Program-made: the position numbers and the translations under genes
Assembly: GCA_008632985.1 (NCBI GenBank)
Contig: QPGO01000133.1
Span: 1 to 64,000 of the forward strand
Direction of reading: 5' to 3'
Length of the DNA stretch: 64,000 nt
Origin: Psammoneis japonica
Lineage: Eukaryota
The notes under the pieces: model-generated
Told to the model about the DNA's origin: nothing
The model's database searches: none
Seen by the model: only the letters and a program-made list of their open reading frames with translations
Shown: piece by piece, positions 1 through 64,000 of the stretch
How the letters are laid out: each line of letters starts with the position of its first letter
How positions within the stretch are numbered: the first letter of the stretch is position 1

Positions 1-438
1 CGAGTGTGGGCTCCTCTGAGTAATAAATGACATGATCCACCACCCTGGCGCCTTTACTAAACCAAGTCGTTTCACCCGTATCGACATTGTGTGCCGATGC
101 CCACTCGGTCGTCATGCCGTCAATGGATACCATGCGAATTCCGTTGTTGGCTTCGATATCGGATCCTTCCAACTGACATTCAATAGTGGATTTTTCGGTA
201 TTGTCCTCAAACCGTTCGATTTTTTGCAACAAGATGCAAGGATTTTTCAATTCAACTTCTTGGGTGTTTCGACCACGCAACTAAAGAACAAATAGAGGAG
301 CGAGTTTTGGTGAGCACAAGGCATAAGAACTTCAAACAGCACATCATTCGATACACTTTCGTTTCATACCCTTTTGGAAGTAGCAGCACATGGTTGCATC
401 AAGAGAGAAGCGGCGGCGATGAGAGTAAAGACCTTCAT
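1..438 (-). CDS. 5' part of a secreted protein, running off the window; possibly the N-terminal region of a gametolysin/peptidase M11-like protein (tentative)
   Basis: ATG at 438. Exon 1 (438-370) gives MKVFTLIAAASLLMQPCAATSKR, a signal peptide. GT-AG intron 369-281. Exon 2 (280-1) is open: LRGRNTQEVELKNPCILLQKIERFEDNTEKSTIECQLEGSD... The M11 assignment rests on recalled resemblance only. Confidence 0.65.
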
Positions 439-1613
439 GATGTTTGATGTTTGACAAAAATGAGAGAGTTTTTGCATTGAAAAATTGCTGCCGACCGGTG
501 GCACAGCGACGAATTTTGAACTGACGTGTTGTCCAACGGTGTCGGATCTCGTTATATAAAGCTAAATGTATGCATTATTTTTATTTATATGCATTGGCAT
601 CAAGTGCCGATATGTGTATATTCAAGTAAGTACTGACTTGAAGAAAGAATTGAAATTCCAAAATTAATCCACATCTAAACCTTGAATAAAATTCAATATT
701 CAACTCCGACTTGGACAATTGGCACAACGACCAAAGACACCAAACCTGCATCCAATCGTTGTCGGAGTTGGATTGGATTCATGCCAATCACAACAGACAC
801 AAATTCCCATGTGTTTCTCAACTACCAACGCCGGCAACGATTCAATACACCATGTGTCTTGTGGCTGCCATTCCAATGATTGGTGTGCCTACACTGGAGT
901 ACTGTACGACTGCAACAATGCCAACACGTCCTCGGCAGTTTGTTGGCGTCATTGTAACAGCTATAACAGAAATCATGAGCGATGCACATTCAACGCCATT
1001 GCGGCATTTTCAATCACATGATTTTCGATGTTATCTACAACCGCCACCACAACAAAGGAAAGCAAACACCAGACAACAAGACAATGGAAACCAACCATGT
1101 CTCGTCTGGATTGGAGTAAAGAGACATTTCCGTTTTCCAATGGCTCTATAGCAGCGTCTCATTACGGCAGAAAAGTGTGATGCATGTCCTGCACTTGTGC
1201 CGTATTAGGGAACGCCATGGTCGATCGATTGTTATTCGCGGCGACAACGGGAGGGGAAAAGCGCGGGAATAACTTATCTTATGACTCTAATTATTTTGAA
1301 TATTCAAATGCCAACTCCAGCCAATAGAAAGTACTCTAAATCGATAGTATCTTCATCAATATGGCGCAGTACGTAGGACAGTCCACTTCATGGACATACG
1401 GACAGTTGTTGTCGGAGGGAAGTTTTGAAGTTTCAACGCCCACACAAGATACGTAACGTCGGGGTTACGTACGTCAGTTGCGTGCTGATCTTGTTCCGTG
1501 TGGATGATGTGTGATGGCATCGCTGACCACACACTCACACATCATCAGGTCACAGTACAAAATCTAAAACACACATCATTCACAACAATACCCTATCATC
1601 ATCCACATTGAAA

Positions 1614-2570
1614 ATGAGATTCACGGCTGCTCTTGTTCTCGCGTGCATTGGCACTTCGTCGGCGTTTTCGCCGGTTGCCTTTACTCGTTCTGCATCGTCT
1701 GTTTCCAACACGGCCTTGTTTGATGTCTCGATTGCTCAAATCAAAGAGTTGCGTGAATTGACGGGTGCCGGCATGATGGATTGCAAAAAGGCTCTCAAGG
1801 AGACGGATGGCAATGTCGAGGAAGCCATTGAGCACATGCGCAAATCGGGTGCACTAAAGGCTGCCAAAAAGGCCACCAAGGTTGCCGCTGAAGGACAAAT
1901 ATTCATCAAGCAAAACGAAGACGGAAAGGCCGCCATGGTGGAAGTCAATTGCCAAACCGACTTTGTCGCCAAGGATGAGTCGTTTTGTGCCTTTGCCAAT
2001 AGTGTCGCTCAAGCTGCTATTGATGGTGAACTCAGTATTGAAGATCTCAAGGCTCAATTCGAGGACGAACGAGTCGCTCTTGTGGCCAAGATTGGTGAAA
2101 ACATTGATATTCGTCGTGTCGAGTACATCGAGGGCAGTCAGGTATCGGTCTATCTTCACAATGGAGGCAAGATTGGTGTCGTTGTGGCGGGAAGTGGCGA
2201 CGACGATACGCTCAAGGATCTTTGCATGCACGTGTGTGCCGCGACTCCGCAATTTTTGAGTCCATCGGACGTTCCCGAGGATGTCATTGAAAAGGAACGA
2301 GGCGTGCAAATGGAAATTGCCATGGGCGAGGGCAAACCCGAGGAGATTGCCGAGAAAATGGTCAAGGGACGCATGGCCAAGTTTACCGGGGAAGTGTCCT
2401 TGACCGGACAACCCTTTGTGCGGGAACCGAAAAAGACAGTTGCCAACATTTTGAAGGAAAAGGATACCGAAGTTACTGCCTTTAAGCGTCTTGAAGTTGG
2501 AGAGGGAATTGCCAAGGATGAGGGACCGAGCTTTGCCGAGGAAGTTGCGGCCATGGCGGGTGGTAATTAA
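1614..2570 (+). CDS. tsf: Translation elongation factor Ts with bipartite plastid-targeting presequence
   Basis: EF-Ts motifs [30 protein letters not shown] and RLEVGEGI. N-terminal [20 protein letters not shown] is a signal peptide plus ASAFAP-type cleavage, followed by a Ser/Thr-rich transit peptide. Intronless. Confidence 0.96.
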
Positions 2571-3065
2571 GGTATAAAATGACTAATAATTGAACTAGCA
2601 GAGCAGGTTGTCAGTTTTGTTCTTCGTCGTTTGATGGCTGAACAGCCAGTACAGCTAGGGTCAAGGCTGCAAGCTAGAGCGCAATCGGAAGTCGTCTTCA
2701 CAACAGATTGGAAATTTCACGCCAGAAACAGAAGCTGCGTAGAGATCCAGCAGAGGAAACAGGAAACAGAGTGAGCGAGCGACAGGGCCGCAGAATAGCA
2801 CTGTAACAGCTCAAGCCAGACCTCGCGTCCAACAACACATCTTCTGTGGACAGGTTAGGCCAGTATTTCCAAAAATATGGAACGCCCTACGACGTGTCTC
2901 CTACACAACATGTACGTTGAAGGAAAGAGAGTACCCATAAATTTCCGCCCCCTTAGATCCGCTTTTTCCGGCTTCGTTGACGCGAGTTGAGAAGACATCT
3001 TGTGAGCAAAAGATACACTACTGGATACGAAGATCGATCTTCTTAGCTTCAACCTCGACTCGACC

Positions 3066-4817
3066 ATGGCACCATTGCCAGATCTCCATCAAGCTCTTCT
3101 GAGAGGATGCAGCATTGACAGGATCCGAAAACTAGTGGAGCCGCATCCCGAACTCGTAAGAATCAGGGACAAAATTGGTGCGCTGCCAATCCATAGAGCG
3201 AGTCGATGCGACAACGAGGTTTTCAACTTGATTGCCGACAAGTACCCAGAAGGCATAAAAGCGACCGACAAACATGGAAACTTGCCGATTCATTATGCTT
3301 GTTGCATCAGAGATCTTAACACGATCACAATTCGTAACGTAGTTGACCGCTATCCCGATGGAGTCGAACATGAAAACAACCTCGGAGCTCTACCCATCCA
3401 CCACTTGTTTTTGCTCTCTTCAGGCAATGTTGACGTTGTGGAAATACTCGTCGACAGATATCCGGCGAGCTTTGAAAAGGCAAACGAAATCGGAAACCTC
3501 CCCATCCATTCGGCAGTTGCTGAAATAGGGCTTCAACGCAGTAATAAACGAGAAGATGTCAGGGTCGACGTGATCAGGGAATTGGTTGCGCGATGTCCCA
3601 GGAGCCTCAGGAAAGCCAACATTGAAGGAGATCTTCCCATTCACAACGCGGTACGATGCTTGTCTGATAGCACTACAAGTGCCAGTGCCATCAAGATAAT
3701 TTTGGATGGCTATCCCGAGGGTCTCACGAAATCAAACTTAGAAGGGCGTCTGCCTCTTCATGAAGCCGTGTTTGCATCCCTGAGCATAGACACACTTCGT
3801 TTGTTGATCGAGCGCTACCCAGAAAGTGTCACACTTGCTGACGATTGTGGGGATCTACCTCTGCACATAGCAGTGTCGCGTAGTTACGGACACGAAGTGC
3901 TGGAGGAATTGATTAGCAAACATCGTGAGGCTTTAAAGTGCAAAAACAAGAAGGGCAGCTTGCCGATTCACCAGGTGCATCCGGAAGACACTCGTACGTT
4001 GTTGCTTCTTGCAAAGCATTACCCACATGGACTGAAAGTACGTGATCTTGATGGCAAAACTCCAATCGCCACATTTTGCATTCAATCCAGACTTCCGAAA
4101 TACAAATCCGTCATTGTGGACAAACTCTTCTCGATTATCACTTCCGAGAATACGAAACTAAAAGAGTCCCTTGACACTGTTAAAGCCGAGAAAGCGGCCT
4201 TAGACGACTTGCTTGCGACAGTCAAGGACGAGAAGTTGGCCTTAGAGGATTCGGTCGCGATATTGATGGCACAAGAAAACGAAGTTGAAGGCAAGCTATC
4301 GTCTGAGAAAGCCAAGACTGAAAAACTTCAGAATGAAAAAACGTCGGTAGAATGCAAGCTCGACGCCATGACGAAAAGCGCTGCCGAATCGAGGAAGTCG
4401 GAGCGAGCCACCATTGCCATGTTCAGTCGAGACGACAGTACAAGCGCATCGCTCGAAACGTTGAAAGTGATTGCCAAGAGCCTTAAGTGTCGTCTCGATG
4501 CATTCAAAGCCAAGGTTGAACCTCACAGCAAGCCATCCATGGCTCAAATCGTGCTTCCAAGCATCCACTGGGATCCCCACCTGTCCAAGGCTACAGTTCT
4601 TCAAGTGATTGAAAGCCTTGATGCAGAACTGGCCCAAGTCGAAAGCAAATATGTTGGAGACGGTGAAACTGACACGAACGGCACAGATGGCGGCAGCGCT
4701 GCTCATGTGGCTGGAAGTAGGTCGGTGGACTCCGCATCTCTTGATACTCCCGCACCTTCTGCGAAGCGCGCTCGAGTTTCGCCTTCTCCTGCCTTGGCGG
4801 AAGAGTGCTCAGTGTAG
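3066..4817 (+). CDS. Ankyrin-repeat protein with C-terminal coiled coil
   Basis: About 9 repeats of GxLP(I/L)HxA...L+++YP, a heptad-rich region, and a C-terminal PSAKRAR NLS-like motif. Confidence 0.88.
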   Translation: MAPLPDLHQALLRGCSIDRIRKLVEPHPELVRIRDKIGALPIHRASRCDNEVFNLIADKYPEGIKATDKHGNLPIHYACCIRDLNTITIRNVVDRYPDGVEHENNLGALPIHHLFLLSSGNVDVVEILVDRYPASFEKANEIGNLPIHSAVAEIGLQRSNKREDVRVDVIRELVARCPRSLRKANIEGDLPIHNAVRCLSDSTTSASAIKIILDGYPEGLTKSNLEGRLPLHEAVFASLSIDTLRLLIERYPESVTLADDCGDLPLHIAVSRSYGHEVLEELISKHREALKCKNKKGSLPIHQVHPEDTRTLLLLAKHYPHGLKVRDLDGKTPIATFCIQSRLPKYKSVIVDKLFSIITSENTKLKESLDTVKAEKAALDDLLATVKDEKLALEDSVAILMAQENEVEGKLSSEKAKTEKLQNEKTSVECKLDAMTKSAAESRKSERATIAMFSRDDSTSASLETLKVIAKSLKCRLDAFKAKVEPHSKPSMAQIVLPSIHWDPHLSKATVLQVIESLDAELAQVESKYVGDGETDTNGTDGGSAAHVAGSRSVDSASLDTPAPSAKRARVSPSPALAEECSV

Positions 4818-5099
4818 GTGGACGTGCCGCGCCCCACACATGGTTTCAGTCCTTTGATGGCAGAAAACGAGTTGTTGTTGGGTTTGGTCCTTCTTATTGC
4901 AAAACGGATCATTTGCGAAGGGCAATCGAACCTAAGCTCTGTAGTGACACAAACTCTCTAGCTAGTGAGCAGTTTGCACATGCACGCGTCACTCATTCCC
5001 AGCATTTCGTGCAGGAATCTTTCAATGTTGAGTGTCTTCTTCCATTGTTTCTTGTTCCCACAGCATTGATTCGAGAAGGAGGGTAAAAAGAATCGATCT

Positions 5100-7180
5100 T
5101 TCGACCTCTTGTGTGCTGCAGACCAGTCTTGTGGGATTTCTGTCTAAAATGAAAAGTCCATGAGATGAGAAATGTGTTGTTTGCATCCAACGCCATGTGG
5201 GGAAATCAAAGTGTGTCAGCGCCCTCACCACATGGGTGCAGGACACATCCAGAGTTGGGTGCACTGACTCAGTGGATGGGTCGGTGACCAGATCCTCTCA
5301 ACTGAGATCTTTGCTTGCTCTCCAATGCCTGGTGCTGCCTGTTGTTGTTGCACACATCATGGGCGCCAGACGGGAAGACCCTGCAAGGTCATGTCTCCCT
5401 TTTGGCGATGCTTCCTCTGCATTGGCTGGGACACATCATGTTGACAAGAGGCAGATCAAGCACCTCAACTCACATTGAGCAAGGGCCCAGCAGCAGTGTG
5501 CCAGCATGCCATTCTTTCAAGGACTCTCATCAATGATGACTGGGCCTGATCCCAAGCCTTCTTTCTTGTGCCATGTGCCAGAGACTGCCGATGTCAGTTT
5601 TCTTGCACAGCAATGATCATGAGCTTGGAGATGTGTGGGTGTCTTGTGCATGGGGGAAGGGCCTTTCAAGCCCCTTTTGAACAAAGAGAGCACAAAGAAG
5701 CTGGTGTGATGAGAGATGGTTGCTTTTGTTGTTGCTGAGAAATGCAGCAGAGAGATTGACCCCCATTGCTCTTGCACATTTTTTGTCAAAACACCTCTTC
5801 CAACACTCTCTCCAAGGATTTGTCATTCCCACAAAAAGCTGCTGCGGGTGAAAGACTGACAACAAAGGGTTTTGAAGTGACGGGGTTGTTTCACACAGGG
5901 GGGTTTTGAAATGACAAAATCTTGCCACGCAGCATGAAGGCAAAACTCAAAATGCCAAGTGCAAATTTCCTCAAAACACAAAACCTGAAAGAGAAAAGAG
6001 AATGCTCTCAAAGGGTTCTGACAAGGAAATTTCCATGCCAGATCCACATGAGATGCAAAGAGCAAAACAATGCACAGCATGTTGCTGGTTGCTGAGCTTG
6101 ACAATTTGGCATGATGTTTCAACCTGATCATTTGCAACAAATGCCCAGAGAAAAGTGATTGAGCCACAAAAGACCTGTGCTCCACAAACTTGCCAACTCA
6201 TCATTTAGAGCACAAAGCTTGAGTTGCAACACAGCTCAAAACTTGCCTTGGTTGGCTGGTGTCATGACAGAGAACAAAAATCCAAAAGCAGCGGTGTGCC
6301 CATCCCTTGACTGCATGCCATGCTCTTTGTTGTGCGATGAAAAGTTCTCCAAATTCCTTCTGAAAAAGCACAAGCTGTCCAGCAACATTCGCAGCATTGC
6401 ACCCAGCAAGAACAAGGGGGCAAACACAATCTCTTTGCATGCCACCAGCTTCTTGGCTGTTGGTTGGAAGCACACTTGTTGCCCAGACACTGCAAGCTCC
6501 AGCCATGTGCCCAAATTCAGCCAGCACCAAACTTGTGAAGAAAACCTTTTGAGGTGGCTGTCAAAGAGCACCCACAACCTGGGGCTGGAGCAGGCCAAAA
6601 ATGGGCTGGCTGCCACAGATTCCCCTGGGGATTGTCCCTGGGATTCCCAGCAACAGTGCAAAATGGGCCCTTGTCCAGAGAAGTTCTGAAGTTTCCAGGA
6701 GTTTTGTGCTGAACCCCTCTCTCATTGTGCGGGGCTTGCTTGGGGTGGCCTTGCAGAAGGGTGGGGTGGCTCTCAGTCAAACAAACAGCGATGGTCCTGT
6801 GGTGCAAGCAAGACCCACACCCCCGTTGTCAACAAAGCTTCTTGCAGCAATTCCCAATGTTTTGCCAACTGATTTGGGCTGACTCCCAGCTTGCTCTGGC
6901 CAGCAGACAAGTTGTTGTTTAAACTCATTGGTTGTCGCGGCCGCTGCCCTGCTTGCTTCTGCTTCAGCAAAACCAAAATGATGTCACAGCGCTTGCACAG
7001 CGAGCGAGTTGTTGCCGATCTGAAATTTTGCTCCCCCTCTTTGGTTCCCCCGTCGCCAGCTGCCCCGCTTTCCTGCAAGTCAATGATGTGATGACCTGTC
7101 GTGCCCCCCCCCCCCCTGCGCCCCACACGGACAACCGACATGTGACATGATGTGGAGAAAAAAGCGAAGGAAACGTTGAT
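5100..7180. other. TpA- and CpG-depleted degenerate repeat-derived block
   Basis: Only a handful of TA in about 2 kb (e.g. CTAA ~5144, TTAG ~6205, TTAA ~6919); TG/CA-rich. The right end (~7005-7040) matches ~15705-15740. Confidence 0.8.
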
Positions 7181-7276
7181 GAATGTACGGCAAAGTTCAA
7201 GAGTGACAGTAGTTGGTGCTGTTGTTGCAGTCGCTCTTGTTTGTATCCTTTTCATTTGTCAGCATACGGTATAACA

Positions 7277-7888
7277 ATGGTATATGTGGTTGGAAGCGAA
7301 TACAACAATGAAGAACAAGAGATTGAAATTGACGTCAACAGCTCGCAAGCATCAGGCCCAGTGAGTTCGTCTCGTCGCCTCGAATTTATCCTTGAGCTTG
7401 TCGGTATCCCGTCGGACGATTTGCCACTAGTACTTGAGAAAGCCAAGGACATGGGCCTGACGGCAGATGATTTGGGATTTATTGAACAACAAGATGTGGA
7501 TTCGCTCTTGTCGGAATGCAGTAGCTTGCAAAGGCGAAAGTTTGTGCAAGTATGTGAATATCTCAAGCACGGTGGTACTTTGGCGCATGGCATGACCATG
7601 ACGGATGTGTACGATAAGAATAAAAAAGTTGAGGAAATAGATAATCAAGAAGAAGAAAAACAAGAAGAGAAGGAAGAAGAAACGCCACCTTCGGCTACAA
7701 GCGCTACGAGTCCCTCTGCAGCGGATGTTCCTTCTTCCACGCAACAAAACTCCGCTCCCAACAAAAATTACTTTGACAACGCCTCAAAGGCATTCAACCA
7801 AATACCTCAGCAGCTTCGAAAGTGGCAACGATTCAAAAGACAGTTGCGTGGTATTGTGAATGCGCTCAAGGGATGTTTTAAATTCTAG
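7277..7888 (+). CDS. Hypothetical protein with small helical domain and acidic linker; intact paralog of the pseudogene at 15936
   Basis: ATG at 7277 in ACAATG context, open frame, normal TA content. A degenerate duplicate lies at 15936-16550. Confidence 0.7.
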   Translation: MVYVVGSEYNNEEQEIEIDVNSSQASGPVSSSRRLEFILELVGIPSDDLPLVLEKAKDMGLTADDLGFIEQQDVDSLLSECSSLQRRKFVQVCEYLKHGGTLAHGMTMTDVYDKNKKVEEIDNQEEEKQEEKEEETPPSATSATSPSAADVPSSTQQNSAPNKNYFDNASKAFNQIPQQLRKWQRFKRQLRGIVNALKGCFKF

Positions 7889-8209
7889 CTAACGAGCTGG
7901 CCCTTGGAACTGTATGAAAATCAAATTCTCTCTAGTTTAATGAAGATAGATCCCAGCTCACTAGATTGACCTTTACAAGAGAAGTCGGAGGTTTAAAAGG
8001 CTTCGTTTCAACATGTTCGATTTCACGGCTTGTAACCCGATGTTTGTCTCAGAGCTATGAAGTGGTCAAGTGCCGACTTTTGTTACAGAGAACACACTGT
8101 AACACTCCACTTTGTTGATCGCATCGGGTGGTTTATTTTTCAATTTGTGAGGCTCACGAGTAGTGGAAAGGAACAGCTGCTACGGCACAATGCTGTAGAT
8201 TTCACCGTC

Positions 8210-9960
8210 CATTGAAAATTCGCTCGTGCTCACACACGAATTTCGAATGTCTCCGACACAACTGGAGGCATGCTTCTTCCTGTGTGTTTGTTTGCACTCT
8301 TCGTCACATCTTGGCAGGTCTTTAGAAAGTGACGTGTGAAAAGAAAATGACAACGCACAACAAGTTGACAATGCCTGTTCAAAGCATTTGACAACGCACG
8401 TGCCTGTTCACACACATGATGCAAACCAAAAACAAAGAGCAGAGAAGCGATGGCATTCACCTCATTTCTTTCTGCTTGTTTGACAGGCATTGAGGTGTCA
8501 ATGAAGCAGATTTCTTCTGGCAACGAGAAAGACTCTTGTGGCAAGGCAATCAATGGAGGCGATCCTTTTGGACCTGCTCCAGCTGCAAAAAGTGCATGCC
8601 ACATTCTGCAACAACACAACAACAACAACAACAACTCACACAGATGGGAGCCTGAATTTGACATTTGAGCAGCAGTTGTGTCTGGCAAATCTGATGTAGA
8701 CTTTCCTCCCTTGAAGATTTTTTGCTGCTTCTTTCCTCAGATTTTTGCTCATTTTGAAGTGCCGGCTGCCACCCTTGTTGCTTGAAGATCATGGACAATG
8801 AAAAGAGAAATCTTTGGAAATTGATTTTTGTGAGAAAATGATGGCACAATGCATGTTGCTGTTTTTCAGATGCATTTGAGAGACTGTTTTGCTGCTGCCT
8901 CTTTTGTTGGGCGCCTTGCATTTTGAGGAAGAAGTGTGTCTGTGCTGCTCTCATCATGTGAGGAGCTCACAAAGAAAAAGCTTGTCATGATTGGCCATCC
9001 TGTGTGAGAGTCTTGAGTGAACAAAAAGACAACACCAAAATGGTGGCACCAAAGCTCGATGGCTGTGGAGCCACCAGGTGATTTGAAAGGTGCTTGTGCA
9101 GAGTCAACACAAACCTTTGCAAAAATTGCAATGCTCAAACTGTGGGTGCTGTGCCTTAGAATGAAGTCAATTGGCCACAACACCTGGGTGTCACTGGCAT
9201 TGTTGCTCCACTTTGCAATTTTGGATCCATCGCACTTGTGCCCAGGCTTCTCAATCATTGCACACCCCCAAAGCTGAGCACCCAGCCACTCTTTTGTTCA
9301 TGACAAAATTGGTGTGTTTGAGCACCAACTCATCATCAAAGCAAAAGTGTCACCCACAACAACTTGAGCTGCAGACAATGATGCACACACCAACACACCA
9401 CAGAGGCTCGCGCTGTTGTTTGTGTCTCCAGCACCAAGCTGGCAAGCTGGGCACAGCAGAAGCCAAAGAACCCTGCTTTGCAGTTTGAGAGTGTGAGAAA
9501 AAGTGGCACAAAAAAGCTGAGTCAAAAGGATCATGTCCGTGCAACACAACAGAGCAGCAAAATCCAAGCTCCAACAAAGAGGCTTTGCACTTGCTTTGTG
9601 CCAACAAAGCCGGCGCCAGGTTGCTTTTTCCTCATTTTTTGTTGCTTCTTTCCTCAGATCTGTTCATTGTCAAGTGCTGGAAGTCATTCTCACCATTGCT
9701 TGGGGGGTGCAGGAAATGAAAGAAAAATCTTCAGGAAGCAATTTTTGGCAAGAAAACGATTGGAAGCTGTGCACACAGCTGCTTTTGCTCTTTGAGCCAC
9801 TGCTTTTCTGTTTCTTCTGCTGCATCTGACTGTTTTTAACAACCCCCCCCAGATTCATCCACTCATCAACAATGCTGAGAAGAAAGATGAGGTTAAAAAA
9901 ACATTGTTCAGAGCTTGCAAGTGACAGCTGCAAGAGGAGTCTCCGGTTTTTCTTTGCCGA
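8210..9960. other. TpA/CpG-depleted degenerate block (unidentified repeat relic)
   Basis: TA and CG are nearly absent; contains a (CAA)n run at ~8610-8635. Confidence 0.75.
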
Positions 9961-9972
9961 GTGCTGTAAGCC

Positions 9973-10015
9973 GCGATCCAACGCGCTTGTCGACCCACGA
10001 CTCAAAATCCGCACG
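9973..10015 (+). promoter_or_regulatory. Upstream motif GCGATCCAACGC..TCGACCCACGACTCAAAATCCGC shared by three loci
   Basis: Near-identical copy at 17106-17146 and a degenerate copy at ~14062-14115, each about 100-150 bp upstream of a gene or pseudogene start. Confidence 0.45.
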
Positions 10016-10120
10016 TATCATGTCGTGTTCAGTGTGGTCGTGTGATGTGCGATTTGGCTTCTCATCATGTCTCACGTCTCATACTCCATACAAACACGGA
10101 CTCAACCAGCAACCATCATC

Positions 10121-12482
10121 ATGGAGATTGGCAATAGCACCGACCCCGCTACGAGAAGAGGCCGCGTAGATGACATTGATTTGAAGTTGGCCGAACAAGA
10201 TACAGTTCTCTGTGGTTCAAACTTTAACGAGTACGAAACTGCCGTGAATGGCAACCTTCAGTTCAACCCGAACAGCAGTTTGCGCACTATTGACTGGCAT
10301 CGTTTTGGGACCATTCTGCCCGTTCCAGATAGCAGTAGTAATGGCCCACCTTGCAACTTTTCCGTTTTGTATCAAAACGGCCAGTCGTTCGTGGCGACTG
10401 TCGACGATTTGCTGAGTGATACAGAAATTGACCAGATCCTCGCCCAGTCGTGGCAGCCACAACATTATCACTACAATCGCAGTGATCGAGCTATTGTTAT
10501 CGACGAAGCCTTTTCGCACTTGTTGTGGAATCGTCTGGAAGGCACGATAGCTCAAATCGAAGAGCGCGTCGAGCAAGTGCAGCCGCTTGGATTTGGAACC
10601 TCCGGTGTCCACTGGAAGCTACAAAAATTAAACCCAGCTATACGAATCAACTCATACAGGCCTGGCCAAAGCTTTGCCATTCACCGTGATGCGCAGTTTT
10701 CGGAATCTCGAACCAGTCGATCCGTCTTTGGTCTTTTGGTCTATCTTAGTGACGCCTTTCGCATCGGAGGGAGACACGATTCTCTATTCCTCAAAACAGT
10801 AACGGCATCCTACTTCCAAACTCACCCCTGTCGGTTGCCGAAGAACTTGAATTCTATGCCGAGAACGGCATTGTTATGGAAGAAGTGAGCGTGACGCCTG
10901 CGCGGGGACGTTGCGTCATATTTTCTCATGATTTACTGCACGAGTCCCTGCCACTATTACAAGTCACGGCGGTGCACTGGACGGTGATGAAGCTCAGAAA
11001 GTCGTGTTGAGAACCGACATTGTCGCTACTTGCAGTGGCAATCCAATGTTCATGACACGAGACGAAGTACAGGACTATCAACGTTCGTTGGATCTATTCA
11101 CTAGAGCAGAAGAGATTGAACTCGAGTACAGTCGCTACTGCTGGACCCAGGCTCTCTTTGATCACGCGAGCTCGGACTCTGAAGACGAGTACTTGTACCC
11201 GGTTAATAAACCGGAGCGATTCTCTGAAAAGAGCTCTCAGGAGTTTTACGAGAAGTCTCTGTACTTACGGTACAGATATCCGAAGGCGTTGAAGAACCAT
11301 TCCATTCCAGACCACACATTACTGGAAAAGACTCTAAGAGACCTCGGTGAAGGCCCGCTTGTAAAGTCATGTCGTTCCTTACTCTGGCAGAAAGGCTCAG
11401 CTTACCGTGTTGTGTCCATCCTTGACGAAGGAGTTCCGTGCATCGGAGAACCTTGTTGACCGAGACGCGCAAGCGTTTTCTGCCGCAAATCCTATAGAAA
11501 TGGGCGAGCCAGGTCCATCAGATACGAATCACCGACGATCGATCCAATTAACTGTTCGCTCAACGGAAGACTTTCACGAACATTATGAAGCCTGGTGTCG
11601 CGTGGCTACTGTCTTGGTCCTGTACAAAATGACACATGCGTTTGCTGCTCCGAGTAAACGTCCTTGGTACTGTGCCAGATTCATGCCACAGACGGGGCAA
11701 GTGCTTGCTGTGCCGCTAGAAAGACTGATTTACGATGCATTCATGAACCAAAAGGGATGTGGGGCGATTTTTGCGGTTGAAAAGCAGACTGGGGACGAGG
11801 ATTTCAGAAGAGACTTTGAAGCTTCAGTGGATAGAAGTATTATGCTTCGGGATTTTGGAGTTGAATTTACTGGCCAGAACGTATTTGAGCACGTGTCTGT
11901 TGAAATTGGGAGAGCCCCAACGACGGACAACTTGACGAGAGACGTTAACGTTACGACCCCTTTTCTTGCTATACGGGGATACGTCGGCGATCATTTCGAT
12001 GGGAAAAAGGGGTTGGACTGGCTTCCACCTAAAGGGCGCACCGGTCCTGGGAGGCGCTGCGTTTTCTCTTCTTGTACGCGCCAAGGGCGTTTTAATCTCG
12101 AGGATCACTGCAACATTGATTTGTTCGGTGCTACTCTATCAGCGGAAGGGTTAGAGTCCAGAGAAGACCATGTCTTCAATCAATGCATCTTTGATTTTGA
12201 AAGACATGAGCTCAAAATAACAACATCAACCGATGACGACGCAATGTTGTCTATTCGGTAGATTTTGAGCCGATTGCTAGGAATGTCGCCCCATTCTATC
12301 ATGCAGCGGCTTACCACGGCCATGTTGACTTGGGCATCTCTACAAAGATGCTTTTTACTCCCATACGTTCGGCATATTATAATAACGAAAAGACCATTCG
12401 TGTGAAAGCGAACGAAATTGGAGAATCGGAATGGGTCGTCAATGTGGACTGGGACCTGAACTTCTTCGAAATTGTCTTGTAG
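10121..12482 (+). pseudogene. 2OG-Fe(II) oxygenase (prolyl-4-hydroxylase-like) with long C-terminal extension; at least 4 frameshifts (pseudogene or assembly errors)
   Basis: LNPAIRINSYRPGQSFAIHRD (HxD), then GETRF, PARGRCVIFSHDLLHE and VLRTDIV in successive frames. Frame changes near 10770, 10960-11000, 11400 and 12255; final stop at 12480-12482. Confidence 0.75.
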
Positions 12483-14214
12483 AGCTGTTAGTTTATTCTA
12501 AAAGGTGGTTAAGAGCGATCAAACTTGCCATCGTCGCATCGGTGTATGGTTACCTGAATCATCGAACCGGCAAACTATGACAGTAGGAAACTTTGTAGGA
12601 CAAGAGAGCACAAAACGACACCCGGCGCATGGACAGAATTTTTTTGCTTTCGGCTATCCTGCTCACCGTTCCACTTTGAGGCAATGGCCTCCCAAAGCAA
12701 GGTTCTTCCACAATAGGTAGCACTGCCACCTGCCGGCCGATTCACCACATTGTTTCATTTTCGTAGTGTGACTCATCCTGCTCATCACACTATTTCTTGC
12801 TCTCTTCTGTAACACATGATGCCTGCACAGCTCCTCCCTCAAGAGCAGCAGCTCCTCCCTCAAGAGTGGTGGCATCTTTTGCCCAAACCCAAATGGAAAA
12901 ACACGTTGCTTGGCATTCCGGGAACCATGTCACTCCAAGATGCCACTGGCTTGGATGAAAATGTTTTTTGTTCACAGCTTGGTCATGCAAAACTCATTGA
13001 GTTGTGAAAAAAGGGCAGTGGTGGCTCTCTTCCTGGAGCACAGCACAAAGCACCAAGGTGATGCATGGTTGCAAGAGAGAGAAGAAAGAAGCACACTTTG
13101 AAAGACACACAACAAAAAACAGAAAGATGTTGGCTGCAGGCCAGCACAATTTGCCACTTGATCCCCCATTGCCTGGCACAGCAAGCAGGTGCAGTCTTCT
13201 CTGGGAGGGAGAGATGAGGCTTTGACAGCTGCAAAAAAAGCTCAAAATGGCCAAAAAGAGAAAGACAGTGCTTGCATGTAAAACAGAGCACAAAAATGTC
13301 ATGTTGAACACTGCCTGCCACAGCACCTGTGGCTGATGAGCCAAGATGTTCAGAAACAACAAAACAGCAGGTGTCCTCAACATTTTTTTCAGCAAAGCAA
13401 TGATTTCTTGGCAGGGGTGCTTGTGCTGGAGTTTGTGTGTGTGTTGTGCAAAAAGAAGGGTGCAGTGCACACAGAGCTTCTGCTCACAGACTGGAGCAGG
13501 AAGTGCAATGTTGAAAAAGGGCATGGCATTGTTGCCAAGTTTGCCAAGTTGTGAGTGTCTGGCATGCTCCAACTGAAGGCCCCACATGTTTTTTTCTGCA
13601 ACATCAGCTGTTGTCAAGAACATCAACACTCTGGAGTTTGTGCCACACAAGAAGCACAAAGATGTTTTGTCAAAATTTGTTGCTGGACAGAAAGGTGGAG
13701 TGTGCATTTTGGTCTGGTTCAGGGAGGCCTCAACATGCCAAGTCTGGGCGCCAGTGGATCATGACTGTGTGTGTCTTGCCCTCCCCCCAGTCTAATGAAT
13801 TTGCATTTGAGCTTTGCTTTTGCCAAATGTGGAAGATTTTTTGAGACAAGATGAGCCAACTTGACATCCTGCGTTGCCTTGAGATGACCAAGTGAATTTT
13901 GGTGATCTGGCCATTTCACATGTTTCTTGCAGTGCACCTGGTCATGTCCCCCCCCACCCAGGTCTCTCTCTTCACTTGTCTCTGTTCAAGGTTGGTTGTT
14001 CTTTCTTCTTTTTTGGGCTCTTTCTGTCTGTCCTGGCATGTGAACACATGACAATGTGAGCGGCAATCTAATGCTGGCGCATTGCGGGTCAACCCACGAC
14101 TCAAAAACCACACACAAAATTGGCCGGGTGTTGTGTGTGGTTCATCACCAGCACCAAGGTTTGACTGCAAAAAAGAAAAACAAACATCAACACAGCAAGG
14201 GATCAAGAGAGCAC

Positions 14215-15113
14215 TGTGTTGTTGCAAAGAGCCTCATTTCTGTCTGCACTCAAAATTTGTCAATCAGCATCTGCTGCCAATCAGGGCAGTGAGCTTCTTG
14301 TTCAAGTGAGCTGTTGATTCCACACGGAGCATTGTGCACAGTCTGTCACAGATCTTGTTAAACTGACTCATGATGTTTTGCAGTTTTTGGTCTTGCACAG
14401 TTTCCAGCAAGTTCAAAGAAAGAGGGTGGGTGTGATCATCAAGATGCTCAGTTTGGCATTCTGTCCTGTGGTGTGGATTCATTCAGGGGAACATTTGTCA
14501 TGCTCACTGTGTGCCCCACACTTCCATTGTTGCCACTGTGCATTCTTGTGGTGGATTGTGGAGGTTGTTTCTTTGTGCAAAAAGTCCGCAATGCTCAATG
14601 CAATGGTGCTGCTGCTGTGTTTGCAGTGGACAATGCCTGTCTTTGTTCCAATGAGGAGTGTTTGAATGACAACACTGAAGACGCTTCATCATCATGCCAA
14701 AACAAGGAGCTGATTCTTGCAGATGATGGCTTGGGCACCAACACATTTCCATTCCAACCTTTCTCAAGAAAAAAACAGATGCCAACAGGGTGAAACAAGA
14801 GCTCAAGGATGGAAATCTTGCTGTGATGGAAATGTTGTGGACCACAAAAGAAAAGGACCACGTTGTCTGTGAACTCCACATGGTTCCAACCAACTTTGCT
14901 TCTTGGGATTTTTTGCATGGCTTTGGCAATGTTGCAGCAGCATCAGGAACAAGGCGACCTTTGTTCCTTGCATGTCATGTGCATTTGCAATGGCACCAGG
15001 TCACACACTCAAGGAGTTTCTGGAGAGAATTTCTGTTTCAACAAGACCAGCCCAGACGATGATTTGGCAAAGGGCACATTGGGTGCCAGCATTGTTGCCA
15101 AAAGCCTTTGATG
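14215..15113 (+). pseudogene. Hypermutated, truncated copy of the VSR-like gene at 17246
   Basis: Colinear with 17246-18210 including intron 1, e.g. VDCGGCFFVQKVRNAQCNGAAAV vs VDRGGCTFVQKVRNAQHNGAAAV. Shows TA->TG/CA and CG->TG/CA changes plus indels. Confidence 0.9.
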
Positions 15114-15935
15114 TTCATTCACATGGGAACAATGTGCTCTTGCATGGGTGAGGCAGAGTCATCTGTCACCCAGTCATCACCCAATGCAGGGGACACAACC
15201 TTGCCAAGTTCTGCCCAAGACTGCCTCAGTCCCCAGGATTTAAGCCCAAAAAACCACCACCCAAGCCCCCATGCCCCCCTTGATGCTCCACCCATGGAGG
15301 GCAAGCCCGAGGCATGGGAGATGAAGTTGAGCCCAACAACAATGGCAAAGTGACATCCGATTTGAGAGTGCAAGCCAACTTGACAAAGGCACTGTCATCT
15401 GCAAAAGAGGAGAAGAAATCAGGCATGATGGGAGAGAGACAAGCAAACAGAAACAGATTTTTTCAAAACTTGCAGCAGTCCAGTCACAGTGACCAATGTT
15501 CCTGTTCCAACAAAGCTGGAAAAGTGAGAAGAGCAAAAAGACCATGCGGGGTCATCTTGGCTCAGATGTGCCCTCCTCCAGGTGGTCAGCAACCAGAAAG
15601 TGTCGCCCTTGTTGGGCGGGCATGCTGAAGGCTTGGTGTCTCCATCTAAACTTGGGTGTGAAGAGGACAAAAAGTTGTCAGCTGACGATGTTAGAGCAAG
15701 CAAGCAAGTTGTTGCCAATCTGAAATTTTGCTGCTGCACCCCCCTTGGTTGCCAACACAACAAAAATGCAGTGCCCCCCATTTTGTTGCTCCCTCAAGTC
15801 TGCATTTTTCCCTCCATGAAATGGCGCCACCGGCTGTTGAATGTGTTCGCTCAACAGCAACAACACATTTGATGTCATTGTTGTTGCAGCCACACTTGTT
15901 TGCATTCTTTTCATTTGTCAGCATGTGGCACAACA

Positions 15936-16550
15936 ATGGCACATGTGGCTGGAAGCAAAAACAACAAGAGTGAAGAACAACAGAGAGATTGAAATTGACA
16001 CGTCAATGGCTCACAAGCATCAGAGGCTCAAGTTTGTCCTTGAGCTTGTTGGCATCCTGTTGAACAACTTGCCACAAGTGCTTGAGAAAGCCAAGGACAT
16101 TGGCCTGATGCATGGTGGATGTTTGGGATTTGTTGAACAACAAGATGTGGATTGGCCAGTGCCAGAATGCAGCAGATTGCAGCATCGAAAGTTTGTGCAA
16201 GTGTGCAAACATCTCAAGCAGGGTGGTGTTTTGATGCATGGCATGACCATGACAGATGTGCACCACAAGAACAAACAAGATGAGGAAATGGAAAATCAAC
16301 AAAAAGAAAAACAAGAAAAGAGAAGAAGAAGAAAGACCATCTTCGGCTGCAACACAAGCACTGCGAGTCCTTCTGCAGTGGATGCCCCATCTTCGTCAAT
16401 GCAACAAAACTCCACCCCCAACAAAAATTGCTTTGACAATGCCTCAAAGGCATTCAACCAAATGCCTCAGCAGATTCGAATGTGGCAATTGTTCAAAAGA
16501 CACAAGTGCGCGGCATTGTGGTGCACTCAAGGGATGTTTTGAGTTTTGGC
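15936..16550 (+). pseudogene. Hypermutated copy of the gene at 7277
   Basis: Colinear with 7277-7888, and flanks also align (7000-8315 vs 15700-17005). Examples: TATATG->CACATG and GTATGTGAATATC->GTGTGCAAACATC. Confidence 0.9.
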
Positions 16551-17245
16551 TGTGGCGAGCTGGTCGTTTGCACTTGTGGCAATGGCGGTTCTTGGAAACG
16601 GGCAACTGCATGAAAAGCACATTCACCAAGCTTTACATGGGAAGACGAATCTTTGAAAGCTTTCGTTTTGTCTCCACTTGACATCTTCGATTTCACGGCT
16701 CTGCTGCAAGAACCCAATGATGTTGGCCAGAGCTTTCAAGTGGTCAAGTGCCGTTTTTTTGTGCAGACTTTCTGCTGAAACACTCAACTTTGTTGATTGC
16801 ATTGGATGGCCCATTTTTCAATTTATGGGGCTTGCGAGTGGTGCAAAGGAACAGCTGCTGCATGCGGCGCGGCTGTTCAGTCGACTTCACAGTCCATTGA
16901 AAATCCACATGCGTGCTCACACACGGATTTTGAATGCCACTGACACTGCTGCAGGCATGTTTTTCCCTGTGTGTTTATTTGCGCTATCGTCATCACAGTT
17001 GGTCCTGGAGGTGCAAAATTTGAAAACAGCTTGTTTGGGTTCATCTCGCTCGCTCGGCTGGCTCGCTCCCAGCGCCTCAAGACAGTCTGCACGTCAGCCG
17101 TTTTTGCGATCCAACGCTCGTCGACCCACGACTCAAAATCCGCGCGTAAAACTTGAAAACGGTCGTGTGCGGTTTGTTGTTCCTTTCGCTTTTCGCTGTG
17201 TCGCACAACATAAAACATCAACGCAGCGAGGACGAAGAAAGCACC

Positions 17246-19844
17246 ATGTTGCAAAGAGCCTTATTTCTGTCGGCGCTCATCGTTTGTCAAAAAGTTTATG
17301 CTGTCAATTAGAACAGCAAGCTTTTCATTCATGTAAGCTTTTTATTCCATGCACAGCGCACAGCGCTATGCAAAGTCGATTGTATCTCATTTATTGAACC
17401 GATTCCTGACGTTTTGCAATTTTTTTTTTGTCTTGCACAGTCTCCATCAAGTTTAAAGAAAGAGGACGGATACGATCATCGAGATGCCTTGTTTGGCGTT
17501 CCACCCTATGGTGGATCCATTCAGGGGAATGTATATCACGTGCAAGACGATTTGTGTAGCGTGACGAGCCTTACAAATCTCACTGTGTTTCCCACGCAGC
17601 CATTGTCGCCACCGTACATTCTCATGGTGGATCGTGGAGGTTGTACCTTTGTACAAAAAGTCCGCAACGCTCAGCATAACGGTGCCGCTGCTGTGATTGT
17701 AGCGGATAACACCTGTCTTTGTTCCGATGAGGAATGTGTGAAAGAGAATACACAAGACTCTTCATCATGCCAAAACGAGGAACCCATTCTTGCCGATGAC
17801 GGCTCGGGTGCCGACATTTCCATTCCAACCTTTCTCATGAAAAAGACGGATGCCGAAAAGGTGAAACAAGAACTCAAGGATGGAAATCCTGTTGTAATGG
17901 AAATGTCGTGGACTACAAAAGAAAAGGACCACGTTGTCTATGAACTCTACACGGTTCCAACCGACTTTGCATCACGAGACTTTTTGCACGGTTTTGGCAA
18001 TGTCGCGGTAGCGTTAGGAAACAAGGCGACCTTTGTTCCTCACATGTATGTTTATGATGGCGCCAAGTCTCACTGTCAAGGTGATTCCGGAGAGAATTTC
18101 TGTTTTAATTTGTGTACAAACGGAGGACGCTACTGTGAGACCGACCCGGATAACGATTTAGAAAAGGGCACATCAGGTGCCGATGTTGTTGCCGAGAGTC
18201 TTCGACGTTTGTGTATATGGAAGCAATATGGAGAGACAGATGGTATCGGCAAGCCGTGGTGGGACTACGTGGCTGAGTTTGACAAGGAGTGCTCCGTGGC
18301 CGGCAAGTTCAACGACACTGCCTGCATCCAAGAGGCCTATGATCATGCGGGTGTCGACAAGAACAAGATTGATGCCTGTATGGAGGATAGTGGTGGCTTG
18401 ACGAACGATGCAGCAAATGCATTGCTAGATTTGGAAATCGCGGCAGCGACGAGCAATGGCGTGGTTGTTCTTCCCACCTTGCTTGTCCAAACTACTGCCG
18501 TTCGAGGGCAGCTATCCACACAAAACGCCTTTTTTGCGATTTGCGCTGCTTTTACGGAAGGCACAAAACCAAGCATCTGCAATGAGTGCTCTGATTGCGG
18601 TTCTAGTTTTGACGGCTGTATCGCCAATGAAAGATGCGCTCCTCCAAACCTCACGTTCCTGCGGAAAAACCTAGTGTAGAGAATTCGTACGACGATGCGC
18701 TACCAACGACCCATTCGAAGACATGCTGTCTTCTGAAACAGTAATGGAATTTCTCGGTGGGCTTGGAGATTGTGGAATTGATATGGAGGAATTATGGGCA
18801 CGGCGGCAGGCTTGGGTGGAGAGAATCCCGACATGCAAGATCTGTCTAGCCTAGCTGAGATGGATCTGTTGAAAGAGTCTCCGGCTTGCAGTGATGCAGA
18901 GAAGGACCGCATGAGTGAGGCATTTGAGTCATTCAATGCTTGCACTGGATATGACATGTTGGAGTTGGAAGAATTGTGGCCTAGCGCCTTGGTGGGCGTG
19001 ATACAGAAATGCGCAAAATCGTTGATGGAAGTAGCCATTTCAACGAACGTCACAGACCTGGCCAACGCGGACTTTGAGCTAGACGATGTCCCGAAAGAGT
19101 GTTCCTCGGCCTTGTTGGGAACAATCCGCTCGGAACAGCCATTCGTCGGTTACTGTTGCATCCCGACGAAACACTACCTTGCTTCCAAGCCGTGTCTGAA
19201 GAGCTTCCACGGTGCTCGCTTGATCTTGGCCTATTGGCATTGATGGCGGACTGCTCAAGCTAGGCTCGTGTATAATTGGCAAAACCACTCCTCTTTGGGA
19301 AGGCTTTTGCAACATTACGTTGACAGGCTTTGACGAGTGTTTGCCCAAGAAGGGTGCCTTTGTTGAATCGGACTGTGAGACTGTTGCTCATTCTTGCGCC
19401 AATACTTCTGAAGGAGCACTGGGAGCATTCTTTGATTTGCCAAAGTCCTTAATGGGACTCCCGCTACCTGATACATGCGTCCGCTTGAGCAGTGTCAATC
19501 CGAAAGGTGCCGTAGTAGATCGATATGATGAGTTTCGGTCGACCTGCACGGCGGGAAGTCCCTTGTGGACAGCCTGGGAAAACGGAGACGTCGAGTCGGC
19601 TCAGCTGTATTTAGAAACCATGACTAGTGGGCCTTCTCAATCATTGGCTCTTCTGAAGGACGCCAAAACCGGGAGTTCGATAATTTCGTTTTTCAGTGGT
19701 TTGGTCACTGGCATGTGTGCTGTCGGACTTGCTGTCGCTGTTGTCATGGTACGAAAGAGACAAGTCAACAAGAAAGGAGCAGCAGCAGAAACAGCAAATG
19801 CCAAGTACAGTCCTGTTGTCCCCGATGAAGGAGAAATGGCCTGA
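17246..19844 (+). pseudogene. Vacuolar sorting receptor-like gene (signal peptide, PA domain, VSR central domain, Cys-rich region, TM, YxxPhi tail), disrupted
   Basis: Exon 1 (17246-17332) encodes a signal peptide with an in-frame TAG at 17309-17311; intron 17333-17440. Motifs ALFGVPPYGGSI, VDRGGCTFVQKVRNAQ, CTNGGRYC and ESLRRLCIW. Downstream fragments 18794-19243 and 19320-19844 carry the TM and KYSPV. A single gene spanning the frameshifts is inferred. Confidence 0.7.
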
Positions 19845-20270
19845 GTCTCGCCCAGACAGATAGAACCCCGTGTATAGATTCTTCTTAGTTTTGAATTATT
19901 GTAACATTTCGATTGTTTCGTGATGTTCACAGCCCGCTGTTTCTACTGAAAACATTGAAGGCCGTAGTGTCGGCGTTCGTTTCGTAATCTACATTGGTAC
20001 AGCCACCTGATCAAAACTATTGAGTACCTGGTATGACCTGTCCCGATACATGGAGGCTTTGTGTCAGCGAAGGCGAATGCTAGAGCTAGGGAACTTTTAA
20101 TGAGTCTCGCGTCTCGCTGATGTTGGTCGCGGAAGTCCTTCCAATCAGTCAGTCGTGTCGTGCGACCAACCGTAGAGCGGTTTTCGATTCGCGAACCCCA
20201 CTGATCTTGTTTTCTTTATGTCGTTGTTGCTCTCCTACTTCTCTACTAGAGTAGAGAGAGAAATAAAGCA

Positions 20271-20991
20271 ATGAGTGATTCAGATGAGCCCTTGCGCAAG
20301 CAGGTAGGCAAAGCCCGCAGAACTGGATACAGAAGAAGAGAGCCAGAAAATGCAAACCAACAAGGTGCTGGGGACGAAGAAGAACGAAATAATGTTCTCA
20401 GCGACGGATTGGATCGAGAACAACACGTGACACCAAGTGTGCTTTCGAACGGCGTCAATTAAAGCTTGCACAGACAACTTCTCTGGACTTGTCCCTGGTG
20501 CATATGCAGTGGGTCCGAGTGGCGGTATAGTTAGACGTGGTAGTGACGACAACATTAGTGCATCATCATCCTCGCATGCCACGTCAAGCGTTGACGTCTC
20601 GGACGATGAGAATTCCGAGTCCAACGACAAAATCAAAATGACGCGGATAAATCTCTACTGGCCATGGAGACTGCCGATGACAAAATGACAACAAAGAGCA
20701 TGACACTGGCATGGTTGAACAAGCTCATCCTGCTACTAAAAATAATTCCAGCAACTGGACAGCCATCAAGTTTTCTTGGAGCGAAAAGCCAAGGCACAAG
20801 CCCAGCTAGTAGAGCTCAATGTCATTAAGGTTCAAATCGAAATGCTTCAATACTTTTTGTCCAGCACAGACGAGTCTCAATTCAGTCCCGAAAATCAAGC
20901 CCGCTATCAAGAAGCACGAAACGACGCCCAAGGTGCAATTCTAGCTCTTTCTTCTAGGATTGCTGAATTGGCAATGTCAAGAGCCGGCTAA
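20271..20991 (+). pseudogene. Hypothetical protein with PGAYAV motif and C-terminal coiled coil, frameshifted
   Basis: Three consecutive protein-like ORF fragments (20271-20462, 20437-20688, 20776-20991) with normal composition. Confidence 0.45.
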
Positions 20992-21110
20992 AAAAGAACA
21001 TTTCGAGTCGATGTTAGTTTGTAAATCCCTTTTTTCTAAACACAACCCGTGTACTAATAGCCCCCGTGTGCGTAGAGTCTGTAGTTGATCGACCTACAAC
21101 AATATTTTAT

Positions 21111-21930
21111 CTAAAAACCACTAGGCTTGTGATCCCATATATTCACTGCAAAGGTATATCGCTTTCCATTCTCAATCTCATTGACACGATGCCATTTTGA
21201 AACATTGAGAATGACGAGTCGATTGTATTCGGGACGAATCGCTTCGGGTGCCGTTTCAATTTCCATCTCGGTCGCGTCCGCAGGGAGAATTTCCAAGTAT
21301 CCACCCATCAGGTCATGATGCGGATATCCGTACAATACGGCACCCATGACTGGATGAGCCAATACCTCTTGAGATTCGTACAAGCCTTCATCCTTGTCGA
21401 CATGCCACGCCAGTCCCTTGGTGGTGGACAAAATGTTGCACCAATACTCGTAGCCCACAAAGTCGTGCTCCGTTTTGGACCAAATGTCAATGGCCAACTG
21501 CTGCCAAAGATTCAATTCTTCATGTCCCCCTTTCACCTATTTTATCCATCCATTGCGTCGGACGGTCGTTGCATTCTTCCCACAGAGTCTTGTTTGCCAG
21601 TTTTATTAGGATATCCTTGTCTTGCACAAAGGAATTAAAAATCGTCAACCCGCCATTACTCTTGGACGTTTCAATACGATTCCATTCCTTTCTACTTCTT
21701 CCAAGGGATCCACAGGAGGCAGCGGTGCTTGTCGCGGATTGGACGACGTCGTCATGGGATTCTCATTATCATTTCTTGTGTTGGTCGTCCAACCATTGTC
21801 ATGATTGTAGTTGTTTGTTAAGAATTGACGAATCACCATGGATGCCACCACGATAAAGACACCCACAAAAAAGGGATTCACCACATTTTGCTTGTCATTA
21901 CTATTGTTAATGACTGTCTTGTTGTCGTCA
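21111..21930 (-). pseudogene. 2OG-Fe(II) oxygenase with N-terminal membrane anchor; 5' part frameshifted
   Basis: WHVDKDE (HxD)...GGYLEI...PEYNRLVIL...WHRV...RYTFAVNIW lies in 21111-21536. Upstream segments sit in other frames (FVQDKDILIKLANKTLWEEC; hydrophobic PFFVGVFIVVASMVI). Confidence 0.65.
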
Positions 21931-22043
21931 TGGTGGATTCATCGACTCGAATCTTTTGTGGATGCGATGGATGCAGCAGCGACAAAGAGCAAACCGCGTG
22001 TTTGCAAGGATTTTTTGTTCAGTGAGGGGCTTATTCCGGCCCG

Positions 22044-22199
22044 ATTTTTGATTTTTTGCACGTCACAAGTGATTTATGTTTTATCCAAGCTCTTGTATAT
22101 TGAAAAAGCTAATTTTTGATGTTTTGCACGTCATATAGATTTATTTTATATTCATGTGTGTATATAAAATATTTTCATTTTTGATTTTTTTGCACGTCA
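22044..22199. repeat. Three copies of ATTTTTGAT(T/G)TTTTGCACGTCA
   Basis: Copies at 22044-22065, 22112-22132 and 22177-22199, separated by AT-rich spacers. Confidence 0.85.
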
Positions 22200-22227
22200 C
22201 GCCATCCAGGTAGTTTAGGCGCTTGTG

Positions 22228-25200
22228 ACACAAGCAATGTGATGGGCCAGTGGTGCTGGCGTTGAGTTCAATCCGTCGAGGCGGATTTGTCGCTGAAGGT
22301 GCAGTGCAGAAATTGTGAGAATGCAGCATCAACATGACGGATTTTTGTGACATGCTATTGCATCTTTGGTGTTGTTTCTCACTTCTTGTCATCATTTTGA
22401 CGCATGTGCCACAAGGTGTCCACGGGGCTTGGGTTTTTATGGTGCTGACTTTCTCTTCGGAACTTGTCGTTGAATGATCAAAATTGAGCTGCCACTGGAA
22501 TTTATGGCAAAGAGTTGGCGGCGGTGATGTCTCAACATCCCTTGGGCCGATTTTCGCGATTCTTGTTTCATCACCAATGGAAATTGTACAAGGAATCCAA
22601 GAGGCTTGGTTTTGTTGTGCAAAATTCCATTCTGTGCAGATGGATTTATTGGGTGCCGTGCGCACAGAAATGATGCTTCAATTGGAAGGGGCGCTCCAGC
22701 GATGTTGTGGATTGAACAAGGAAGAATGAAGCCCCAGACACACACTGCATGTGACAAGAATGTCAAATGTGAATGTCAAACATGGCACGGGGTTTTTTAC
22801 GTCAGTTGATCGTGTCGGGTTGCCTTGATTTGACAGAACATTCCACGGCACCAACCGGTTTGACATGTGGCTGGAAATCGGCTTCCTCCAGTGTTCCAAC
22901 CAATTTGACCTTGCTTGCATGGGCAAGCTGTTGTCGCCTGGTTCGGGCGTTCCATGCGCCTTTAGACCCATCCACCACGACATCGTTGGGGGTTGTTTGA
23001 ATGGCCTCTGGTTGGTGAAGTCTTGTTCACATTGACAAGTCACCCCGCCAAGAAATAACGTGAGTGCTGTCAAGGTTGGCTTGTAATGCTTTTTAGACGG
23101 CATGGTCTCGGTTGTGTTGTTGCACAAATCCATCAAAAACGCGACGCACCATGCAACAACCCGGTTGTTTCGACACGGGAAAAATTCCCGTGCTTCCTCC
23201 ACAAGAACACGGAAGATGCGGTTGCTGAAGTGGGGTAACGGTCAGTGCAATGTGTGGAATTCAACGGAGAAATGCTACGGAATGCAACATGGGTTGTGTT
23301 CCCGGGATAATGTGGAGGTAGACGGAAAGAATGCAACCCTGGGTACAACTGCGCAGGGTCTAGCACTTCTTCTACAGGGTCACCAGGAAAGCACAGACAC
23401 CGACTTCCGCTACATCAACCTGCAGCACCCTCCAAGACGCGCAGCTGCGAAGACAACCAAAAAAGAAAACGATCGCGACAATGGCCTCCCTTGCGTCGCT
23501 GACATCTATGTCTATTTTTGCCGTATTTTCCCGTTTCTTTTCGCAGCATTCGGAGCTTTTATACAAGCAATGTGATGGGCTAGTGGTGCTGGCGTTGAGT
23601 TCAATCCGTCGAGGCGGATTTGTTGCTGAAGGTGCAGTGCAGAAATTGTGAGAATGCAGCATCAACATGACGGATTTTTGTGACATGCTGTTGCATCTTT
23701 GGTGTTGTTTCTCACTTCTTGTCATTGTTTTGACGTATGTGCCACAAGGTGTCCACGGGGCTTGGGTTTTTATGGTGCTGACTTTCTCTTCGGAACTTGT
23801 CGTTGAATGATCAAAATTGAGCTGCCACTGGAATTTATGGCAAAGAGTTGGCGGCGGTGATGTCTCAACATCCCTTGGGCCGATTTTCGCGATTCTTGTT
23901 TCATCACCAATGGAAATTGTACAAGGAATCCAAGAGGCTTGGTTTTGTTGTGCAAAATTCCATTCTGTGCAGATGGATTTGTTGGATGCCGTGCGCACAG
24001 AAATGATGCTTCAATTGGAAGGGGCGCTCCAGCGATGTTGTGGATTGAACAAGGAAGAATGAAGCCCCAGACATGCACTGCATGTGACAAGAATGTTAAA
24101 TGTGAATGTCAAACATGGCACGGGGTTTTTTACGTCAGTTGATCGTGTCGGGTTGCCTTGATTTGACAGAACATTCCACGGCACCAACCGGTTTGACATG
24201 TGGCTGGAAATCGGCTTCCTCCAGTGTTCCAACCAATTTGACCTTGCTTGCATGGGCAAGCTGTTGTCGCCTGGTTCGGGCGTTCCATGCGCCTTTAGAC
24301 CCATCCACCACGACATCGTTGGGGGTTGTTTGAATGGCCTCTGGTTGGTGAAGTCTTGTTCACATTGACAAGTCACCCCGCCAAGAAATGACGTGAGTGC
24401 TGTCAAGGTTGGCTTGCAATGCTTTTTAGACGGCATGGTCTCGGTTGTGTTGTTGCACAAATCTGTCAAAAACGCGACGTACCATGCAACAACCCGGTTG
24501 TTTCGATGCGGGAAAAATTCCCGTGCTTCCTCCACAAGAACACGGAAGATGCGGTCGCTGAAGTGGGGTAACGGTCAGTGCAATGTGTAGAATTCAACGG
24601 AGAAATGCTACGGAATACAACATGGGTTGTATTCCCGGGACAATGTGGAGGTAGACGGAAAGAATGCAACCCTGGGTACAACTGCGTAGGGTCTAGTGCT
24701 TCTTCTACAGGGTCACCAGGAAAGCACAGACACCGACTTCCGCTACATCAACCTGCAGCACCCTCCAAGACGCGCAGCTGCGAAGACAACCAAAAAAGAA
24801 AACGATCGCGACAATGGCCTCCCTTGCGTCGCTGATGTCTACATCTGTTTTTGCCGCAATTTCCTGTTTCTTTTCGCAGCATTCGGAGCTTTTACACAAG
24901 CAATGTGATGGGCCAGTGGTGCTGGCGTTGAGTTCAATCCGTCGAGGCGGATTTGTCGCTGAAGGTGCAGTGCAGAAATTGTGAGAATGCAGCATCAACA
25001 TGACGGATTTTTGTGACATGCTGTTGTGTCTTTGGTGTTGTTTCTCACTTCTTGTCATCATTTTGACGCATGTGCCACAAGGTGTCCACGGGGCTTGGGT
25101 TTTTATGGTGCTGACTTTCTCTTCGGAACTTGTCGTTGAATGATCAAAATTGAGCTGCCACTGGAATTTATGGCAAAGAGTTGGCGGCGGTGATGTCTCA

Positions 25201-28200
25201 ACATCCCTTGGGCCGATTTTCGCGATTCTTGTTTCATCACTGATGGAAATTGTACAAGGAATCCAAGAGGCTTGGTTTTGTTGTGCAAAATTCCATTCTG
25301 TGCAGATGGATTTATTGGATGCCGTGCGCACAGAAATGATGCTTCAATTGGAAGGGGCGCTCCAGCGATGTTGTGGATTGAACAAGGAAGAATGAAGCCC
25401 TGGACACGCACTGCATGTGACAAGAACATTAAATGTGAATGTCAAACATGGCACGGGGTTTTTTACATCAGTTGATCATGTCGGGTTGCCTTGATTTGAC
25501 AGAACATTCCACGGCACCAACCGGTTTGACATGTGGCTGGAAATCGGCTTCCTCCAGTGTTCCAACCAATTTGACCTTGCTTGCATGGGCAAGCTGTTGT
25601 CGCCTGGTTCGGGCATTCCATGCGCCTTTAGACCCATCCACCACGACATCGTTGGGGGTTGTTTGAATGGCCTCTGGTTGGTGAAGTCTTGTTCACATTG
25701 ACAAGTCACCCCGCCAAGAAATGACGTGAGTGCCATCAAGGTTGGCTTGTAGTGCTTTTTAGACGGCATGGTCTCGGTTGCATTGTTGCATAAATCTGTC
25801 AAAAACGCGACGCACCATGCAACAACCCGGTTGTTTCGATGCGGGAAAAATTCCCGTGCTTCCTCCACAAGAACACGGAAGATACGGTCGCTGAAGTGGG
25901 GCAACGGTCAGTACAATGTGTAGAATTCAACGGAGAAATACTACGGAATACAACATGGGTTGTATTCCCGGGATAATGTGGAGGTAGACGGAAAGAATGC
26001 AACCCTGGGTACAACTGCGTAGGGTCTAGTACTTCTTCTACAGGGTCACCAGGAAAGCACAGACACCGACTTCCGCTACATCAACCTGCAGCACCCTCCA
26101 AGACGCGCAGCTGCGAAGACAACCAAAAAAGAAAACGATCGCGACAATGGCCTCCCTTGCGTCGCTGACATCCACATCTATTTTTGCCGTATTTTCCCGT
26201 TTCTTTTCGCAGCATTCGGAGCTTTTATACAAGCAACATGATGGGCTAGTGGTGCTGGCGTTGAGTTCAATCCGTCGAGGCGGATTTGTCGCTGAAGGTG
26301 CAGTGCAGAAATTGTGAGAATGCAGCATCAACATGACGGATTTTTGTGACATGCTATTGCATCTTTGGTGTTGTTTCTCACTTCTTGTCATCATTTTGAC
26401 GCATGTGCCACAAGGTGTCCACGGGGCTTGGGTTTTTATGGTGCTGACTTTCTCTTCGGAACTTGTCGTTGAATGATCAAAATTGAGCTGCCACTGGAAT
26501 TTATGGCAAAGAGTTGGCGGCGGTGATGTCTCAACATCCCTTGGGCCGATTTTCGCGATTCTTGTTTCATCACTGATGGAAATTGTACAAGGAATCCAAG
26601 AGGCTTGGTTTTGTTGTGCAAAATTCCATTCTGTGCAGATGGATTTGTTGGATGCCGTGCACACAGAAATGATGCTTCAATTGGAAGGGGCGCTCCAGCG
26701 ATGTTGTGGATTGAACAAGGAAGAATGAAGCCCCAGACACGCACTGCATGTGACAAGAATGTTAAATGTGAATGTCAAACATGGCACGGGGTTTTTTACG
26801 TCAGTTGATCGTGTCGGGTTGCCTTGATTTGACAGAACATTCCACGGCACCAACCGGTTTGACATGTGGCTGGAAATCGGCTTCCTCCAGTGTTCCAACC
26901 AATTTGACCTTGCTTGCATGGGCAAGCTGTTGTCGCCTGGTTCGGGCGTTCCAAACGCCTTTAGACCCATCCACCACGACATCGTTGGGGGTTGTTTGAA
27001 TGGCCTCTGGTTGGTGAAGTCTTGTTCACATTGACAAGTCACCCCGCCAAGAAATGACGTGAGTGCTGTCAAGGTTGGCTTGCAATGCTTTTTAGACGGC
27101 ATGGTCTCGGTTGTGTTGTTGCACAAATCCATCAAAAACGCGACGTACCATGCAACAACCCGGTTGTTTCGATGCGGGAAAAATTCCCGTGCTTCCTCCA
27201 CAAGAACACGGAAGATGCGGTCGCTGAAGTGGGGCAACGGTCAGTGCAATGTGCAGAATTCAACGGAGAAATGCTACGGGGTGCAACATGGGTTGCATTC
27301 CCGGGATAATGTGGAGGTAGACGGAAAGAATGCAACCCTGGGTACAACTGCGTAGGGTCTAGTGCTTCTTCTACAGGGTCACCAGGAAAGCACAGACACC
27401 GACTTCCGCCACATCAACCTGCAGCACCCTCCAAGACGCGCAGCTGCGAAGACAACCAAAAAAGAAAACGATCGCGACAATGGCCTCCCTTGCGTCGCTG
27501 ATGTCTGTGTCCATTTTTGCCGCATTTTCCCGTTTCTTTTCGCAGCATTCGGAGCTTTCACACAAGCAATGTGATGGGCCAGTGGTGCTGGCGTTGAGTT
27601 CAATCCGTCGAGGCGGATTTGTCGCTGAAGGTGCAGTGCAGAAATTGCGAGAATGCAGCATCAACATGACGGATTTTTGTGACATGCTGTTGCATCTTTG
27701 GTGTTGTTTCTCACTTCTTGTCATCATTTTGACGCATGTGCCACAAGGTGTCCACGGGGCTTGGGTTTTTATGGTGCTGACTTTCTCTTCGGAACTTGTC
27801 GTTGAATGATCAAAATTGAGCTGCCACTGGAATTTATGGCAAAAAGTTGGCGGCGGTGATGTCTCAACATCCCTTGGGCCGATTTTCGCAATTCTTGTTT
27901 CATCACCAATGGAAATTGTACAAGGAATCCAAGAGGCTTGGTTTTGTTGTGCAAAATTCCATTCTGTGCAGATGGATTTATTGGATGCCGTGCGCACAGA
28001 AATGATGCTTCAATTGGAAGGGGCGCTCCAGCGATGTTGTGGATTGAACAAGGAAGAATGAAGCCCCAGACACGCACTGCATGTGACAAGAATGTTAAAT
28101 GTGAATGTCAAACATGGCACGGGGTTTTTTACGTCAGTTGATCGTGTCGGGTTGCCTTGATTTGACAGAACATTCCACGGCACCAACCGGTTTGACATGT

Positions 28201-31200
28201 GGCTGGAAATCGGCTTCCTCCAGTGTTCCAACCAATTTGACCTTGCTTGCATGGGCAAGCTGTTGTTGCCTGGTTCGGGCGTTCCATGCGCCTTTAGACC
28301 CATCCACCACGACATCGTTGGGGGTTGTTTGAATGGCCTCTGGTTGGTGAAGTCTTGTTCACATTGACAAGTCACCCCGCCAAGAAATGACGTGAGTGCT
28401 GTCAAGGTTGGCTTGTGACACTTTTTAGACGGCATGGTCTCGGTTGTGTTGTTGCACAAATCTGTCAAAAACGCGACGTGCCATGCAACAACCCGGTTGT
28501 TTCGACACGGGAAAAATTCCCGTGCTTCCTCCACAAGAACACGGAAGATGCGGTCGCTGAAGTGGGGTGACGGTCAGTGCAATGTGTAGAATTCAAAGGA
28601 GAAATGCTACGGAGTGCAACATGGGTTGTATTCCCGGGATGATGTGGAGGTAGACGGAAAGAATACAACCCTGGGTACAACTGCGCAGGGTCCAGCACTT
28701 CTTCTACAGGGTCACCAGGAAAGCACAGACACCGACTTCCGCTACATCAACCTGCAGCACCCTCCAAGACGCGCAGCTGCGAAGACAACCAAAAAAGAAA
28801 ACGATCGCGACAATGGCCTCCCTTGCGTCGCTGACATCCATGTCTGTTTTTGCCGCATTTTCCCGTTTCTTTTCGCAGCATTCGGAGCTTTTATACAAGC
28901 AATGTGATGGGCTAGTGGTGCTGGCGTTGAGTTCAATCCGTCGAGGCGGATTTGTCGCTGAAGGTGCAGTGCAGAAATTGTGAGAATGCAGCATCAACAT
29001 GACGGATTTTTGTGACATGCTGTTGCATCTTTGGTGTTGTTTCTCACTTCTTGTCATCATTTTGACGCATGTGCCACAAGGTGTCCACGGGGCTTGGGTT
29101 TTTATGGTGCTGACTTTCTCTTCGGAACTTGTCGTTGAATGATCAAAATTGAGCTGCCACTGGAATTTATGGCAAAGAGTTGGCGGCGGTGATGTCTCAA
29201 CATCCCTTGGGCCGATTTTCGCAATTCTTGTTTCATCACCAATGGAAATTGTACAAGGAATCCAAGAGGCTTGGTTTTGTTGTGCAAAATTCCATTCTGT
29301 GCAGATGGATTTGTTGGATGCCGTGCACACAGAAATGATGCTTCAATTGGAAGGGGCGCTCCAGCGATGTTGTGGATTGAACAAGGAAGAATGAAGCCCC
29401 AGACACGCACTGCATGTGACAAGAATGTCAAATGTGAGTGTCAAACATGGCACGGGGTTTTTTACGTCAGTTGATCGTGTTGGGTTGCCTTGATTTGACA
29501 GAACATTCCATGGCACCAACCGGTTTGACATGTGGCTGGAAATCGGCTTCCTCCAGTGTTCCAACCAATTTGACCTTGCTTGCATGGGCAAGCTGTTGTC
29601 GCCTGGTTCGGGCGTTCCACACGCCTTTAGACCCATCCACCACGACATCGTTGGGGGTTGTTTGAATGGCCTCTGGTTGGTGAAGTCTTGTTCACATTGA
29701 CAAGTCACCCCGCCAAGAAATGACGTGAGTGCTGTCAAGGTTGGCTTGCAATGCTTTTTAGACGGCATGGTCTCGGTTGTGTTGTTGCACAAATCTGTCA
29801 AAAACGCGACGCACCATGCAACAACCCGGTTGTTTCGATGCGGGAAAAATTCCCGTGCTTCCTCCACAAGAACACGGAAGATGCGGTCGCTGAAGTGGGG
29901 TAACGGTCAGTGCAATGTGTAGAATTCAACGGAGAAATGCTGCGGAATACAACATGGGTTGTATTCCCGGGACAATGTGGAGGTAGACGGAAAGAATGCA
30001 ACCCTGGGTACAACTGCGTAGGGTCTAGTGCTTCTTCTACAGGGTCACCAGGAAAGCACAGACACCGACTTCCGCTACATCAACCTGCAGCACCCTCCAA
30101 GACGCGCAGCTGCGAAGACAACCAAAAAAGAAAACGATCGCGACAATGGCCTCCCTTGCGTCGCTGATGTCTACATCTGTTTTTGCCGTATTTTCCCGTT
30201 TCTTTTCGCAGCATTCGGAGCTTTTACACAAGCAATGTGATGGGCCAGTGGTGCTGGCGTTGAGTTCAATCCGTCGAGGCGGATTTGTCGCTGAAGGTGC
30301 AGTGCAGAAATTGTGAGAATGCAGCATCAACATGACGGATTTTTGTGACATGCTATTGTGTCTTTGGTGTTGTTTCTCACTTCTTGTCATCATTTTGACG
30401 CATGTGCCACAAGGTGTCCACGGGGCTTGGGTTTTTATGGTGCTGACTTTCTCTTCGGAACTTGTCGTTGAATGATCAAAATTGAGCTGCCACTGGAATT
30501 TATGGCAAAGAGTTGGCGGCGGTGATGTCTCAACATCCCTTGGGCCGATTTTCGCGATTCTTGTTTCATCACCAATGGAAATTGTACAAGGAATCCAAGA
30601 GGCTTGGTTTTGTTGTGCAAAATTCCATTCTGTGCAGATGGATTTATTGGATGCCGTGCGCACAGAAATGATGCTTCAATTGGAAGGGGCGCTCCAGCGA
30701 TGTTGTGGATTGAACAAGGAAGAATGAAGCCCTAGACACGCACTGCATGTGACAAGAATGTTAAATGTGAATGTCAAACATGGCACGGGGTTTTTTACGT
30801 CAGTTGATCATGTCGGGCTGCCTTGATTTGACAGAACATTCCACGGCACCAACCGGTTTGACATGTGGCTGGAAATCGGCTTCCTCCAGTGTTCCAACCA
30901 ATTTGACCTTGCTTGCATGGGCAAGCTGTTGTCGCCTGGTTCGGGCGTTCCATGCGCCTTTAGACCCATCCACCACGACATCGTTGGGGGTTGTTTGAAT
31001 GGCCTCTGGTTGGTGAAGTCTTGTTCACATTGACAAGTCACCCCGCCAAGAAATAACGTGAGTGCTATCAAGGTTTGCTTGTAATACTTTTTAGACGGCA
31101 TGGTCTCGGTTGTATTGTTGCATAAATCTATCAAAAACGCGACGTACCATGCAACAACCCGGTTGTTTCGATACGGGAAAAATTCCCGTGCTTCCTCCAC

Positions 31201-31311
31201 AAGAACACGGAAGATACGGTCGCTGAAGTGGGGTAACGGTCAGTACAATGTGTAGAATTCAACGGAGAAATACTACGGAATACAACATGGGTTGTATTCC
31301 CGGGATAATGT
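22228..31311. repeat. Tandem array of a 1333-bp unit, about 6.8 copies
   Basis: ORF track recurs at exact 1333 spacing (23372, 24705, 26038, 27371, 28704, 30037). Units start at 22228, 23561, etc.; the array ends at 31311. Confidence 0.97.
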
Positions 31312-31421
31312 ACCGGTACTCTATTCTCTATTGTATTGTCTCATCATTAATCACTCATCATTGTTGGTGCTCTTTTTCTTCTGCTGCACTACGTACTACT
31401 GCTATCGATCAAGCTTGTGTC

Positions 31422-32719
31422 ATGAGCAGAGCGCTTGTTTCACTGCTTCTTGCGTTTGAAGCAACTTCTTCTTCTTGTTGGCATGCCGCCAGTGGTTTTT
31501 CTCCCGCAGCATCAACACCACCCCGCATAAAGCATTATGAGATGACAACTATTTTAAAGATGCAACAAAAACCACACTCGCCACAGCAGCAGCAACAACA
31601 ACAACAATTACGACGAAGGCAGCTTATAAGTTTGGGTCTTGGTGTATTGACGGCACCGCTGTTTTTGCCACGACCTCACGCACGCGCTGCGGTGGTGGAT
31701 GAACGCAACACTTTTGCCAACACGGCTTTCGATTCTTCGTATCGCAACGAGGAAACTCCAACGACGACTTCATCTTCGTCATCCATAGCTCCAACAGATG
31801 AGATTACCATTGAAATTAATTTGAGTGATTTGAATGCAAATAATGGTGGTGGATTGGGTATTGAATTGGGACAGATTGAGTTTCGGACCAATACACGTGT
31901 CGTGGTCAAGAGCGTCCGTCCCAATTCGTTGGCGTCCAAGGTTGGAATTCAACCCAATTGGGTCGTTGTTGGCGTCAATGGCCAGAGTGCCGAACGAACC
32001 GATGCCAAGGGAGTATCCATCATGGTAGCTCGAGCTTCCAAGAATAATGATGCATCATCGTTGGTACTGACCTTTCGCGATGCTTCCAAATTCAACAAGG
32101 ACTTGCAGAACTTGTCGCCCGATCAAACCGTCACGACCCAAGTTGCACCGGCGGGTGACACGACACAACGTCGAACCGACGGAAGTGTCAAGCTGGGATA
32201 CTCCGAAACCACACAGGAGGACCAACAGCTTTCCGTAACGCAACTGATTCCACCCAAATTGTGCAATCGTGGTGCACAAACGGATGATTTGTTGGAAATT
32301 TCGTATATTGGACTTTTGGCGGATACGGGACAAGTCTTTGATGGATCCGCAATCACCATTGATGGCAAAGCCATACCGGGACGTGGGAATGATGTGCCTT
32401 TGTTTTTTGTATTGAAAAAGCAGCCCTTTGGACAGTTTCCGCCCGGATGGGATGTCGGACTAGAAGGAATGTGTGTGGTACGTATATATGTAATGCTGAG
32501 TTTGGCTCGTCTTTCGATGGGTTCAGCCTTTCTGACAAATAATCCACGAATCGTTTCTTTTGCTTGCTCATCATATAGGGTGAACGCCGCCGAGTCATTA
32601 TACCTCCAGCGTTGGCCTATGGTAACAAGGGTGTTCCTCGACGTGGGATTCCACCAAATGCAACGCTACAATACGATATTACTCTCATTTCCATCAATGG
32701 CTTGGCCATGCCACAATAG
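31422..32719 (+). CDS. Thylakoid-lumen FKBP-type peptidyl-prolyl isomerase with PDZ-like domain
   Basis: ATG 31422; signal peptide ending ASG-FSP; twin-Arg RRRQLISLGLGVL...ARA lumen signal; PDZ-like GLGIEL. FKBP motifs VFDGS, PPGWDVGLEGMCV, then intron 32478-32578, then GERRRVIIPPALAYG...IPPNATLQYDITL. Confidence 0.9.
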
Positions 32720-33109
32720 AGTATGACTGATGCTCTTTTGTACAAACGCAATGCATGCTACGGTGGTGGAATATATGCATGCAGTTAGAGATGCCGATTG
32801 ATGGTCGAGGAGCCGTCAACCAGAAACAGTTTTGTATGAATGCTGTAAAAATCGTTACATTTATGCTAATTGCCACATCAATGTTCCAAACAATGTTGCA
32901 ATGCAAATGCCACAATCTATATATGCGTCGAAACAAAAAATAGTTATCGACTGACCTGTCTTAAACACTAGACCTTGGGAGCATCGACAGCTTGGTCAGC
33001 TCTTCTCAAAAAGACGCCATCATTCCTTTTTCATGAGTCATTGCAATTGTTTTTATCTTCTGACGCTCACATTCAGCCCAATTCAGACAGGTGCAAAGAT
33101 CAAGTCTAT

Positions 33110-35325
33110 GGAATTCACAGTCATTTGGCAATGCTGCAAGAACCATTGGAGACATGAGATTTTTCCTGTGGCTGGATCTGGCAGTGTCTCTTCAAATAAT
33201 TGGGGGAACAAATCAAGCCAGCGATGAAATGCATTGGCTCAATGACCTTCCAAGGAGGGCATTTCAGTGATGGTTTTTGCGAAGCAAACACCTCTGTGCA
33301 TGGAATTGCATGGAGTTTTGCAGCCACAAACTGAGCACAGTGCTCAACTTGGCTGAAGCAATCATGACTGAGCACAAAAGAGTTGCTCACAATTTGTGAA
33401 AGTGTGTGTGCTCTTTTGTGCCCCACTTGCAAAATTTCTCTTGCCCACCTTTGAAGCAAATGCAGCATGCTCATCTTGTGTGCCAAGTGGCTTTTCTGGT
33501 GTGCCCTGCTGAGTTGTGGCAGCATGCTTTTGTTGGACAGCCCAAATGCAACCAACACTGCCAACACCACACAATGCCAAGTCAAATGCTCTTCACTTTT
33601 TTCCATCTTGCTGGATTGTGACCCACCACTTTTCTGCCTCATCTTTCCATCAATTGTGTTGAGTTGATCTTGCTGCTTAAACTGCAAAGAGACTCTGCAA
33701 CAGCTGCTTGCATTTTGCTGCTCCTTGTCAAATGGAGTCACCAACCACTTGTTTCCAAGAACATTGCAGATTGGCCACATTTGATTGTGATTTTGTGGCC
33801 ATTGCTTGTGCTCCCTCTGACTTGCAATCAGAACCTGATCCCCTTGTGAGATCTGTGTGCAAATCTTGTTCAAGGACACGCTCCAACCAGTGGTCATTTG
33901 ATCAACTCAAACACCATTGACGACCAGCTCATGCTCGCAGAGCCACACATGGGACACAGACCTGGCTGCTGACTTTGTTTCACTTTGATTGCAACATTGT
34001 GGCAAAACACAGGGACACACCAATTGCAGCCATGCCCACCACAACAAATTGCTTCCTTCTGCCACCATCCACTGTGCTTGCTTGTGGTGAAAGAGGAATG
34101 TTGTGCAGAGGTTGTACCACTCAAAGCAAGTTTTTTCACTGTGCTGGCCACTCTCTGCACTGACAAACATCTTGGCAATCCAACCCAAGCACTGCACAGC
34201 ACTTGCCATTGCTCCATGACAGAGAAGCAACTGACTTTCATTTTTTCTCACAATCTCCAGCAGCCAAGCCATGGCACAGCAGGACACCTCCTCAATTTTT
34301 TCCAACTTTGTGCCCTTTTTTGCTTCAAGAGGCACCGCTGCTGGCTTTCAAGTGACAGCTCTGGTGCAGGTTGCACATCTTCAAATCATTGCAAACAAAG
34401 TCAAGTGATGACATTGGGAGCAAGAGCCTTTGCCAAACAGCAGAGCTCAAGAGCCGTCAAGAACAAGGGCTGAAATGGCCTTGCTGTGCTGTGGGTGTGT
34501 GCCATGGAACAAGTGACAAGAGACAAAATACAAGCACGGCAAACAGCCAATCAAATGACTTACAAAACATGCTTGAAAGCACAGCAGAGAAAGAGGAGAG
34601 CTTTTTGCTGGGATCTCATGGACTCATCAAGATGCCCTGCCCAAAAAACCTGCCATGCAGCCCAGCAAAGTCAACTCTAAATCCAGCAGCTGTGGCTGCA
34701 ACCACAGTGCCCCCCTGGCACAGAGCCAGCCAACACAAGTGCAGCTGTGCCCATTCAATTCAATGCTCAATGCATGCTGCCATCCAAACAGGGACAAAAA
34801 CACTCCTTGCCAGTCCAGCTTTCAGCCAAAAGCAGTGCTCAGCAAACATTGGCTGCAAACCCCTTTGCCACAGCCTCAGTTTCCAATGTTTTCAAGAATG
34901 CTGTTGTGGCTCCCGGAGGCACTTGGCCCACAACAGAAAGTGGAAAAGCAAATGGGGTTTCCACCTTTCCCACATGGCTTCCTGCTGGGAAAGTCAATGG
35001 CACAAACACAATGGGCCCCTGAGCATCTCCAAAAGCTCACGCCAAGGGTTTTGCTCTCCCCAAACCTGTCAAAACAACATCAATGCCCGGCTCACCCAAA
35101 CAAGCTGCAACAGCCACAAATGCATTGCTGGCAAAATTGCCCACCGCGCCAAATGCCAGAGTGAGTGCACCAGAACCAGCATGGTCCCCATTGGCCTCAA
35201 TTTGGCTTTGGAGGGAGTCGCGTCGCGCCGTTGTGCTCCCGCTGCCGCAGAGCCAAAGAGCACACACACACACAACAGTTGGCCAGCATTCGTTTTTTTT
35301 TTCTGTTTCCACACATGGCAGTTCC
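33110..35325. other. TpA/CpG-depleted degenerate block between convergent genes
   Basis: Almost no TA over 2.2 kb, with an abrupt return to normal composition after ~35330. Confidence 0.8.
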
Positions 35326-35448
35326 TAGCTAGAGGCAATGAAACACGGGCGGTGTCCCTGAAGAATTGTGTTTTACGGAACGTTGGAAGCTTTTGTTCTC
35401 TTGTACAAATTTCATGCTTTATGATGCTATATATTTTACGTCAAATTT

Positions 35449-38400
35449 TTATGGCAACCGACTTCCTGTTGGCGCCTCGCTGGGCGACATTGTGGGGGAT
35501 TCAGAAGGCGTTGGACACACCTTTTCGTGATTGGCAATTGAAGTATCTGAACACGTATCGTGGCAGCAACGACAGTTTACTTGTGGATCATCGCCCTCGC
35601 AGTCAACTTCAAGCTCGATGTACTCCTGGTAAGTCTCATTACAGAAAATGCAAGGCACATCATAGCCTTGTGGGAAGTCGTTATTGCGCAAGTTGGCTAA
35701 AAGAGAAACTGAGGAAAAACAGTGAAATTGTGTGTCCGTCATTTAGAAGTGTGGAGTATTTGCAACGCTTCATCATCGTAATAGTGCCCTACTGTTCAAC
35801 TCACCTCGTTCAATGACTTCAATCGAAGTGTCGGGTTCACCAATTTCCGTAAGAACATTATTCTCCAGATCCACCAAGTCTGTAAAGAACGCAAACAATG
35901 ACGAAAGGCATTAGTACTTTCCGAGGAACTTCCATAAGTACTTTTTCATGCATGCCTTCAAGAAAACTTACTTAATGCCTCCATGGTCCAGATTTCACCT
36001 GGAACCGTGCCCTGAAGCTTGTCATCCTCTGTAGCACGCTTCGTACAAATTGTTTTGTCGGTGCTGTTCTCAACGAAGTCATCGGAGCATAAAAAGCAGA
36101 ACTCGTCCTCCAACACCTCATTTGAGAGATATCTGCAGCTGTCGCCGGATATGGCATCTATTTCAACTTCTGTGCACTCTTCCTCGCACTGTGTGGCATT
36201 CGGTCCGCTGAAAGTATAGCAGGTCCGATTGACAGAGGCCACACATGGGTCGACTCGTAAATCAAGCGTTTCAAGATCTCTCAGGTGAGAAATTTCACGT
36301 GGGATCATCCTTTGTGCACCGTGCTTCCTGCGCTTCAGTTCGGAGACGTCTCCATCCGTGTTGCATTTCACTCCATCAAAATTGCAGAAATCCTCACGAA
36401 ACTCGCCATTCTCTTTCCAGTCGCAGTTTTCCTCACTTTCGCAGACAGCATCGCCAATCGCCATGTTGTAGAACTCCTTGAGGACGCACAGTTGGATTTT
36501 CTTGTAGATATTATCATCGTCTTTCGGGTCCTTTGTTCCTCCGTAAGTGATGAGCCCATCTGGGAGTGGAAGGACGAATGCAGTCGACACAAGGAATAGA
36601 TCGTACTTTGGCATGTCTTTAAGACCGCAGCAGAAATCGTCGCCGCCGGTCATTATCCTCTCGATGTTTCCATTCGTTTCTTCTAACGCGGGATAAGGTG
36701 CTTTCCAGGATTCGGATGGGTCATCAAACAGCAAGACCCACTGCGATAGCGAATCGAACAAACCATTATCAATAATACCGTCCCCTTCCGTGGACTTTTC
36801 ATCAACGCCCACGATGAACGACAGGACTCCCTCGTCACTGCACTTATAGTTCGTGTCAAGGAACTCGGGCATTGGAAGCGTCAGAATTTTTTTGGTGAAA
36901 AGATCGATTTCGACTTCGGCGTCCACGTTGACGACACAAATCTCAATCTCGATTTTGATTGAACCAATGAAAGGGATTTTGATTTCAATCTTAATCTCAG
37001 CGCAGATACTCAGCGTGAACTTGATAGGGATGGTCAAATCGAAATTGATATTGAATTCTTTCAGACGCAAAGGTATTCCCGGAATCACAGAAAGTGCTTT
37101 CGTCTCGTCTGGCTCTTCTTGAAACGTGTTATTACCTGGAGGCTGGTCAAGGCTACCATCGCACGTCACCGCTCCATCAAGAGTTAATCCTGCACGGACT
37201 GCTGGCTCAGAGGTCGCCGCATCAATACCCATGAAATTAAGACGGATTCCCAATCTCAATCCCACTTCAAAATTGAATGAAGCCTTGCAATCATCCATAA
37301 TTTCCAGTATGTCGGCCGGATCTGTTCGTTCTGGCTCTTTGGTCCTGCGCACAGGTGACACCTTTTTATTTTTGAATCGGATCCCGCCATAATCACCTTT
37401 TGCAGCAAAACGAATGCAGGGAAAGAACGGTTAGCAAGACGATAAACACTTTCAAGAAACAAGGATGCTCCAACTAGGTACAGTATTGTAGACGACTCAC
37501 CACCAGCTACTCTGTAGCCTAAGCTCAATCCTGTTTCCGCTTCCACCCCTGCGTTATAATCGTAGGCAAGAAATGGCCTCCAGGTGATAAATATGGGAAT
37601 TGGCACTGGAGGAGGAAGCGTAAATAGGACCACTTTCGTTTTCTTTCCTTCCCATAAATCATCTCCGCCTTCTATCTTCGGGAATGAAACTTGCACTGCA
37701 GCCCCTATGCTGAAAAGGTAGTCGTATCCTGCACCAAGCTCTGCTTCAAAACTCGAACCAATGACAACTCGTACTTTGAGATATGCCGTTAATTTTGCAG
37801 TGAAATCGAAGTTGAGAGTTCCAAGTTCGGTACCATTTGGTGTGGTTATTGGAACCTCCTCACTTTCTTCTAAATCAAGAACGTTGAATGGAAATTCCTT
37901 TTCCAACTCTGCCTTTGCCAGCGCTTTGCTGTCCGCAAAACGTTCCTCGACAAGCTGTCCGCAAAAGTTACGGAGGTTCTCACGAGCATTATCGTGGAAT
38001 GCATCGACTTGGGAATCAACGTACAGCGTTTCAAAGATAAAAGTTGGTGAACTGTCCACGGCAAGGATGTACTGATCCGTAGAATTGATATATCCAACTT
38101 TCATGACGAAGGGCTCGCCGTCCTCGAGGGTGCCGACGATCGTATCGTCTACTGCTACGTTCAGATCAAGAAAGTCGAGACCCATCACCGTAAGATTGTA
38201 GACGGTGGTTCTGCTGGGTGAGGCATTTTCGGTGAAATTACCGGTAGTTTCATTCCTTGTGTCAAATTCGAAGTCTTGACCTTCATCCATCGCGATGGTG
38301 TTGTTAACGACCCCGAAGACTTCCCGCATAAAAACCAAGGAAGAGTTGAAGGTCTTCACAATGACCCCGTCTTTCAATTTCGGATTAATTGGAGAAATAG

Positions 38401-39331
38401 CTACAGTCGCCTGGTTGTTGTTAGAGAGGAAGAGTTCGCCGACAGTTGCTACAACAAGAGCCGTGTACTCAACGTCTTCCGGTAGATCGCGGAACGAAAA
38501 GCTAGTCATATTTGTTGTAGTATTGGCCAAGGAAATATTGACGGGAGTGGGAATAGCTTCCGTACCACGTTCGAGAAAAAGTGATAAATGACTTCTTGCT
38601 GTCTCTCCCTCGTGCACCTTGCAGCTCCTTCACAAATGTCGCTGACAAATATCGGTTCTTTCCAAACCACGTCCAGCTGCTTGCGGAAGGTAGAATAAGC
38701 CGACTCGAGACCGAGAAAAATCACATCGGCATCCGTGCATACTTTGGGTGGCTTCGGACCGCCTTTCTTGCCACCTTTTCCAGTCGACGACTTCTTTCCT
38801 TGCTTTTTGCCAGAAGATTTCGTTCCTTTTTTCCCTTTCTTCGGACCGCCTTTCTTGCCGCCTTTTCCGTTCGACGACTTCTTTCCTTGCTTTTTGCCAG
38901 TAGATTTCGTTCCTTTCCGTGCTTTCTTCTTGCTGGTGGATGATTTCGTGCTGGTGCTGGATCCTTTCTCCCCCCCATCAAACTCCATGGCCTCGTCCCC
39001 CCCGACGGTGTTAGGTCTATAGCTACTCTGATGGTTGGCGTAGCCATGACCACGAAGTGTTCCTTGATCACCTTGGTTCTCCTGACTCCAAGTTGGTTTG
39101 TTGCTCTTGAAATCGCTTTCATGCTTGATTTCAGGATCAGCGCCATTTCGAGTCTACAAGAAAGGGTCAAAAGTATTTGTCAGAGTTGGCAGAGTAAGTT
39201 TATTCGTCACAGAGTAGCCACGGCACGCTCTTTGCCGTCATACTTCTACTTACGAATTCCGCGCACGCAGATTTGGAGAAGAACATGGCGGTGGTCACCA
39301 TGCTCACAAAGAACGGCGCGAAAACTTTCAT
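35449..39331 (-). CDS. Large secreted multidomain protein (Lys/Gly-rich repeats, beta-rich domains, LRRs, Cys-rich and PSxSPT tail); one apparent frameshift near 38580
   Basis: Exon 1 (39331-39254) encodes signal peptide MKVFAPFFVSMVTTAMFFSKSACA; intron 39253-39154; ORFs 38988-38506, 38617-37256, 37361-35958 and 35742-35449. LRR-like IPREISHLRDLETLDL and LQGTVPGEI. Confidence 0.7.
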
Positions 39332-39486
39332 TGTCTTTGTTGATCAAGGACGGTGCTATACGGTAATTGTTGAACGATCGATATAAAATTACTGACTTTC
39401 TGTGACGAAACCAAAATTGTGAGATTGTGCGGATCTTTGATTTTTAGGCTGGAAGGGAGGAGTCTTGTGATCAGTCGACTTCAAAA

Positions 39487-39750
39487 TTCAAAAAGTGCTC
39501 GTTGGGAAAAAAAGGAGTGTACTATCAAATTTATGAGCTATTATTTTCAAAAGCCTTTAATCAATATAATGAAGCACCAGACCACAATGAGATTTCAAAA
39601 AGTGCTCGTTGTAAAAACGGATGTACAGTATCAAATTTAAGAGCTATCTTTTCGATAAACCTGTAAATCAAGATTTATTGGCGGAATGCGATAATTAATT
39701 CAAAAAGTGTTCGTTGCACAAACGCATGAACTGTATCAAATTTCAAGTGC
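39487..39750. repeat. Three degenerate ~105-bp tandem units (TTCAAAAAGTGYTCGTTG...TATCAAATTT)
   Basis: Units begin at ~39487, ~39594 and ~39699. Confidence 0.8.
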
Positions 39751-40314
39751 AATGATTCTTTATACCTCATTTAAGTAATGATATGTTCATTTACTGTGCA
39801 GCCACTGCACATGCTGTACCGTATGACAGACAGCACATCGTCGTCACTGCATGCAGTGATGTGCTAGCTGCAGGGCCCTGCTGTACCGTACCGTACAGTG
39901 CAGCACAGCCGGCACAGAACATTTGATCATGGCGTCCATCATTCCACGCAGCGACAAGAGGCATCACACTCCATGTACAGTGCAGCACCGGCATGCAGAC
40001 TGCTGGCACCACATGGATGGATGGATGTGCCCGCCATGCCCATCCGTCCACCACCCGTCCTTCGCCCGCCGTCCGCACCACAGTCGCTCATCGCCATGGG
40101 ATTTTCCATCACCACATTCTGGTTGACTCACAAATTGATTGCACTGATCATTTCAACATTGTGCACTCTCCATGATGATTTGTGTGCTGTTTTTCTCATG
40201 CTGAACAAAGAAGTTTGTGGGGGAAAGGGCGGGGAGCTCGTCTGGCAAAAGCTCCTGAGCAACAAAAACAAGGAAGAGTGTTGAGAAATTTTCAAACAAC
40301 AATCTCAGAGATGG

Positions 40315-40316
<2 letters not shown>

Positions 40317-40354
<38 letters not shown>
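40317..40354 (+). repeat. (GA)19 microsatellite
   Basis: Directly visible. Confidence 0.95.
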
Positions 40355-40358
<4 letters not shown>

Positions 40359-42358
40359 GAGATGTGACAAGGTGTGACAAGCAATTGATTGATGAGGAAA
40401 TGCACTTTCTTGGGTGTGCGAAAAAACTTGAGTCATTTGGCATTGTCTTTGTGCACACTGTGGGTGCTTGTGGGAGAGACACATGGACAGTCAAGTTGTT
40501 TGTGCCCTGGTTGGCAACTGGCAGGTGCTTGAATTTGAGTGCCTGCACACCTGGGGTGTGCACTCATCTCTGGAGTGCACACTCAACCACCAACCACTGC
40601 CCGTGGTCGCTGGTGGATGACTTGGTTCACCTCAATCTTCATTGCCTTGGCCCGCTCTTCAGCATCTGCTGAACCTTTCACAACACTGTAAAAAGAGAGC
40701 ATGTGCCAGGGTCTTTGTGCTCTCACTCTCATTCATGGCACAGGCTCCAGGCTCCAGGGTCTTTGACAGCCACCACATGCAGCACTTGAGCAACACAAGG
40801 CAGGCTGGCTGCACACATTGTCCAGATGGTGCGCCTGGTCCTCTTCCACTCAGCATGTTTGGCACATCAGAGTTGACCCTCACTTGGTGGACCCTTTGAA
40901 TGCACACTTGGTGAGTGTGCTTTGATCAGAGGAAGAGCTGCAGGTTCAGGAGGTGCTTCAGGGAGCACGACGGGGGCAGGAAATTGTTGTCTTCCCCCTC
41001 ACAGGTGTGACTCAACTCATTGCATCTTGGAGTTGTTGGTTTGCAAGTGGCGCCAAACATTGCAGCTTGAAGCATTGATGAATGTGCACTTCTCTGCTGG
41101 CTGCCTCTCATGCCTTCTGAAGGTGCTCCAGAGGAGTGAGCTGCTCACCTTGCAGGTGCACTGTGTTTGACCCTTCCTTCTGAGTGATGTGTGGGTCAAC
41201 TGCTCAAGATGCGGGAGTTGCTTTAAGTGACCAAGTGGATCCATGAAGCAGCAGCAAAAAGATTGTCAAAAACCACATGATGCCAAGCAGCACAGCAACT
41301 CCAGCTTGAAAATTGAGGACTTGGGTTGGGGGTGCACGCTGGACATCTCCACATGCAAGCATCTCTCTGATGACAGCAAGGCACTGTGCTGGAGCCAGCA
41401 AAAATGTCTGCTTGGCAACATCTGAGGGAGTTGGAAGTGACGTTGCAGACGTGCTTGCTGGCAAAAGAGGTGCCCCCCTCCCCCCCTTTCAACAGAGTGA
41501 TGCATGAATGAGCACTGCTCTCCTCATGTTGGAGATGGGCCAAATGTTCTGCATTTGACAAGAACTCCACTCTGATGATGGGCATTGGCAGCACCACAAA
41601 ACCCATGTTGTGGCTCGTGCTCATGGGCATGCTGAACAAATGAGGTGGCTTTGAATGCACTGCCATTGGCAAGAAACTTTTGAGCAGCCACACCATGGTG
41701 CAGAGCATGCTTTTCAAATGCCTGCTTTGCTCACACATGGTCTCTACAACTGAAAACTCAAGTTTGCACTCAACCTGAACACACCCTGAGGTGTGGTTGA
41801 CAAGTGCCTGGCCTTCCTTAAATTGCTTGGATGTGCAGCTTTCCCATTGGAGTTGCAGGTCTCCAGCCCAGGAGACAAGATTCAAAATGATCAATGCTGA
41901 AAGCTTGGCACATTTGCAAATCTCTTGTTGATCTCAGAGAGATTGCTTGACTGAGTCAGCAGCCTCCTCTGAGAGTGATGATGTTGTGGCACAAAATGGC
42001 GCATGCTGGCATTCTTCTGGCCATCTGCCAATGCAGGTGCCACAAGTCTGGCAGATTTTGCCTTGAACAGGAGCCATCAGCAATGGCTGGCTCTTCAGTT
42101 TTGTGGACTTGAGTCCTTGACAATGCATGGTCACACTCAAAAACCATGATTTGGCCAGCATCGTTTCCCCTCCCTCATCATTCCCATCTGCCCCAACTCC
42201 AAAAATGTTCAATGTTGGTTTCGAGGTTTTGTGCATTGGCAGTTCACAGCGTTCAATGAAACGACAGTGAGCTGTGATGCCAATGATTGGAAAAGCAGTC
42301 CTGCGCGCAATCCTTGGTTGTGGTGGTCCACAATTCAGAGTCTGTTTTGTTGAAGTCT

Positions 42359-43140
42359 TCATCTGGGCCAATCAAGGTTTTGACAACTGCAGCGGCATTT
42401 GTTGCTGCTGTTGCTGTTGTTGCTGCTGCTGGATGACACTCCAACAGCCACTCCTGCAACCACAGTGGCAACAACCAGCAATGATGCAGCCCCCAAGAGA
42501 ACAAAGCAATTGCAATGACGACACTTTGCTGCCACATGGTGGTCATCATGTTCTGCTGGAATCTCGTCCTTGTCTTCAACCTGCTCTGCTTGGGCCACCG
42601 GAAGTTGACAAAAGCACAAGTTTTCTTCATGCAGCCATGCCATTCTCTTGTCATCATCTTGAGTGAGTTGAGCCTGGACAAGCACAGTGCTGCCGTTGTC
42701 ATCACCATCACCACCAAGGCTTTCACTGCTGGTTGGAAGAGTGATGGGATGATCCAAGGTTGTCACAGTGGCGACTCTGTCATGTCCAATGCCGGGTTCT
42801 GCCACTGGTCTCATGGCAGGTTGACCTCCAGGTCTCCAGGCAAATGCACCAGGCAAGACAAATGCAGGTGGGGAGTCAACGCCAGTGGCATTGACATCGG
42901 TTGCATCACCTGGCAATGACAAGATGCTGTTCACAGAAGCCACATTGGCCGCCTTCTGTCACTTGCCCTTTTTGGTTTGAGTGCTTGTCCCATGATTTTG
43001 GTTGCTGCTGGAAGCCACAAATCCATCCACTTGTTGTTGTTGTTGTTGCTCTTGCTCATGGTGATGTCCAGATTGAGGCTTTTTCTTTGTGTTGACACTG
43101 CTTGTAGATGGTCAATCTTTGCCGTCGTCTGGGCATGGCT
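42359..43140 (-). pseudogene. Hypermutated relic of a PGAFA/TM-type receptor-like host gene
   Basis: PGAFAW...VLVQAQL...VAQAEQV...hydrophobic LLVVATVVAGVAVGVSS has the same architecture as the N-terminus of the gene at 54065. Tyr-free and TA-free. Confidence 0.55.
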
Positions 43141-46100
43141 TTCTTGTTGAGGTCTTTGTTTTGGAGCAATGAGTTGTCCTTTTTGTCCTGTTTGTTGTTG
43201 CACGTCACACTGCACTGCCGCAGCACTCTCAAAGACAGTGTTCACTGCTCTGCTTGCTGCTTCTCTCCAGAGCAGCAGCAGAGGATTGTGATGAGTGCAA
43301 CAAGGGACACTGGCAGGAAACAACACAAAATGAATGTTCCCTTTGCAATCAGCATGATCGATCTGCACATTTCGCACATCACACAGAATGCACAGATTTT
43401 GCTGCATTGCATCCGATTCATCGAAATGCAGTAAACACAAGTTGGGTAGAATCCCAAAAAATGACATCTTCAACTTGAAGTTCATTCAGTCATGAGTTGT
43501 GTTGTCATTGTGTTTTTTGTGATGGTCTTGTCAACCGTTTTCACCCAAACTTGTTCATCTCATTGAGCAAAAATTCAAATGTGAAATTGCACCACAAAAG
43601 AGAAGACTGTGATTTTTGTGTGTTTGGCCAGACCATCTCATCAATGACTGCAGCTGCGAGCTGTCATGTGCCACTGTTGCTGTTTCCCAAAAGACCAGCA
43701 TGTCAAGCAGAGACATGTTGTTGAGTGGTGTGGCAGCTTGTTCCCTCACCAACCCACAAGCATTGGCCAGAGCTGCTGGCAACAGACAACAAAGCATGCA
43801 GGGCTGCTCTGCCAGATTTGGTGGACCACCCCAGCAAGGCTTTCCACATCTCATGCTGGGGCAACGCGGCCTCTTCTCACCTGTGCCAGGTGTGTGTCTG
43901 CCACCCCAAACTGAACGAAGCTGTTGTTTTCAACTCAACTTGGGTGTTGTCAATGTGCTCAAGCCCAAGGCACCCAAGATGGGAGGAGCAGCCCTCACCA
44001 GGTCTGCTGAGCTGGTGGCTTGGACAGGCAGCAAGCTCAGGGAAGGCTTGCCTTGTGCAGATCCTGCTGCTGTGACTTCTCTGATGTCTCTGAGCCAGCA
44101 CCATTCACATCATGTTGTTAGACCAACAAGTTGATGCAATGAAAAGAGAGTCCCACAAGGCTTCCAGTTCTGTTTGCTGCACTTGTCCTTGCAGCTGGTT
44201 GGCTTTGGGCCACCTGAAAGTTCTCAATGGTGACTTCAAATTTGCAATGCATGCAGGCACCCAACAGCACCAACAGACAGGTGCACATTCCAGATGATTC
44301 ACTCCAAAGAGTGAGGTTGAAACACAGTTGAGAGAGGGATTGGTTGCTGAGGAAAACCCTCAAAAAACAGTTGCTGATGCACTGCGTCAGGGTCCAAAAA
44401 CATTTTTCCTTCAATGCACCTAGGTTTTCACAGCAACCCTTGTGTCCAGGAGCTCCAGCACATGCTGTGTCCACTGCTCAGAAGAGCAAGGCCCACTGCA
44501 CCACTGGACTTCTTTCAAAGCACGTGAAAAAGGGAAACCCAGCTGTTTGCTTTTGAGAAAGGCATCATGGGCCACCTGGAGGGCTGTGTTTTGGACATGA
44601 TGACTCTTGTCTTTTGGATCCAGAAGGCCCTTCCGAGACAATGACTCACATCAAAAGCCATCAGATTTGAACCAATGCCCAAGCCAATGTGTGCAAATGC
44701 ACAGTGCCAACAAAACAAAAGAAGATGCATGGGCTGACCTGTCTCAGGCACTTGATCTTGTTCAAGTCAGCAGCTTGATTGCTTCTCTTTTCAAAGATGC
44801 TTCACACTCATTGCTCACATGAGTTGTTGCAGCTGTTTTAATCTTCCAGCCTTCACATTCAATCCAAAACACAAAACCAAAAATCTGTTTTTAAGGTGCT
44901 GTTACACTCCCGCCCTGCAACTCTGGCAACAAGCCAACCCACACCCCCAGCACACCTGCGCGCGGCAGGGATGCATGTCAATCAGCAGATGATGCCCAGC
45001 CAAAGCAACGGACGACGTCGAGACAACAACACTTAAAAGGTTTCTTGTTTTCATTGAGAAAGGAGCCATGGTGGCCACAAAACAACAGCAAAAGACAATG
45101 ACAGTCAGAAGAACTTGGCTCAGAAATGGCAGCGCACCTTGAAGAAAGCACGGGAACTTCAAACCCTTGAGCGCAGCTGCCACAGTGCAAAGTGCACAGT
45201 TTGGAACAGTGATCTTGAATTGCCGGTAGACAGCAGCAGAAGGATGGTCACTGGGAACTGGCAGACAGGGGGATGGATGACTTGGGAACTTGACAGGGTG
45301 ACAGCTGGCAACAGCAACTTCCGACGTAGAAAAACCCCACACTCAATCTGGGGCAGAACATTTGCTTCCGTGACGGGCATGTGCCATCAACACAGACAGA
45401 CTTGATTTCATGCTTTGTGGGACTGGAACGAGAGCAGAAAGTTCACCACTCAAAGGAGGCAGCTTGGCATGTCGGCAATTAGAAGGAAGGTCATTCTAGA
45501 CTTGCAGGCATGGAAGGGTAGATCTCAATGTTGTGACGCATCGGAAAACAGCAGCAATTTCTGACACACATAGAAACAACACTGGGTTCTGCACAGAAGT
45601 GCCGATGTGTGCAGCGGGTGGACAAAAAATCAAGTGACTCCAAGGGACAGCTCAATCTCATGCTCAAAAGTGCATCAACAGAAACATTTCTTTCTCTCAC
45701 AAAGGAAAGACTGTGACTGGCCAATGGGAAGAAGAGGGGTTGCTGAGAACAGGCGGGTGTGGGTGTGAACAGTTCGGAGATTTGAAAAGTCGATCGTCAG
45801 TGTCAACTGCTGAAGCGCGCAGAATTTGCACTGGATCCTGTGTAGAAAAATTTCTGAATCGGCAAAAAATCACCAGGAAAGACAAACAGCTTACGACCCA
45901 CAAGGCGTTGATGCCAGTTGTTTTCCACTGAGAAACATCATTGCTTGTCATGCTGAAATGAGGGCATGCCATTGGTGGATGTTTCCGAAAGGAGCGTGTG
46001 AGACCAAGCAACACACCATGTGAGAAGGGAGGCATCTGCACCAGAGCATGCACAGAAATGCACGCAGGTGGTTTCAAAGGGAGTGATGCTGAAATTGTGG

Positions 46101-47023
46101 CCTTCACATTCAATCCAGCTCAGCAGGTGGCCAGGGTGCAAAGATCAAGAAACTTGAATTCAAAATGTTTTTGTGTGTGTGAAAATGGGTGCGTGTGCAC
46201 CGCCCAAGTCTGGAACAAGCTCAAGTCATGAGTTGCAGCTCCCTCTGGCGGCAGCAACAATGGGGGAGGCACTGGGGAGGTGCGCCAATGACAGCAGCAC
46301 CCACCATGACAAGTTGCTTTCTGCTGCACCAACCATGGCTTGATTGGTGCAAGTGAGAATTTTTGCAGCACATTTGTTTTGCTCTTTGCCAACAAACACC
46401 TGGGTGCTCCAACCCATTGCTGCACAGCGGTTGCCCCACCACTGCCCTGGAACAGATGTCAGCTGATTTTCTCTTTCTCTCACTTCCAGTGGTCCAGTCA
46501 TGTCATGCAATGCCTGAAAAGTTTTGCAGGCAATGAGCACTTTTTTCTGCTGGGAGAGGCACTGCCAGCTTTCAAGCCACAGCTTTTGCAGCAATGCTGG
46601 CTGCGCGCTGTTGTCAAGCCACCTCTGACAAATGAGTCCAGGAGCAAAGATGCTGCTTGGAGTGCAAGAGGAGCTGACAACCTTTTCTTCATGTGGCTTT
46701 CTGCCACCACAGAGCAGCATTTGCTTGGTGGGGAAGGCCATGGCCAATGGCTGAAGCAGCCTGGATGGGCAGGTGTGCTGAAAGCCTTGAGCCCCAAACC
46801 CAAGCTGCATGGATGGGCCAGAGAGCGGGCAAGGTGGGAGCTGTCAAACCATCTGAAGTCAGCTGTTGTTGTTTTTCTCTTGTGAAAAATGAGAGAGCCA
46901 ACAACAACGGTCAACTCGAACATTGGATGGCACTTTAATGGTTCAAACAAATTCTTGCAATGGTCGGAGCATGCAGTCACAACGCGCGAGGCAGGATCCG
47001 CGAATGAATGCTCCAGGACACTG

Positions 47024-47205
47024 CGAACAAATCTCGATGCAACGAAAGAACAAGCACGACACCTTGAGTCTAAATGGAAAGCAGCAACACTGTCAATGCG
47101 AACCTAAACCTGATTAGATTGTGAGCGTGTTGCTGCAGCACCACTTGATCCACACATCTCAACCAACCACCAATTGCAACGTGGCCCTCCATCCAGATTT
47201 GCTCG
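47024..47205 (-). repeat. 3' LTR of copia element 1 (heavily TA-mutated)
   Basis: Ungapped match to 53709-53890 with 18 transitions; preceded on the minus strand by purine-rich GCGGGGA. Confidence 0.93.
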
Positions 47206-50200
47206 GTCCCCGCGAAACGGCAATGACAGTGCCGATTCGTCCAAACATGCAACATCCTCTCGCAGAGAGGCAAACCACAAGAACCCAAATTAAACCACCA
47301 GATGTGCTGGCTTGGGAGGCCACGATGCGTGGGCACGAGCCACAGGTGCCTGGCCTTGGTGTCGGGACATCACCAAAAAATGCACGAGCAAAGCTTCCAT
47401 CGCCGCTCTCCTGCAACCACCTTCGCAAGTAGATCGGCCAAGTTCGTTTCCGTGTCCTCCTTGCCAACACGAACAATTCCCACTGCAACCGCTTCTCGTG
47501 CAACATGGCAGTTGATGGCATTGTGCTTCTTGTGCAAAACCGACTCGGGTGCACTTGCATTCTTTGCAACACCGCGATTGTCACAAAAGACACTTGCCGG
47601 TCCTTCAAGGGGAACCCCAAACATACGAAGCTTGCAACGCAAAGCAACAATCAATTCCTCACAAATCCGCATCGCAACCAATTCACTTCCAAACGTTGCC
47701 GATTCCACCGTGTTCTGCCGCTTGCTGAACCATGCCACTGGTGCATTGTTGACGAATGTCAGAATCCCGCCATGCGACCTGTGAGTGACAACATTCCCTG
47801 CATGGTTAGCGTCAACAAATGCATGGATGTTTGCCGGATTGCCACGAGGCTTCGGTGCCCATGGCGGCAGTTCCTCCTCGATGTCCCCGTAAAACTTGGT
47901 CCAGTCTGTGTTTGAATTGAAAATGGGTTCATCAATCACCGGTTCCTTTGGATCAAATCCGATGCGTCCGACGTTCTGGTGTTTCTTCATGTGCGCAAAT
48001 GCATGGTGCAATGCCTCAAGATGTCCTTTCCTCGGATTAGCTTGACATTGAGACAGGATTGAAACCTCATGCAAGATGTCGACACGACCCAACTCGATCG
48101 CCCAACGACAAATCCCTGTCAGCTGCAAATGCCTGTCCACCAAGTCGGGACCTGACTCGTCCGTCATGTCCAGTTCCGGTTTGCACTTCGGGGGCAGTGG
48201 ATCCTTTGCACTGTTCTTCAGAGCCTCTCCATTGCCGTCTTCATCCAATGGGCCTTCCACAGTCTTAATCGCCGATTTGACACATGACCTCAGTGAACTC
48301 GCCCAGATTGTGTGCCCATCCTGAGTCTGAACCTTCTCAACATTGGCTCCAAGATGAACTTCTGGTTCTCCTTTGCTGCCGGGCTTCACGGCACAGTGTT
48401 CACCCATGCAGCAACAATGAACTTCCCTTGATGGGAAATGACCAGTGTGTCATCGACATGAACCAAAAGCATTTCACAACACTCGTGCCCATCCTCTCGA
48501 GTCGCCGTACGCAAGTGGACATCTGGGTCCACTCTCGTCGATTCGAAGCCTGAGTCACGTAAGACCGATGACAGTGCAGAGCTCCAAGAGCATCCCAAGC
48601 TCTTTGAGCCATGCAATGCCCGAGTGACAACAAGCACCTTTCCTTTGTACTCGCCGCATTCCTTTCTGCCTTCAAACCATGTCTTTTCTGTGCACGGTGC
48701 ATTGAGACAAGCATTCTCCAGATCAATCGCCACAATGTCAACACCATTCAAGGCTGCCAACAAGAACCCAAGTTGCACACTGTCTCTGGAAACCATGCCA
48801 GAGCAAGTGATCGATGCAGGGGCCTCTGTCGTGTGTCCGCCAGCTACAAACCTTGCCTTTCTGGTGAAATCCATTTTAATGTCGAACACCATGTGGCACC
48901 TGATCTCCTGACAACCACGCAAAGTTGTGCTCTTGCCTTCCCGGACGACTTGAGGGGTTTCAGCTTCGTGCTCGCGCCATGCCACCTTCACCTTTGCCAT
49001 CTCCTTGTTGATTGCACGAGCCCAATGATCTGTCCCCGTTTCCTGATCAATCCACAAAGCATCCTCCGTGGACTTGGGCAATCGGATCCCAAACTTGTGA
49101 GTCGTGCGCCAGCACTTCTTCTTGACCTTGGATGTGGCGCGATTCCGTTTACGCAGGACATGTGTGACCCACCAAGCAAAAGCAGGTTCTTCCGTCAACC
49201 TGTTCGCAACAGCATGCTCAGCAACTTCAATGGGGTTGGAGTCCTTTAGATCTTTGAGTTTGACCCAAGATGAGCTGCCATCCTTCCATCCAACCAATGA
49301 CTTCCATCCTTTTGTTGTGATCTTCTTCTTCTCCTTCCCGTCAGCGGTTCGTACGGTGCCGTCAGCAATCAACACCGCATCGTCACTCCTCTCGTGGTCC
49401 TGCATCTCGTGTAAGATAGAATGCTGGTTGCCCTTGCTGTCGACCTGAGCAAACATGTTCTCGGCAATGACATTGGCTGTGTGCTCATCTGTGGTTCCGT
49501 CGGCACATTCCACTTCGCATTCGCGAGTGTCAAACAATGGGTTTTGATGCCGAGTCCCAATTGGACGCCCATCCTGTCCTCTTGCACGTTTCGTTGCAAC
49601 ACCACGTCGCTCGCCGTCGGCTCTGATGTCAAACACAAGTTCCATTCCCAGGTGTTGATCGATTGCCTGCTCGTCGTCGTCATCTGGTCGCTCGTCGGGT
49701 GATGGCATGTTGCCACATTCCTCGTCCTCTGGCGTGACACCGCCCTCACACTCCACACCGAGGTTGCCGTCAATTGCAAGATCGTCCAACACGAATGCGG
49801 GCACAGATTCATTGCCTTTGAAGACAAAGTTGGTGTCGTCCAATCGCTTCTCCAGCTGCTCATTAAAGTTGTTGACCTTGACGCGAACATCCGGTTGCAC
49901 CACATCAGCCTGTGTCACGTGCTCGACCCATGTTTTGGAGACAATCTTCCCGCTTTCTGCAACAATCCAACAGCACATGTCCGAGCCAACTTTGTGTGAG
50001 ACACCAAGCCACCGTCCAAGCCTTCAAGGATTGTCAGTTGCGTTCGGCTTGTTGGGCCTGTCCCACCACCACACCACATCGTAGAAACCAAAATCCAAAT
50101 GCTCGCCTGTCTCTGGTGTCTGCCCAGTGACCTCTTCATGTCCAGTCCTCTTGTCCCTGCCTCTTGCCATGCGCGACACTAATTCTGACTTGCAAACAAG

Positions 50201-53200
50201 ACCAAAATCCCACAATCGCTTTGGTGCCTTCTTCTTCATCATCTGCAGCCGCCAATGTTTGGCCAAGAAACCAATTTCGTGCTCCGCTGCCTGGTTCTGG
50301 TTCTTCCGACCCTGCTCTGATGTTCTTGGTTGCACTCTCGTGCGTCGTGCGTGTCTCACAAATTCGGTGCTCCTTCCTGTGAACTCTCCTGCCCCGTCCG
50401 ACATAAGACATTCTGGTGCACCCACGTCGTCTGTGAATTCAACAAGAGACAAACCTGCCTCCGACCCAGCGGTCATTGGCACAACCTTCACGAATTTGCC
50501 CTGAGCACAAACATTGGCACACGTGTTGCCGAGCAAAGACTTCACCTTGGATGTCAAAGTGTCCACAAACCATGTTGCTTTCAGATGCTTCCGATGCAAG
50601 TCAAGATGATCCACCCTCACTCTTCGTGACATCGGCTGGGTCGCTGTTCGCACACCACGCTGAGTTGTTACATTGAGGGTGTCTTTTGCCGTTTCTAAAC
50701 CGACACTCCATTTTCGGGCCAGCTCTTCAGCGTCAATCTTCGAGTGCCGATCCTTGCCACATAAATCTTTGACTGCCCTCTGCCTCTTGTCCACGTTGTC
50801 GCGATGTGCACAAGCCACGTTCACTGAGCTGACAAGCCTGTCGCAAAACGATTGAAGTTGACAGATGGGAGATGCAGACGACAGTTGCACTTCGACCTCG
50901 CCCCAGCGCACTGCTTGGGACTTTGCCTTCTCGCTCCTTAATTCCGAGACCTGTTCTTGTTGCATGCCAGAGGTTGATGATCGAACAGTGCGCATCTCCG
51001 CCTGCTCTCTAGTGCGCTCCGGTGAGCCCATGTCCAGCTGTGCTGGATCCCATGCGTCACCTGTCAACAGCATGACCAGTGAGCTCTGCACTTCCCAATC
51101 CGTCGGAACACGAGACTTGAAAGACACAATTGTCCCCGTGGCATTGAAAGGGATGAAAGCTTTGTCAGCTTCAATGCCAAATCCGTTTCGGGTGTCGCAA
51201 GGGTTGTCGTGCACGGGTGTGTTGTGCGCACAGAGTTGGTTAGGATTCAAAAGTGAGTGTTCCATGTCGGTCCCAAACCAGAGCATTTGATCACCAACCA
51301 GCAAACATTCATGAGTCGTTTCCGGATCTGTCCATGCGGTGCAACAACGTGCCACAGGAATCTGTTTGATCGGCTCATGAGAGTCCAGAAATGGATGCAC
51401 CTTGCACACTTCATTTGTCATCTCCATGAGCTTCCAGTTCGCCCCAGTGCAACAAGTGTCCGCATGAGCATCACATTCATTTCGAGCGACAAACCCAGGT
51501 GTCGTCAAATTTGTCATCTGTGCAGAACTTGTCGATCGGATCACACGTTTTGATGTCACGGCAATGTGCCTCTTTGTTGCCTTTCCTTTGAAATGAGACA
51601 TTGGGTGGGGTTTGGTCAACAGCAAGAAGAGTGACACAAGCAAAAACGACAAGTGTGCCAAATGCACCAATGCTCCAGCAGCTGTTGCCACCCCAAGGAG
51701 TCAGGTGGAACCATTGCAGGCTCCCCGACCGAAGGCGCATCCATCACGTCCACCACGATCCCGGTCAGCGCCGCAACCACGCCCGCCACTCCTTTGCTCC
51801 TGATCCTGTTGTTGGGTTTGGCCATGGCCATCTTGATGGACTTGGGCTTCAGCCACATGCCTGCCGCCCCCATCGCGTCCTTGTTGACCTGCGGGAGACC
51901 CACGGCCACCACCGCATCCATGACCCATTCGTTCGCGAGCTTGGAACACGCAGCTCATGCCTCCATCACACTGCAACTTTTCCCATTCTTGAGCGCTAAA
52001 GCTCCTTGTAGGGTCGGATGCATCGACTCCATTGATCATTGCAGTGTGGTTGCCACCTCTGCCTTGACGGCCACCACCACGTCCGCGTCCACCCCCACGT
52101 CCAAATCTTCCTCCGCGACCGCGACCTTGATAAAAACCGCGGCCACCGCCGCCACCACGGCTCATTTCAGAAATCTTGCACTTCGAGCAACGCCGGGCTT
52201 CCAACTGAGCACCTGCATGCAAACGAGAGACTTCGGATGAGAAATGAGCACATGCCCCCGCGAAGTCACGAGGGTGCTGACTGCCAATGACAGCCGTTGC
52301 TGCAATGAGACGAGTGTCATCTGTTCGGATCCCTTTTAGAAGAATGTCAACTTTCTGTCATTCAGATTTGCGGTCGTCCGGTGATTTGTTCAAAGCAGCG
52401 AAAGCACTGGCAAGTTTCTCATTGAACTTTTCAAACGGGAGCAATCCTTCCTTTTTGTAAAACAAGGTTTCAACAGTTGCCGTAGCCAGATGGACGCGCT
52501 TGCTCAACTCGCCCTGTCCATTGCAATGGTCAACCCATGCGTTGAATGCTCCACGTCCGTCTTCTGTCGCGTCAAACGGTTTGATCCATGCCCATCCTGC
52601 CGTGTCGACCAAGTGTTCCTTCAACATGCGGCAAACGCTGCGGTTGTCCTCGTCATGTGCGGCGCCATTCAATGGCATCTGGCACATGCGCTGTTGTTGA
52701 GCATCCGTGAATGCAGCCGGAGCTGGCATTGTCCTTACGACACAGCGAAGGGGTTCTTTCAACACGCCAAATTTCTGTGCCAAGAGATTCAAGAAAGCAT
52801 CTTTGCACACATCGAAGTCATCAGGCTTGAACTTTACGAGACCGCTTGCCGACGTGTCCGAATCCGTGCGCTCCTTTTCGATGCGCCTGCCATTCCGGGC
52901 CGCAGCCACAGCTGCTGCATTAAAGTCTGCCGCAACCAATGGCTGATTCCGTTTGAGCAAATCCTGGCACCACCATGCTAGCGCCTGTAAGTTCTTGATC
53001 TGAGTGGTCCCAAGAGTCACACGTCCGTCGGCCACCGTGCGACGAGACGCCCTCTGCGCCATGTCTTCCACATCGTGATCACTCTCCATCACTGCGATGT
53101 TTTCCAAAGTCGCGGACCCTTCATGGAAGACCAACCTCGCCCTTGCGTTCTGGTCAGCAACACCACAAACTTGCAAAACTGCATCAACGTCAGCTGCCGC

Positions 53201-53695
53201 GGCTGACGCCGCAAGTGCTGCTGCTGGTGCTGCCGCTGCTGCCATCCTGCAACAGAGAAAGGGTGCAAAGGTCCCGCACCGGGAACACACACAGCTGTGA
53301 GTCTGCATGGTCATGATGGCTGCACTTTCTCTGTGTTGTGATAACGGGTTCACACAGCCACCCAACGTCAGGGTGATCAGTCCTGTGTCGTTCATGTCAA
53401 CCGACATTGTTGAGCACACGCTCGGGCATGTCGCCCAATGCCGCAGTCCCTTCACACCCGTTGCATGTGTGAGGACAGTGACTGTCTTTGCGAGTGTCAC
53501 CATTGCAAGCTGTTTTTGTGGACATTGTTACAAGCGACACGAGATGCATCATCGTGCGCATCAATCCGAATTCTGACGCATCGCGCACAGTTCAGTGCCG
53601 TTTCTGCAGCTGCACGTTCTGTGCAAACAACACAACAAACAATCGTCCATGACGAATTGCACCTCGAAACCATTTCGCTCTGTCTTTTTCGTCTT

Positions 53696-53706
53696 GGCTC
53701 TGACAA
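53696..53706 (-). promoter_or_regulatory. Primer-binding site, tRNAiMet-type
   Basis: Minus-strand TTGTCAGAGCC next to the 5' LTR, matching the canonical TATCAGAGC core with a TA->TG change. Confidence 0.65.
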
Positions 53707-53708
53707 AG

Positions 53709-53890
53709 CGAATAAATCTCGATGCAACGAAAGAACAAGCACGATACCTTAAGTCTAAATAGAAAGTAGTGACACTGTCAATGCGAACCTAAACCTGATT
53801 AGATTGTGAGCGTGTCGCTGCAGCACCACTCGATCCATATATCTTAACCAATCACCAATTATAACATAGCCCTCCATCCAGATTTACTCG
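53709..53890 (-). repeat. 5' LTR of copia element 1 (largely TA-retaining)
   Basis: Matches 47024-47205. Confidence 0.93.
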
Positions 53891-54064
53891 ACTGGGTGTA
53901 GACCGCGCGCGGAAACGCGAAACGCGTATCTTGAGTCGTGACAAGCGAAGATACGAGATACGGCATAGCACATAGCCCCATTGCAACATCCATGCAATCA
54001 AGCTACGAAGCTATCTCCTTTTGAACCCTGTTGTTTTGGAACCTGCGTTCGTTTCACCACAACC

Positions 54065-56609
54065 ATGAATCAGCCGAAGAAGTTGCGCCTTAAGGATAAA
54101 ACAAGCGGAGGAAGAAAATGGATCCGGATTGGCAGCAAAAAGCGTGATGGCGAGCCAAGGGAAGAGAATAAAGAAGACGAAGAAGAGATTGCTCGCGACC
54201 AAGCAACTACATCCCCGGCATCTCGAGGGAACACAGACCATCATTTACAAGGACGCAGTGAAGAATCTGGGCACCAAAATGGGCAGACTGCACGCAGCCT
54301 CTGTGAAAGCACCGTGGAGCCCGAATTGGATGTAACCCCGACACCAGGTGCATTTGCGGTAAACCGAAATGGGCAGGTCGCACGTAATCAGTGTGACGGC
54401 ACGGTCACATCCGAATTGGAGACTGGACATTCAGTTTATTCGGCTCCTGTGCCTCCACCTCGTGATGACAGGACCATCCTGGTGGAAGCTGAGCTCGCAC
54501 TTCCCAGTGACAATGTTCTCAGGGACGAAGATATGGTGTACCCAGATCTCGTACAGACGCCCGAAGATTTGGAGAGAGAGCAACAAAGGAAACGCAAACG
54601 TCGCTGTTTCGTTATTGCCGTTATCATATTGCTAATTGTCGTGATTTTGGTAGTCGGGGTGGTGTTTGGGACAATCACTGCAGGCGAAAGCAATGGCGAC
54701 CTGACCCCCGATGCTGAACAGATTTGTGACGACCTTCTTCTATCGGAAGACCCGAATATTCCTCTTCAATGTAATTTTTGTGCAAAAATATCTCAGATAT
54801 CATCCGAAGTGGAACAAAGATACGAAAAGCTGAAAATGGCTTTGAACATCAGCATTGCTGACGCAAACAAAACGTCCTGCGAGCCTCGTAACCTGGCGTT
54901 GCTATGGCTATCTAATGACACCATCGTCAGAAATTCAACCGAATTTCCTCTACGCGTACCCTCAGGAGATCCTGAACCAAACTTTACTTGTCCACGCAAC
55001 GATCATCAGAGGACAATGCAACGTTACGTGCTCGCATTGCTATATTTTTCTTTGGATGGTCGTGGTTGGCCAAGGCAACAGAATCGGCTCTCCTCAAAAG
55101 TTGAATGTGAATGGGAAGGGGTGAGCTGTCTTTTCGGCGGACATCGGCGGGTAGTACAATTGAATTTAGCTGGACAGAATGCCATCGGCACGATCCCAGT
55201 AGAGTTGGGGCGCCTTTGCGATTTGAGAATAGTCGATCTCAGCGTGAACCGCATCAAAGGTCAACTTCCCGCTGAATTGCTTCGGCAGCTTACCGCACTC
55301 CGTGAGTATTTTCTGAAGCTTTAACTCCTCAATAACATGCGCAGCTTATTTTGATGTATTCTCTTTCCCCGCAGGGGTTTTGAGTGTTGCCAACAACAAT
55401 CTCTCCGGAGCACTGCCGGACGTCATGGTTCAAGATGGCCTCGGTATCTTCAACGAAACTTTTGCCAACTTTACGTCGGTGCAACTTATACCGGTAGGCT
55501 ACAATAAGGAGGAGCTTGAGCTGATGGTAGCTTTCATAGACAGCGTTTTGTTGGGCGGAAGATCCCCTATATGTAAGCTTGACGTTTCATTCGTAACATA
55601 AAACATGTCGAAACGCATTACAATATAGTGTCGCCGACTCACAGGTGGTTCTTTTTCTCTCTCAGATGATCTTGACTTTTCCAATAATCGGCTTGTCGGT
55701 ACTTTTCCATTTGGTTACAGACTCCTTCGGTATCTTCGTGAGTTTAAACGTACTTTCTCGCTGTGAATCAATTTTCTATTTTCATATTCATCAGTGATCG
55801 CTAAACGAAATATACGAACACTTTTCTGCTTTCGTTCCCGTGCATAGGGGAAGTGCGATTTGATAACAATGATTTCACCGGCGCTCTTTTTCCTCATGCC
55901 CCGATACCCATTCTTGGAGACATGTCTTTCTTCATGGACCTTGAGGTTTTTTCCGCTAGCAACAACTCTTTAGAAGGAAGCATGCCGCGCGATGTTGGCC
56001 ATCTCACAAGGCTCGGTAGGTTTTGTGTCATTAATCTTGGTGCTAGATTCGTTTCTTTGCAAATCATTATTTGTTGATTGCTTGCTGCAGAGCATTTAGA
56101 TGTTTCATACAACGTGCTGACAGGAACGCTCGTGACGCAGATTGGAGAGTTGGAGGAGCTTAGTAAGTTTGGTTGGGTAAAAAGGTAATGGAGAATTTGA
56201 GAAATACATTGACTAACTACCGTTCTCGCGTCCTTTTCATACTTTTTGTTGTCACAACAGCGACTCTACGGCTAGGAGGCAATAGATTCACAGGAACGGT
56301 GCCCAGAGAGATAATAAATCTTGAACGGATCGGTAAGCTCCTATAGCTGTTCATAGCTTGCCATCTCCGCATTCGCTGACTAAAGCCTTCGTAACCTTGC
56401 TTGCTGCTTCAGTCGATCTAGATATTAGCAGTCCTTTGCTGGAGCGACCTCTTCCTGGGGAACTTTGTTATCAAACATTTTTGGAGCCCCCAATTGTGGT
56501 GCATTGTAATAGTTCGCTCGGAGAGGAATGCGAATGCTGCTGTTGCCGATGCGATGAGACAGAGCCGCCGTGTCGTAATTCTGCGGTCGCAGCTTGCGGA
56601 TCGTCGTGA
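54065..56609 (+). CDS. Multi-exon single-TM leucine-rich-repeat receptor-like protein
   Basis: PGAFAV motif, TM FVIAVIILLIVVILVVGVVFG, LALLWL, QRYVLALLYFSLDGRGW and ECEWEGVSC cap. Plant-type LRRs are split by GT-AG introns (first donor 55302); Cys-rich end. Confidence 0.85.
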
Positions 56610-56770
56610 AATAACCGGCGAGATCACAAAAGGAAAACTGACGTGCCCTTTCAAAATGTGTGTCTCAATGCGGACCTTGCAGCAATGAACAAAACCTACC
56701 GCATTCCAGTTTGCATAATTATGCATGAAAATTAAGTATCTGGCTTCGTTAGCTACTAGCAAGCACTCTA

Positions 56771-57859
56771 CTAGAGTAGATTACTATTTAGCGAAAGAGT
56801 GAAGAGCGAACATGGAAAGGCCGCAAAGCATCCCGGCGTCAATTTGCTTCGTGTGGATCGTACTGTTTCAAGTTCCTGCTCCCTATGTATCTTTGCCATG
56901 AGCTTCAAATCACTGTGATCCAAGCTTCCGTTCCCCGTCACATCTAACCTATCAAACTGTTCATGCAACTCTTGCAACTGCTTTGGCTCCACCAATTGCA
57001 ATTCAACCAACATAAATTCCACATACTCGTCCTTGGTGACAGTACCATCCCCATTGGAATCCATTTTATTCAAATAGTCCATCGTCAGTGCTCCCGCCGT
57101 GCTACGTTGTGCCTCCAACAATCGACTTCGACGTTGTTGCAACGAAAAGGATGCAATATAACTCAGTACTTGTCCCACCGTGGCAACCGCCATGGGTATA
57201 TACAAGAGTGCAAACAAACGTCCCCGGCGTGTCGACGGAGAAAAATCACCATAACCAATCGTCCCTGACGTAATAATGGAATAGTAAATGGAGTCGATCC
57301 AAGACCACTTTTCCAAATGACCCATATAGAGACCGCCCATGAACAGAACCGAAATGGGTGGAACCAGCGTTTTGGCAATGTTGCGAATCTGAGAAAATCG
57401 AGACGAAATAGTCGGTTTTGTACTACTTGTTGCCTTCGTTTTCTTGGCACTTGCTTCCATTATACCAGCAGTCTCATTATTATGATTGCTTGCGTATTTG
57501 GTATGATTCACGAGATGATTCATTTTGTCAAACAAATCAACGATACGTTTCCGACTACGGTCTTGTGCAGCCTCCATGGCGTGTACTTCGGATTGCAACA
57601 AGTCACTTCCAATTCTCGCCAGAGCCGTTCCCAGAAAGCTAATGCCACCCAAACCAAAGAGACACGTAAATATCTTGGCTTTGGTTGACAATGGACTCGC
57701 CAAATCGCCATATCCCACCGTGGTGAAGGTTGTGACACTAAAATACAAGGCATCCAGACAGGACCAGTGGGATTCCAGCAAGACCGAATACGCCACTACG
57801 CCCACTAGCAGATACAACACAATTCCCAAGAGTGCATCTCGAGCTGTTGTCATGGGCAT
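56771..57859 (-). CDS. Two-pore-domain K+ channel with EF-hands (TPK/KCO-like)
   Basis: Two pore loops TTVGYGD and GTIGYGD, 4 TM segments, EF-hands DSNGDGTVTKDEY and DVTGNGSLDHSDL. Start chosen at ATG 57859. Confidence 0.92.
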   Translation of the reverse strand: MPMTTARDALLGIVLYLLVGVVAYSVLLESHWSCLDALYFSVTTFTTVGYGDLASPLSTKAKIFTCLFGLGGISFLGTALARIGSDLLQSEVHAMEAAQDRSRKRIVDLFDKMNHLVNHTKYASNHNNETAGIMEASAKKTKATSSTKPTISSRFSQIRNIAKTLVPPISVLFMGGLYMGHLEKWSWIDSIYYSIITSGTIGYGDFSPSTRRGRLFALLYIPMAVATVGQVLSYIASFSLQQRRSRLLEAQRSTAGALTMDYLNKMDSNGDGTVTKDEYVEFMLVELQLVEPKQLQELHEQFDRLDVTGNGSLDHSDLKLMAKIHREQELETVRSTRSKLTPGCFAAFPCSLFTLSLNSNLL

Positions 57860-58010
57860 GGCTGGTGTTGTATCATCGGTATTGTTGTGACTGATTTTTG
57901 TAAAGATCCGTTTTGCGGCAGGAAAGTAGGGCAGCGAAATGCCCCTCCACAAGTTTCGAAGAAATCGTGATGAAAGACGTGAATCTTTTTTCTTGGCGAG
58001 TCACTATTCC

Positions 58011-58367
58011 TGTTTGAAGCATAGAGCAGTGTAAAGGTTGAGCGCTCCTGAATACTGCTTATGCTGTGACCTTGATGCAATGAGTTGCTGTTGATGATGA
58101 TTCGTCTTTTTGATGAGCAAGTCGTGTGAAATGCCATCAACGGTGCGATAACTCTCGTCTGAGAGTCAGGGGAAGTCGACTGAGGTCGAATAATAGATGT
58201 ATCGCTGGCGAAGAGGGCCAACGATAACGGTATGATTGGTAAAGCTGCTAATGTCTTGTTACACTAGATGTTGTAATTGTGAGAAAAGTTGAAAAAGACC
58301 GATGGCGGGAAATCGCATACGTAAGTGAGCGCGCGCGTATCGCGCATGAGTTCGTACTGTGTTGACA
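58011..58367 (-). repeat. Putative 3' LTR of copia element 2
   Basis: Starts TGT directly after the PPT. The distal end (TCAAACA at 58011) is inferred, since the partner LTR is not in the window. Confidence 0.55.
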
Positions 58368-59840
58368 CTCCCTCTCGAACGAAGAAGCATGCCAACCGCA
58401 AAGCAACTTTCGAATAGCCTCGAATTTAACCGTAACGATACCTTTAGTCAGAACATCAGCGCGTTGCAAATCTGTTGCGATCTTGGACACAGTAACTCGA
58501 TTTGGTTTGAGCTGTGAACGGAACCAATGACATTTGATTGCGCAGTGCTTGGACCTTGGCGTCACTCGGCCAGGTTCCACATTGGCTGGAGTCAAAGCCC
58601 CAGCATTGTCCTCCCACACAGCAGTGCGAACAGTTTTGGTGGTCCCCAGACCAACTCCAATGCCTTGAGAGATGGCTTGTGCAGTGTGCAGAAAGGGAAG
58701 GACAGTTTTCATGCAAGTGGAAAGAGCGCTGCACTCTGCTTCCATTGTTGACAGAGCAATTTCAGGTGCAAGCTTGCTGGGCCAAATGACAGGACAGTTG
58801 GAAACGCAAATGACAAATCCTGTTCGGCTTTTGACACAAGCCGGGTCATGCTTGTCTTCGTGTGGCCACAGTCCAGCAAAATCTGAGTCAACAAACACGT
58901 CAATGTTGAAGTCCCCAGATGGCTTGAGGATTGAGCCTTCATCCAGAGCACCCTTCAGGTGTCGACCCATCCGTTCAAGGGCCAGTTCATGCGAGCGACG
59001 AGGGCCATGAACAAATCTGGCTGCTGAGCTAACGGCGCAGGCAATGTCTGGCCTGGAATGGCCTTGAAGACATTGGAGCATGCCAACCACACTGGCATGA
59101 TCACAGGCTCCATTTGGTGGGTCTCCATCGGTGTCCTTGACCAACGGAGCAGCTGGTGTGGGCGTTCGGGCCTTTGGCAGATGGCCCACGTTAAGGGCTT
59201 CGACGACACGTTTGGATGGACCGCTCTGAGTGAGCTTGACAGTGCCATTGTCGGTGTCGCGTTCGATGTGGACCCCCAAAAAACCTGCGACGGAATCTTC
59301 AACTTCGATGGCCAGACCGCCATCAATTTTGAGTTTGTCGATCACTTCGTCAATGTGCTCTTGTTTTGGAGAGAAGAACAATGTGTCATCAACATGAACG
59401 AGGCAGATGACTTTATCGGACACAAATGGACACGGATCAACATCGTCTTGCGATTGAAATCCGGCATCTTCAAGTTTTGACTTGAGGTGCAGGAAAAAGT
59501 TACGAGGTCCTTGCTTGAGACCACACACGGTCCGTTTGAGTTTCAGCACTTTGCCGGGCTTGGTGTGTCCGCGAGGCATCTGCACGAAGACACCAGAGCG
59601 TTCTCGCTCTTCGGGCGTCATGGTGTCCCATTTGGGATCCTTGTCAATCGGAGCATGGACGAAAGCGGTGACACAATCAACTTGTTTCGTCGAAAGTTCC
59701 AAAATTTGAGAAAGTGTGAGCACAAGCCATGCGGTCGTCCAATTGACAATTGGAGCAAAGGTGTCAAAGCAGTCGACACCTTCCAATTGCTTGTCTCCAC
59801 GGACGCAAAAGCGGGCTTTACATTTGCGGATCGACCCATC

Positions 59841-60151
59841 AGGGTGTCGTTTGCACTTGAAGGCCCAAGTGGATGGCAAGACGTTCATCCAATCTTGGCG
59901 GTCTACTTCTTCCCAGGCGTCTTTGCCTTTGACTAGAGAATCGATTTCGACGTCGCAAGCTTTCAGACAAGCTGCTCAATCAGGACCATTCATTGAAGGG
60001 TGTCGTTTGCACTTGAAGGCCCAAGTGGATGGTAAGACGTTCATCCAATCTTGGCGGTCCACTTCTTCCCAGGCGTCTTTGCCTTTGACTGGAGAATCGA
60101 TTTCGACGTCGCAAGCTTTCAGACAAGCTGCTCAATCAGGACCATTCATTG
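59841..60151. repeat. 156-bp-period tandem duplication inside pol of copia element 2
   Basis: 59841-59995 vs 59997-60151, 3 mismatches. Confidence 0.95.
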
Positions 60152-63100
60152 CTTCTTCCCAAGTTGGATTGTCGGCGGAATTTGCATTTGCTGCGAGGGC
60201 AAGAGGGTGCATTTCTTCGAGTGTTCCGTGAACTTGATCGGTGTTTTTGTTGAAAAGGTCAAGCATTGCGCGCAAATCTTTAGACCGGAGTGCATTTGTG
60301 AGGCTGTCCCAACGCAAGGCCATCAAGAACTGTTTGTTCAGTGTTTCCGACTTGACAGCACGTTTGGGATTCTTGTGGGCATTCGGCAACTCGGTGGGCG
60401 GAGTGCGGATGTCGGCATGCATGGCTTCGATCAAGCGTTCCGGCTTCTTGACGGAACGACCGCTTCGAGTCCGAGCAGGTGTTGTGGCAGCATTCGGAGC
60501 AGGTTGAGGTTGCTCAGCTTCGGCAGGACCCAGGTCGAGGTCTTCAGGTGAGTCGTGATGATTGACAAGCGACAATTCGTCGTCGCTGTCATCACTGAAC
60601 TCATCGATCTTGACTCCCTCTGGAGCCTCTGAAGTTGCAGATTCTAGATCGTCAGCGGATGATTCAGGCAATGCAGGGTGCGCTCCCTCTGGAGCTGTGA
60701 CGGAAGAGGTTGAAGGAGGGACGGCGGGAGGGGCCGTTTTGGAGTTTGAAGACGACGTTGATGGCGGTCGTGTCGATGATTAGCGCGATGACGGCGCTCT
60801 GCGGGTGTCAACCAATCATCGTGTAAAGCCGGCAAGCGACGGCGAGGGTCATCGGCTGTGTCGGAAGGCTCAGGCGGAGCATTGTGTGCCAGCGAGTCGG
60901 CGGTGAGGAGGGATTCCCAAAGGTCGGCAGTGAAGGGAATGTCCTGGAAGAAACTGCCAGAGTCGCTGTTGGGCACTGTTGCAAAGTGGTTGTCGTAGAC
61001 CACGTGATGCTGAGGACTGACATGGCCCGTCGAGAGATTCAAAATGAGGCCGATGTTGGTTGAATGATCCGGTGAGACACCGAGATGTTGGCCACGGCGA
61101 CTCCTGGGGTCCCACTCAGGCAGTTTCTTTCCGTCTTGTAACTTGGGATCAAGAACACATGTGGGGGCAACCCCGTGCTTGTAAGCGCTGCAGGTGCGCA
61201 CAGGTGTCGAAGCGTTGCTTGGAAAAAATCTCGACCGGCGCGGCAAGAGTGTCAGACTTTGGGATGTGGTTCCACAAGTGGGGTCGCGTGGGTCATGGCA
61301 AAAGGCCACAACTCAAGGTTGGCGGCATCAGGCCACATGAGAATGGCGTGCAGCAGCATGGCTCGTGCCCATGAAGTGATGGTTTGGATGGAGCGCTCGG
61401 CCACGCCGTTCTGATGATGAGCGCCAACACCAGAAAAATCAACAGTCTGGTTGTTTTCTTCGAGGTCGTCCATGAAAGCCTTGGTGCCAAACGGGACGTT
61501 GTCAGCAAGGTGGGACTTGATGCGGACCCCAAATTGGTCACTAAGCTGCTCGAAGGACAGCTTGGCACGAACAGCTTCACCTGCGGCGAGACCAACTTGA
61601 TGGGTCAGATGGACATGGGCAGAAGCATGATCAACAAAAATCGTGCCTCCACAATGCTTGTCTTTCTTGGGTTCGCGTCCCTTGGACGTCGGAAGACGGC
61701 CAGGGACATGGCTGATGTGCTGATCAACGGAGACGCGTTGACCAGGCGCCAAATCTCCCTGTCGCAAAGTCAACGGCGGATGACCAGAGGTGCCGCGACG
61801 GTCAGGTGTTCATCGTTTCTGCTTTGCGAGTTGACAGGCAGCACACAAAGGTGCAGTGCAGCTGGAGACGGCTTGTGTTGAAGGCTTGACAATGTGGGAT
61901 TTGGTGGGATCCCGTGGTGTTGCACACAAGCGTTGAATGTGTTGGAAGCCGGCATGACCAAGTTTCTGATGGAGCAAAAGAAGCTCCTTCTGGCCGGGTG
62001 TTAGATTCTGATTGGTCTGAGAAGCAACTGAAAGAAACGAAGCAAGGCGTGCTTCGGTGCTGACGGGAGCCAAATTGCATTGTGTGACTCCGGCTGAGAT
62101 TGGTTCGGACATCATCACAAAAGGTAAGTTGTTTTCTTTGTTGTGCGGGAACTCGAGCGCATCCCCTTTCGGAAGAGTGAGGGTTGCTTTGTTTCCTCGT
62201 ACGTGACATTCACCTTGGTTTCCATTCTCTTGAAAACAGGCTTGAGGGCTGAAGAGTCGAATGGAAGCGTCGGGAACACAGTGGGCTCGCGTTCGGACGG
62301 TCCGGATTACATTCCAACAATCGATTGCGTCCCATTCCACGAAACCTTGACCAACTGCTCGGGTGCTGGAGGACAATCCGTTGATGGCAGTGGCACCAAT
62401 GGGTTCTAGCGGTCCTGCAAAGTCACCCAAGTGGGGTGTGAGCGACGAAGATGCTCCTGTGTCAAGAACAACAGGTGCGTCGACAGGTGGGCACGATGTC
62501 AATGCTTGACATTGGCGGCCTTCGAGATCTCTTGTGTCATTGAAGGATTTGATGTGCTGCGTTGGATCATCGGTCAACCATGGTGGGTCCGGCTTGGATG
62601 CAGCGACGTGAGATGGACCTGTCGTGGTCTGGTGAGAGAACATGGCTGCTCCACCGAAACCACTCGTAAAGGTTGCTGTTGTCGTGCGTGACAGGTTGGT
62701 TGCGATGCAAGAGAGCGTCGGCGCTTGACCACAAGCTCGCAACATTTCGGAAGAGGCAAGTGTCTTGATCAAATGGAGCTGTTCTAAAGGATCAATGCCT
62801 TGAACAAATTCGTCTAACGAACAACCGCACTGCATGTCGCACATGATCCAGGTTTGGTGTAACAGTCGGTGCTTGATGCGGTAGAACTCTTCTAGTTCGA
62901 AAGCTTCAGGGTCGTCTGGAGGTGCAAAAGGTGAGGGCTCCGTTCGTGTCGCGGAGCTACGAGGTTTGGTCCTCAGGTGGTCACCTGGAGGATCAAGCAA
63001 AGTGACGAAATCAGTTAAAGTCGCACCATGAGGAAACTCGTACATCTCGGAAGGTAGATGCAACAGGCGATGTTTGATTTGAGAATGGGCTTCTGCGGCC

Positions 63101-64000
63101 TCTTGTTGAGGATCGACGCAGGCAAATCTGGGTGGTCTCGTTTTCCCAGGTTTGAATCGACATCTCGATCTTGAGAGTTTCCACGACTTGGATTTTCGAC
63201 AGGAGCGATCCGGATCGGCTGCCGTTGTGTTGTCCGGAACAGGAGTTCGGCGCTGTTTGCGCCAAGTCGTTGGATGAAGGAAGGACCACAAGGGGTCTCT
63301 GCGTGGGATTCGAACTGGGTGCCGATCCAAGTGGCGAACCTGAGAATGATGTGTGATCCGAGTTCGATCAGGAGGACGACGAAATGAGGTCGGTTCGACA
63401 GCAGGAACAACAGCAAAGTCGGGAAGATCGTCGTGTGAAAGCGAAGGATTCTTGGAAAAGAGAAGCAAGCAGAACAAACATCCACCTGCTAAAACAAACA
63501 GCAACTGACAAATCGACGAAACTGCTTCGATCCCTCCCTCTCCAAGAATCTGGAGAGTGAACCACAGGAGCAAAAAATGACCAACCGACAAATGAGCCTG
63601 GACATCCCTTCCAGGAGCGGACGGTTGGTTGAAAAGGCAAGAAGAGAGGGCCACACGCTCAGGAGAGGAGGCGTGCCCGAAGCTTCAGGTGAAGGAGGCG
63701 AAGAGGCCGGACACAGTTTCGACCATCTCCTTCTTGGCATTGGCAATGGCGAGGTCACGATCTGTGACGGGAGCGGAAGCCGGTGCCGGAGCGGGCGCAG
63801 CGGCCGGAGCGGGAGAAGGTGCAGCGGCAGGAGTGGAGGCAACGTTCCCCGTCTCAGTCACCGGGTGCCAGCGCTTGGTTTTGCAATGATGGCAATGATC
63901 CTTGCCATCAATGTTGCGGCGACTGTCATCACTCTTTTCGGCTTCAGTCGGTGGCTGCCATTTCTTGGGAATGGTCTTGGCAGAGGGACCGGAAGAGGAG

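What the first reader, a model, noticed from the sequence alone, without database searches (positions are those of the whole stretch)
5100..64000. Candidate repeat-targeted TpA->TpG/CpA hypermutation system ('reverse RIP')
Seen: the large repeat-derived blocks (5.1-7.2k, 8.2-10k, 12.8-17.2k, most of 22.2-31k, 33.1-35.3k, 40-53.7k, 58.5-64k) are strongly depleted of TA, while neighbouring single-copy genes have normal TA. Paired copies show the direction is TA->TG or TA->CA, i.e. A->G on either strand. Known: fungal RIP does the opposite (CpA->TpA), and 5mC decay only affects C. Inference: a repeat- or heterochromatin-directed A:T->G:C mutator that disables TEs and duplicates. Candidate mechanisms are a TadA/ADAT-like DNA adenine deaminase, Pol eta-like error-prone synthesis (WA hotspot), or decay of a modified adenine. 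I do not recognise this as described; the responsible gene is not identifiable in this window.
Basis: partly seen in the sequence, partly recalled or inferred. Interest (0 to 1): 0.95.

Follow-up and report, generated by a model that had tools for sequence, protein, structure and literature searches.

The report
TpA-erasing mutation of silent diatom DNA
In this diatom, retrotransposons, a tandem array and decayed gene copies have had nearly every TA step turned into TG or CA while the genes beside them are spared, a pattern I could not find described.

Summary
Seven blocks (29.5 kb) hold 125 TA where composition predicts 1808 (o/e 0.07). Neighbouring genes and spacers have o/e 0.56. TA-free runs reach 1286 bp.

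The direction is TA->TG/CA by four independent polarisations:
- Two paralogue pairs: 70 TA sites, 1 kept, 55 turned to TG or CA.
- An LTR pair: 15 versus 3 TA, and every difference is a transition.
- A 1333-bp x 6.8 array: 49 ancestral TA sites, 54% converted, TG and CA alternating between copies.
- Outgroup proteins: 24 of 24 conserved Tyr lost, 14 to Cys and 8 to His.

It acts on DNA after insertion and on both strands. In the array it runs about 15x faster than CpG decay and about 300x faster than background. Synonymous and non-coding sites of gene regions are not depleted.

Block edges follow nearness to gene starts, not repeat ends. k-mer contigs of a public run carry the same TG/CA mosaic at equal depth, which argues against a base-calling artefact.

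Three or four unnamed public copia proteins show the same Tyr loss. Ten literature searches found no report. The enzyme is unknown; my best guess is adenine deamination.

The parts
5145..7186 (.). Old TA-erased block L1 (TA o/e 0.02, CG o/e 0.25); origin unknown
   Evidence: no Pfam hit at E<=1; no source found by RY recoding or tblastx
7217..8342 (+). Unmutated parent copy (N state, 41 TA in the 7220-8306 aligned stretch; TA o/e about 0.5 for 7001-8300) of a 1.1-kb segment; its paralogue lies at 15876-17026
   Evidence: RNA-like contig covers 7185-7906
8323..9967 (.). Old TA-erased block L2 (TA 0.04, CG 0.23); origin unknown; internal repeat 8682-8907 / 9601-9823 seen only in purine/pyrimidine code
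12810..17147 (.). Old TA-erased block L3 (TA 0.04, CG 0.27). It holds decayed DNA-level duplicates of two nearby genes: 14075-15136 copies 17107-18230 (with its intron), and 15876-17026 copies 7217-8342
   Evidence: (PA domain remnant at 14374-14790)
17107..18676 (+). Unmutated parent gene (vacuolar-sorting-receptor-like, PA + VSR_TRX domains; intron 17333-17440); N state
   Evidence: (GT..AG skip of 108 bases)
22227..31311 (.). Tandem array, 1333 bp x 6.8, 97-98% identical, caught mid-process: 49 ancestral TA sites, 177 of 330 copy-sites converted (96 TG, 81 CA), CG 22 of 447. The last 258 bp (about 31054-31311) keep 19 of 19 TA
   Evidence: a spliced RNA-like contig lies on it
33197..35326 (.). 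Old TA-erased block L4 (TA 0.04, CG 0.17); origin unknown
39976..46936 (.). Old TA-erased block L5 (TA 0.05, CG 0.24), with the longest TA-free run (41819-43105); origin unknown
47017..53890 (-). Copia-type LTR retrotransposon 1. The 3' LTR (47017-47205) has 3 TA; the 5' LTR (53702-53890) has 15 TA. The interior has TA o/e 0.12 and CG 0.84. The RT motif reads HVDD, and 13 of 13 conserved Tyr are now Cys or His
58251..64000 (-). Copia-type retrotransposon 2, running off the window end. It is TA-erased from 58493 on (TA 0.11, CG 0.88). YVDD reads HVDD, and 11 of 11 conserved Tyr are lost (6 Cys, 3 His, 2 Phe)

Best explanation
A region-confined mutational process works on chromosomal DNA of this diatom and converts the dinucleotide TpA to TpG or CpA, that is A>G on one strand or the other. 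It acts in retrotransposons, a tandem array, decayed gene duplicates and other non-genic blocks. Genes, their promoters-side flanks and their spacers are spared.

It runs cumulatively. In the array it is about 15 times faster than CpG decay and about 300 times faster than other substitutions. It continues until TA is nearly exhausted. Ordinary CG->TG/CA decay then catches up in older blocks.

Because it removes TAA and TAG and replaces every Tyr codon by Cys or His, it destroys proteins (YVDD becomes HVDD) while leaving reading frames open.

Shown: the specificity, the direction, action at DNA level after insertion, use of both strands, region confinement, and edges that follow gene starts.

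Inferred: the domain is silent chromatin. The chemistry is most likely enzymatic deamination of adenine to hypoxanthine in a 5'-T-A-3' context by an ADAT/TadA-like deaminase brought to that chromatin. I give this about 35% among the mechanisms. Next come oxidised or modified thymine at TpA (about 20%), a polymerase error (about 10%), and unknown (the rest).
For: Depletion: 125 TA against 1808 expected in 29.5 kb of L blocks; 936 against 1685 in N blocks.

Direction:
- Paralogue pairs: of 41 + 29 TA in the intact copies, 1 is kept and 55 are TG or CA in the decayed copies.
- Per-base A>G is 0.41 after T (n=155), against 0.09-0.11 after A, C or G (n=281-397).
- Array: 76 of 89 variable columns are TA/TG/CA or CG/TG/CA interchange. 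15 sites show TA, TG and CA in different copies; 7 show TG and CA only.
- The unmutated end of the last array copy carries TA at 19 of 19 inferred sites.
- Proteins: 0 of 11 and 0 of 13 conserved Tyr are kept (14 Cys, 8 His, 2 Phe). In the second RT 222 of 252 other conserved columns are kept; in the first, other residue classes are kept at 67-100%.

DNA level, after insertion:
- The two LTRs of one element differ only by transitions (100% identity over 186 bp in purine/pyrimidine code), with 15 versus 3 TA.
- The decayed gene copy keeps the 108-bp intron.
- TG and CA outcomes are about equal (96:81; 29:26), with no strand runs.

Not genome-wide: TA o/e is 0.55-0.58 at codon phases 2-3 and 3-1, and 0.59 in 6.9 kb of non-coding N DNA.

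Not a family trait: 79 of 80 environmental relatives of the element have TA o/e 0.47-0.89.

Real sequence: contigs of run X1 match L blocks (1 difference in 2116 bp; 6 in 3141 bp) at depth 55-68, the same as in genes.

Seen elsewhere: P0025, P0488, P0494 and P0413 lack Tyr at conserved sites.

For deamination:
- The invariant 5' T matches the U33-A34 context of ADAT/TadA substrates (established knowledge, recalled).
- TAY is hit more than TAR (0.47 against 0.32, p 0.07).
- Residual TA are mainly YTAR, while ATA and TAT are gone (Fisher p 1.5e-18).
- A/T flanks speed both TA and CG loss, as expected for reactions that need base unstacking.
Against: - Only one 64-kb window was examined and no genome is held. 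The link to repeats or silent chromatin rests on a few units, and four old blocks have no identified source.
- The array is hit although RNA-like spliced contigs lie on it, so 'silent' is not strict.
- TG versus CA outcome shows no clear dependence on flanking bases. That fits a symmetric duplex-recognising activity as well as, or better than, a single-strand deaminase.
- No natural DNA adenine deaminase of eukaryotes is known to me (recalled), and no candidate gene lies in the window.
- Run X1 may be the sample the window was assembled from, and its platform is not on record.
- The sources of the other Tyr-less proteins could not be looked up, so they might come from close relatives.
Confidence: 0.8

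Rival explanations
1. Protection rather than targeting. A lesion or mispair at TpA arises everywhere in the genome, but is efficiently repaired only in transcribed or open chromatin. Silent DNA therefore decays passively.
For: Edges follow nearness to gene starts and not repeat ends: the 5' LTR keeps 15 TA against 3 in the 3' LTR, and the last 258 bp of the array keep 19 of 19 TA. Unique expressed parent genes are spared while their copies decay. Loss looks clock-like and is tied to CpG decay across blocks.
Against: The contrast is very large: about 300-fold over background in the array. Promoter-side and spacer DNA that need not be transcribed is also spared. The array is hit although RNA-like contigs lie on it. 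No spontaneous TpA-specific A>G lesion of such a rate is known to me (recalled).
Confidence: 0.2
2. Homology-triggered, RIP-like premeiotic mutagenesis. Duplicated DNA is recognised by pairing and both copies are mutated at TpA during the sexual cycle.
For: Targets include an array, LTR elements and duplicates. The left edge of the TA-poor zone coincides with the first repeat unit of the array (TA dense to 22216, then sparse). The array has near-normal CpG and is expressed-looking, yet it is hit.
Against: In both old pairs only one copy is mutated: 41 and 29 TA are intact in the parent copies. One LTR of a pair is spared. The end of the last array copy, which is still repeated sequence, is spared 19 of 19. 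Four blocks have no detectable partner in the window.
Confidence: 0.2
3. Modified thymine. A TET/JBP-type oxygenase makes 5-hydroxymethyl- or 5-formyl-uracil at TpA in silent DNA, which mispairs with G and gives T>C.
For: On duplex DNA, T>C at TpA cannot be told from A>G at TpA. The TG/CA outcome is independent of flanks, which suits duplex recognition. P0025 shows seven extra Asp->Gly changes, compatible with T>C at TpC on the other strand. From memory, dinoflagellate hydroxymethyluracil favours TpA and TpC; the review passages I read (PMC6313786) mention the base but not this preference.
Against: No TC->CC excess is seen in this window's pairs. The two 2OG-Fe(II) oxygenase genes in the window match prolyl-hydroxylase-type models, not Tet_JBP. 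Modified thymine is not known in diatoms to my knowledge (recalled).
Confidence: 0.2
4. RNA editing (ADAR/ADAT-type A-to-I) of transposon transcripts, fixed by reverse transcription.
For: The change is A>G with a 5' U/T preference. Two targets are retrotransposons.
Against: The LTRs of one insertion have diverged by this very change after integration. An intron-bearing DNA duplicate and a tandem array are hit. Both strands are used equally, without strand runs.
Confidence: 0.03
5. Artefact. Base-calling errors at modified bases (for example 6mA or 5mC) in a long-read assembly produce false TG/CA.
For: The window differs from the read contigs by many 1-base indels. Two of these are also seen in the RNA-like run (10768, 10965), as in an incompletely polished long-read assembly. 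Strand-specific miscalls would also give TG and CA in equal shares.
Against: k-mer contigs built straight from run X1 carry the same site-by-site TG/CA mosaic over 2-3 kb with 1-6 differences, at the same depth as genes. Strand-specific miscalls could not give that. No TA->CG outcome appears. The decayed copies also carry about 19% other changes and indels. Unrelated public proteins and one metagenome contig show the same Tyr loss.
Confidence: 0.04
6. Genome-wide mutation bias, with selection keeping TA in genes (a neutral equilibrium in junk DNA).
For: All TA-poor blocks are non-genic or dead.
Against: TA o/e is 0.55-0.58 at synonymous-capable codon phases and 0.59 in non-coding N DNA. The intron and upstream DNA of the parent gene keep their TA. 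The spared LTR and array end are non-coding.
Confidence: 0.03

Closest known systems
Repeat-induced point mutation (RIP) of Neurospora and other fungi (RID/DIM-2 dependent)
   Same: Dense dinucleotide-specific transitions on both strands that wreck transposons and duplicated DNA. The effect is cumulative and leaves a compositional scar readable from dinucleotide ratios.
   Different: The chemistry is the mirror image. RIP makes TpA from CpA and lowers GC. Here TpA is destroyed to CpA/TpG and GC rises (0.53 in young elements). Stop codons are removed rather than created. Unique parent copies, one LTR and a repeat end are spared. The host is a diatom. A cytosine methyltransferase or deaminase cannot act on A or T.
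5-methylcytosine deamination (CpG decay) in methylated transposons
   Same: Slow, silent-DNA-confined decay to TG/CA. It is present here too (CG o/e 0.17-0.27 in old blocks), and A/T flanks speed it.
   Different: It cannot touch TpA. Here TpA loss is about 15 times faster than CpG loss in the array.
A-to-I editing by ADAR or ADAT/TadA-family deaminases (tRNA A34, fungal sexual-stage mRNA editing, hyper-edited retroelements) and engineered TadA adenine base editors
   Same: The outcome is A>G with a 5' U/T requirement. There is a weak preference for a 3' pyrimidine, as in the UAC of the tRNA-Arg loop (the tRNA context is recalled).
   Different: Natural members act on RNA. Here the change is made on chromosomal DNA after insertion, on both strands and over kilobase domains. 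DNA-acting TadA variants are laboratory products (recalled).
Phase-2 immunoglobulin hypermutation (Pol eta errors at WA)
   Same: A:T->G:C changes at TA in a confined region.
   Different: AA is not hit: A>G is 0.10 after A against 0.41 after T. There is no accompanying AID-type hotspot pattern.

Membership tests
RIP (fungal repeat-induced point mutation) | C:G->T:A transitions, mostly CpA->TpA, giving TpA excess | tested here: not met
   The direction is the reverse. TA o/e is 0.07 and TG+CA 1.64. Polarised TA->TG/CA.
RIP (fungal repeat-induced point mutation) | Both members of a duplication are mutated | tested here: not met
   Parent copies keep 41 and 29 TA while the copies keep 1 and 0. 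LTR pair: 15 versus 3 TA.
RIP (fungal repeat-induced point mutation) | Mutated tract delimited by the duplicated segment | tested here: inconclusive
   The left edge of the array fits. However, the last 258 bp of the array, the 5' LTR and 240 bp of copia-2 are spared.
RIP (fungal repeat-induced point mutation) | Premeiotic timing and dependence on a RID/DIM-2 type enzyme | not testable with these tools
   No genome is held. Passages of PMC9998398 say that diatom DNMT4 is related to RID and that its function is unknown.
CpG decay by 5mC deamination | CG->TG/CA in silenced repeats | tested here: met
   CG->TG/CA at 25 of 48 and 37 of 45 sites in the pairs. CG o/e 0.17-0.27 in old blocks. This explains only the CG part, not TA.
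RNA editing fixed by retrotransposition (ADAR/ADAT) | Changes arise before integration, on the transcript strand, in retrocopies only | tested here: not met
   LTRs diverged after insertion. An intron-bearing duplicate and a tandem array are hit. Both strands are used.
Pol eta WA-motif mutagenesis | A mutated after A as well as after T | tested here: not met
   A>G is 0.10 after A (n=397) against 0.41 after T (n=155).
APOBEC/AID-type cytosine deamination | C>T in TC, CC or WRC contexts | tested here: not met
   C>T outside CG is 0.07-0.12 in all contexts.
ADAT/TadA-like adenine deaminase acting on DNA (hypothetical) | A>G restricted to a 5'-T context | tested here: met
   This is a resemblance of specificity only.
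ADAT/TadA-like adenine deaminase acting on DNA (hypothetical) | A deaminase-fold gene and deoxyinosine in the DNA | not testable with these tools
   No such gene lies in the window, and no genome is held.

The most novel reading that the evidence does not exclude
Diatoms of this lineage possess a chromatin-guided genome-defence enzyme that edits DNA at 5'-TA-3' (A to hypoxanthine, or T to a G-pairing derivative). It would be the first natural A:T->G:C DNA mutator and a functional mirror image of fungal RIP. It kills transposons by erasing every tyrosine codon while never creating a stop codon.
Probability: 0.4. Interest if true: 0.95.

Novelty: categorically new. Interest (0 to 1): 0.88.

Why it matters
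If a dedicated activity lies behind this, three things follow.
- Point-mutation genome defence, so far a fungal speciality, would extend to a major algal lineage with a different chemistry.
- It would point to a natural enzyme that changes A:T to G:C in DNA within a two-base context. Until now that has been achieved only by laboratory-evolved base editors.
- Diatom biologists would gain a sequence-readable clock and marker for silent chromatin.

There is also a practical consequence. TA-erased DNA has almost no TAA or TAG (1.9 and 1.4 per kb against 9.0 and 7.9), so it is full of long spurious open frames. Dead transposons stay 'intact', as with a 2061-residue polyprotein that has no Tyr at all (P0488). 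This will mislead gene and TE annotation.

Tried and rejected
- Whole genome: none is held, so genome-wide statistics and a search for the enzyme were impossible.
Their sources remain unknown.
- Origin of the old blocks 5.1-7.2k, 8.3-10k, 33.2-35.3k and 40-47k: no Pfam hit at E<=0.01 or at E<=1, and no tblastx hit to 80 copia loci. Purine/pyrimidine-recoded self-comparison gave only small matches among much noise.
- Strand-coordinated clusters: runs tests were negative (p 0.32-0.62).
- Flank dependence of the TG versus CA outcome: none clear.
- Close DNA relative of the partly depleted metagenome contig L017, for polarisation: none above 67% identity.
- RNA evidence: no RNA holder is listed for the stretch. 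Run X2 behaves like RNA (two GT..AG skips), and its contigs lie on genes and the array. The L blocks had no X2 cover, which I do not use as evidence.
- Differences between the X1 contigs and the window inside block L3 are mostly CpG-type polymorphisms. They say nothing on current TA activity, because TA is exhausted there.
- tRNA and Rfam scans: nothing found.
- TRF misses the 1333-bp array because its longest period is 500.
- Earlier findings of this scan: none for this genome. The only 'TpA depletion' note concerns a phage island and does not bear on this.
- Literature: ten full-text searches found no report of TpA-specific mutation of repeats; one further search was rejected for syntax. I read passages only of PMC2806351 (no dinucleotide or point-mutation analysis), PMC9998398, PMC12543289, PMC9099904, PMC4504042 and PMC6313786. 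Subscription journals and supplements were not searched.

Full report
WHAT IS THERE

The window is nuclear DNA of a diatom. Its EF-Ts is 66-73% identical to diatom proteins (Seminavis robusta and an MMETSP Rhizosolenia are named), and nothing is closer. The two retroelement RTs have their nearest named relatives in Nitzschia inconspicua, Seminavis robusta and Fragilaria crotonensis.

The window alternates between two sharply different states.

- N state: genes and their spacers, 23.8 kb sampled. TA o/e is 0.556 (936 observed, 1685 expected) and CG o/e is 1.01.
- L state: seven blocks, 29.5 kb. TA o/e is 0.069 (125 against 1808), TG+CA 1.64 and CG 0.52.

One-kb windows reach TA o/e 0.00-0.06. 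TA-free runs reach 1286, 1061 and 1044 bp, whereas N DNA carries a TA every 25 bp or so.

TWO AGE CLASSES

- Young: copia element 1 (47017-53890), copia element 2 (58251 to the window end) and a 1333-bp x 6.8 tandem array (22227-31311). TA o/e is 0.11-0.24 and CG is nearly normal (0.81-0.88).
- Old: 5145-7186, 8323-9967, 12810-17147, 33197-35326 and 39976-46936. TA sits at a floor of 0.02-0.05 and CG is down to 0.17-0.27.

DIRECTION: FOUR INDEPENDENT POLARISATIONS

(1) Paralogue pairs. Block 12.8-17.1k holds decayed copies of two nearby intact genes.
- Of 41 TA in 7220-8306, 1 is kept in the copy, 17 are TG and 13 are CA.
- Of 29 TA in 17213-18108, 0 are kept, 12 are TG and 13 are CA.
- CG behaves alike: 25 of 48 and 37 of 45 went to TG/CA.
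- Strand-collapsed, A>G is 0.41 after T (n=155) against 0.09-0.11 after A, C or G. C>T is 0.37 before G against 0.07-0.12 elsewhere.

(2) The array.
- After dropping the 12 junction columns, 76 of 89 variable columns are interchange among TA/TG/CA (40 sites) or CG/TG/CA (13 sites).
- 15 sites show all of TA, TG and CA in different copies. 7 show TG and CA only, which needs a TA ancestor.
- Of 49 inferred TA sites, 177 of 330 copy-sites are converted (96 TG, 81 CA, at least 62 events).
- CG sites: 22 of 447 are converted. All other positions: 17 of 7459 differ from the majority.
- As exponential decay this is 0.77 : 0.050 : 0.0023. TA loss is thus about 15 times CpG loss and about 300 times the background.
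- The final 258 bp of the last copy are unmutated and carry TA at 19 of 19 inferred sites, which validates the inference.

(3) LTRs of copia-1.
- 47017-47205 and 53702-53890 are 89% identical.
- They are 100% identical over 186 bp in purine/pyrimidine code, so every difference is a transition.
- By my reading of the alignment, nearly all differences are TA in the 5' LTR against TG/CA in the 3' LTR.
- The counts are 15 against 3 TA, and 9 against 8 CG.

(4) Outgroups.
- Columns were used where at least 70% of homologues have Tyr.
- Copia-2 RT keeps 0 of 11 (6 Cys, 3 His, 2 Phe; 59 homologues).
- Copia-1 RT keeps 0 of 13 (8 Cys, 5 His; 70 homologues), while 222 of 252 other conserved columns are kept.
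- The catalytic YVDD (consensus) reads HVDD in both elements.

LEVEL AND SCOPE

The LTR result shows that the changes arose after integration.

The decayed copy of the sorting-receptor gene retains that gene's 108-bp intron: 95 aligned positions, 74% identity, 91% in purine/pyrimidine code. The intron itself is shown by a GT..AG skip in run X2. So this copy is a DNA duplicate, not a retrocopy.

TG and CA outcomes are about equal and show no strand runs. RNA editing followed by reverse transcription is therefore excluded.

A genome-wide bias held back by selection is also excluded.
- In eight N genes, TA o/e is 0.39, 0.55 and 0.58 at codon phases 1-2, 2-3 and 3-1.
- It is 0.59 in 6.9 kb of putative non-coding N DNA.

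The low TA is not a property of the element family. 79 of 80 environmental relatives fetched with their DNA have TA o/e 0.47-0.89; one (L017) has 0.21 with partial Tyr loss. The 80 are the best of 489 confirmed matches.

IS IT REAL SEQUENCE?

Contigs built from public run X1 lie on the L blocks with 1 difference in 2116 bp, 4 in 2700 bp and 6 in 3141 bp. Their word depth is 55-68, the same as over the genes.

X1 may be the sample behind the assembly, and its platform is not on record. The window also shows 1-base indels against X1, two of them shared by the RNA-like run X2, so the assembly is not perfectly polished.

The worry would be base-calling errors at modified bases. Such errors are strand-specific: plus-strand reads would give TG and minus-strand reads would give CA. 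They could not give k-mer contigs that carry the same site-by-site TG/CA mosaic at full depth. I therefore put the artefact at about 4%.

Independent public sequences show the same signature.
- P0025 has 0 of 11 conserved Tyr (6 His, 5 Cys), the one such case among the 120 listed homologues of the first RT.
- None of the 120 homologues of the second RT is Tyr-poor.
- Among 150 cluster representatives, 4 have under 1% Tyr.
- P0488 has no Tyr in 2061 residues; its 6 conserved Tyr columns read 5 Cys and 1 His.
- P0494 reads 4 Cys, 1 His and 1 Phe.
- P0413 reads 5 Cys with 1 Tyr kept.
- P0381 keeps 5 of 6 and is at most a partial case.

Their sources could not be looked up. The trait is therefore rare but not unique to this assembly.

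SPECIFICITY BEYOND THE DINUCLEOTIDE

The 125 residual TA are mostly YTAR, GTAR and TTAC. ATAN and NTAT are at 0-6% of their N frequency: 14 of 125 against 474 of 934, Fisher p 1.5e-18.

In the pairs TAY is hit somewhat more than TAR (0.47 against 0.32, p 0.07). Whether a site ends as TG or CA does not clearly depend on its flanks.

CpG loss is also faster with A/T flanks: ACGA is at 0.36 of its N frequency and GCGC at 1.02.

WHAT DEFINES THE TARGET?

The evidence is mixed.

For repetition:
- The targets I could identify are repeats or duplicates.
- TA density drops exactly where the array begins (dense to 22216, then sparse).
- The array is hit although a spliced RNA-like contig lies on it.

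For position or chromatin:
- In both old pairs only the non-genic copy is mutated.
- The 5' LTR lies just upstream of the gene that begins at 53981 and is spared. Its twin, buried among old L DNA, is not.
- The array's last 258 bp lie just upstream of the ORF that begins at 31248 and are spared 19 of 19. The same copy is mutated like the others further in (9 of 17 against 7-9 of 17).
- Copia-2 is N-like for its last 240 bp next to a gene's 5' end.

I conclude that the domain is set by a chromatin state that excludes gene starts, with repeats as its usual content. This is inference.

MECHANISM

Shown:
- a TpA-specific transition on either strand of duplex DNA;
- cumulative action;
- confinement to a domain.

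Not shown: which base is attacked, and by what.

Pol eta-type WA mutagenesis fails because AA is not hit. APOBEC/AID-type contexts fail too. RID-type enzymes act on cytosine.

My preferred guess (about 35%) is deamination of adenine in a 5'-T-A context by an ADAT/TadA-like deaminase recruited to silent chromatin. The invariant 5' T is the hallmark of that family's natural substrate (U33-A34; recalled, not tested). The mild 3'-pyrimidine preference and the flank effect also fit.

A modified thymine that pairs with G (about 20%) is equally compatible with the duplex data. It would better suit the flank-independent TG/CA outcome. P0025's seven Asp->Gly changes hint at T>C at TpC as well in another host.

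Passive decay through lack of repair in silent DNA remains possible (about 20% as the mode of confinement).

COMPARISON WITH KNOWN SYSTEMS

In logic the closest system is fungal RIP. In chemistry it is the reverse, and two defining RIP features tested here are not met (the direction, and both copies being hit).

CpG decay co-occurs but cannot explain TA loss. A-to-I editing shares the specificity but acts on RNA.

Ten full-text searches found no description of repeat-confined TpA->TpG/CpA mutation in diatoms or elsewhere. Of the key diatom TE and methylation papers I saw only passages, and they contain none. Subscription literature and supplements were not covered.

VERDICT

The system behind it is unidentified. 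Limits: one window, no genome, four old blocks of unknown origin, and a read set that may not be independent of the assembly.

Noticed in passing
window L blocks, e.g. 34356-35813 (+), 12997-13758 (-), 33124-33906 (-): TA erasure removes TAA and TAG (1.9 and 1.4 per kb against 9.0 and 7.9 in gene regions). Dead DNA is therefore full of long open frames rich in Gln, Cys and His (up to 486 codons) with no family match. Gene callers would be misled.
   Followed up: partly
window 10046-12258 (+): Three consecutive ORFs (10046-10885, 10932-11456, 11365-12258) look like one gene broken by frame changes. Both the DNA-like and the RNA-like run show 1-base insertions at 10768 and 10965 relative to the window. 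These are probably residual indel errors of the assembly, or strain differences.
   Followed up: partly
window 10046-10885 (+) and 21114-21536 (-): There are two 2OG-Fe(II) oxygenase-like genes. The second matches 2OG-FeII_Oxy_3 (E 2.8e-07). The first has no Pfam hit but shows an HRD-type motif by eye. Both are prolyl-hydroxylase-like rather than TET/JBP, so no link to the mutation process is claimed.
   Followed up: no
window 15145-15778: A short stretch inside old block L3 has word depth 472 against about 57 around it. It also shows many alternative joints skipping 92-111 bases between 15529 and 15642. This is probably a high-copy miniature element that is variably present.
   Followed up: no
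window 22314-22416 and 22510-22963: The RNA-like run X2 has a GT..AG skip of 101 bases and a contig inside the tandem array. The array unit thus seems to be a spliced, expressed gene of unknown family (no Pfam hit).
   Followed up: partly
window array 22227-31311: Several variant sites alternate copy by copy (patterns such as CTCTCTC at columns 14, 33, 433, 869 and 1288). This suggests that the array grew by duplication of a two-unit (2666-bp) block while TA erasure was already under way.
   Followed up: no
window 59841-60151 and 38752-38916: There is a 156-bp x 2.0 tandem duplication (98% identical) inside copia-2, and an 87-bp x 1.9 repeat inside a gene-region ORF.
   Followed up: no
protein P0025 (unnamed public record): Besides losing all 11 conserved Tyr, this RT has Asp->Gly at 7 of 22 conserved Asp (YVDD reads CVGG) and Val->Ala at 3 of 21 conserved Val, plus further Phe->Ser and Val->Ala changes seen by eye. 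In its host the process may also hit GpA/TpC.
   Followed up: partly
window 4501-5145: The 3' end of the ankyrin-repeat gene next to block L1 is mildly TA- and CG-poor (TA o/e 0.27, CG 0.69 for 4501-5200). This may be leakage of the process into adjacent unique DNA.
   Followed up: no

Follow-up and report, generated by a model that had tools for sequence, protein, structure and literature searches.

Two genes in a window of 64,000 nucleotides (the whole stretch of Psammoneis japonica contig QPGO01000133.1 that was analysed) are each present as one untouched working copy and one hypermutated spare. In the spare copies, almost all TpA and CpG have been replaced by TpG or CpA, and both lie in a single contiguous block with other DNA that carries the same signature. 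The window is nuclear DNA of a diatom. The pairing of mutated and untouched copies reveals the direction of an unusual mutation process that reaches DNA derived from ordinary genes.

A local segmental duplication of two genes

A repeat search of positions 6000-19500 recovered 19 families of direct repeats, with offsets of either ~8650-8700 or ~3027-3094; inverted repeat pairs were absent. Self-blastn joined two pairs of segments, labelled A/A' (7220-8306 against 15879-16992, E 0.0) and B'/B (14182-15041 against 17213-18108, E 1e-177). Their start codons align pairwise, 7277 in A with 15936 in A' and 17246 in B with 14215 in B'. Repeats, self-blastn and global alignments thus confirm the local segmental duplication proposed in a preliminary description of this DNA.

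Segment A (6991..8310, forward strand, delimited by alignment to A') is the copy of normal composition. It holds an ORF of 203 aa (7277-7888), the sequence upstream of it and about 420 nt downstream. The predicted product appears to be a small lineage-restricted protein, with only two homologs, P0121 (E 3e-23) and P0122 (E 3e-15), among 1.84 billion representatives; both begin with MVYV, as does the A protein. Segment A' (15690..16999, forward strand, delimited by alignment to A) is a hypermutated pseudogene copy. The filtered global alignment of the two, with 1060 of 1230 columns kept, has 82.6% identity, and the ORF region of A' has 11 indels, several of which are not multiples of three and shift the frame.

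Segment B (17112..18245, forward strand, identified by alignment and Pfam) comprises the upstream region and the initial ~320 codons of a vacuolar sorting receptor (VSR) gene, again of normal composition. The VSR ORF (17312-18679) extends past the duplicated part and includes the Pfam domains VSR_TRX (E 6e-49) and PA (E 6e-11). The B protein has 835 homologs, the best of them ~60% identical, and the named ones are from diatoms. Segment B' (14080..15161, forward strand, delimited by alignment to B) is a hypermutated and 3'-truncated copy, with 80.6% identity over the 929 of 1079 columns kept. Homology between the two stops near 18245 in B and 15161 in B'. Across 281 aligned codons B' differs from B by 96 amino acids and has 2 in-frame stops; Tyr to Cys or His and Arg to Cys, Gln or stop are frequent replacements.

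The present order along the locus is A ... B' A' B. The outer copies, A and B, are still functional, and the inner copies are pseudogenes, B' being truncated and A' redundant. Transversions are nearly equally frequent in the two pairs (60 in 1060 columns for A/A', 50 in 929 for B/B'), and since this distance is the same, both pairs are equally old and stem from one event. A' is collinear with B across a spacer of ~107 nt, and each A copy is followed by a copy of the B upstream motif, in the case of A beyond an insertion. This shared order fits the duplication of a chromosomal unit. The locus thus records a single segmental duplication of a unit composed of A, the spacer, and the VSR gene B from its upstream region through its 5' part.

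The sequence immediately upstream of B has a third copy, also of normal composition, at 9973..10080 (forward strand), directly upstream of an ORF at 10067 and running into its start. Its first part (9973-10017) is 91% identical to 17106-17148 by self-blastn, and a three-way alignment was also made. The 24-nt core of the motif, not expected by chance anywhere in the window, occurs at three sites: at 9989 and 17120 (exact) and at 14088, where two of the three mismatches are CG to CA. A simple tandem duplication does not account for the whole history of the locus: the upstream motif is present three times, and the 4-kb segment between A and B' carries an apparently intact gene (10046-12261).

Two further depleted blocks adjoin A. 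One (8362..9816, TA-poor throughout and CG-poor at 8534-9774) lies between A and the 9973 motif copy and includes an internal direct repeat (8682-8866 and 9601-9786). A Pfam search of this block returned no match. It is probably an insertion, since it is placed where A' and B have only the ~107-nt spacer. The other, found by composition windows and segmentation, forms the left flank of A (5160..7044); at its right edge CpG is back at ~6900-7000 and TA at ~7150-7200.

Polarity and spectrum of the changes

Dinucleotide counts bear out the earlier claim of one normal and one hypermutated copy for each gene. A has 50 CG, 38 TA, 87 TG and 79 CA, and A' has 19, 3, 117 and 116, respectively; the corresponding counts are 55, 30, 67 and 71 in B, and 7, 1, 107 and 106 in B'. 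CG steps of A read TG or CA in A' at 28 of 49 sites, with 14 kept, and TA steps read CA or TG at 29 of 36, with none kept. For B, 45 of 54 CG steps (4 kept) and 24 of 29 TA steps (none kept) were converted in B'. Reverse changes numbered 4 in A/A' and 2 in B/B'. Symmetric spectra, which the preliminary description had set against its own reading, were therefore not seen: 126 steps that are CG or TA in the normal copies are TG or CA in A' or B', against 6 in reverse (binomial p 2.5e-30).

Comparison with other diatom sequences points the same way. At sites differing between A and A', A agrees with the outgroups P0121 and P0122 at 24 and A' at 5. B agrees with its orthologs at 47 of 48 informative sites, defined as those at which at least 30 of 40 orthologs carry one of the two residues. 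Orthologs and outgroups thus show A' and B' to be derived, as had been anticipated.

Both strands are affected alike. In A', converted CG steps yielded TG 13 times and CA 15 times, and in B' 23 and 22 times, respectively; converted TA steps gave 13 CA and 16 TG in A' and 12 of each in B'. Transitions in the two directions, GC to AT and AT to GC, balance each other (57 against 67 in A/A', 72 against 58 in B/B'), so the CG and TA changes cancel and GC content is unaltered. Runs of CG and TA events coordinated by strand were tested for and did not reach significance, a result that is uninformative on the chemistry.

Extent of the depleted blocks

Windows of CpG and TpA observed/expected ratio (o/e) and segmentation placed both derived copies in one CpG- and TpA-depleted block (12850..16950). 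It contains B' and A', together with 1.3 kb preceding them and 0.5 kb separating them, all of it depleted; neither of these last two parts has a partner within the window. In 500-nt windows starting at 13001-16001, CpG o/e was 0.00-0.25 and TpA o/e 0.00-0.06. Segmentation gave a TA-poor stretch at 12919-16785 and CG-poor stretches at 12852-13925 and 13950-15648. The right end lies at ~16500 for CpG and at ~16950 for TpA, depletion of TA reaching ~450 nt further: in the 3' part of A' most CG are kept from ~16477, yet TA are converted as far as ~16863. The mutated block described earlier as spanning 12.8-17.2 kb is thus real and contiguous, but it ends short of 17.2 kb. No ORF of the block had a Pfam match, viral domains included.

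With the 3' end of the gene at 10046-12261 on its left and the B promoter on its right, the ~4.1-kb block behaves in the same way as other long stretches of the window that lack genes. In total, 13 TA-poor segments were delimited, with edges that resolve to ~100-450 nt. Genes keep a TpA o/e of ~0.4-0.75, whereas in the depleted blocks it falls to 0.00-0.08, CpA is enriched to 1.5-2.2 and GC is unchanged.

Copia elements and the tandem array

A Copia-type element (47017-53893), with RVT_2 in its internal ORFs by Pfam, has one mutated and one spared LTR. Comparison of the 3' LTR (47023..47208, reverse strand) with the 5' LTR (53708..53893, reverse strand) revealed 21 differences in 186 nt, all of them transitions. 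At 12 of the 21 the 3' LTR reads CA (7) or TG (5) against TA in the 5' LTR, and never the reverse. Only 3 TA are left in the mutated LTR, against 15 (and 9 CG) in the spared one, which lies 76 nt from the next normal ORF (53969) and is flanked by DNA of normal composition. Because the LTRs were identical at insertion and now differ, the changes arose after integration.

A second Copia-type element (58248..64000, reverse strand) has a TpA o/e of 0.15 and a near-normal CpG o/e of 0.90; the two elements together range over 0.11-0.15 and 0.84-0.90, respectively. Its RT ORF encodes a single Tyr in 575 aa, although the median Tyr content of 120 homologs is 2.92%. In 9 conserved Tyr columns it carries Cys (5), His (3) or Phe (1), and control residues are retained. 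Of the 120 homologs, P0147 alone lacks Tyr altogether. A contig of another assembly (L001) has a TpA o/e of 0.03 and a CpG o/e of 0.49, and TpA is normal in L002 and L003, which are more distant. The signature is therefore mutational and is not unique to this assembly.

The tandem array (22223..31313), which by repeat alignment has 6.8 copies of 1333 nt with 98-99% identity, is an early stage of the same process. Every copy has been hit. Its 66 variable sites comprise 27 of TA type, 13 of CG type, 13 CA/TG swaps and 13 others. TA survived at 129 of 222 copy-sites and CG at 387 of 408, with background change at 9 of 3960. Per-site loss was 0.543 for TA and 0.053 for CG (TA ~10 times faster) against a background of 0.0023. 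As an indirect estimate of rate, TA loss would be ~240-fold over background, although copy-sites are not independent events.

Comparison with known systems

Hypermutation confined to TpA has been reported from integrated viral DNA of the chlorarachniophyte Bigelowiella natans (Mettrop et al., bioRxiv 10.64898/2026.01.13.699255). The measurements there came from mutation-accumulation lines sequenced by Illumina; one of the regions was single-copy, and TpA-depleted CDS were enriched for RT and DDE domains (10.64898/2026.01.13.699255). As in B. natans, T/A to C/G transitions occur here only at TpA, giving TpG or CpA by strand; the affected regions are sharply bounded, with the remaining genome normal, and show long-term TpA depletion with CpA and TpG enrichment. 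A:T to G:C changes at TpA were found in A/A', B/B', the LTR pair and the array, and they affect both strands alike within bounded regions. The TpA part of the signature matches the process reported in 2026 for B. natans. The differences are several. The host here is a diatom, from another SAR lineage, and the targets are Copia elements, an array and two host-gene copies, whereas in B. natans they are foreign insertions of giant-virus or virophage origin. TpA o/e is 0.00-0.08, a near total loss, against 0.45 in the B. natans virus region. Depletion of CpG accompanies that of TpA here, and the term CpG occurs 0 times in the B. natans paper (10.64898/2026.01.13.699255). Finally, the de novo rate in B. 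natans came from mutation-accumulation lines, and the rates given here come from sequence copies alone. We found no report of such TpA hypermutation from diatoms.

RIP in ascomycete fungi, which is premeiotic and depends on a RID-type methyltransferase, likewise hypermutates repeated DNA by irreversible transitions, which inactivate it and leave their mark on its dinucleotides. In the description given in PMC2621366, its changes are restricted to C:G to T:A and fall mainly at CpA; it creates TpA, lowers GC and hits both copies. Here, TpA is destroyed (o/e 0.00-0.08 in the blocks) rather than accumulated from CpA, half of the changes are A:T to G:C (67 and 58 against 57 and 72 in the other direction) and GC stays as it was. 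In each pair one member has been spared, A and B being compositionally normal, with 6 reverse against 126 forward changes. The contrast with RIP drawn in the preliminary description holds, with a domain effect as the simpler reading.

Methyl-CpG decay, known from vertebrate genomes and methylated TEs, resembles the present case in the conversion of CG to TG or CA on both strands of silent DNA (28/49 sites in A/A', 45/54 in B/B'). It covers only the slower half of the signature and lacks the TpA component. In animals, ADAR and APOBEC make deamination-type transitions against retroelements and viruses, ADAR favouring A after U. These enzymes act on RNA or single-stranded cDNA, and their strand-biased changes predate integration. 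The changes described here, by contrast, are strand-symmetric and post-integration, and extend into non-transcribed flanks.

Proposed process and alternative explanations

The polarity, spectrum, strand symmetry, block contiguity, different rates and post-insertion timing observed here lead us to favour, by a narrow balance of probability, a position-dependent and strand-symmetric process in silent DNA that combines a fast TpA to TpG/CpA step with slower CpG decay, the pseudogene copies being bystanders. The dinucleotides that it would remove, TpA and CpG, are the two self-complementary pyrimidine-purine steps. Conversion of CpG to TpG or CpA would be ~5-10 times slower per site than that of TpA. 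A' and B' would have been mutated through their location, without recognition of a partner. The Copia LTR pair, one-sided by position, and the array, all copies of which were hit, argue that position rather than partner matters.

The idea that duplicates as such are sensed and one partner chosen is not supported in that form, B' (truncated) and A' (frameshifted) having come from one event and lying side by side in one block. Of the earlier statement that duplicates are targeted one copy at a time, the one-sidedness stands; the targeting is not supported, because adjacent and equally old copies share one block with unrelated depleted DNA. Since A' and B' derive from ordinary genes, the process is, as had been proposed, not TE-specific, and our observations support a reach wider than recognisable transposon sequence.

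The target state may be silent, probably methylated, chromatin bounded by active genes; methylation of diatom TEs has been described as dependent on DNMT5a. The CpG component could be ordinary deamination of 5-methylcytosine, and the TpA component is perhaps enzymatic. One route, proposed for B. natans, would be deamination of adenine within 5'-TA by an ADAT2/TadA-like enzyme; the other would be a modification of thymine that is then read as C.

A duplication-triggered, RIP-like defence, in which repeats are recognised by homology and A and B escape via transcription or other protection, is the strongest competitor, though we consider it unlikely. All identifiable targets are repeats (two Copia elements, the 6.8-copy array, A' and B'), and diatom DNMT4 enzymes, of unknown function, have been described as related to fungal RID. 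However, two LTRs that were identical when their element inserted fared differently, and the block includes 1.3 kb and 0.5 kb without a partner in the window. At non-coding and synonymous positions the normal copies still have their CG and TA, and selection therefore fails to account for their escape. Moreover, a hypermutated giant-virus region of B. natans is single-copy (10.64898/2026.01.13.699255), and the spectrum is unlike that described for RIP (PMC2621366).

It is improbable that the block at 12.85-16.95 kb is or once was a composite mobile element, that parts of A and B entered it by transduplication and that it was mutated as a transposon. B' is indeed a gene fragment flanked on both sides by DNA of no assigned origin, and the block at 8362-9816 resembles an insertion with internal direct repeats. 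Yet A' and B are collinear across ~107 nt and the other A copy is also followed by the B motif, which fits segmental duplication. The block at 12.85-16.95 kb has no transposase or RT domain by Pfam and no similarity to Copia proteins, and the repeat search detected no terminal repeats at its flanks.

Distribution in blocks and near-complete conversion could also be expected if modified bases were mis-read by a long-read caller, CG and TA being written as TG and CA with the DNA itself unchanged. Such an assembly or base-calling artefact is very unlikely, as A' and B' also carry transversions (60 and 50) and many indels, the LTR pair and array are otherwise clean, the signature recurs in L001 from another assembly and in the Tyr-free protein P0147, and the TpA to TpG/CpA changes of B. 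natans were called from Illumina data (10.64898/2026.01.13.699255). ADAR-like or APOBEC-like editing of A and B transcripts followed by retro-copying is barely conceivable: ADAR does favour A after U (Discussion of 10.64898/2026.01.13.699255), but strand symmetry and the post-integration divergence of the LTRs already contradict this explanation, the copies include non-transcribed upstream sequence and stay chromosomally collinear, and depletion is just as strong in the unrelated flanking DNA of the block.

Implications

The favoured position-dependent process invites a wider and decidedly speculative extension, to which we give little credence at present: a single chromatin-guided machinery in diatoms, possibly SAR-wide, that erases TpA and CpG from any silenced DNA. 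If this were true, silencing would become an irreversible death of the sequence, brought about without new stop codons or a shift in GC. Fresh silent gene duplicates would be destroyed in the same way, which would limit the expansion of gene families by local duplication.

Source and dinucleotide composition

The window is part of the nuclear genome of a eukaryote, a diatom. The evidence comprised its 64 kb and public protein and contig collections. The ORF at 17312-18679 possessed the VSR_TRX and PA domains of vacuolar sorting receptors (Pfam) and had 835 homologs, with a top identity of about 60% and the named ones belonging to diatoms. The "VSR-like" gene of the preliminary description is thus a vacuolar sorting receptor gene. 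Rfam produced no match anywhere in the window.

In 500-nt windows, genes had observed/expected (o/e) ratios of about 0.8-1.3 for CpG and 0.4-0.75 for TpA. Five stretches were depleted to 0.00-0.3 and 0.00-0.1, respectively, with TpG and CpA raised up to about 1.6-2.2 and GC unchanged. TA-poor and CG-poor segments were delimited by a count threshold, which gave TA-poor ones at, among other places, 5160-7044, 8362-9816, 12919-16785, 33170-35204 and 40085-46915. The CG-poor segments were nested within TA-poor ones, except that two of them began up to about 70 nt further left (12852 versus 12919 and 33130 versus 33170). Two Copia-type elements were poor in TpA and had kept CpG, with o/e ratios of 0.11 and 0.84 in Copia 1 (47017-53893) and 0.15 and 0.90 in Copia 2 (58248 to the window end).

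Duplicate pairs and their polarity

Two genes were each represented by a normal and a hypermutated copy, as the preliminary description had proposed, and the pairs were well polarised. They formed direct repeats with two offsets. A (6991-8310), a normal copy with a small ORF, aligned with A′ (15690-16999), and B (17112-18245), the upstream region and 5′ part of the vacuolar sorting receptor gene, aligned with the truncated copy B′ (14080-15161). Removal of poorly aligned columns before counting left 1060 of 1230 columns in A/A′ and 929 of 1079 in B/B′, over which identity was 82.6% and 80.6%. In purine/pyrimidine space the pairs were 87-98% identical. Among 49 CG steps in A, 28 had become TG or CA in A′ and 14 were kept, and 29 of 36 TA steps had changed in the same way with none kept. 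The corresponding counts from B to B′ were 45 of 54 CG steps, with four kept, and 24 of 29 TA steps, with none kept. The opposite change, with TG or CA in the normal copy and CG or TA in the other, was seen four times in A/A′ and twice in B/B′. Forward changes in both pairs summed to 126 versus 6 reverse (p = 2.5e-30), so that the spectra were one-sided and not symmetric between copies. Products were balanced by strand, both for CG (13 TG and 15 CA in A′, 23 TG and 22 CA in B′) and for TA (13 CA and 16 TG in A′, 12 CA and 12 TG in B′). Strand-coordinated runs of CG/TA events in A′ and B′ were not significant in a permutation test (P = 0.19-0.51).

Polarised counting against outgroup orthologs identified A′ and B′ as the mutated side. 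B and B′ had 96 differences over 281 aligned codons. At 48 sites, at least 30 of 40 diatom orthologs shared one of the two residues, and B matched them at 47 and B′ at one. B′ had two in-frame stops and many changes of Tyr to Cys or His and of Arg to Cys or Gln. For the 203-aa ORF of A, a search of 1.84 billion representatives found only two homologs (E = 3e-23 and 3e-15), both of which have the MVYV start and the C-terminus in common with A. At sites differing between A and A′, these outgroups agreed with A at 24 and with A′ at 5, and A′ carried frame-breaking indels. Judged from the ortholog and outgroup matches, the stops and the indels, A and B are conserved genes and A′ and B′ derived pseudogenes.

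Arrangement of the duplicated locus

The locus consists, in order, of A, a depleted block (8362-9816), one or more genes (10046-12261), a second depleted block (12850-16950) containing B′ and A′, and B. Transversions were similarly frequent in the two pairs (60 in 1060 columns of A/A′, 50 in 929 of B/B′), and both pairs therefore date from one event. A′ was followed, after about 107 nt, by the upstream sequence of B, of which a third copy (9973-10080) followed A beyond the 8362-9816 block. A 24-nt core of the upstream sequence occurred only at 9989, 14088 and 17120. The core at 14088, inside the block, was the sole altered copy, and two of its three mismatches were CG to CA. This arrangement fits a duplicated chromosomal unit of A, a spacer and the 5′ part of B, which would then have received insertions. 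The segment 10080-14080, which holds an apparently intact gene, sits between A and B′. The rest of the block (12850-14080 and 15161-15690) had no detectable partner or domain within the window, and local alignments in purine/pyrimidine space scored no higher than shuffled controls, whether for the 15161-15690 gap, for the left-hand part of the block or for the other blocks.

The region 10046-12261 held three consecutive ORFs of normal composition, flanked by two depleted blocks. The first (10046-10888) had a weak Pfam signal to 2OG-FeII_Oxy_2 (E = 0.025, below the cut-off) and Atlas feature matches to 2OG-FeII_Oxy_3 clusters (0.76-0.77), of which one was mostly diatom, and a PDB sequence search with it gave no match. 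Its start and upstream region were derived from a copy of the upstream sequence of the vacuolar sorting receptor gene.

Position of the mutated copies and order of loss

A′ and B′ are neighbours in one block, whose edges are close to the ends of the intact genes on either side. On the right, CpG recovered near 16500 and TA near 16950, approximately 300 nt upstream of the B start codon. The two LTRs of Copia 1 (47023-47208, mutated, and 53708-53893, spared) differed by 21 transitions and no transversions in 186 nt. At 12 of the 21 differences the repeat beside the normal gene at 53969 had TA and the other CA or TG, none was reversed, and only three differences involved CG. LTRs are identical at the time of insertion, and therefore these differences were acquired in the chromosome, according to position. 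In the tandem array at 22223-31313, 53 of 66 variable sites were TA-type, CG-type or CA/TG swaps, and every copy had its own mutation set.

From the block, LTR and array comparisons it follows that one-sidedness is not a rule of the process. The preliminary description had held that duplicates of host genes are targeted one copy at a time. That gene-derived DNA is reached stands, and the restriction to one copy is not supported in that form: all array copies were mutated. A place-dependent process on silent DNA is better supported than one that senses a partner. The strand-symmetric products and the LTR comparison ruled out a model of retrocopies from edited RNA. We would infer a link to chromatin, and likewise the chemistry and any effect on the growth of gene families.

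Survival in the array was 129 of 222 copy-sites for TA and 387 of 408 for CG, and the background differed at 9 of 3960. Per-site loss, counted over copy-sites that are not independent events, was 0.543 for TA, 0.053 for CG and 0.0023 for the background. TA was lost first and CpG later, an order also seen in the LTR pair and in the Copia elements, which are depleted in TpA only. The LTR pair and the array thus provide a time series in a single window, with TA far ahead of CG and CG far ahead of everything else.

The array was detected by repeat search, as its 1333-nt unit exceeds the longest period (500) of Tandem Repeats Finder. It comprised 6.8 copies that were 98-99% identical. The unit length is not divisible by three, and the unit ORFs had no Pfam match. 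Several variants were common to alternate copies (1, 3, 5), which suggests a higher-order unit of 2666 nt.

Copia elements and related loci

The reverse transcriptase (RT) ORF of Copia 2 had one Tyr in 575 residues, versus a median of 2.92% in 120 homologs. At nine columns with Tyr in at least 80% of 40 normal homologs, Copia 2 had Cys (5), His (3) or Phe (1). Control residues were retained (Phe 14 of 16, Trp 7 of 7, His 6 of 6, Arg 16 of 17). A metagenome scan returned three loci. One of them (L001, 1225 nt, from another assembly and 48% identical) had a TpA o/e of 0.03, a CpG o/e of 0.49 and no Tyr in 299 codons, and the other two (L002 and L003), which were more distant, had normal TpA. One of the 120 homologs (P0147) had no Tyr in 555 residues. 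L001 and P0147 are independent public records related to the Copia RT of the window, and as they share the signature, the process may extend to other organisms or strains.

The RTs of both Copia elements carried HVDD. An origin of this motif by Tyr to His mutation of YVDD was dropped, as the unmutated L002 and L003 also read AHVDD. A 155-nt tandem duplication (59841-60151, 98% identity) was found within Copia 2.

Content of the depleted blocks

None of the 53 block ORFs of at least 100 aa had a credible Pfam match; the two matches obtained (E = 0.0045-0.0096) were under the curated cut-offs. In tblastn searches, neither the 10 Copia ORFs of the window nor 120 Copia homologs matched anything but the two Copia elements. 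Long open frames occur on both strands of depleted DNA because TA loss removes TAA and TAG. The 53 frames were Tyr-free and rich in Cys and His (for example 12997-13758, 15841-16542 and 41226-41933). Since TA loss takes out these stops and all Tyr codons, the resulting spurious ORFs are an annotation hazard, and gene finders would probably call them as proteins.

A 486-aa frame at 34356-35816 had its 5′ part in the depleted block 33170-35204 and its 3′ part in DNA of normal composition (Cys 7.0%, His 4.9%). Either a gene start is covered by the block, or missing stops have lengthened the frame artificially. Short similarities, mainly in purine/pyrimidine space (86-88%), linked 32929-33081 with 44711-44867 and 8682-8866 with 9601-9786, and hint at old repeat families in the blocks.

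Comparison with known systems

The contrast with RIP drawn in the preliminary description was borne out. Measured against the features of RIP described in PMC2621366, the window fails on spectrum, GC shift and two-sidedness. The closer likeness is to Bigelowiella natans, for which a 2026 preprint (Mettrop et al., bioRxiv 10.64898/2026.01.13.699255) describes hypermutation at TpA only, to TpG/CpA, restricted to two regions, one a single-copy integrated giant virus and the other a virophage. Mutation-accumulation lines sequenced with Illumina gave rates about 1000-fold over background, and an ADAT2-like adenine deaminase is proposed. The window resembles B. natans in dinucleotide (TpA), products, strand symmetry and regional confinement, and differs in lineage, targets and the added CpG loss. 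The preprint makes no mention of CpG or diatoms. The CpG loss could most simply be methyl-CpG decay, because diatom transposable elements are described as methylated through DNMT5a. In a full-text literature search, no account of CpG and TpA being depleted together, or of TpA hypermutation, turned up for diatoms, and the terms "dinucleotide" and "hypermutat" were absent from the searchable text of Maumus 2009 (PMC2806351).

The process is not specific to transposable elements, as had been proposed, since A′ and B′ were also reached; the pairs show it acting on DNA from ordinary genes. They also provide an outgroup-polarised control for direction, strand symmetry and completeness, where otherwise there would be composition alone. 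If confirmed, TpA hypermutation, so far reported in one chlorarachniophyte preprint, would also occur in diatoms, and its targets there would be retrotransposons, satellites and pseudogenes.

Follow-up and report, generated by a model that had tools for sequence, protein, structure and literature searches.

The closest relative of the phenomenon discussed here has been described in the chlorarachniophyte Bigelowiella natans, in which integrated viral DNA undergoes TpA hypermutation (Mettrop et al., bioRxiv 10.64898/2026.01.13.699255). As set out in the main text of this preprint, the changes consist nearly exclusively of A>G and T>C, fall without exception on TpA and give TpG or CpA depending on the strand, at a hypermutation rate of ~1000 times background. 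The target is a single-copy, transcriptionally silent integrated giant-virus region, and homology is hence not required there; reverse transcriptase and DDE domains are moreover overrepresented in TpA-depleted, CpA+TpG-enriched clusters. The same text describes ADAR or ADAT/TadA-type deaminases as converting A to G and favouring an A that is preceded by U/T (10.64898/2026.01.13.699255). With regard to diatoms, Hoguin et al. (2023; PMC9998398) report that many species harbor DNMT4 relatives of RID, the function of which is unknown, and that transposons are CpG-methylated in Phaeodactylum.

Here, positions 1-64,000 of the forward strand of contig QPGO01000133.1 from the diatom Psammoneis japonica (GCA_008632985.1) were analysed, a stretch of 64 kb that we refer to as the window. 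Based on an HMM and TA counts in 50-bp steps, it falls into 11 normal and 17 depleted segments with sharp ends, such as those at 31047/31054, 33064/33068, 39894/39896, 53704/53709 and 58445/58449. The depleted segments correspond to Copia domains or repeats, and the signature is thus confined to discrete foreign or transposon-derived regions, in which the observed/expected ratio is 0.0-0.19 for TA and 1.5-2.0 for CA+TG, with near equal counts of CA and TG. The domains terminate within ~50 to 300 bp, and their ends do not follow repeat borders but are found a few hundred bases away from the coding ends of genes. For three genes the domain end is located 356-380 bp ahead of the start codon, for a fourth 586 bp ahead of it, and in one case ~340 bp beyond a stop codon. 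The spacing to the ATG is, however, variable, being ~93 bp at 7184 and 123-177 bp at 9944, provided that translation begins at the first ATG.

From our point of view, and with moderate confidence in the explanation as a whole, this pattern reflects a location-dependent TpA mutator that is excluded from open, transcribed gene neighbourhoods. Silent repeated DNA, which here comprises a tandem array, Copia retrotransposons, relics of older transposons and defunct gene duplicates, undergoes mutation at the DNA level after integration, whereby TpA is converted to CpA or TpG about equally on both strands (A to G in 5'-TA-3'), and older domains have also lost CpG to TpG/CpA, as expected for methylated cytosine. 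The specificity for TA, the direction of change, its symmetry between strands, its timing after integration and the position-dependent sparing are demonstrated by the window itself. As the most likely basis, the mutator would reach silent, compacted or methylated chromatin and be kept out of the surroundings of active genes, with chromatin state as the probable positional cue and adenine deamination as the probable chemistry.

A clean case is provided by a Copia element with two LTRs of contrasting fate:

47017-47205, minus strand: hypermutated 3' LTR of Copia element 1, with 3 TAs left, between the element interior and an old relic
47206-53701, minus strand: interior of Copia element 1 (RVT_2, 1.3e-08; HVDD; Tyr 0.2%)
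53702-53890, minus strand: spared 5' LTR of Copia element 1, with 15 TAs, containing the HMM boundary 53704/53709
53969-55324, plus strand: neighbouring ORF of 451 aa, first ATG at 54065, covered by X2 contigs

The two LTRs show 20 differences over 189 bp, all of them transitions (100% identity in purine/pyrimidine code). At 12 sites the spared copy has TA where its twin has CA or TG, while the reverse is found at none and CA faces TG at one, as the earlier note had expected in describing the LTR at 53709-53890 as spared. TA is involved in 13 of the 16 pyrimidine-purine dinucleotides that have changed; the LTRs also differ at 3 CG sites and at one further site, spread over both copies. As the divergence separates two LTRs that entered with one insertion, it must have arisen on DNA that was already integrated. 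The element interior is depleted of TA and has kept CG (44 TA vs 390 CG over 46908-53704). Its spared LTR is located 175-363 bp upstream of the ATG of the neighbouring ORF, for which the former designation as an LRR gene could not be substantiated, no Pfam family being found at our cut-off of E <= 0.001.

This pair also bears on the idea that repeats are recognised by homology in the manner of fungal RIP and that the effect tapers off towards either end of a repeated stretch. Tandem repeats, multi-copy transposons and duplicated gene pieces are all among the targets, which would suit such a mechanism. However, the two LTRs have equivalent homology contexts, as each adjoins the element interior at one end and non-homologous DNA at the other end, and yet only one of them was hit. 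The LTR family reaches a summed contig depth of ~1400-2700 vs ~70-200 over genes, i.e. ~10 to 40 times that of neighbouring genes. The earlier proposal that homology alone is insufficient hence holds for this pair, which was identical at insertion, has equivalent flanks and belongs to a high-depth family, with one member spared. RIP also tends to leak past repeat borders rather than to spare the ends of repeats. Together with the intact gene duplicates described below and the targeting of a single-copy region in B. natans, this makes homology-dependent recognition a very unlikely explanation.

Duplicated gene segments are found in a further domain:

12813-17134, no strand assigned: hypermutated domain containing dead duplicates of segments from neighbouring genes; TA-only margin at 16509-17134

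Therein, 14182-15041 is a dead copy of 17213-18108, a part of a vacuolar sorting receptor gene, and has converted 25 of 29 TAs to CA (13) or TG (12) with none kept, along with 37 of 44 CGs to TG or CA with 3 kept. A second stretch, 15879-16992, is a copy of 7220-8306. The intact members of both duplications (7220-8306 and 17213-18108) were spared, whereas their twins are saturated. The gradient formerly suggested for ~16950-17250 can be upheld as a margin of TA loss, namely 16509-17134, in which TA was lost but CG kept.

The specificity for TA and the direction of change can be examined in depth in the tandem array and its surroundings:

22215-31311, no strand assigned: tandem array, partly TpA-hypermutated, with a period of 1333 bp and 6.82 units (u0-u6) of ~97% identity
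30227-31047, no strand assigned: TA-depleted first part of u6, with 8/17 TA sites now CA or TG
31054-31311, no strand assigned: spared array tail, 368 to 111 bp upstream of the PDZ-FKBP ATG, next to the HMM boundary 31047/31054
31422-32726, plus strand: intact PDZ and FKBP-type gene (ORF 31227-32726; Pfam FKBP_C, 1.1e-05, and PDZ, 4.8e-05), with an in-frame ATG at 31422 that starts MSRALVSLLL...

Units were delimited by self-BLAST and aligned with MAFFT. Relative to an ancestor inferred by a rule which itself calls TA sites, 211 differences were counted, 178 of which are TA>CA (82) or TA>TG (96), the remainder being 16 CG>TG/CA and 17 other changes. As in the LTR pair, the changes are thus almost exclusively A>G and T>C transitions, and in both the LTR pair and the dead receptor copy they are restricted to TpA, with TpG or CpA as the outcome according to the strand. 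At many array sites CA is found in some units and TG in others, and both outcomes are mixed within single copies without long single-strand runs, in agreement with a strand-symmetric process. An additional context bias was seen. A strand bias could have pointed to transcription- or replication-coupled action, but comparing the strand hit with the flanking sequence revealed no strong preference, and no mechanism is drawn from it.

The direction from TA to CA/TG is supported by the pairs of genes and pseudo-copies, by these mixed sites and by the reverse transcriptases of both Copia elements of the window, in which what would have been YVDD reads HVDD. The canonical motif of these enzymes is YxDD, and Tyr accounts for 0.2% of the residues in both. 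One could also imagine the opposite, namely that the TA-poor state is the original one and that the TAs of gene-proximal copies arose from CpA/TpG through C-to-T changes of the RIP type; the LTR pair alone, read as 7 CA>TA and 5 TG>TA, would indeed resemble classical RIP. We regard this as scarcely credible, as the same array site is CA in some units and TG in others, the functional receptor gene holds TAs that are missing from its dead copy, both reverse transcriptases have His in place of the catalytic Tyr, and it is the element interiors that are abnormal in TA obs/exp (0.0-0.19), whereas the spared pieces are ordinary (0.6-0.76). As TAA/TAG stop codons are removed and Tyr codons changed, hypermutated transposons contain long false reading frames and are missed by domain searches. 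No Pfam domains were found in the array ORFs and in most ORFs of the depleted domains, which are probably artefacts of stop-codon loss; the practical point for the annotation of such transposons is evident.

Within the array, the earlier note had stated that the last ~280 bp (31030-31311) keep the ancestral TAs, and this is confirmed by the comparison of units. In the tail (unit columns 842-1094), TA is found at 19/19 sites in the terminal u6 but at only 4-11/19 in each of the six others; u0-u5 pooled have 37/114 TA and 77/114 CA or TG, with every lost TA being CA or TG. Over columns 818-1099 (31030-31311), TA counts are 6, 7, 11, 4, 4 and 5 in u0-u5 and 19 in u6, while CG counts are alike (17-18 in every unit). 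The tail carries one private transversion, and its other changes do not differ from those of other units. A Fisher test of 0/19 changed sites in u6 vs 77/114 in u0-u5 gives p = 9e-9 if related copies are treated as independent. The units are, however, related by descent (u0 with u4, u1 with u5 and u2 with u6), so that the conservative value is p = 0.003 to 0.011 rather than 1e-8: a comparison of u6 with its closest unit u2 only (0/19 vs 8/19 changed) gives p = 0.003, and the at least 29 independent events needed at the 19 tail sites, none of which falls in u6, give p ~0.011.

Within u6, mutated TA sites are found up to 30759 and informative spared ones from 31054 onwards, so that the switch can be placed only to ~300 bp. 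As all 8 TA changes in u6 are common to other units, they may have been inherited. This leads to the question whether the spared pieces are simply younger or restored, either by ectopic gene conversion from an unmutated copy elsewhere or by unequal crossover in the last array unit. The transition in u6 from shared changes (up to 30759) to an untouched tail fits a crossover junction, a point that also counts against our preferred reading, and the depth of the multi-copy LTR family (~1400-2700 vs ~70-200) shows that donors for conversion exist. However, a crossover leaves unexplained why the tail was never mutated while all other lineages accumulated between 8 and 15 changes across these 19 positions. 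Conversion, in turn, would be needed independently at three gene-proximal places and would have to halt exactly at 53704/53709, and the 3 CG and one other difference between the LTRs, spread over both copies, do not suggest a recent replacement. Such a history is therefore, in our opinion, quite unlikely. It should be mentioned that u2 shows a smaller spared patch in mid-array (8/9 TAs, columns 1003-1094) and that the tail segment of u1 has no change of its own relative to u5, so that patchiness also exists away from genes; this patch and the non-constant distance from boundary to ATG speak against a mutator that is excluded from gene neighbourhoods.

Beyond the FKBP gene, a third and weaker case of sparing was found, which the earlier note does not mention, along with older domains:

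32918-33064, no strand assigned: transposon-derived edge keeping TA and CG, 190-340 bp past the FKBP stop codon
33068-35209, no strand assigned: domain depleted of TA and CG (7 TA, 13 CG, 499 CA+TG)
39896-46905, no strand assigned: old transposon relic, mostly TA- and CG-depleted (TA obs/exp 0-0.17, CG obs/exp 0.03-0.56)

In a search for comparators, 13 boundary flanks were compared in purine/pyrimidine code against shuffles, which recovered three known duplicate-pair flanks and one counted as new (32765-33064); another 8 of the 13 scored no higher than shuffles. A match of 31312-31611 with 45362-45636 (76.5 vs 60 for the shuffle) was set aside as likely low-complexity. The edge at 32918-33064 resembles 44644-44850 with a score of 90.5 (best shuffle 58), in a noisy alignment with 133/225 identical columns and a comparator at ~44700-44850. 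The edge copy has 7 TA and 6 CG, where the interior copy shows CA/TG at 8 sites and other letters at 5, but never TA or CG. Judged from this alignment, sparing is apparently not confined to promoter-facing edges, as this edge faces the 3' end of the FKBP gene. The array tail and the Copia LTR pair, as clean comparators, show that position decides whether one and the same sequence is mutated or spared, and this edge adds a noisy comparator; all three are inside a single 64-kb window. Sister copies of the spared repeats lose 42-79% (array) or ~80% (LTR) of their TA sites while the gene-proximal copies are spared, from which it follows that targeting or fixation depends on location.

The loss of CG, which proceeds as CG>TG/CA, lowers CG obs/exp to 0.0-0.3 in five domains. 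The younger elements have lost TA but kept CG (CG obs/exp 0.6-1.1), so that the two losses represent separable processes. Domains of CG loss are nested in those of TA loss, which reaches 200-600 bp further at three edges; in the relic at 39896-46905, the HMM gives a 197-bp TA-only margin at the left edge. A change at ~39790-39950, which had been regarded as a gradient, does exist, but it takes the form of a step at ~39894, with a few TA-to-CA differences in the third 107-bp sub-repeat.

A second Copia element borders a gene on the right side of the window:

56771-57861, minus strand: two-pore K+ channel gene with EF-hands (Ion_trans_2, 2.1e-33, and EF-hand families), first ATG at 57859
58146-58445, minus strand: TA-normal end of Copia element 2 (the final ~20 codons of pol plus a probable 3' LTR), up to the HMM boundary 58445/58449
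58449-63990, minus strand: Copia element 2, TA-depleted with CG kept (33 TA vs 343 CG; RVT_2, 9.6e-22; gag_pre-integrs, 7.9e-06; HVDD)

The K+ channel gene is adjoined upstream by the TA-normal end of this element, for the ancestral state of which the window holds no comparator; a second copy of the LTR on this side was found neither in plain nor in purine/pyrimidine code within the 64 kb. The boundary at 58445 falls inside the Copia pol reading frame and not at a repeat border, with 5 TAs between 58415 and 58446 encoding the pol C-terminus ...ADVLTKGIVTVKFEAIRKLLCGW. An LTR at 58011-58367 had been proposed as spared: a TA-normal zone does exist there and extends as far as 58445, whereas the LTR coordinates are doubtful and apparently shifted, since the summed contig depth rises only after 58141 (from 138 in bin 57725-58141 to 1122 in bin 58142-58558). 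A metagenome scan with the reverse transcriptase of this element confirmed 3 loci among 17 pattern matches, too few for a positional test.

With the three gene-proximal places at hand, purifying selection can be considered, in which all copies would be hit alike and lineages with changed bases in co-opted promoters or UTRs of the FKBP, 'LRR' and K+ channel genes would be eliminated. All spared pieces indeed lie within ~100-600 bp of coding ends, and a contig of run X2 reaches 58139, inside the region called LTR, so that transposon sequence may serve as 5' UTR or promoter. However, as the outcomes at successive TA sites look independent, selection would have to hold 19, 12 and ~5 TA sites each separately, including the last codons of a dead pol, and the CG counts (17-18) and other changes of the array tail are the same as in other units. 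On balance, we consider selection an unlikely reason for the sparing.

Sequencing depth and variants stem from three runs of one DNA sample in the form of contigs, and X2 denotes a run with cDNA-like contigs (GT..AG skips), the ends of which are not equivalent to mapped transcription starts. Among the 40 listed of 1329 differing positions, 10 fall in Copia element 1; these are mostly CG-related and uninformative on the LTR pair. The X2 contigs cover 53992 to 58139, wholly inside the TA-normal segment 53709-58445, and leave the Copia elements almost uncovered, which is not taken as a sign of silence. One could speculate that adenine lesions arise throughout the repeats and are better repaired in open or transcribed DNA near genes. 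The positional data fit this idea as well as they fit an excluded mutator, and at either side of 53709-58445 the spared zone continues for ~280-310 bp past the point at which the outermost cDNA-like contig stops. Yet transcription-coupled repair alone would miss the LTR at 53702-53890, which is located upstream of the outermost contig end at 53992, and sequence by itself does not tell repair from excluded targeting. Equal damage with unequal repair appears improbable to us, and we return to exclusion of the mutator from gene neighbourhoods for the comparison with known systems.

The A>G outcome is shared with the ADAR and ADAT-type enzymes. These act mainly on RNA, whereas the difference between LTRs of a single insertion and the changes on both strands require action on integrated DNA here. 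Hyperediting at the RNA level would affect one strand only and appear identically in both LTRs, whereas 13 TA sites differ between them and CA and TG are mixed; no responsible enzyme was identified within the 64-kb window. APOBEC3 introduces strand-specific G>A changes on cDNA before integration, which are identical in both LTRs. The process in P. japonica resembles it as a deaminase-type hypermutation that inactivates retroelements, but is strand-symmetric, occurs at TA and takes place after integration. The CG>TG/CA changes of the older domains, such as those at 37/44 CGs of the dead receptor copy, are like the decay of CpG in methylated transposons, which, however, leaves TpA alone, whereas the younger elements here lost TA and kept CG.

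With RIP in Neurospora and other ascomycetes, the locus shares a DNA-level defence by dinucleotide-specific transitions on both strands, which acts after integration and kills reading frames. RIP is, however, a C to T change at CpA that creates TpA and raises A+T, whereas here TpA is destroyed (obs/exp 0.0-0.19, in place of a TpA excess) and G+C rises. RIP is also triggered by homology and hits both copies, while here one of two identical copies is spared, as seen for one LTR, one array end and two intact duplicates. The twin LTRs and sister array units, alike at the outset and now either hit or intact according to their location, represent natural experiments that argue for a positional cue and against pure homology targeting.

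TpA hypermutation was first reported in 2026, from one chlorarachniophyte and without a known enzyme or targeting rule. The window indicates that the same signature acts to saturation on diatom retrotransposons, a tandem array and dead gene copies. No literature on TpA loss in diatom transposons was found (subscription journals being outside the scope of the search), and only the B. natans preprint proved to be directly related. Its main text contains no words starting with 'boundar', 'promoter', 'CpG' or 'diatom' and thus does not describe sharp ends near genes and spared sister copies (10.64898/2026.01.13.699255); both the finding of TpA hypermutation in a diatom and that of its sharp gene-proximal boundaries appear to be new. 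Both organisms show the same change of TpA to CpA/TpG, confined to particular regions of foreign DNA, at a rate that is here ~250 times background by rough arithmetic from the LTR-pair counts. They differ in that the host is a diatom and hence a stramenopile, that LTR retrotransposons, an array and dead gene copies are targeted to near saturation (TA obs/exp 0.0-0.1), and that the older domains are also poor in CpG. It is tempting to suggest, if only tentatively, that diatoms possess, like B. natans, a TpA-specific, adenine-deaminating genome defence that is guided by silent chromatin and not by homology. If true, the system would have an ancient origin and a wide distribution within the SAR supergroup, and its saturation would leave a permanent footprint of heterochromatin ends beside genes at near one-nucleosome resolution, so that past chromatin boundaries could be read from the sequence alone.

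The window has a G+C content of about 48% and is gene-dense with few introns, and the best named relatives of its EF-Ts are from diatoms (Seminavis robusta and a Rhizosolenia transcriptome; 66-73% identity), so that it is taken to come from a diatom or a near relative. The following genes and elements were recognised:

1527-2570, plus strand, EF-Ts gene
3006-4817, plus strand, ankyrin protein gene
about 17312-19844, plus strand, vacuolar sorting receptor gene
21111-21536, minus strand, 2OG-Fe(II) oxygenase gene
22215-31311, tandem array, period 1333, 6.82 units (u0 to u6), about 97% identity
ATG at 31422, plus strand, PDZ-FKBP protein gene
47017-53890, minus strand, Copia 1, a Copia-type retrotransposon with both LTRs present
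56771-57861, minus strand, two-pore K+ channel gene with EF-hands
about 58150 to beyond 64000, minus strand, Copia 2, a Copia-type retrotransposon

The ORF at 53969-55324, termed 'LRR gene' in the earlier note, had no Pfam match at E <= 0.001. Between 53992 and 58139, contigs of sequencing run X2 (recorded as 'DNA?') skip 73-98 bp with GT..AG ends (55301-55375, 56014-56090, 56162-56261 and 56331-56412), so that X2 behaves like cDNA, and they show a spliced gene between this ORF and the K+ channel gene. Contigs of run X1, from the same sample, disagree with the window at numerous positions of the K+ channel gene, in a pattern like that of a second haplotype. The Copia 2 pol region carries a 156-bp tandem duplication (59841-60151; 98% identical).

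Observed/expected ratios of TA, CG and CA+TG were computed in 500-bp windows. Ordinary DNA of the window had values of about 0.4-0.75 for TA and about 0.85-1.3 for CG, and five domains had 0.0-0.1 for TA, 0.0-0.3 for CG and 1.6-2.0 for CA+TG. In both Copia elements and most of the tandem array, TA is gone and CG retained. Segment ends, placed by a three-state HMM on pyrimidine-purine dinucleotides, are sharp: in 50-bp bins, TA counts drop from 2-6 to 0 over one or two bins. With TAA and TAG lost, the depleted domains show spuriously long ORFs in several frames, and most of these had no Pfam hit.

Domains low in both TA and CG:
about 5100-6900
about 8250-9930
about 12800-16500
about 33070-35200
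about 40100-46900

Margins with loss of TA only, CG being kept (HMM):
6920-7184
16509-17134
39896-40092

That the change ran from TA to CA or TG is settled by duplicated segments, by the array, by the Copia reverse transcriptases and by the spared pieces, whose TA content is ordinary and without excess. The dead copy (14182-15041) of a ~0.9-kb piece of the receptor gene (17213-18108) has CA or TG at 25 of the 29 TAs of the gene and keeps none, and at 37 of the 44 CGs it has TG or CA, with 3 kept; a second intact/dead pair (7220-8306 and 15879-16992) behaves in the same way. At many array sites CA and TG both occur, in different units, and such a site must have descended from TA. Reverse transcriptases carry YxDD at their catalytic motif; those of Copia 1 (48386-50023, minus strand) and Copia 2 (58248-59975, minus strand) read LVHVDD there, and Tyr makes up 0.2% of residues in both, whereas four neighbouring genes, translated in frame, have 0.6-3.4%; conversion of TAY codons to CAY/TGY would have this effect. 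A reversed direction is exceedingly improbable, as it is the intact receptor copy that carries the TAs and array sites are split between CA and TG. Both dead copies lie in the domain 12813-17134; their intact counterparts nearby (17120-18109 and 7217-8298 in this comparison) are part of the receptor gene and the region of the ORF at 7277-7888, and each pair has just one intact member.

The two outcomes, CA and TG, are near equal (82 and 96 in the array; 33 and 35 at CG sites) and intermixed along single copies, so both strands were hit, site by site. The process is one of DNA-level, strand-symmetric, TA-specific transitions. Surviving TAs were tallied by context in the domains 5110-7184, 8257-9931, 12813-17134, 33068-35209, 39896-53704 and 58449-63990: ATAN/NTAT contexts make up 14 of 125 survivors versus 517 of 1021 TAs in normal DNA, ATAT occurs 0 versus 80 times, and TTAA and CTAA are about 3.3-fold enriched among survivors. 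The preferred contexts of the mutator seem to be A-T-A / T-A-T, with T-T-A-A being avoided; no clear flank rule was found for which strand is hit first.

Between the two Copia 1 LTRs (47017-47205 and 53702-53890) there are 20 differences in 189 positions, and in purine/pyrimidine code they are 100% identical over 186 bp. TA in the gene-proximal LTR faces CA (7) or TG (5) in the distal one at 12 sites, no site has TA in the distal LTR only, and one site is TG versus CA, the TA totals being 15 and 3. The earlier observation that the LTR beside the 'LRR gene' is spared is hence upheld. Since the two LTRs of a retrotransposon are identical at insertion, these changes arose in integrated DNA, which excludes RNA or cDNA editing as their source. 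From small counts, and thus very roughly, the rate of change at TA sites was ~250 times that of other sites and ~10 times that of CG. The boundary of TA loss (53704/53709) coincides with the LTR-interior junction, and depletion of the interior continues to the junction itself. Upstream of the 'LRR' ORF, the spared LTR is 175-363 bp away from the first ATG (54065) and at least 102 bp from the first cDNA-like contig end (53992); the mutated one sits between the Copia 1 interior and an older relic without TA and CG. Both LTRs are equivalent in homology, their family is multi-copy (summed contig depth about 1400-2700 versus about 70-200 over genes), and only one of them was hit. Homology alone thus leaves the asymmetry unexplained, and we consider targeting by homology with end effects very unlikely.

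The tail of the array (31030-31311, unit columns 818-1099) has 19 TAs in u6, the terminal unit beside the PDZ-FKBP gene, and 6, 7, 11, 4, 4 and 5 in u0 to u5, with 17-18 CGs in all seven units. At 19 TA sites in columns 842-1094, u6 keeps 19/19 TAs, as had been claimed, whereas u0-u5 pooled keep 37 of 114, with 77 CA/TG. A naive Fisher test gives p = 9e-9, treating units as independent though they are related; against its nearest unit, u2, u6 has lost 0 versus 8 of the 19 TAs (p = 0.003), and with a minimum of 29 independent events at these sites, none in u6, p is about 0.011. Sparing of the tail exceeds chance and is less striking than raw counts imply. All 8 TA changes of u6 are common to other units and possibly inherited, the switch from hit to spared can be placed only within 30759-31054, and a smaller spared patch in mid-array u2 indicates a somewhat patchy process. 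By pairwise distances and shared derived states, the closest unit pairs are u0~u4, u1~u5 and u2~u6, which indicates that four units were duplicated together; some columns (15, 34, 433 and 1289) alternate with period 2, which suggests that a dimer stage came first and that mutation and amplification were interleaved. Restoration of TAs by conversion or crossover history is rather improbable as the cause of sparing. The spared tail is upstream of the FKBP gene, with 368 to 111 bp between it and the ATG. The left array end (22215) is likewise upstream of a gene, the divergent oxygenase gene, but with about 380 bp to the probable ATG it comes less close and is hence no counter-example.

Beside the K+ channel gene, the TA-normal zone ends at 58445/58449, inside the Copia 2 pol frame and among its final ~20 codons; this stretch, …ADVLTKGIVTVKFEAIRKLLCGW, carries 5 TAs, and transposon sequence is therefore TA-normal there. 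These TAs may be ancestral ones kept, as had been proposed; a second copy of the LTR for comparison was looked for in the window and not found. Contig depth steps up after 58141, suggesting an LTR position about 100 bp to the right of the one proposed. Selection on co-opted regulatory bases is unlikely, above all as the sole cause: hits being independent per site, it would have had to preserve 19, 12 and 5 TAs one by one, and some of these sit in a dead pol gene.

Past the FKBP stop codon, the left edge (32765-33064) of the domain 33068-35209 resembles a relic interior (44644-44850) in purine/pyrimidine code (score 90.5; best shuffle 58). In this noisy alignment the edge copy, 190-340 bp past the stop, has 7 TAs and 6 CGs, and the relic has CA/TG at 8 of these 13 sites and TA or CG at none. 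If this case is accepted, edges that face the 3' end of a gene would be spared as well, and an open or transcribed chromatin zone would fit this better than promoter selection.

Two gradients had also been proposed. At ~16950-17250, the dead copy (15876-16985) has lost TA over its full length, with about half of the CGs kept from about 16450 on; at ~39790-39950, the change is a step (~39894), and of three 107-bp sub-repeats the third shows a few TA-to-CA differences. The TA-only margins, of 200-630 bp, flank domains without TA and CG on three gene-facing sides, so TA loss reaches further, or runs faster, than CpG decay. Depleted zones come within about 93 bp (7184-7277) and 123-177 bp (9944-10121) of the next ORF's first ATG; neither ORF has a Pfam family. 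The spared zone thus varies in width, unless these starts are wrong.

Affected domains end a few hundred bases from genes, independent of repeat borders. The position dependence is as the earlier note had it (array tail, LTR pair); its chromatin cause we infer. From our point of view, the positional cue is somewhat more probably than otherwise that the mutator is kept out of open, active chromatin or drawn to silent chromatin; more efficient repair near genes is unlikely. The chemistry would be adenine deamination, which A>G with a 5' T fits.

Fungal RIP is likewise a genome defence with dinucleotide-specific transitions in repeats. However, RIP creates TpA, which is destroyed here, and hits both copies, whereas one copy stays spared in the window; on these two defining points it is rejected as the identity of the process. 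CpG decay accounts for a second layer in older domains. Literature searches brought up no account of TpA loss in diatom transposons. A metagenome contig (L001:1-1225) encodes a Copia reverse transcriptase 48% identical to that of Copia 2 and has 2 TAs in 1225 bp (observed/expected 0.03; CG 0.49; CA and TG about 1.8), so the signature is not confined to the window; two more distant metagenome relatives (27% identity) have normal composition. As far as the main text of the preprint goes, the best match is found in B. natans, where integrated DNA of giant viruses and a virophage type is hypermutated from TpA to CpA/TpG (bioRxiv 10.64898/2026.01.13.699255). Its authors propose adenine deamination with an ADAT2-like candidate, and that main text makes no mention of boundaries, promoters, CpG or diatoms. 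The giant-virus region hypermutated there is described as present in one copy and transcriptionally silent, in agreement with targeting that does not depend on homology, and the measured excess of ~1000-fold is in line with the rough ~250-fold of the window. We rate the window's case as a recently described kind of hypermutation in a new form.

What the first reader, a model, noticed from the sequence alone, without database searches (positions are those of the whole stretch)
47024..53890. LTR pair gives a direct mutation spectrum: 14 of 18 differences at TpA
The two 182-bp LTRs, identical at insertion, align without gaps. By my manual count they have 18 differences, all transitions: 14 at TA sites, 3 at CpG, 1 other T->C. 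At one site the copies read AGTGAC and AGCAAC, implying ancestral AGTAAC mutated on opposite strands in each LTR. About 10% divergence with no transversions or indels means LTR dating would be badly inflated.
Basis: seen in the sequence. Interest (0 to 1): 0.88.

Follow-up and report, generated by a model that had tools for sequence, protein, structure and literature searches.

The report
TpA-targeted hypermutation of diatom repeats
The two end-repeats of a retrotransposon in a diatom-like genome differ because one of them, like all silenced repeat DNA nearby, has had nearly every TA step rewritten to CA or TG by a targeted mutation process so far reported only in one 2026 preprint on an unrelated alga.

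Summary
The two 182-nt LTRs align without gaps and differ at 18 sites, all transitions. At 12 sites one copy has TA and the other CA or TG. One double site reads CA versus TG. Three differences are CpG-type and one is aCc/aTc.

All 12 TA states lie in the copy at 53709-53890. Four polarised comparisons give the direction TA to CA/TG:
- 21 of 26 conserved Tyr codons in the element now read Cys or His.
- Two paralog pairs show the same loss.
- So does a six-unit tandem array.
- So does a 155-bp duplication.

About half the window lies in sharply bounded domains with TA observed/expected (o/e) of 0.03-0.14. Gene-bearing DNA has 0.5-0.64. One domain ends at the inner edge of the spared LTR.

A read contig shows an empty-site allele, so the insertion is young despite 10% LTR divergence.

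The host is a diatom or close relative. The same TpA-only signature was measured in Bigelowiella natans in a 2026 preprint. I found no diatom report. The enzyme is unknown; DNA adenine deamination is my inference.

The parts
47024..47205 (-). 3' LTR of the copia element (copy A), hypermutated: 3 TA left, TA o/e 0.26
53709..53890 (-). 5' LTR (copy B), spared: 15 TA, TA o/e 1.0. It lies outside the depleted domain, 79 bp from ORF 53969-55324 (+)
47206..53708 (-). Internal gag-pol region of a Ty1/copia element. It is one reading frame from 53527 to 48386 broken by three in-frame stops, then a frame change. RVT_2 matches at E = 1.3e-8. Of 26 conserved Tyr codons, 21 are now TGY or CAY
47020..47023 (.). 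Target-site duplication ACTG, left copy. The right copy is at 53891-53894. A read contig joins 47023 to 53900, which is an empty-site allele
53891..53894 (.). Target-site duplication ACTG, right copy
39901..53700 (.). TA-depleted domain (66 TA in 13.8 kb, TA o/e 0.08). It holds an old relic block (40-47 kb, CpG also depleted) and the young copia, and it ends at the inner edge of LTR copy B
5001..7150 (.). TA- and CpG-depleted block (TA o/e 0.03, CG o/e 0.26)
8201..9950 (.). TA- and CpG-depleted block (TA o/e 0.04, CG o/e 0.28)
12851..17200 (.). TA- and CpG-depleted block. It holds degenerate copies (14182-15041 and 15879-16992) of the normal stretches 17213-18108 (part of the vacuolar sorting receptor (VSR) gene) and 7220-8306
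33001..35300 (.). TA- and CpG-depleted block (TA o/e 0.05, CG o/e 0.17)
58501..64000 (-). Second copia element of a different family (RVT_2 and gag_pre-integrs). TA o/e is 0.11 and 0 of 10 conserved Tyr are kept. Its internal 155-bp tandem duplication (59841-60151) differs at 3 sites, all TA versus CA/TG
22215..31311 (.). Non-coding tandem array, period 1333 bp, with six full units and no indels. It has 53 variable YpR sites, 40 TA-type and 13 CpG-type

Best explanation
The LTR differences come from a hypermutation that acts in place on DNA and is confined to particular domains. It converts the palindromic step 5'-TA-3' to TG or CA, which is an A:T to G:C transition on either strand. It acts on silenced repeat DNA (LTR retrotransposons, a satellite-like array, dead gene duplicates) and stops within about 100-500 bp of genes. 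The copia element inserted recently at the edge of such a domain. Its internal region and its 3' LTR then lost about 80% of their TAs. Its 5' LTR lies 79 bp from the next ORF and stayed outside the domain, unchanged. Slower CpG to TpG/CpA decay, presumably from 5-methylcytosine deamination, runs in the same domains, so CA/TG is the common end state. Shown here: the signature, its direction, its strand symmetry, its restriction to domains, its action on repeats that are not retroelements, and the youth of the insertion. Inferred: the chemistry. I think it most likely that adenine in TpA is deaminated enzymatically to hypoxanthine in DNA by a TadA/ADAT-like or other deaminase recruited to heterochromatin. 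This is the mechanism proposed for the same signature in Bigelowiella natans. That the process serves as a defence against repeats is also inferred. The confidence given is for the in-place, domain-limited TpA hypermutation. For adenine deamination as the chemistry I would put it at about 0.4.
For: LTR pair: 12 of 15 TAs of copy B read CA (7) or TG (5) in copy A, and 0 of the 3 TAs of A are changed in B.

Direction:
- Of 485 conserved columns against 120 diatom copia homologs, 81 differ. These include Y>C 12, Y>H 9, I>T 5, V>A 4 and L>S 3. There are no C>Y or H>Y changes.
- Tyr is kept at 2 of 26 columns. Other residues are kept at 71-100%, except Ile at 50%. At these columns no homolog shows more than one Cys or His.
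- Paralog pairs: 29 of 40 and 25 of 29 aligned TAs became CA/TG, with 1 and 0 kept. The reverse change, CA/TG to TA, is seen 2 and 1 times.
- Array: 9 sites with {TA,CA,TG}, 13 with {CA,TG}, and 18 with TA plus one product. Transitions are 85 and transversions 10 among 95 variable columns, with no indel.
- The 155-bp duplication differs at 3 sites, and all 3 are TA versus CA/TG.

Domains: HMM segments have TA o/e 0.03-0.14, against 0.49-0.95 elsewhere (0.50-0.64 in the seven gene-bearing segments). The window holds TAs at 53342 and 53529, then 15 TAs within 53713-53885.

Not a trait of the lineage: all 80 environmental relatives have TA o/e 0.53-0.99.

Youth: a contig joins 47023 to 53900 at depth 49, against a flank depth of 114-218. 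The two allelic differences in the left flank are gtA/gtG and gcG/gcA.

Other copies of the family differ from this one mainly by transitions. Places with a change number A>G 208, T>C 232, C>T 254 and G>A 272, with 14-26 for each transversion class.

Precedent: B. natans mutation-accumulation lines showed 231 new mutations in two integrated viral regions, all but one A>G or T>C and all of those at TpA. The authors put forward an ADAT2-like candidate (preprint 10.64898/2026.01.13.699255; Results and Discussion read).
Against: Within the LTR itself, polarity rests on an outgroup at only one site (47181). The rest is inferred from the surrounding domain and from the other comparisons.

No genome is held. 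I therefore could not look for a deaminase, a thymine dioxygenase or other LTR pairs, and the targeting rule is untested.

The domain edge coincides with the inner edge of the 5' LTR to within a few tens of bp. That is tighter than a chromatin boundary need be and is not explained.

None of the 80 environmental relatives is TA-depleted, so there is no sign here that the process is widespread. Metagenome assemblies may favour young copies.

The read contigs probably come from the sample that the window was assembled from. They are not independent of the assembly, and their sequencing platform is not on record.

The read-laying table showed only 40 of 1132 variable places. How many TA losses are private to this copy is therefore unknown.
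Confidence: 0.8

Rival explanations
1. The signature and targeting are the same, but the chemistry differs. Thymine in TpA is oxidised or otherwise modified (5-hydroxymethyl- or 5-formyluracil, base-J-like) by a TET/JBP-type enzyme as a silencing mark. The modified base mispairs with G and gives T to C.
For: TpA is self-complementary, so a change on T and a change on the paired A give identical sequence footprints. The context data cannot separate the two (hits per opportunity by the base after A: A 12/42, C 22/45, G 8/30, T 24/51). From my own recall and no call here: thymine hydroxylation in dinoflagellates and base J in telomere repeats favour T followed by A.
Against: No evidence for such a modification in this organism was available. 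The only study of this signature proposes adenine deamination. Neither chemistry was tested here.
Confidence: 0.2
2. Editing took place before integration. The retrotransposon RNA was edited A to I by an ADAR- or ADAT-like enzyme, or its cDNA was edited during reverse transcription, and the edited copy then inserted.
For: A to G changes with a 5' U/T are the known preference of adenosine deaminases (established knowledge, and cited in the preprint's Discussion). In a cDNA-editing scheme the 3' LTR is the one expected to be hit, and here it is.
Against: Both LTRs are copied from one template, so RNA editing cannot make them differ. The hits fall on both strands in similar numbers: 7 TA>CA and 5 TA>TG in the LTR, and 12 Y>C against 9 Y>H. 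Single-strand cDNA editing would give only one class. The same signature occurs in a non-coding tandem array, in dead gene duplicates and in an allelic difference in old flank DNA, none of which passes through RNA.
Confidence: 0.04
3. Fungal-type RIP or another C to T process at CpA struck copy B, so TA is the derived state.
For: On the LTR pair alone, CA/TG versus TA is what RIP leaves. Copy B has the lower G+C (0.41 against 0.48).
Against: Every polarised comparison runs the other way. No C>Y or H>Y change is seen at conserved columns. Copy B lies in normal DNA and has TA o/e 1.0, close to the range of its relatives (0.53-0.99), while copy A at 0.26 is the abnormal one. The host is not a fungus.
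Confidence: 0.03
4. The process is as in the best explanation, but the asymmetry between the LTRs has another cause. Copy B was also mutated and was later restored by ectopic gene conversion from an intact copy. Alternatively, targeting works by homology to a partner copy that lacked the 5' LTR.
For: The domain edge coincides with the LTR's inner edge. The family has many copies, with a word depth near 2000 against 114-218 in the flanks, so donor copies exist.
Against: Other domain edges in the window also sit close to genes. One edge lies at 17200, before the ORF that starts at 17312. Another lies at 9950, before the ORF that starts at 10046. A third lies at 58501, beside the ORF that ends at 58000. 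Protection near genes therefore accounts for this edge without a further event.
Confidence: 0.1
5. Artefact: modified bases in heterochromatin caused systematic base-calling errors in a long-read assembly, so TA and CG were written as CA/TG.
For: Systematic A>G and T>C errors at methylated motifs are known in nanopore assemblies (my own recall). TA and CG are lost together in the old blocks.
Against: Word-based contigs of run X1 hold 57% of the sampled words of 46500-56400, and 496 of the 2483 laid pieces are at least 99% alike. In the unique flanks the only listed differences are two allelic ones at 46836 and 46993. A strand-specific error would give a mixed consensus that includes CG, and CG is not raised. 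The platform of X1 is not on record, so this is not a full exclusion.
Confidence: 0.03

Closest known systems
TpA hypermutation of integrated viral DNA in Bigelowiella natans (Mettrop et al., bioRxiv 10.64898/2026.01.13.699255; abstract, Results and Discussion read)
   Same: The changes are almost only A>G and T>C, only at TpA, on both strands, and they give TpG and CpA. The process is confined to particular regions of foreign or selfish DNA. [quoted passage not shown]
   Different: There the host is a chlorarachniophyte (Rhizaria), the measured targets are single-copy giant-virus and virophage inserts, and the rate was measured in mutation-accumulation lines. The depletion is mild (Rho TpA 0.45 in the giant-virus region). 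Here the host is a diatom-like stramenopile and the targets are LTR retrotransposons, a tandem array and dead duplicates. The depletion is near saturation (o/e 0.03-0.14), the edges hug genes, and CpG decay runs in parallel. Nothing was measured de novo here.
Repeat-induced point mutation (RIP) of ascomycete fungi
   Same: It is a hypermutation of repeated DNA made up of transitions only. It has a dinucleotide preference, acts on DNA in place, inactivates transposons, and makes LTR or repeat dating meaningless.
   Different: RIP is C to T at CpA, so it creates TpA and lowers G+C. Here TpA is destroyed and G+C rises (0.41 to 0.48 in the LTR). Dependence on duplication, on meiosis and on a RID-type methyltransferase could not be tested.
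APOBEC/ADAR editing footprints in retroelements of animals
   Same: Clustered transitions occur in retroelement copies with a neighbouring-base preference. ADAR and TadA/ADAT favour a 5' U/T.
   Different: Those footprints are strand-specific and arise before integration. Here both strands are hit, the two LTRs differ, and repeats that are not retroelements carry the same mark.
Diatom copia-like elements (CoDi; Maumus et al. 2009, PMC2806351; term search only)
   Same: Both are Ty1/copia-type elements with short LTRs in a diatom-like genome. The best named relatives are from Fragilaria and Cyclotella.
   Different: The term search of that paper found no occurrence of hypermutation, RIP, dinucleotide, 'C to T' or deamination. 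Membership in a named CoDi group was not tested.

Membership tests
Ty1/copia LTR retrotransposon | Two direct LTRs flanked by a target-site duplication | tested here: met
   182-nt LTRs at 89-90% identity. ACTG lies on both sides. An empty-site contig joins 47023 to 53900. The duplication is 4 bp, whereas copia elements usually make 5 bp (my recall).
Ty1/copia LTR retrotransposon | Copia-type reverse transcriptase (Pfam RVT_2) | tested here: met
   PF07727, E = 1.3e-8, 35.2 bits against a cut-off of 31.6. There are 1398 homologs at E <= 0.001, and the listed ones mostly carry RVT_2.
Ty1/copia LTR retrotransposon | Integrase lies upstream of the reverse transcriptase | tested here: inconclusive
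   No Pfam integrase hit at E <= 0.01 in the 558-aa piece upstream of the RT. Homologs do align across 47373-51541.
TpA hypermutation as described in B. natans | Changes are A>G/T>C at TpA, giving TpG and CpA on either strand | tested here: met
TpA hypermutation as described in B. natans | Confined to particular regions of foreign or selfish DNA, with the rest of the genome normal | tested here: met
   Domain map. The depleted domains hold two copia elements and dead duplicates. The gene-bearing segments have TA o/e 0.50-0.64.
TpA hypermutation as described in B. natans | Raised de novo rate, measured across generations | not testable with these tools
   This needs mutation-accumulation or pedigree sequencing. 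The only indirect sign is a hemizygous insertion that has already lost about 80% of its TAs.
TpA hypermutation as described in B. natans | Same enzyme or homologous machinery | not testable with these tools
   No genome is held, and the enzyme is unknown in B. natans too.
Fungal RIP | C to T, mainly at CpA, which creates TpA | tested here: not met
   The direction is the opposite one.
Fungal RIP | Both copies of a duplication are mutated | tested here: not met
   In both paralog pairs and in the LTR pair one copy is normal and the other is depleted. Selection on the functional copy could mask this.
APOBEC-type cDNA editing | Strand-specific change of a single class | tested here: not met
   Both classes occur in similar numbers.

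The most novel reading that the evidence does not exclude
Diatoms or their close relatives have a DNA-level editing defence that is restricted to chromatin domains. It erases TpA from silenced repeats at rates well above methyl-CpG decay, and it shares its machinery with the process just found in the rhizarian Bigelowiella. That would make TpA editing an old defence across the SAR supergroup (stramenopiles, alveolates, rhizarians), a mirror image of fungal RIP, and possibly the first natural DNA adenine deaminase system.
Probability: 0.4. Interest if true: 0.88.

Novelty: new member of a known kind. Interest (0 to 1): 0.74.

Why it matters
The only precedent I found is one 2026 preprint on a chlorarachniophyte. 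Seeing the same TpA-only signature at near saturation in a stramenopile would show that the process is neither a quirk of one species nor limited to viral inserts. Here it acts on retrotransposons, a satellite-like array and dead gene copies.

The finding has practical consequences:
- LTR-divergence dating, repeat-landscape 'ages' and Kimura distances are badly inflated in such genomes. Here divergence is 9.9% for an insertion that is still hemizygous, and at most about 1-2 differences lie outside TA and CpG steps.
- DNA without TA lacks TAA and TAG stop codons, so it throws up long false ORFs.
- Homology searches for degraded transposons miss copies whose Tyr and Ile codons have been rewritten.

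On mechanism, the sharp edges next to genes and the contrast between one spared and one hit LTR give a natural assay for what recruits the mutator. If the chemistry is adenine deamination in DNA, the enzyme would be a natural adenine editor.

Tried and rejected
- Whole-genome survey of LTR pairs: not possible, because no genome is held.
- Earlier scan notes: nothing found for this genome or for the search words.
- RNA evidence: no RNA holder was listed among the runs, so nothing can be said about expression.
- Full polarisation of the LTR from other copies: read laying printed only the 40 best-supported of 1132 variable places, and only 47181 lies in an LTR.
- Breadth in nature: 80 metagenome loci with relatives of the pol protein (37-66% identity) all have TA o/e 0.53-0.99. 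This gives no second case, but it serves as a control showing that the lineage is not TA-poor by nature.
- Pfam on long ORFs of the depleted blocks (12994-13758, 33121-33906, 34356-35816): no family found. They are probably false ORFs.
- Tyr test on the second copia: 0 of 10 Tyr kept, but only 27 distant homologs align and many other residues differ as well. This is weak support.
- Literature: six searches found no report of this signature in diatoms. The supplements of the bioRxiv preprint are closed, so I could not see its site tables or any wider context analysis.
- Considered and rejected: ordinary ageing of an old insertion. Against it are the lack of any indel or transversion in 182 nt, the empty-site allele and the 12:0 asymmetry. 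GC-biased gene conversion was also rejected, because it is not specific to TpA and would homogenise copies rather than diversify them.
Full report
**1. The observation**

Window 47024-47205 (copy A) and 53709-53890 (copy B) align over 182 columns with no gap and 18 mismatches, and all 18 are transitions. The classes are these:
- At 12 sites A reads CA or TG where B reads TA.
- One double site, 47085-47086, reads AGCAAC in A and AGTGAC in B.
- At 47131 and 47146, A has TG and B has CG.
- At 47181, A has CG and B has CA.
- At 47167, A has aCc and B has aTc.

TA occurs 3 times in A and 15 times in B.

The pattern is not chance. Only 30 of 182 positions lie in a TA in either copy, yet 12 of 18 differences fall there (p = 2.8e-6). 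All 12 TA states sit in B (12:0, p = 4.9e-4).

**2. What the repeats belong to**

The region between the LTRs carries, on the minus strand, one reading frame from 53527 to 48386 broken by three in-frame stops, followed by a frame change. It holds a copia-type reverse transcriptase (RVT_2, E = 1.3e-8). A protein search gave 1398 homologs at E <= 0.001. The best reaches 64% identity, and the named ones come from the diatoms Fragilaria crotonensis and Cyclotella.

A host gene in the window, EF-Ts at 1527-2570, also has its best named matches in diatoms (Rhizosolenia 69%, Seminavis 66%), and no listed hit exceeds 78%. The host is therefore a diatom or a close relative whose proteins are not in that collection.

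In the element's own orientation, copy B is the 5' LTR and copy A the 3' LTR. The LTRs end in CG...CG with a terminal inverted repeat of about 10 nt, and ACTG flanks the element on both sides.

**3. Direction of change**

I aligned 120 homologs to the element with tblastn. Of 485 columns where at least 70% of at least 15 homologs agree, 81 differ in the element. The leading classes are Y>C 12, Y>H 9, I>T 5, V>A 4 and L>S 3, and there is no C>Y or H>Y change.

Of 26 conserved Tyr columns, 2 still encode Tyr, 12 read TGY, 9 read CAY, 2 read TTT and 1 reads GTG. Other residues are kept at 71-100%, apart from Ile at 50%. At these columns no homolog shows more than one Cys or His. Even the polymerase motif that normally carries Tyr before VDD reads HVDD (the motif itself is from my own recall). 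TA was therefore the ancestral state and CA/TG the derived one, on both strands in similar numbers.

**4. Independent repeats of the test inside the window**

- *Paralog pairs.* Two stretches of normal DNA have degenerate copies inside a depleted block. For 7220-8306 against 15879-16992, 29 of 40 aligned TAs of the normal copy are CA or TG in the other, 1 is kept and 10 changed otherwise. For 17213-18108 (part of a vacuolar sorting receptor gene) against 14182-15041, the figures are 25 of 29 and 0 kept. CA/TG to TA is seen 2 and 1 times. CpG is lost at 25 of 48 and 37 of 46 sites.
- *Tandem array.* A non-coding array at 22215-31311 has six full units of exactly 1333 bp and no indel. Of 95 variable columns, 85 are transitions. 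Nine of the 95 belong to the array's outer edge. Seventy-six lie in 53 variable pyrimidine-purine (YpR) steps. By the states seen among the copies, these steps are {CA,TG} 13, {CA,TA} 9, {TA,TG} 9, {CA,TA,TG} 9, {CG,TG} 7, {CA,CG} 5 and {CA,CG,TG} 1. Three-state sites can only arise by independent hits on TA in different copies. This array is not a retroelement, so the process acts on DNA in place.
- *155-bp duplication.* A tandem duplication inside a second copia element (59841-60151) differs at 3 sites, and all 3 are TA versus CA/TG.
- *Second copia.* It keeps 0 of 10 conserved Tyr. This alignment is distant and the support is weak.

**5. Domains**

A two-state model on 50-bp bins splits the window into normal and depleted segments.
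- The seven gene-bearing normal segments have TA o/e 0.50-0.64 and CG o/e about 1.0.
- Depleted segments are 5001-7150, 8201-9950, 12851-17200, 33001-35300, 39901-53700 and 58501-64000, plus most of each array unit.
- Old depleted blocks have TA o/e 0.03-0.05, CG o/e 0.17-0.29 and CA/TG o/e 1.7-1.8.
- The two copia elements have TA o/e of about 0.1 while their CG o/e is still 0.7-1.0.

TA loss is therefore faster than CpG loss. In the LTR, 12 of 15 TAs are lost against 2 of 9 CpGs.

The domain edges sit close to ORFs. One edge lies at 9950, before the ORF that starts at 10046. Another lies at 17200, before the ORF that starts at 17312. A third lies at 58501, beside the ORF that ends at 58000.

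The edge that matters here falls between 53529 and 53713. The last 367 bp of the internal region hold 2 TAs, and the 182-bp copy B holds 15. Copy B lies 79 bp from ORF 53969-55324. This explains why nearly all changes are in copy A.

At 47181, all 13 other contigs of the family read A. That difference is therefore an A to G change at CpA in copy A. It is possible that all 18 changes happened in A, but the double site may also record one hit in each copy.

**6. Age of the insertion**

Three coded runs from one sample were laid on 46800-54100.
- The element's word depth is about 2000, against 114-218 in the flanks, so the family has many copies.
- One contig at depth 49 joins 47023 to 53900, with nine letters between the two sides that resemble the right flank. 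It reads like an allele without the element and with a single ACTG.
- A contig of the same depth differs from the window at two flank sites, gtA/gtG and gcG/gcA, again one TA-type and one CpG-type change.

The insertion is thus still hemizygous, yet its LTRs differ by 9.9%. Without the TA and CpG steps, about one or two differences remain.

The contigs probably come from the sample behind the assembly, and their platform is not on record. They do argue against a base-calling artefact: 57% of sampled words are held, and 496 of the 2483 laid pieces are at least 99% alike.

**7. Not a trait of the element lineage**

A scan of metagenome contigs returned 80 loci encoding relatives of the pol protein (37-66% identity). 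All 80 have TA o/e 0.53-0.99. This is a useful control. It is also a negative result for the breadth of the process, with the caveat that such assemblies may favour young copies.

**8. Context**

Surviving TAs in depleted domains are rarely followed by T on the strand of the A (5.9%, against 29% in normal DNA) and are often followed by A (42% against 22%; chi-square p = 2.5e-19). In the polarised pairs, hits per opportunity by the base after A are C 22/45, T 24/51, A 12/42 and G 8/30. This is a modest preference for T-A-pyrimidine. Because TpA is self-complementary, the data cannot tell a change on A from a change on the paired T.

**9. Mechanism**

Shown:
- Transitions at TpA hit both strands.
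- They arise in place, within sharply bounded repeat domains.
- They are faster than methyl-CpG decay.
- They run close to saturation.

Inferred: an enzyme recruited to silenced chromatin. Adenine deamination to hypoxanthine is my first choice, because adenosine deaminases of the TadA/ADAT/ADAR kind prefer a 5' U/T (established knowledge, and argued in the preprint's Discussion). Oxidised or modified thymine at TpA is the main alternative chemistry.

Editing of RNA or cDNA before integration is excluded as the cause of the LTR difference, for three reasons. Both LTRs are copied from one template. Both strands are hit. Repeats that are not retroelements carry the same mark. Fungal-type RIP is excluded by the direction of change.

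**10. Comparison with what is known**

Six literature searches found one direct precedent: Mettrop et al., bioRxiv 10.64898/2026.01.13.699255. I read its abstract, Results and Discussion; its supplements are closed.

In mutation-accumulation lines of Bigelowiella natans, two integrated viral regions gained 231 of the 302 nuclear point mutations. All but one were A>G or T>C, and all of those fell on TpA. The rate was about 6e-7 per site per generation, and the effect appeared only in some lines. [quoted passage not shown] The authors propose an ADAT2-like DNA adenine deaminase.

The window shows the same signature in a different supergroup lineage, on different targets, and carried much further.

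A term search of the 2009 paper on diatom copia elements found no mention of hypermutation, RIP, dinucleotides or deamination. I found no diatom report of this signature in the library searched.

**11. Verdict**

I file it as a new member of a recently described kind. It is the footprint of TpA-targeted hypermutation in a diatom-like genome, with an unusually clean natural experiment: one LTR lies inside the mutated domain and one outside it. The enzyme, the targeting rule and the genome-wide extent remain open, because no genome was available.

Noticed in passing
window 22215-31311: Tandem array of period 1333 bp with six full units and one partial unit, 97-98% alike, no indels and no long ORF (longest 212 aa). 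Each unit has a TA-poor part and a short TA-normal part whose length differs between units (150-550 bp).
   Followed up: partly
window 12994-13758, 33121-33906, 34356-35816: ORFs of 250-490 aa lie wholly or partly in TA-free blocks and have no Pfam match. DNA without TA lacks TAA and TAG stop codons, so these are probably false ORFs that a gene finder could call.
   Followed up: partly
window 12851-17200: The depleted block holds degenerate copies of part of the neighbouring vacuolar sorting receptor gene (14182-15041 against 17213-18108) and of 7220-8306 (15879-16992), both about 75% alike. This looks like an old local duplication in which one copy of each stayed normal.
   Followed up: partly
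window 58501-64000: A second copia element of another family on the minus strand (RVT_2 at 58248-59975, gag_pre-integrs at 61810-63684) runs off the end of the window. Its first few hundred bases, next to the potassium-channel gene (56771-58000), are TA-normal, as with copy B of the focal element.
   Followed up: partly
window 53680-53708 (minus strand): Just inside the 5' LTR the sense strand reads CTTTGTCAGAGCC. This resembles the copia primer-binding site complementary to initiator tRNA-Met as I recall it, with TG where a TA would stand. The motif is recalled and was not tested.
   Followed up: no
window 46836 and 46993: The only two allelic differences seen in the 224-bp left flank, which is old depleted DNA, are one TA/TG and one CG/CA. 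This suggests that both processes are still running in old blocks.
   Followed up: partly
window 54273-54330 and 54363-54420: A 58-nt direct repeat, 71% alike and 90 bp apart, lies inside ORF 53969-55324, which has no Pfam match.
   Followed up: no
depleted domains, whole window: Normal-versus-depleted paralogs also show double changes between CA and TG (about 6 and 13 sites). The tandem array has 13 sites that read only CA or TG. CA and TG therefore interconvert, or both arise from a lost TA or CG.
   Followed up: partly

Follow-up and report, generated by a model that had tools for sequence, protein, structure and literature searches.

The window under study, i.e. the stretch of 64,000 nucleotides that opens contig C134 (QPGO01000133.1) of the diatom Psammoneis japonica, ends inside a minus-strand LTR retrotransposon that continues beyond it (Table 1). 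This element is a Ty1/copia retrotransposon, as it displays TG...CA LTRs, a 5-bp target-site duplication (TSD), and an RVT_2 domain located downstream of a GAG-pre-integrase/integrase region. On the minus strand upstream of RVT_2, the gag_pre-integrs match has an E-value of 7.9e-6 and 26 bits, under the cut-off of 28.4, and no Pfam match to the integrase core was obtained in the element. Among the 120 relatives of the reverse transcriptase (RT) in the matches listed, three carry organism names, which are Nitzschia inconspicua and Seminavis robusta. The part of the element interior that falls inside the window retains 38 TA in 5,633 bp, and the paralogous locus found about 38 kb away is an empty insertion site.

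The neighboring K+ channel/EF-hand gene, along with an LRR-like gene located upstream, belongs to a segmental duplication (56838-58139 and C134:95,400-96,700), whose distant copy is not TpA-eroded. Besides, contigs from one of the public sequencing runs (X1) skip 120, 150, and 293 bases at 58183-58304, 63285-63436, and 63573-63867, respectively, probably reflecting deletions in other copies of the family.

Table 1. Features of the window and of the adjoining part of contig C134 (strand "." where none applies).
Feature	Position	Strand	Remarks
Tandem array, seven copies of 1,333 bp	22230..31313	.	Independent witness of TpA loss; no sign of retro-origin
Two-pore K+ channel/EF-hand gene	56771..58000	-	Next to the element; no TpA erosion, although a paralog of 92.7% identity lies at 38 kb
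Target-site duplication AACGG	58139..58143	+	5 bp; second copy at contig 65879-65883, beyond the other LTR
Ty1/copia LTR retrotransposon	58144..64000, on to contig position 65878 (C134:58144-65878)	-	7,735 bp
3' LTR	58144..58367	-	224 bp, TG...CA; 15 TA remain
RT-RNase H region (RVT_2)	58392..59975	-	RVT_2 E-value 9.6e-22; 0 Tyr in 528 aa
Left unit of the duplication	59841..59995	.	155 bp; TA -> CA at 59877-59878; TA intact at 59904 and 59934
Premature TGA from CpG decay	59976..59978 (left unit), 60132-60134 (right unit)	-	Common to both units
Junction base A	59996..59996	.	May be an insertion, an error of the consensus, or an artefact of the join
Right unit of the duplication	59997..60151	.	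155 bp; TA intact at 60033; now CA at 60060 and TG at 60090-60091
5' LTR	contig 65655-65878	-	11 TA remain; four differences from the 3' LTR, all TA -> CA/TG

Structure and polarity of the duplicated segment

Where the RT region begins in this element, Tandem Repeats Finder detects 59841-60151 as a tandem repeat with a period of 156 and 98% matches. Direct comparison of the two 155-bp units reveals exactly three mismatches, GGCAAG/GGTAAG (site 1, 59877/60033), GTCTAC/GTCCAC (site 2, 59904/60060), and ACTAGA/ACTGGA (site 3, 59935/60091), in agreement with the repeat and the three TA versus CA/TG differences of the original prediction. No TA is common to both units, all the TpA of either unit being these three sites. 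The statement that the copies differ only at TpA holds for the three internal mismatches but not for the junction base at 59996, which was outside the comparison made at that time: this A constitutes a fourth, non-TpA difference at the 156-bp period, the bases flanking the duplication being both C.

Of the 155 unit positions, 27 are such that a random transition pairs TA with CA or TG, and the unpolarised chance of observing a TpA-type change at all three mismatches is 0.005, or 0.018 for three out of four when the junction base is included. If only losses at the three witnessed TA sites are counted, these values become 6e-5 (3/3) and 2e-4 (3/4). Taken alone, the three-site pattern is suggestive, not strong, evidence for TpA targeting.

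A search of the genome with the sequence returned 38 matches, and 16 paralog loci were examined. None of these 16 loci has an adjacent second unit, the duplication thus being private to the window copy, and the pattern around the junction at 59996 occurs only once genome-wide. TA is present at site 1 in the paralogous copies C22 and C95, at site 2 in C95, where C22 displays the opposite change, TG, and at site 3 in C22. The comparison with other family members that had been asked for therefore supplies an ancestral TA at all three sites, from C22 and/or C95, and confirms that one TA was lost in the left unit and two in the right one. At 60090-60091, the TG replaces Leu with Pro in a column occupied by Leu in 35 of 40 relatives and by a gap in the other five.

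In the protein, not one of the 528 residues of the RT-RNase H region is Tyr, compared to a median share of 2.9% in the 120 relatives among the matches listed. Over 14 conserved Tyr columns (those in which 60% or more of 40 relatives have Tyr), the window copy possesses eight Cys, four His, and two Phe, and in the intact relatives Cys or His is found in three of the 560 cells of these columns. The replacement of Tyr by Cys or His in the element, together with the TA found in the paralogs, indicates that TA is the earlier state. In addition, the observed/expected ratio (o/e) of TpA is 0.12 in pol, versus a median of 0.595 in 78 related metagenome loci; the latter were retrieved using the alignment as query, the metagenome scan with the eroded protein as query having given no relative. 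A reversed polarity, with RIP-like gains of TpA from CpA, or mere chance in a TA-poor sequence could be invoked, given that only three sites are involved and that the unpolarised probabilities are those mentioned above. However, this explanation is contradicted by the polarity of the Tyr replacements, by the depletion of TpA in pol, and by the opposite outcomes, CA and TG, reached at a single site, and its likelihood is next to nil.

Origin of the duplication and order of events

As judged from the sequence, the duplication is probably a real one in the cell. The public data consist of three runs from one sample, all of them in the form of contigs. Among the pieces listed from the sample runs (16 of 597), no contig piece or joint addresses position 59996, and the longest pieces on the element reach about 220 bp. 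One piece from a run crosses the left flank junction of the element without a difference, meaning that this run carries the insertion. The copy C22 has a 116-bp tandem duplication of its own (G000:C22:538046-538277), whose units differ at two TpA and three CpG sites. Its junction was found in contigs from an independent run at a depth of 62, versus 66 for single-copy pieces, showing that such duplications are real in this copia family.

Alternatively, the assembler could have joined two alleles of one insertion plus one spacer base, in which case the three differences would be allelic TpA hits, made in DNA after integration. The otherwise unexplained single junction base and the lack of a spanning piece among those listed (16/597) would fit such a join, as would the duplicated contigs of the assembly (C237/C113 and C215/C148 give identical matches) and the private 1-bp indels of the window copy. 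Four such indels (58389, 60744, 61163, and 61280), three of them in homopolymers, are found in the window copy and not in C22, C95, and C65, and the contigs of run X1 carry the other length at private 1-bp indels. These indels are probably consensus errors of the assembly, and 1-bp frameshifts were excluded from the evidence of element death because of this possibility. The sibling duplication of C22, confirmed by an independent run, argues against an allelic join, and no second contig with the same insertion and flank was found, so that this alternative appears unlikely. Moreover, it would leave the inference of a DNA-level process intact, because once integrated the alleles of a single insertion diverge as well. 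The original prediction had regarded any artefact joining two alleles or paralogs as fatal, which is too strong as regards alleles: only a join of paralogs would refute it.

Such a join, in which the units come from two paralogs assembled together, or brought together by template switching of the RT between RNAs, and their differences predate the duplication, is very unlikely. The right unit does resemble C95 by its TG at site 3, and both C22 and C95 by its TA at site 1, and a parent copy could be missing from the 23 candidates scored. Against this, the units are identical outside the three TA sites, the sequences to the left and to the right of the junction are both closest to C22 (0.35-0.54% transversions), the two ends of the element carry matching TSDs, and the two units share a stop-making CA that is absent from C22, C95, C65, C237, and C113.

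This CA, at positions 137-138 of both units, corresponds to a TGA stop on the coding strand. The paralogs have CG (C22, C95, and C65) or TG (C237 and C113) at this site, and only two distant ones among 14 paralogs possess the stop-making CA. Its presence in both units and its absence from the five closest paralogs imply that the stop predates the duplication and that the units derive from an already broken copy, which supports the original claim that the element was dead by then. As to the claim that mutation continued after the duplication, TpA loss did occur after it, whereas the argument for a loss before it comes from two Tyr-derived sites in the same state in both units, a concordance expected by chance one time out of four. 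From the sequence of the two units, an earlier onset of TpA loss is plausible.

The following order of events may thus be proposed for a real duplication. An intact, TpA-rich copia copy first integrated, as shown by its TSD and LTRs, and would then have turned into CG-methylated silent chromatin, in view of its CpG decay and of the biology of DNMT5 in Phaeodactylum. CpG decay created the stop in pol, after which the 155-bp stretch was probably duplicated in place; if not, the assembler merged the two alleles of this one insertion. A later host process converted A:T to G:C at TpA on either strand, hitting three of the six TpA site-copies of the two units according to their polarity. As its pattern shows, this process acts on chromosomal DNA over whole repeat domains with sharp edges, and not on homologous pairs.

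TpA loss at the level of DNA and of chromosomal domains

The reading favored here, with a probability of roughly 0.88, is that of a targeted hypermutation of TpA on both strands, operating at the DNA level after integration. Six pairs of sequences that were identical at birth, i.e. the LTR pairs of four copies, the window duplication, and the 116-bp duplication of C22 (junction base and gaps left out), differ at 40 of 67 TpA, 12 of 94 CpG, and 4 of 845 other positions; a TpA changed identically in the two sequences of a pair is invisible to this comparison. The LTR pair and the duplication of the window together have 7 TpA hits and no hit at 27 CpG sites. Between the window copy and C22, 7,572 aligned bases include 79 CA/TG doubles, 47 TA versus CA/TG differences, 103 CpG-type differences, and 75 others; at the 79 doubles, the other copies give TA as the earlier state at six, CG at one, and neither at 71.

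The TpA hits are evenly distributed between the strands, with A+ versus A- counts of 80:78 in the window copy and of 75:80 and 79:79 in two more copies, and they affect 158 of the 202 TA-type sites of the window copy, about 78%. Clustering by strand direction is mild in C22 (z = -2.2) and absent in the other two copies. A TA preceded by A or followed by T seldom survives. At conserved Tyr codons, same and opposite changes stand at 72:64 over 10 copy pairs, which are not independent of each other, indicating that each copy was hit separately after leaving a TpA-rich parent. The TpA specificity is not absolute. In a substitution table polarised with singletons, of which only the AA, GA, and CpG rows were used since the TA rows are biased, most copies being already hit, AA>AG changes (10/1,681, about 0.6%) slightly outnumber GA>GG changes (3/1,721, p = 0.054), the reverse change having the same excess. 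A few AA changes are also seen in the 1,333-bp array.

RNA editing of the element transcript by an ADAR-like activity with a UA preference, or errors of the reverse transcriptase, could in principle leave a comparable scar: the element moves through RNA, and two A_deamin genes are present in the genome. Yet editing predicts hits on one strand only, against the 80:78 observed. Furthermore, the LTRs, identical at integration, now differ at TpA, the copies have independent states, and a tandem array is hit too, making such an origin highly improbable. The original preference for in situ mutation of DNA over RNA editing or RT error is accordingly upheld by the LTR pair, the strand balance, the independent hits, and this non-retro array. 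In the latter, 41 of the 50 TA-type sites vary, 22 of them with both CA and TG, as do 13 CpG sites and 14 other columns, and the states over the 50 TA-type sites amount to 102 TG, 78 CA, and 156 TA.

The array also shows where the process stops. In the last 260 bp of unit 7, all 20 TA are intact, versus 37 of 120 in units 1-6, and the edge of this unhit part, near 31,050, is sharp and adjoins a gene. In the same line, 13 of the 14 TA are hit in one LTR of C22 and none in its twin, and C95 is hit mostly in the LTR opposite to that of C22. Both LTRs of the window element, with 15 and 11 TA intact, adjoin TA-rich flanks. Between the K+ channel gene and its 92.7% identical paralog, 45 shared TA are intact and 14 of the 74 mismatches are TA-type. 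In the parts of the window that were identified, the TpA hits are confined to foreign or mobile DNA, and genes are spared. From the position of the hits along the sequence, the targeting looks positional, by domain, rather than dependent on homology as in RIP. With regard to what marks these domains, the available part of one source describes CG methylation of transposons by DNMT5 in Phaeodactylum (PMC9998398), and CG methylation may be linked to TpA loss.

Over the window as a whole, the TA o/e is below 0.25 in 31 of 64 one-kb bins, which are identified in part only, and about 0.5-0.7 in gene bins. Older blocks (5001-7000, 8001-10000, 13001-17000, 33001-35000, and 40001-47000) combine a TpA o/e mostly at or below 0.13 with strong CpG loss, the two losses both ending in CA/TG. 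Outside the eroded blocks, 38752-38925 is an 87-bp tandem duplication whose mismatches are not TpA losses.

Candidate chemistry and related systems

The simplest and most likely chemistry, to which even odds are given, is that a TadA/ADAT2-type enzyme would be recruited to silent chromatin and deaminate the A of 5'-TA-3' to inosine, which replication reads as G. The effect of the process is the removal of Tyr codons, of TAA/TAG stops, and of TATA-like signals, mobile DNA being permanently disabled. The ability of this enzyme type to act in such a way is illustrated by evolved TadA enzymes, for which the accessible part of one source describes genome-wide A-to-G and T-to-C changes with a TA preference (PMC13225742). 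A genome search for two deaminase families gave nine PF00383 matches and four PF02137 matches, the latter in two genes. The inventory comprises a TadA-like gene on C38, a gene on C26 labeled ADAT2-like from its motif and a weak TadA match, two A_deamin genes, and metabolic deaminases for the rest. By their sequences, these deaminases resemble the usual enzymes of tRNA editing and metabolism, and none stands out. At G000:C79:87,300-88,800 (L064), a single reading frame holds a CDA-fold deaminase and a 2OG-Fe(II) dioxygenase, whereas the two A_deamin genes are separate ones (C40/C79, L069-L072).

Another chemistry with the same targeting could consist either of polymerase eta-type WA repair of the T:G mismatches left by 5mC deamination, or of a modified T or A that miscodes at TpA. 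CpG decay does go along with TpA loss, there is a weak excess of AA>AG, and WA is a known A:T hotspot of somatic hypermutation according to the part of the source available (PMC6423074). Nevertheless, TpA loss lies far above CpG loss, as in the 7 TpA versus 0 CpG hits of the window LTRs and duplication. In addition, the share of hit sites is more than 100 times higher for TA-type sites (about 78%) than for AA sites (about 0.6%), while polymerase eta, whose TA:AA gap is few-fold, predicts many AA hits. Error-prone repair or a modified base is rather doubtful as the chemistry, and about as much weight is left to routes of yet another kind.

The same scar is found in copia RT sequences of other organisms. 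One of the 120 homologous proteins among the matches listed (P0024) lacks Tyr altogether over 555 aa and displays Cys or His at 13 of the 14 Tyr columns, its best match in the present genome being 63% identical. This protein also displays several Asp-to-Gly changes, and the A>G context may be wider in its case. Similarly, one of the 78 metagenome loci (L097) has a TpA o/e of 0.13, versus the median of 0.595, and at most 67% identity to this genome over long stretches. The scar of TpA and Tyr loss is therefore not a quirk of this genome. It is tentatively proposed that diatoms, and probably several other microbial eukaryotes, possess an undescribed defence enzyme system deaminating adenine at TpA in the DNA of silent chromatin.

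If true, this would be a natural chromatin-targeted adenine base editor, acting on A:T as a mirror image of RIP, and either common to diatoms and Bigelowiella or convergent between them. In the literature searched, the process is known so far from one preprint on a rhizarian alga, and the case of the diatom retrotransposon represents a second supergroup. As diatoms allow gene knockouts, the enzyme becomes findable, and a natural DNA adenine deaminase would be of interest to base-editor work. Small duplications and LTR pairs serve as internal clocks, by which methylation decay, duplication, and TpA loss can be placed in sequence. Finally, erased TAA/TAG stops lead to longer reading frames in dead elements, and LTR-based dating is badly inflated in such genomes.

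Several known systems can be compared. The likeness to the CoDi-type Ty1/copia elements of diatoms concerns element structure and RT family, and this level only. The RIP of fungi prefers CpA, is premeiotic, and depends on RID/DIM-2. As described in the accessible part of one source, RIP in Neurospora is, like the present process, a dinucleotide-specific transition hypermutation of repeats that affects both strands and disables transposons (PMC7296669), but it proceeds from C:G to T:A, the direction here being A:T to G:C. Besides, RIP follows duplication itself, unlike here, where one LTR is erased beside its intact twin and a 92.7% identical gene pair is untouched. The process is thus RIP-like in its logic, and differs from RIP in two of its defining traits, direction and duplication trigger. 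The CpG decay fits with the DNMT5-methylated transposons of diatoms, as far as the available text describes them (PMC9998398), and CG methylation does not explain the TpA loss. The evolved TadA editors share A-to-G changes with a TA preference, but they are, in the part of the source at hand, laboratory enzymes (PMC13225742).

The closest counterpart is Bigelowiella natans, in which the available portions of a preprint describe TpA-only A:T to G:C hypermutation of integrated NCLDV/virophage DNA (Mettrop et al., 10.64898/2026.01.13.699255). De novo TpA mutation was measured there in a single-copy region, about 1000-fold over background and with only some lines active, the TpA-poor coding sequences include RT and DDE domains, and an ADAT2-type deaminase is proposed by the authors (10.64898/2026.01.13.699255). 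GC-biased gene conversion was also considered and rejected, as it cannot give both CA and TG from TA and as the B. natans region is single-copy. The words "diatom" and "stramenopile" do not occur in the text of the preprint (10.64898/2026.01.13.699255), and no report of TpA hypermutation in diatoms was found in the literature searched, whose coverage excludes subscription journals. Going by the accessible parts of the preprint, the two cases share A:T to G:C changes at TpA only, on both strands of nuclear DNA, in foreign or mobile regions. Unlike the rhizarian B. natans, the host here is a stramenopile, the process strikes LTR retrotransposons and a tandem array, and the loss is near saturation (o/e of about 0.1 or less, versus 0.45 in B. 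natans), with CpG decay and sharp edges. With the window duplication, a process that is real but little known is seen in a new lineage, in a single small case whose events can be well ordered.
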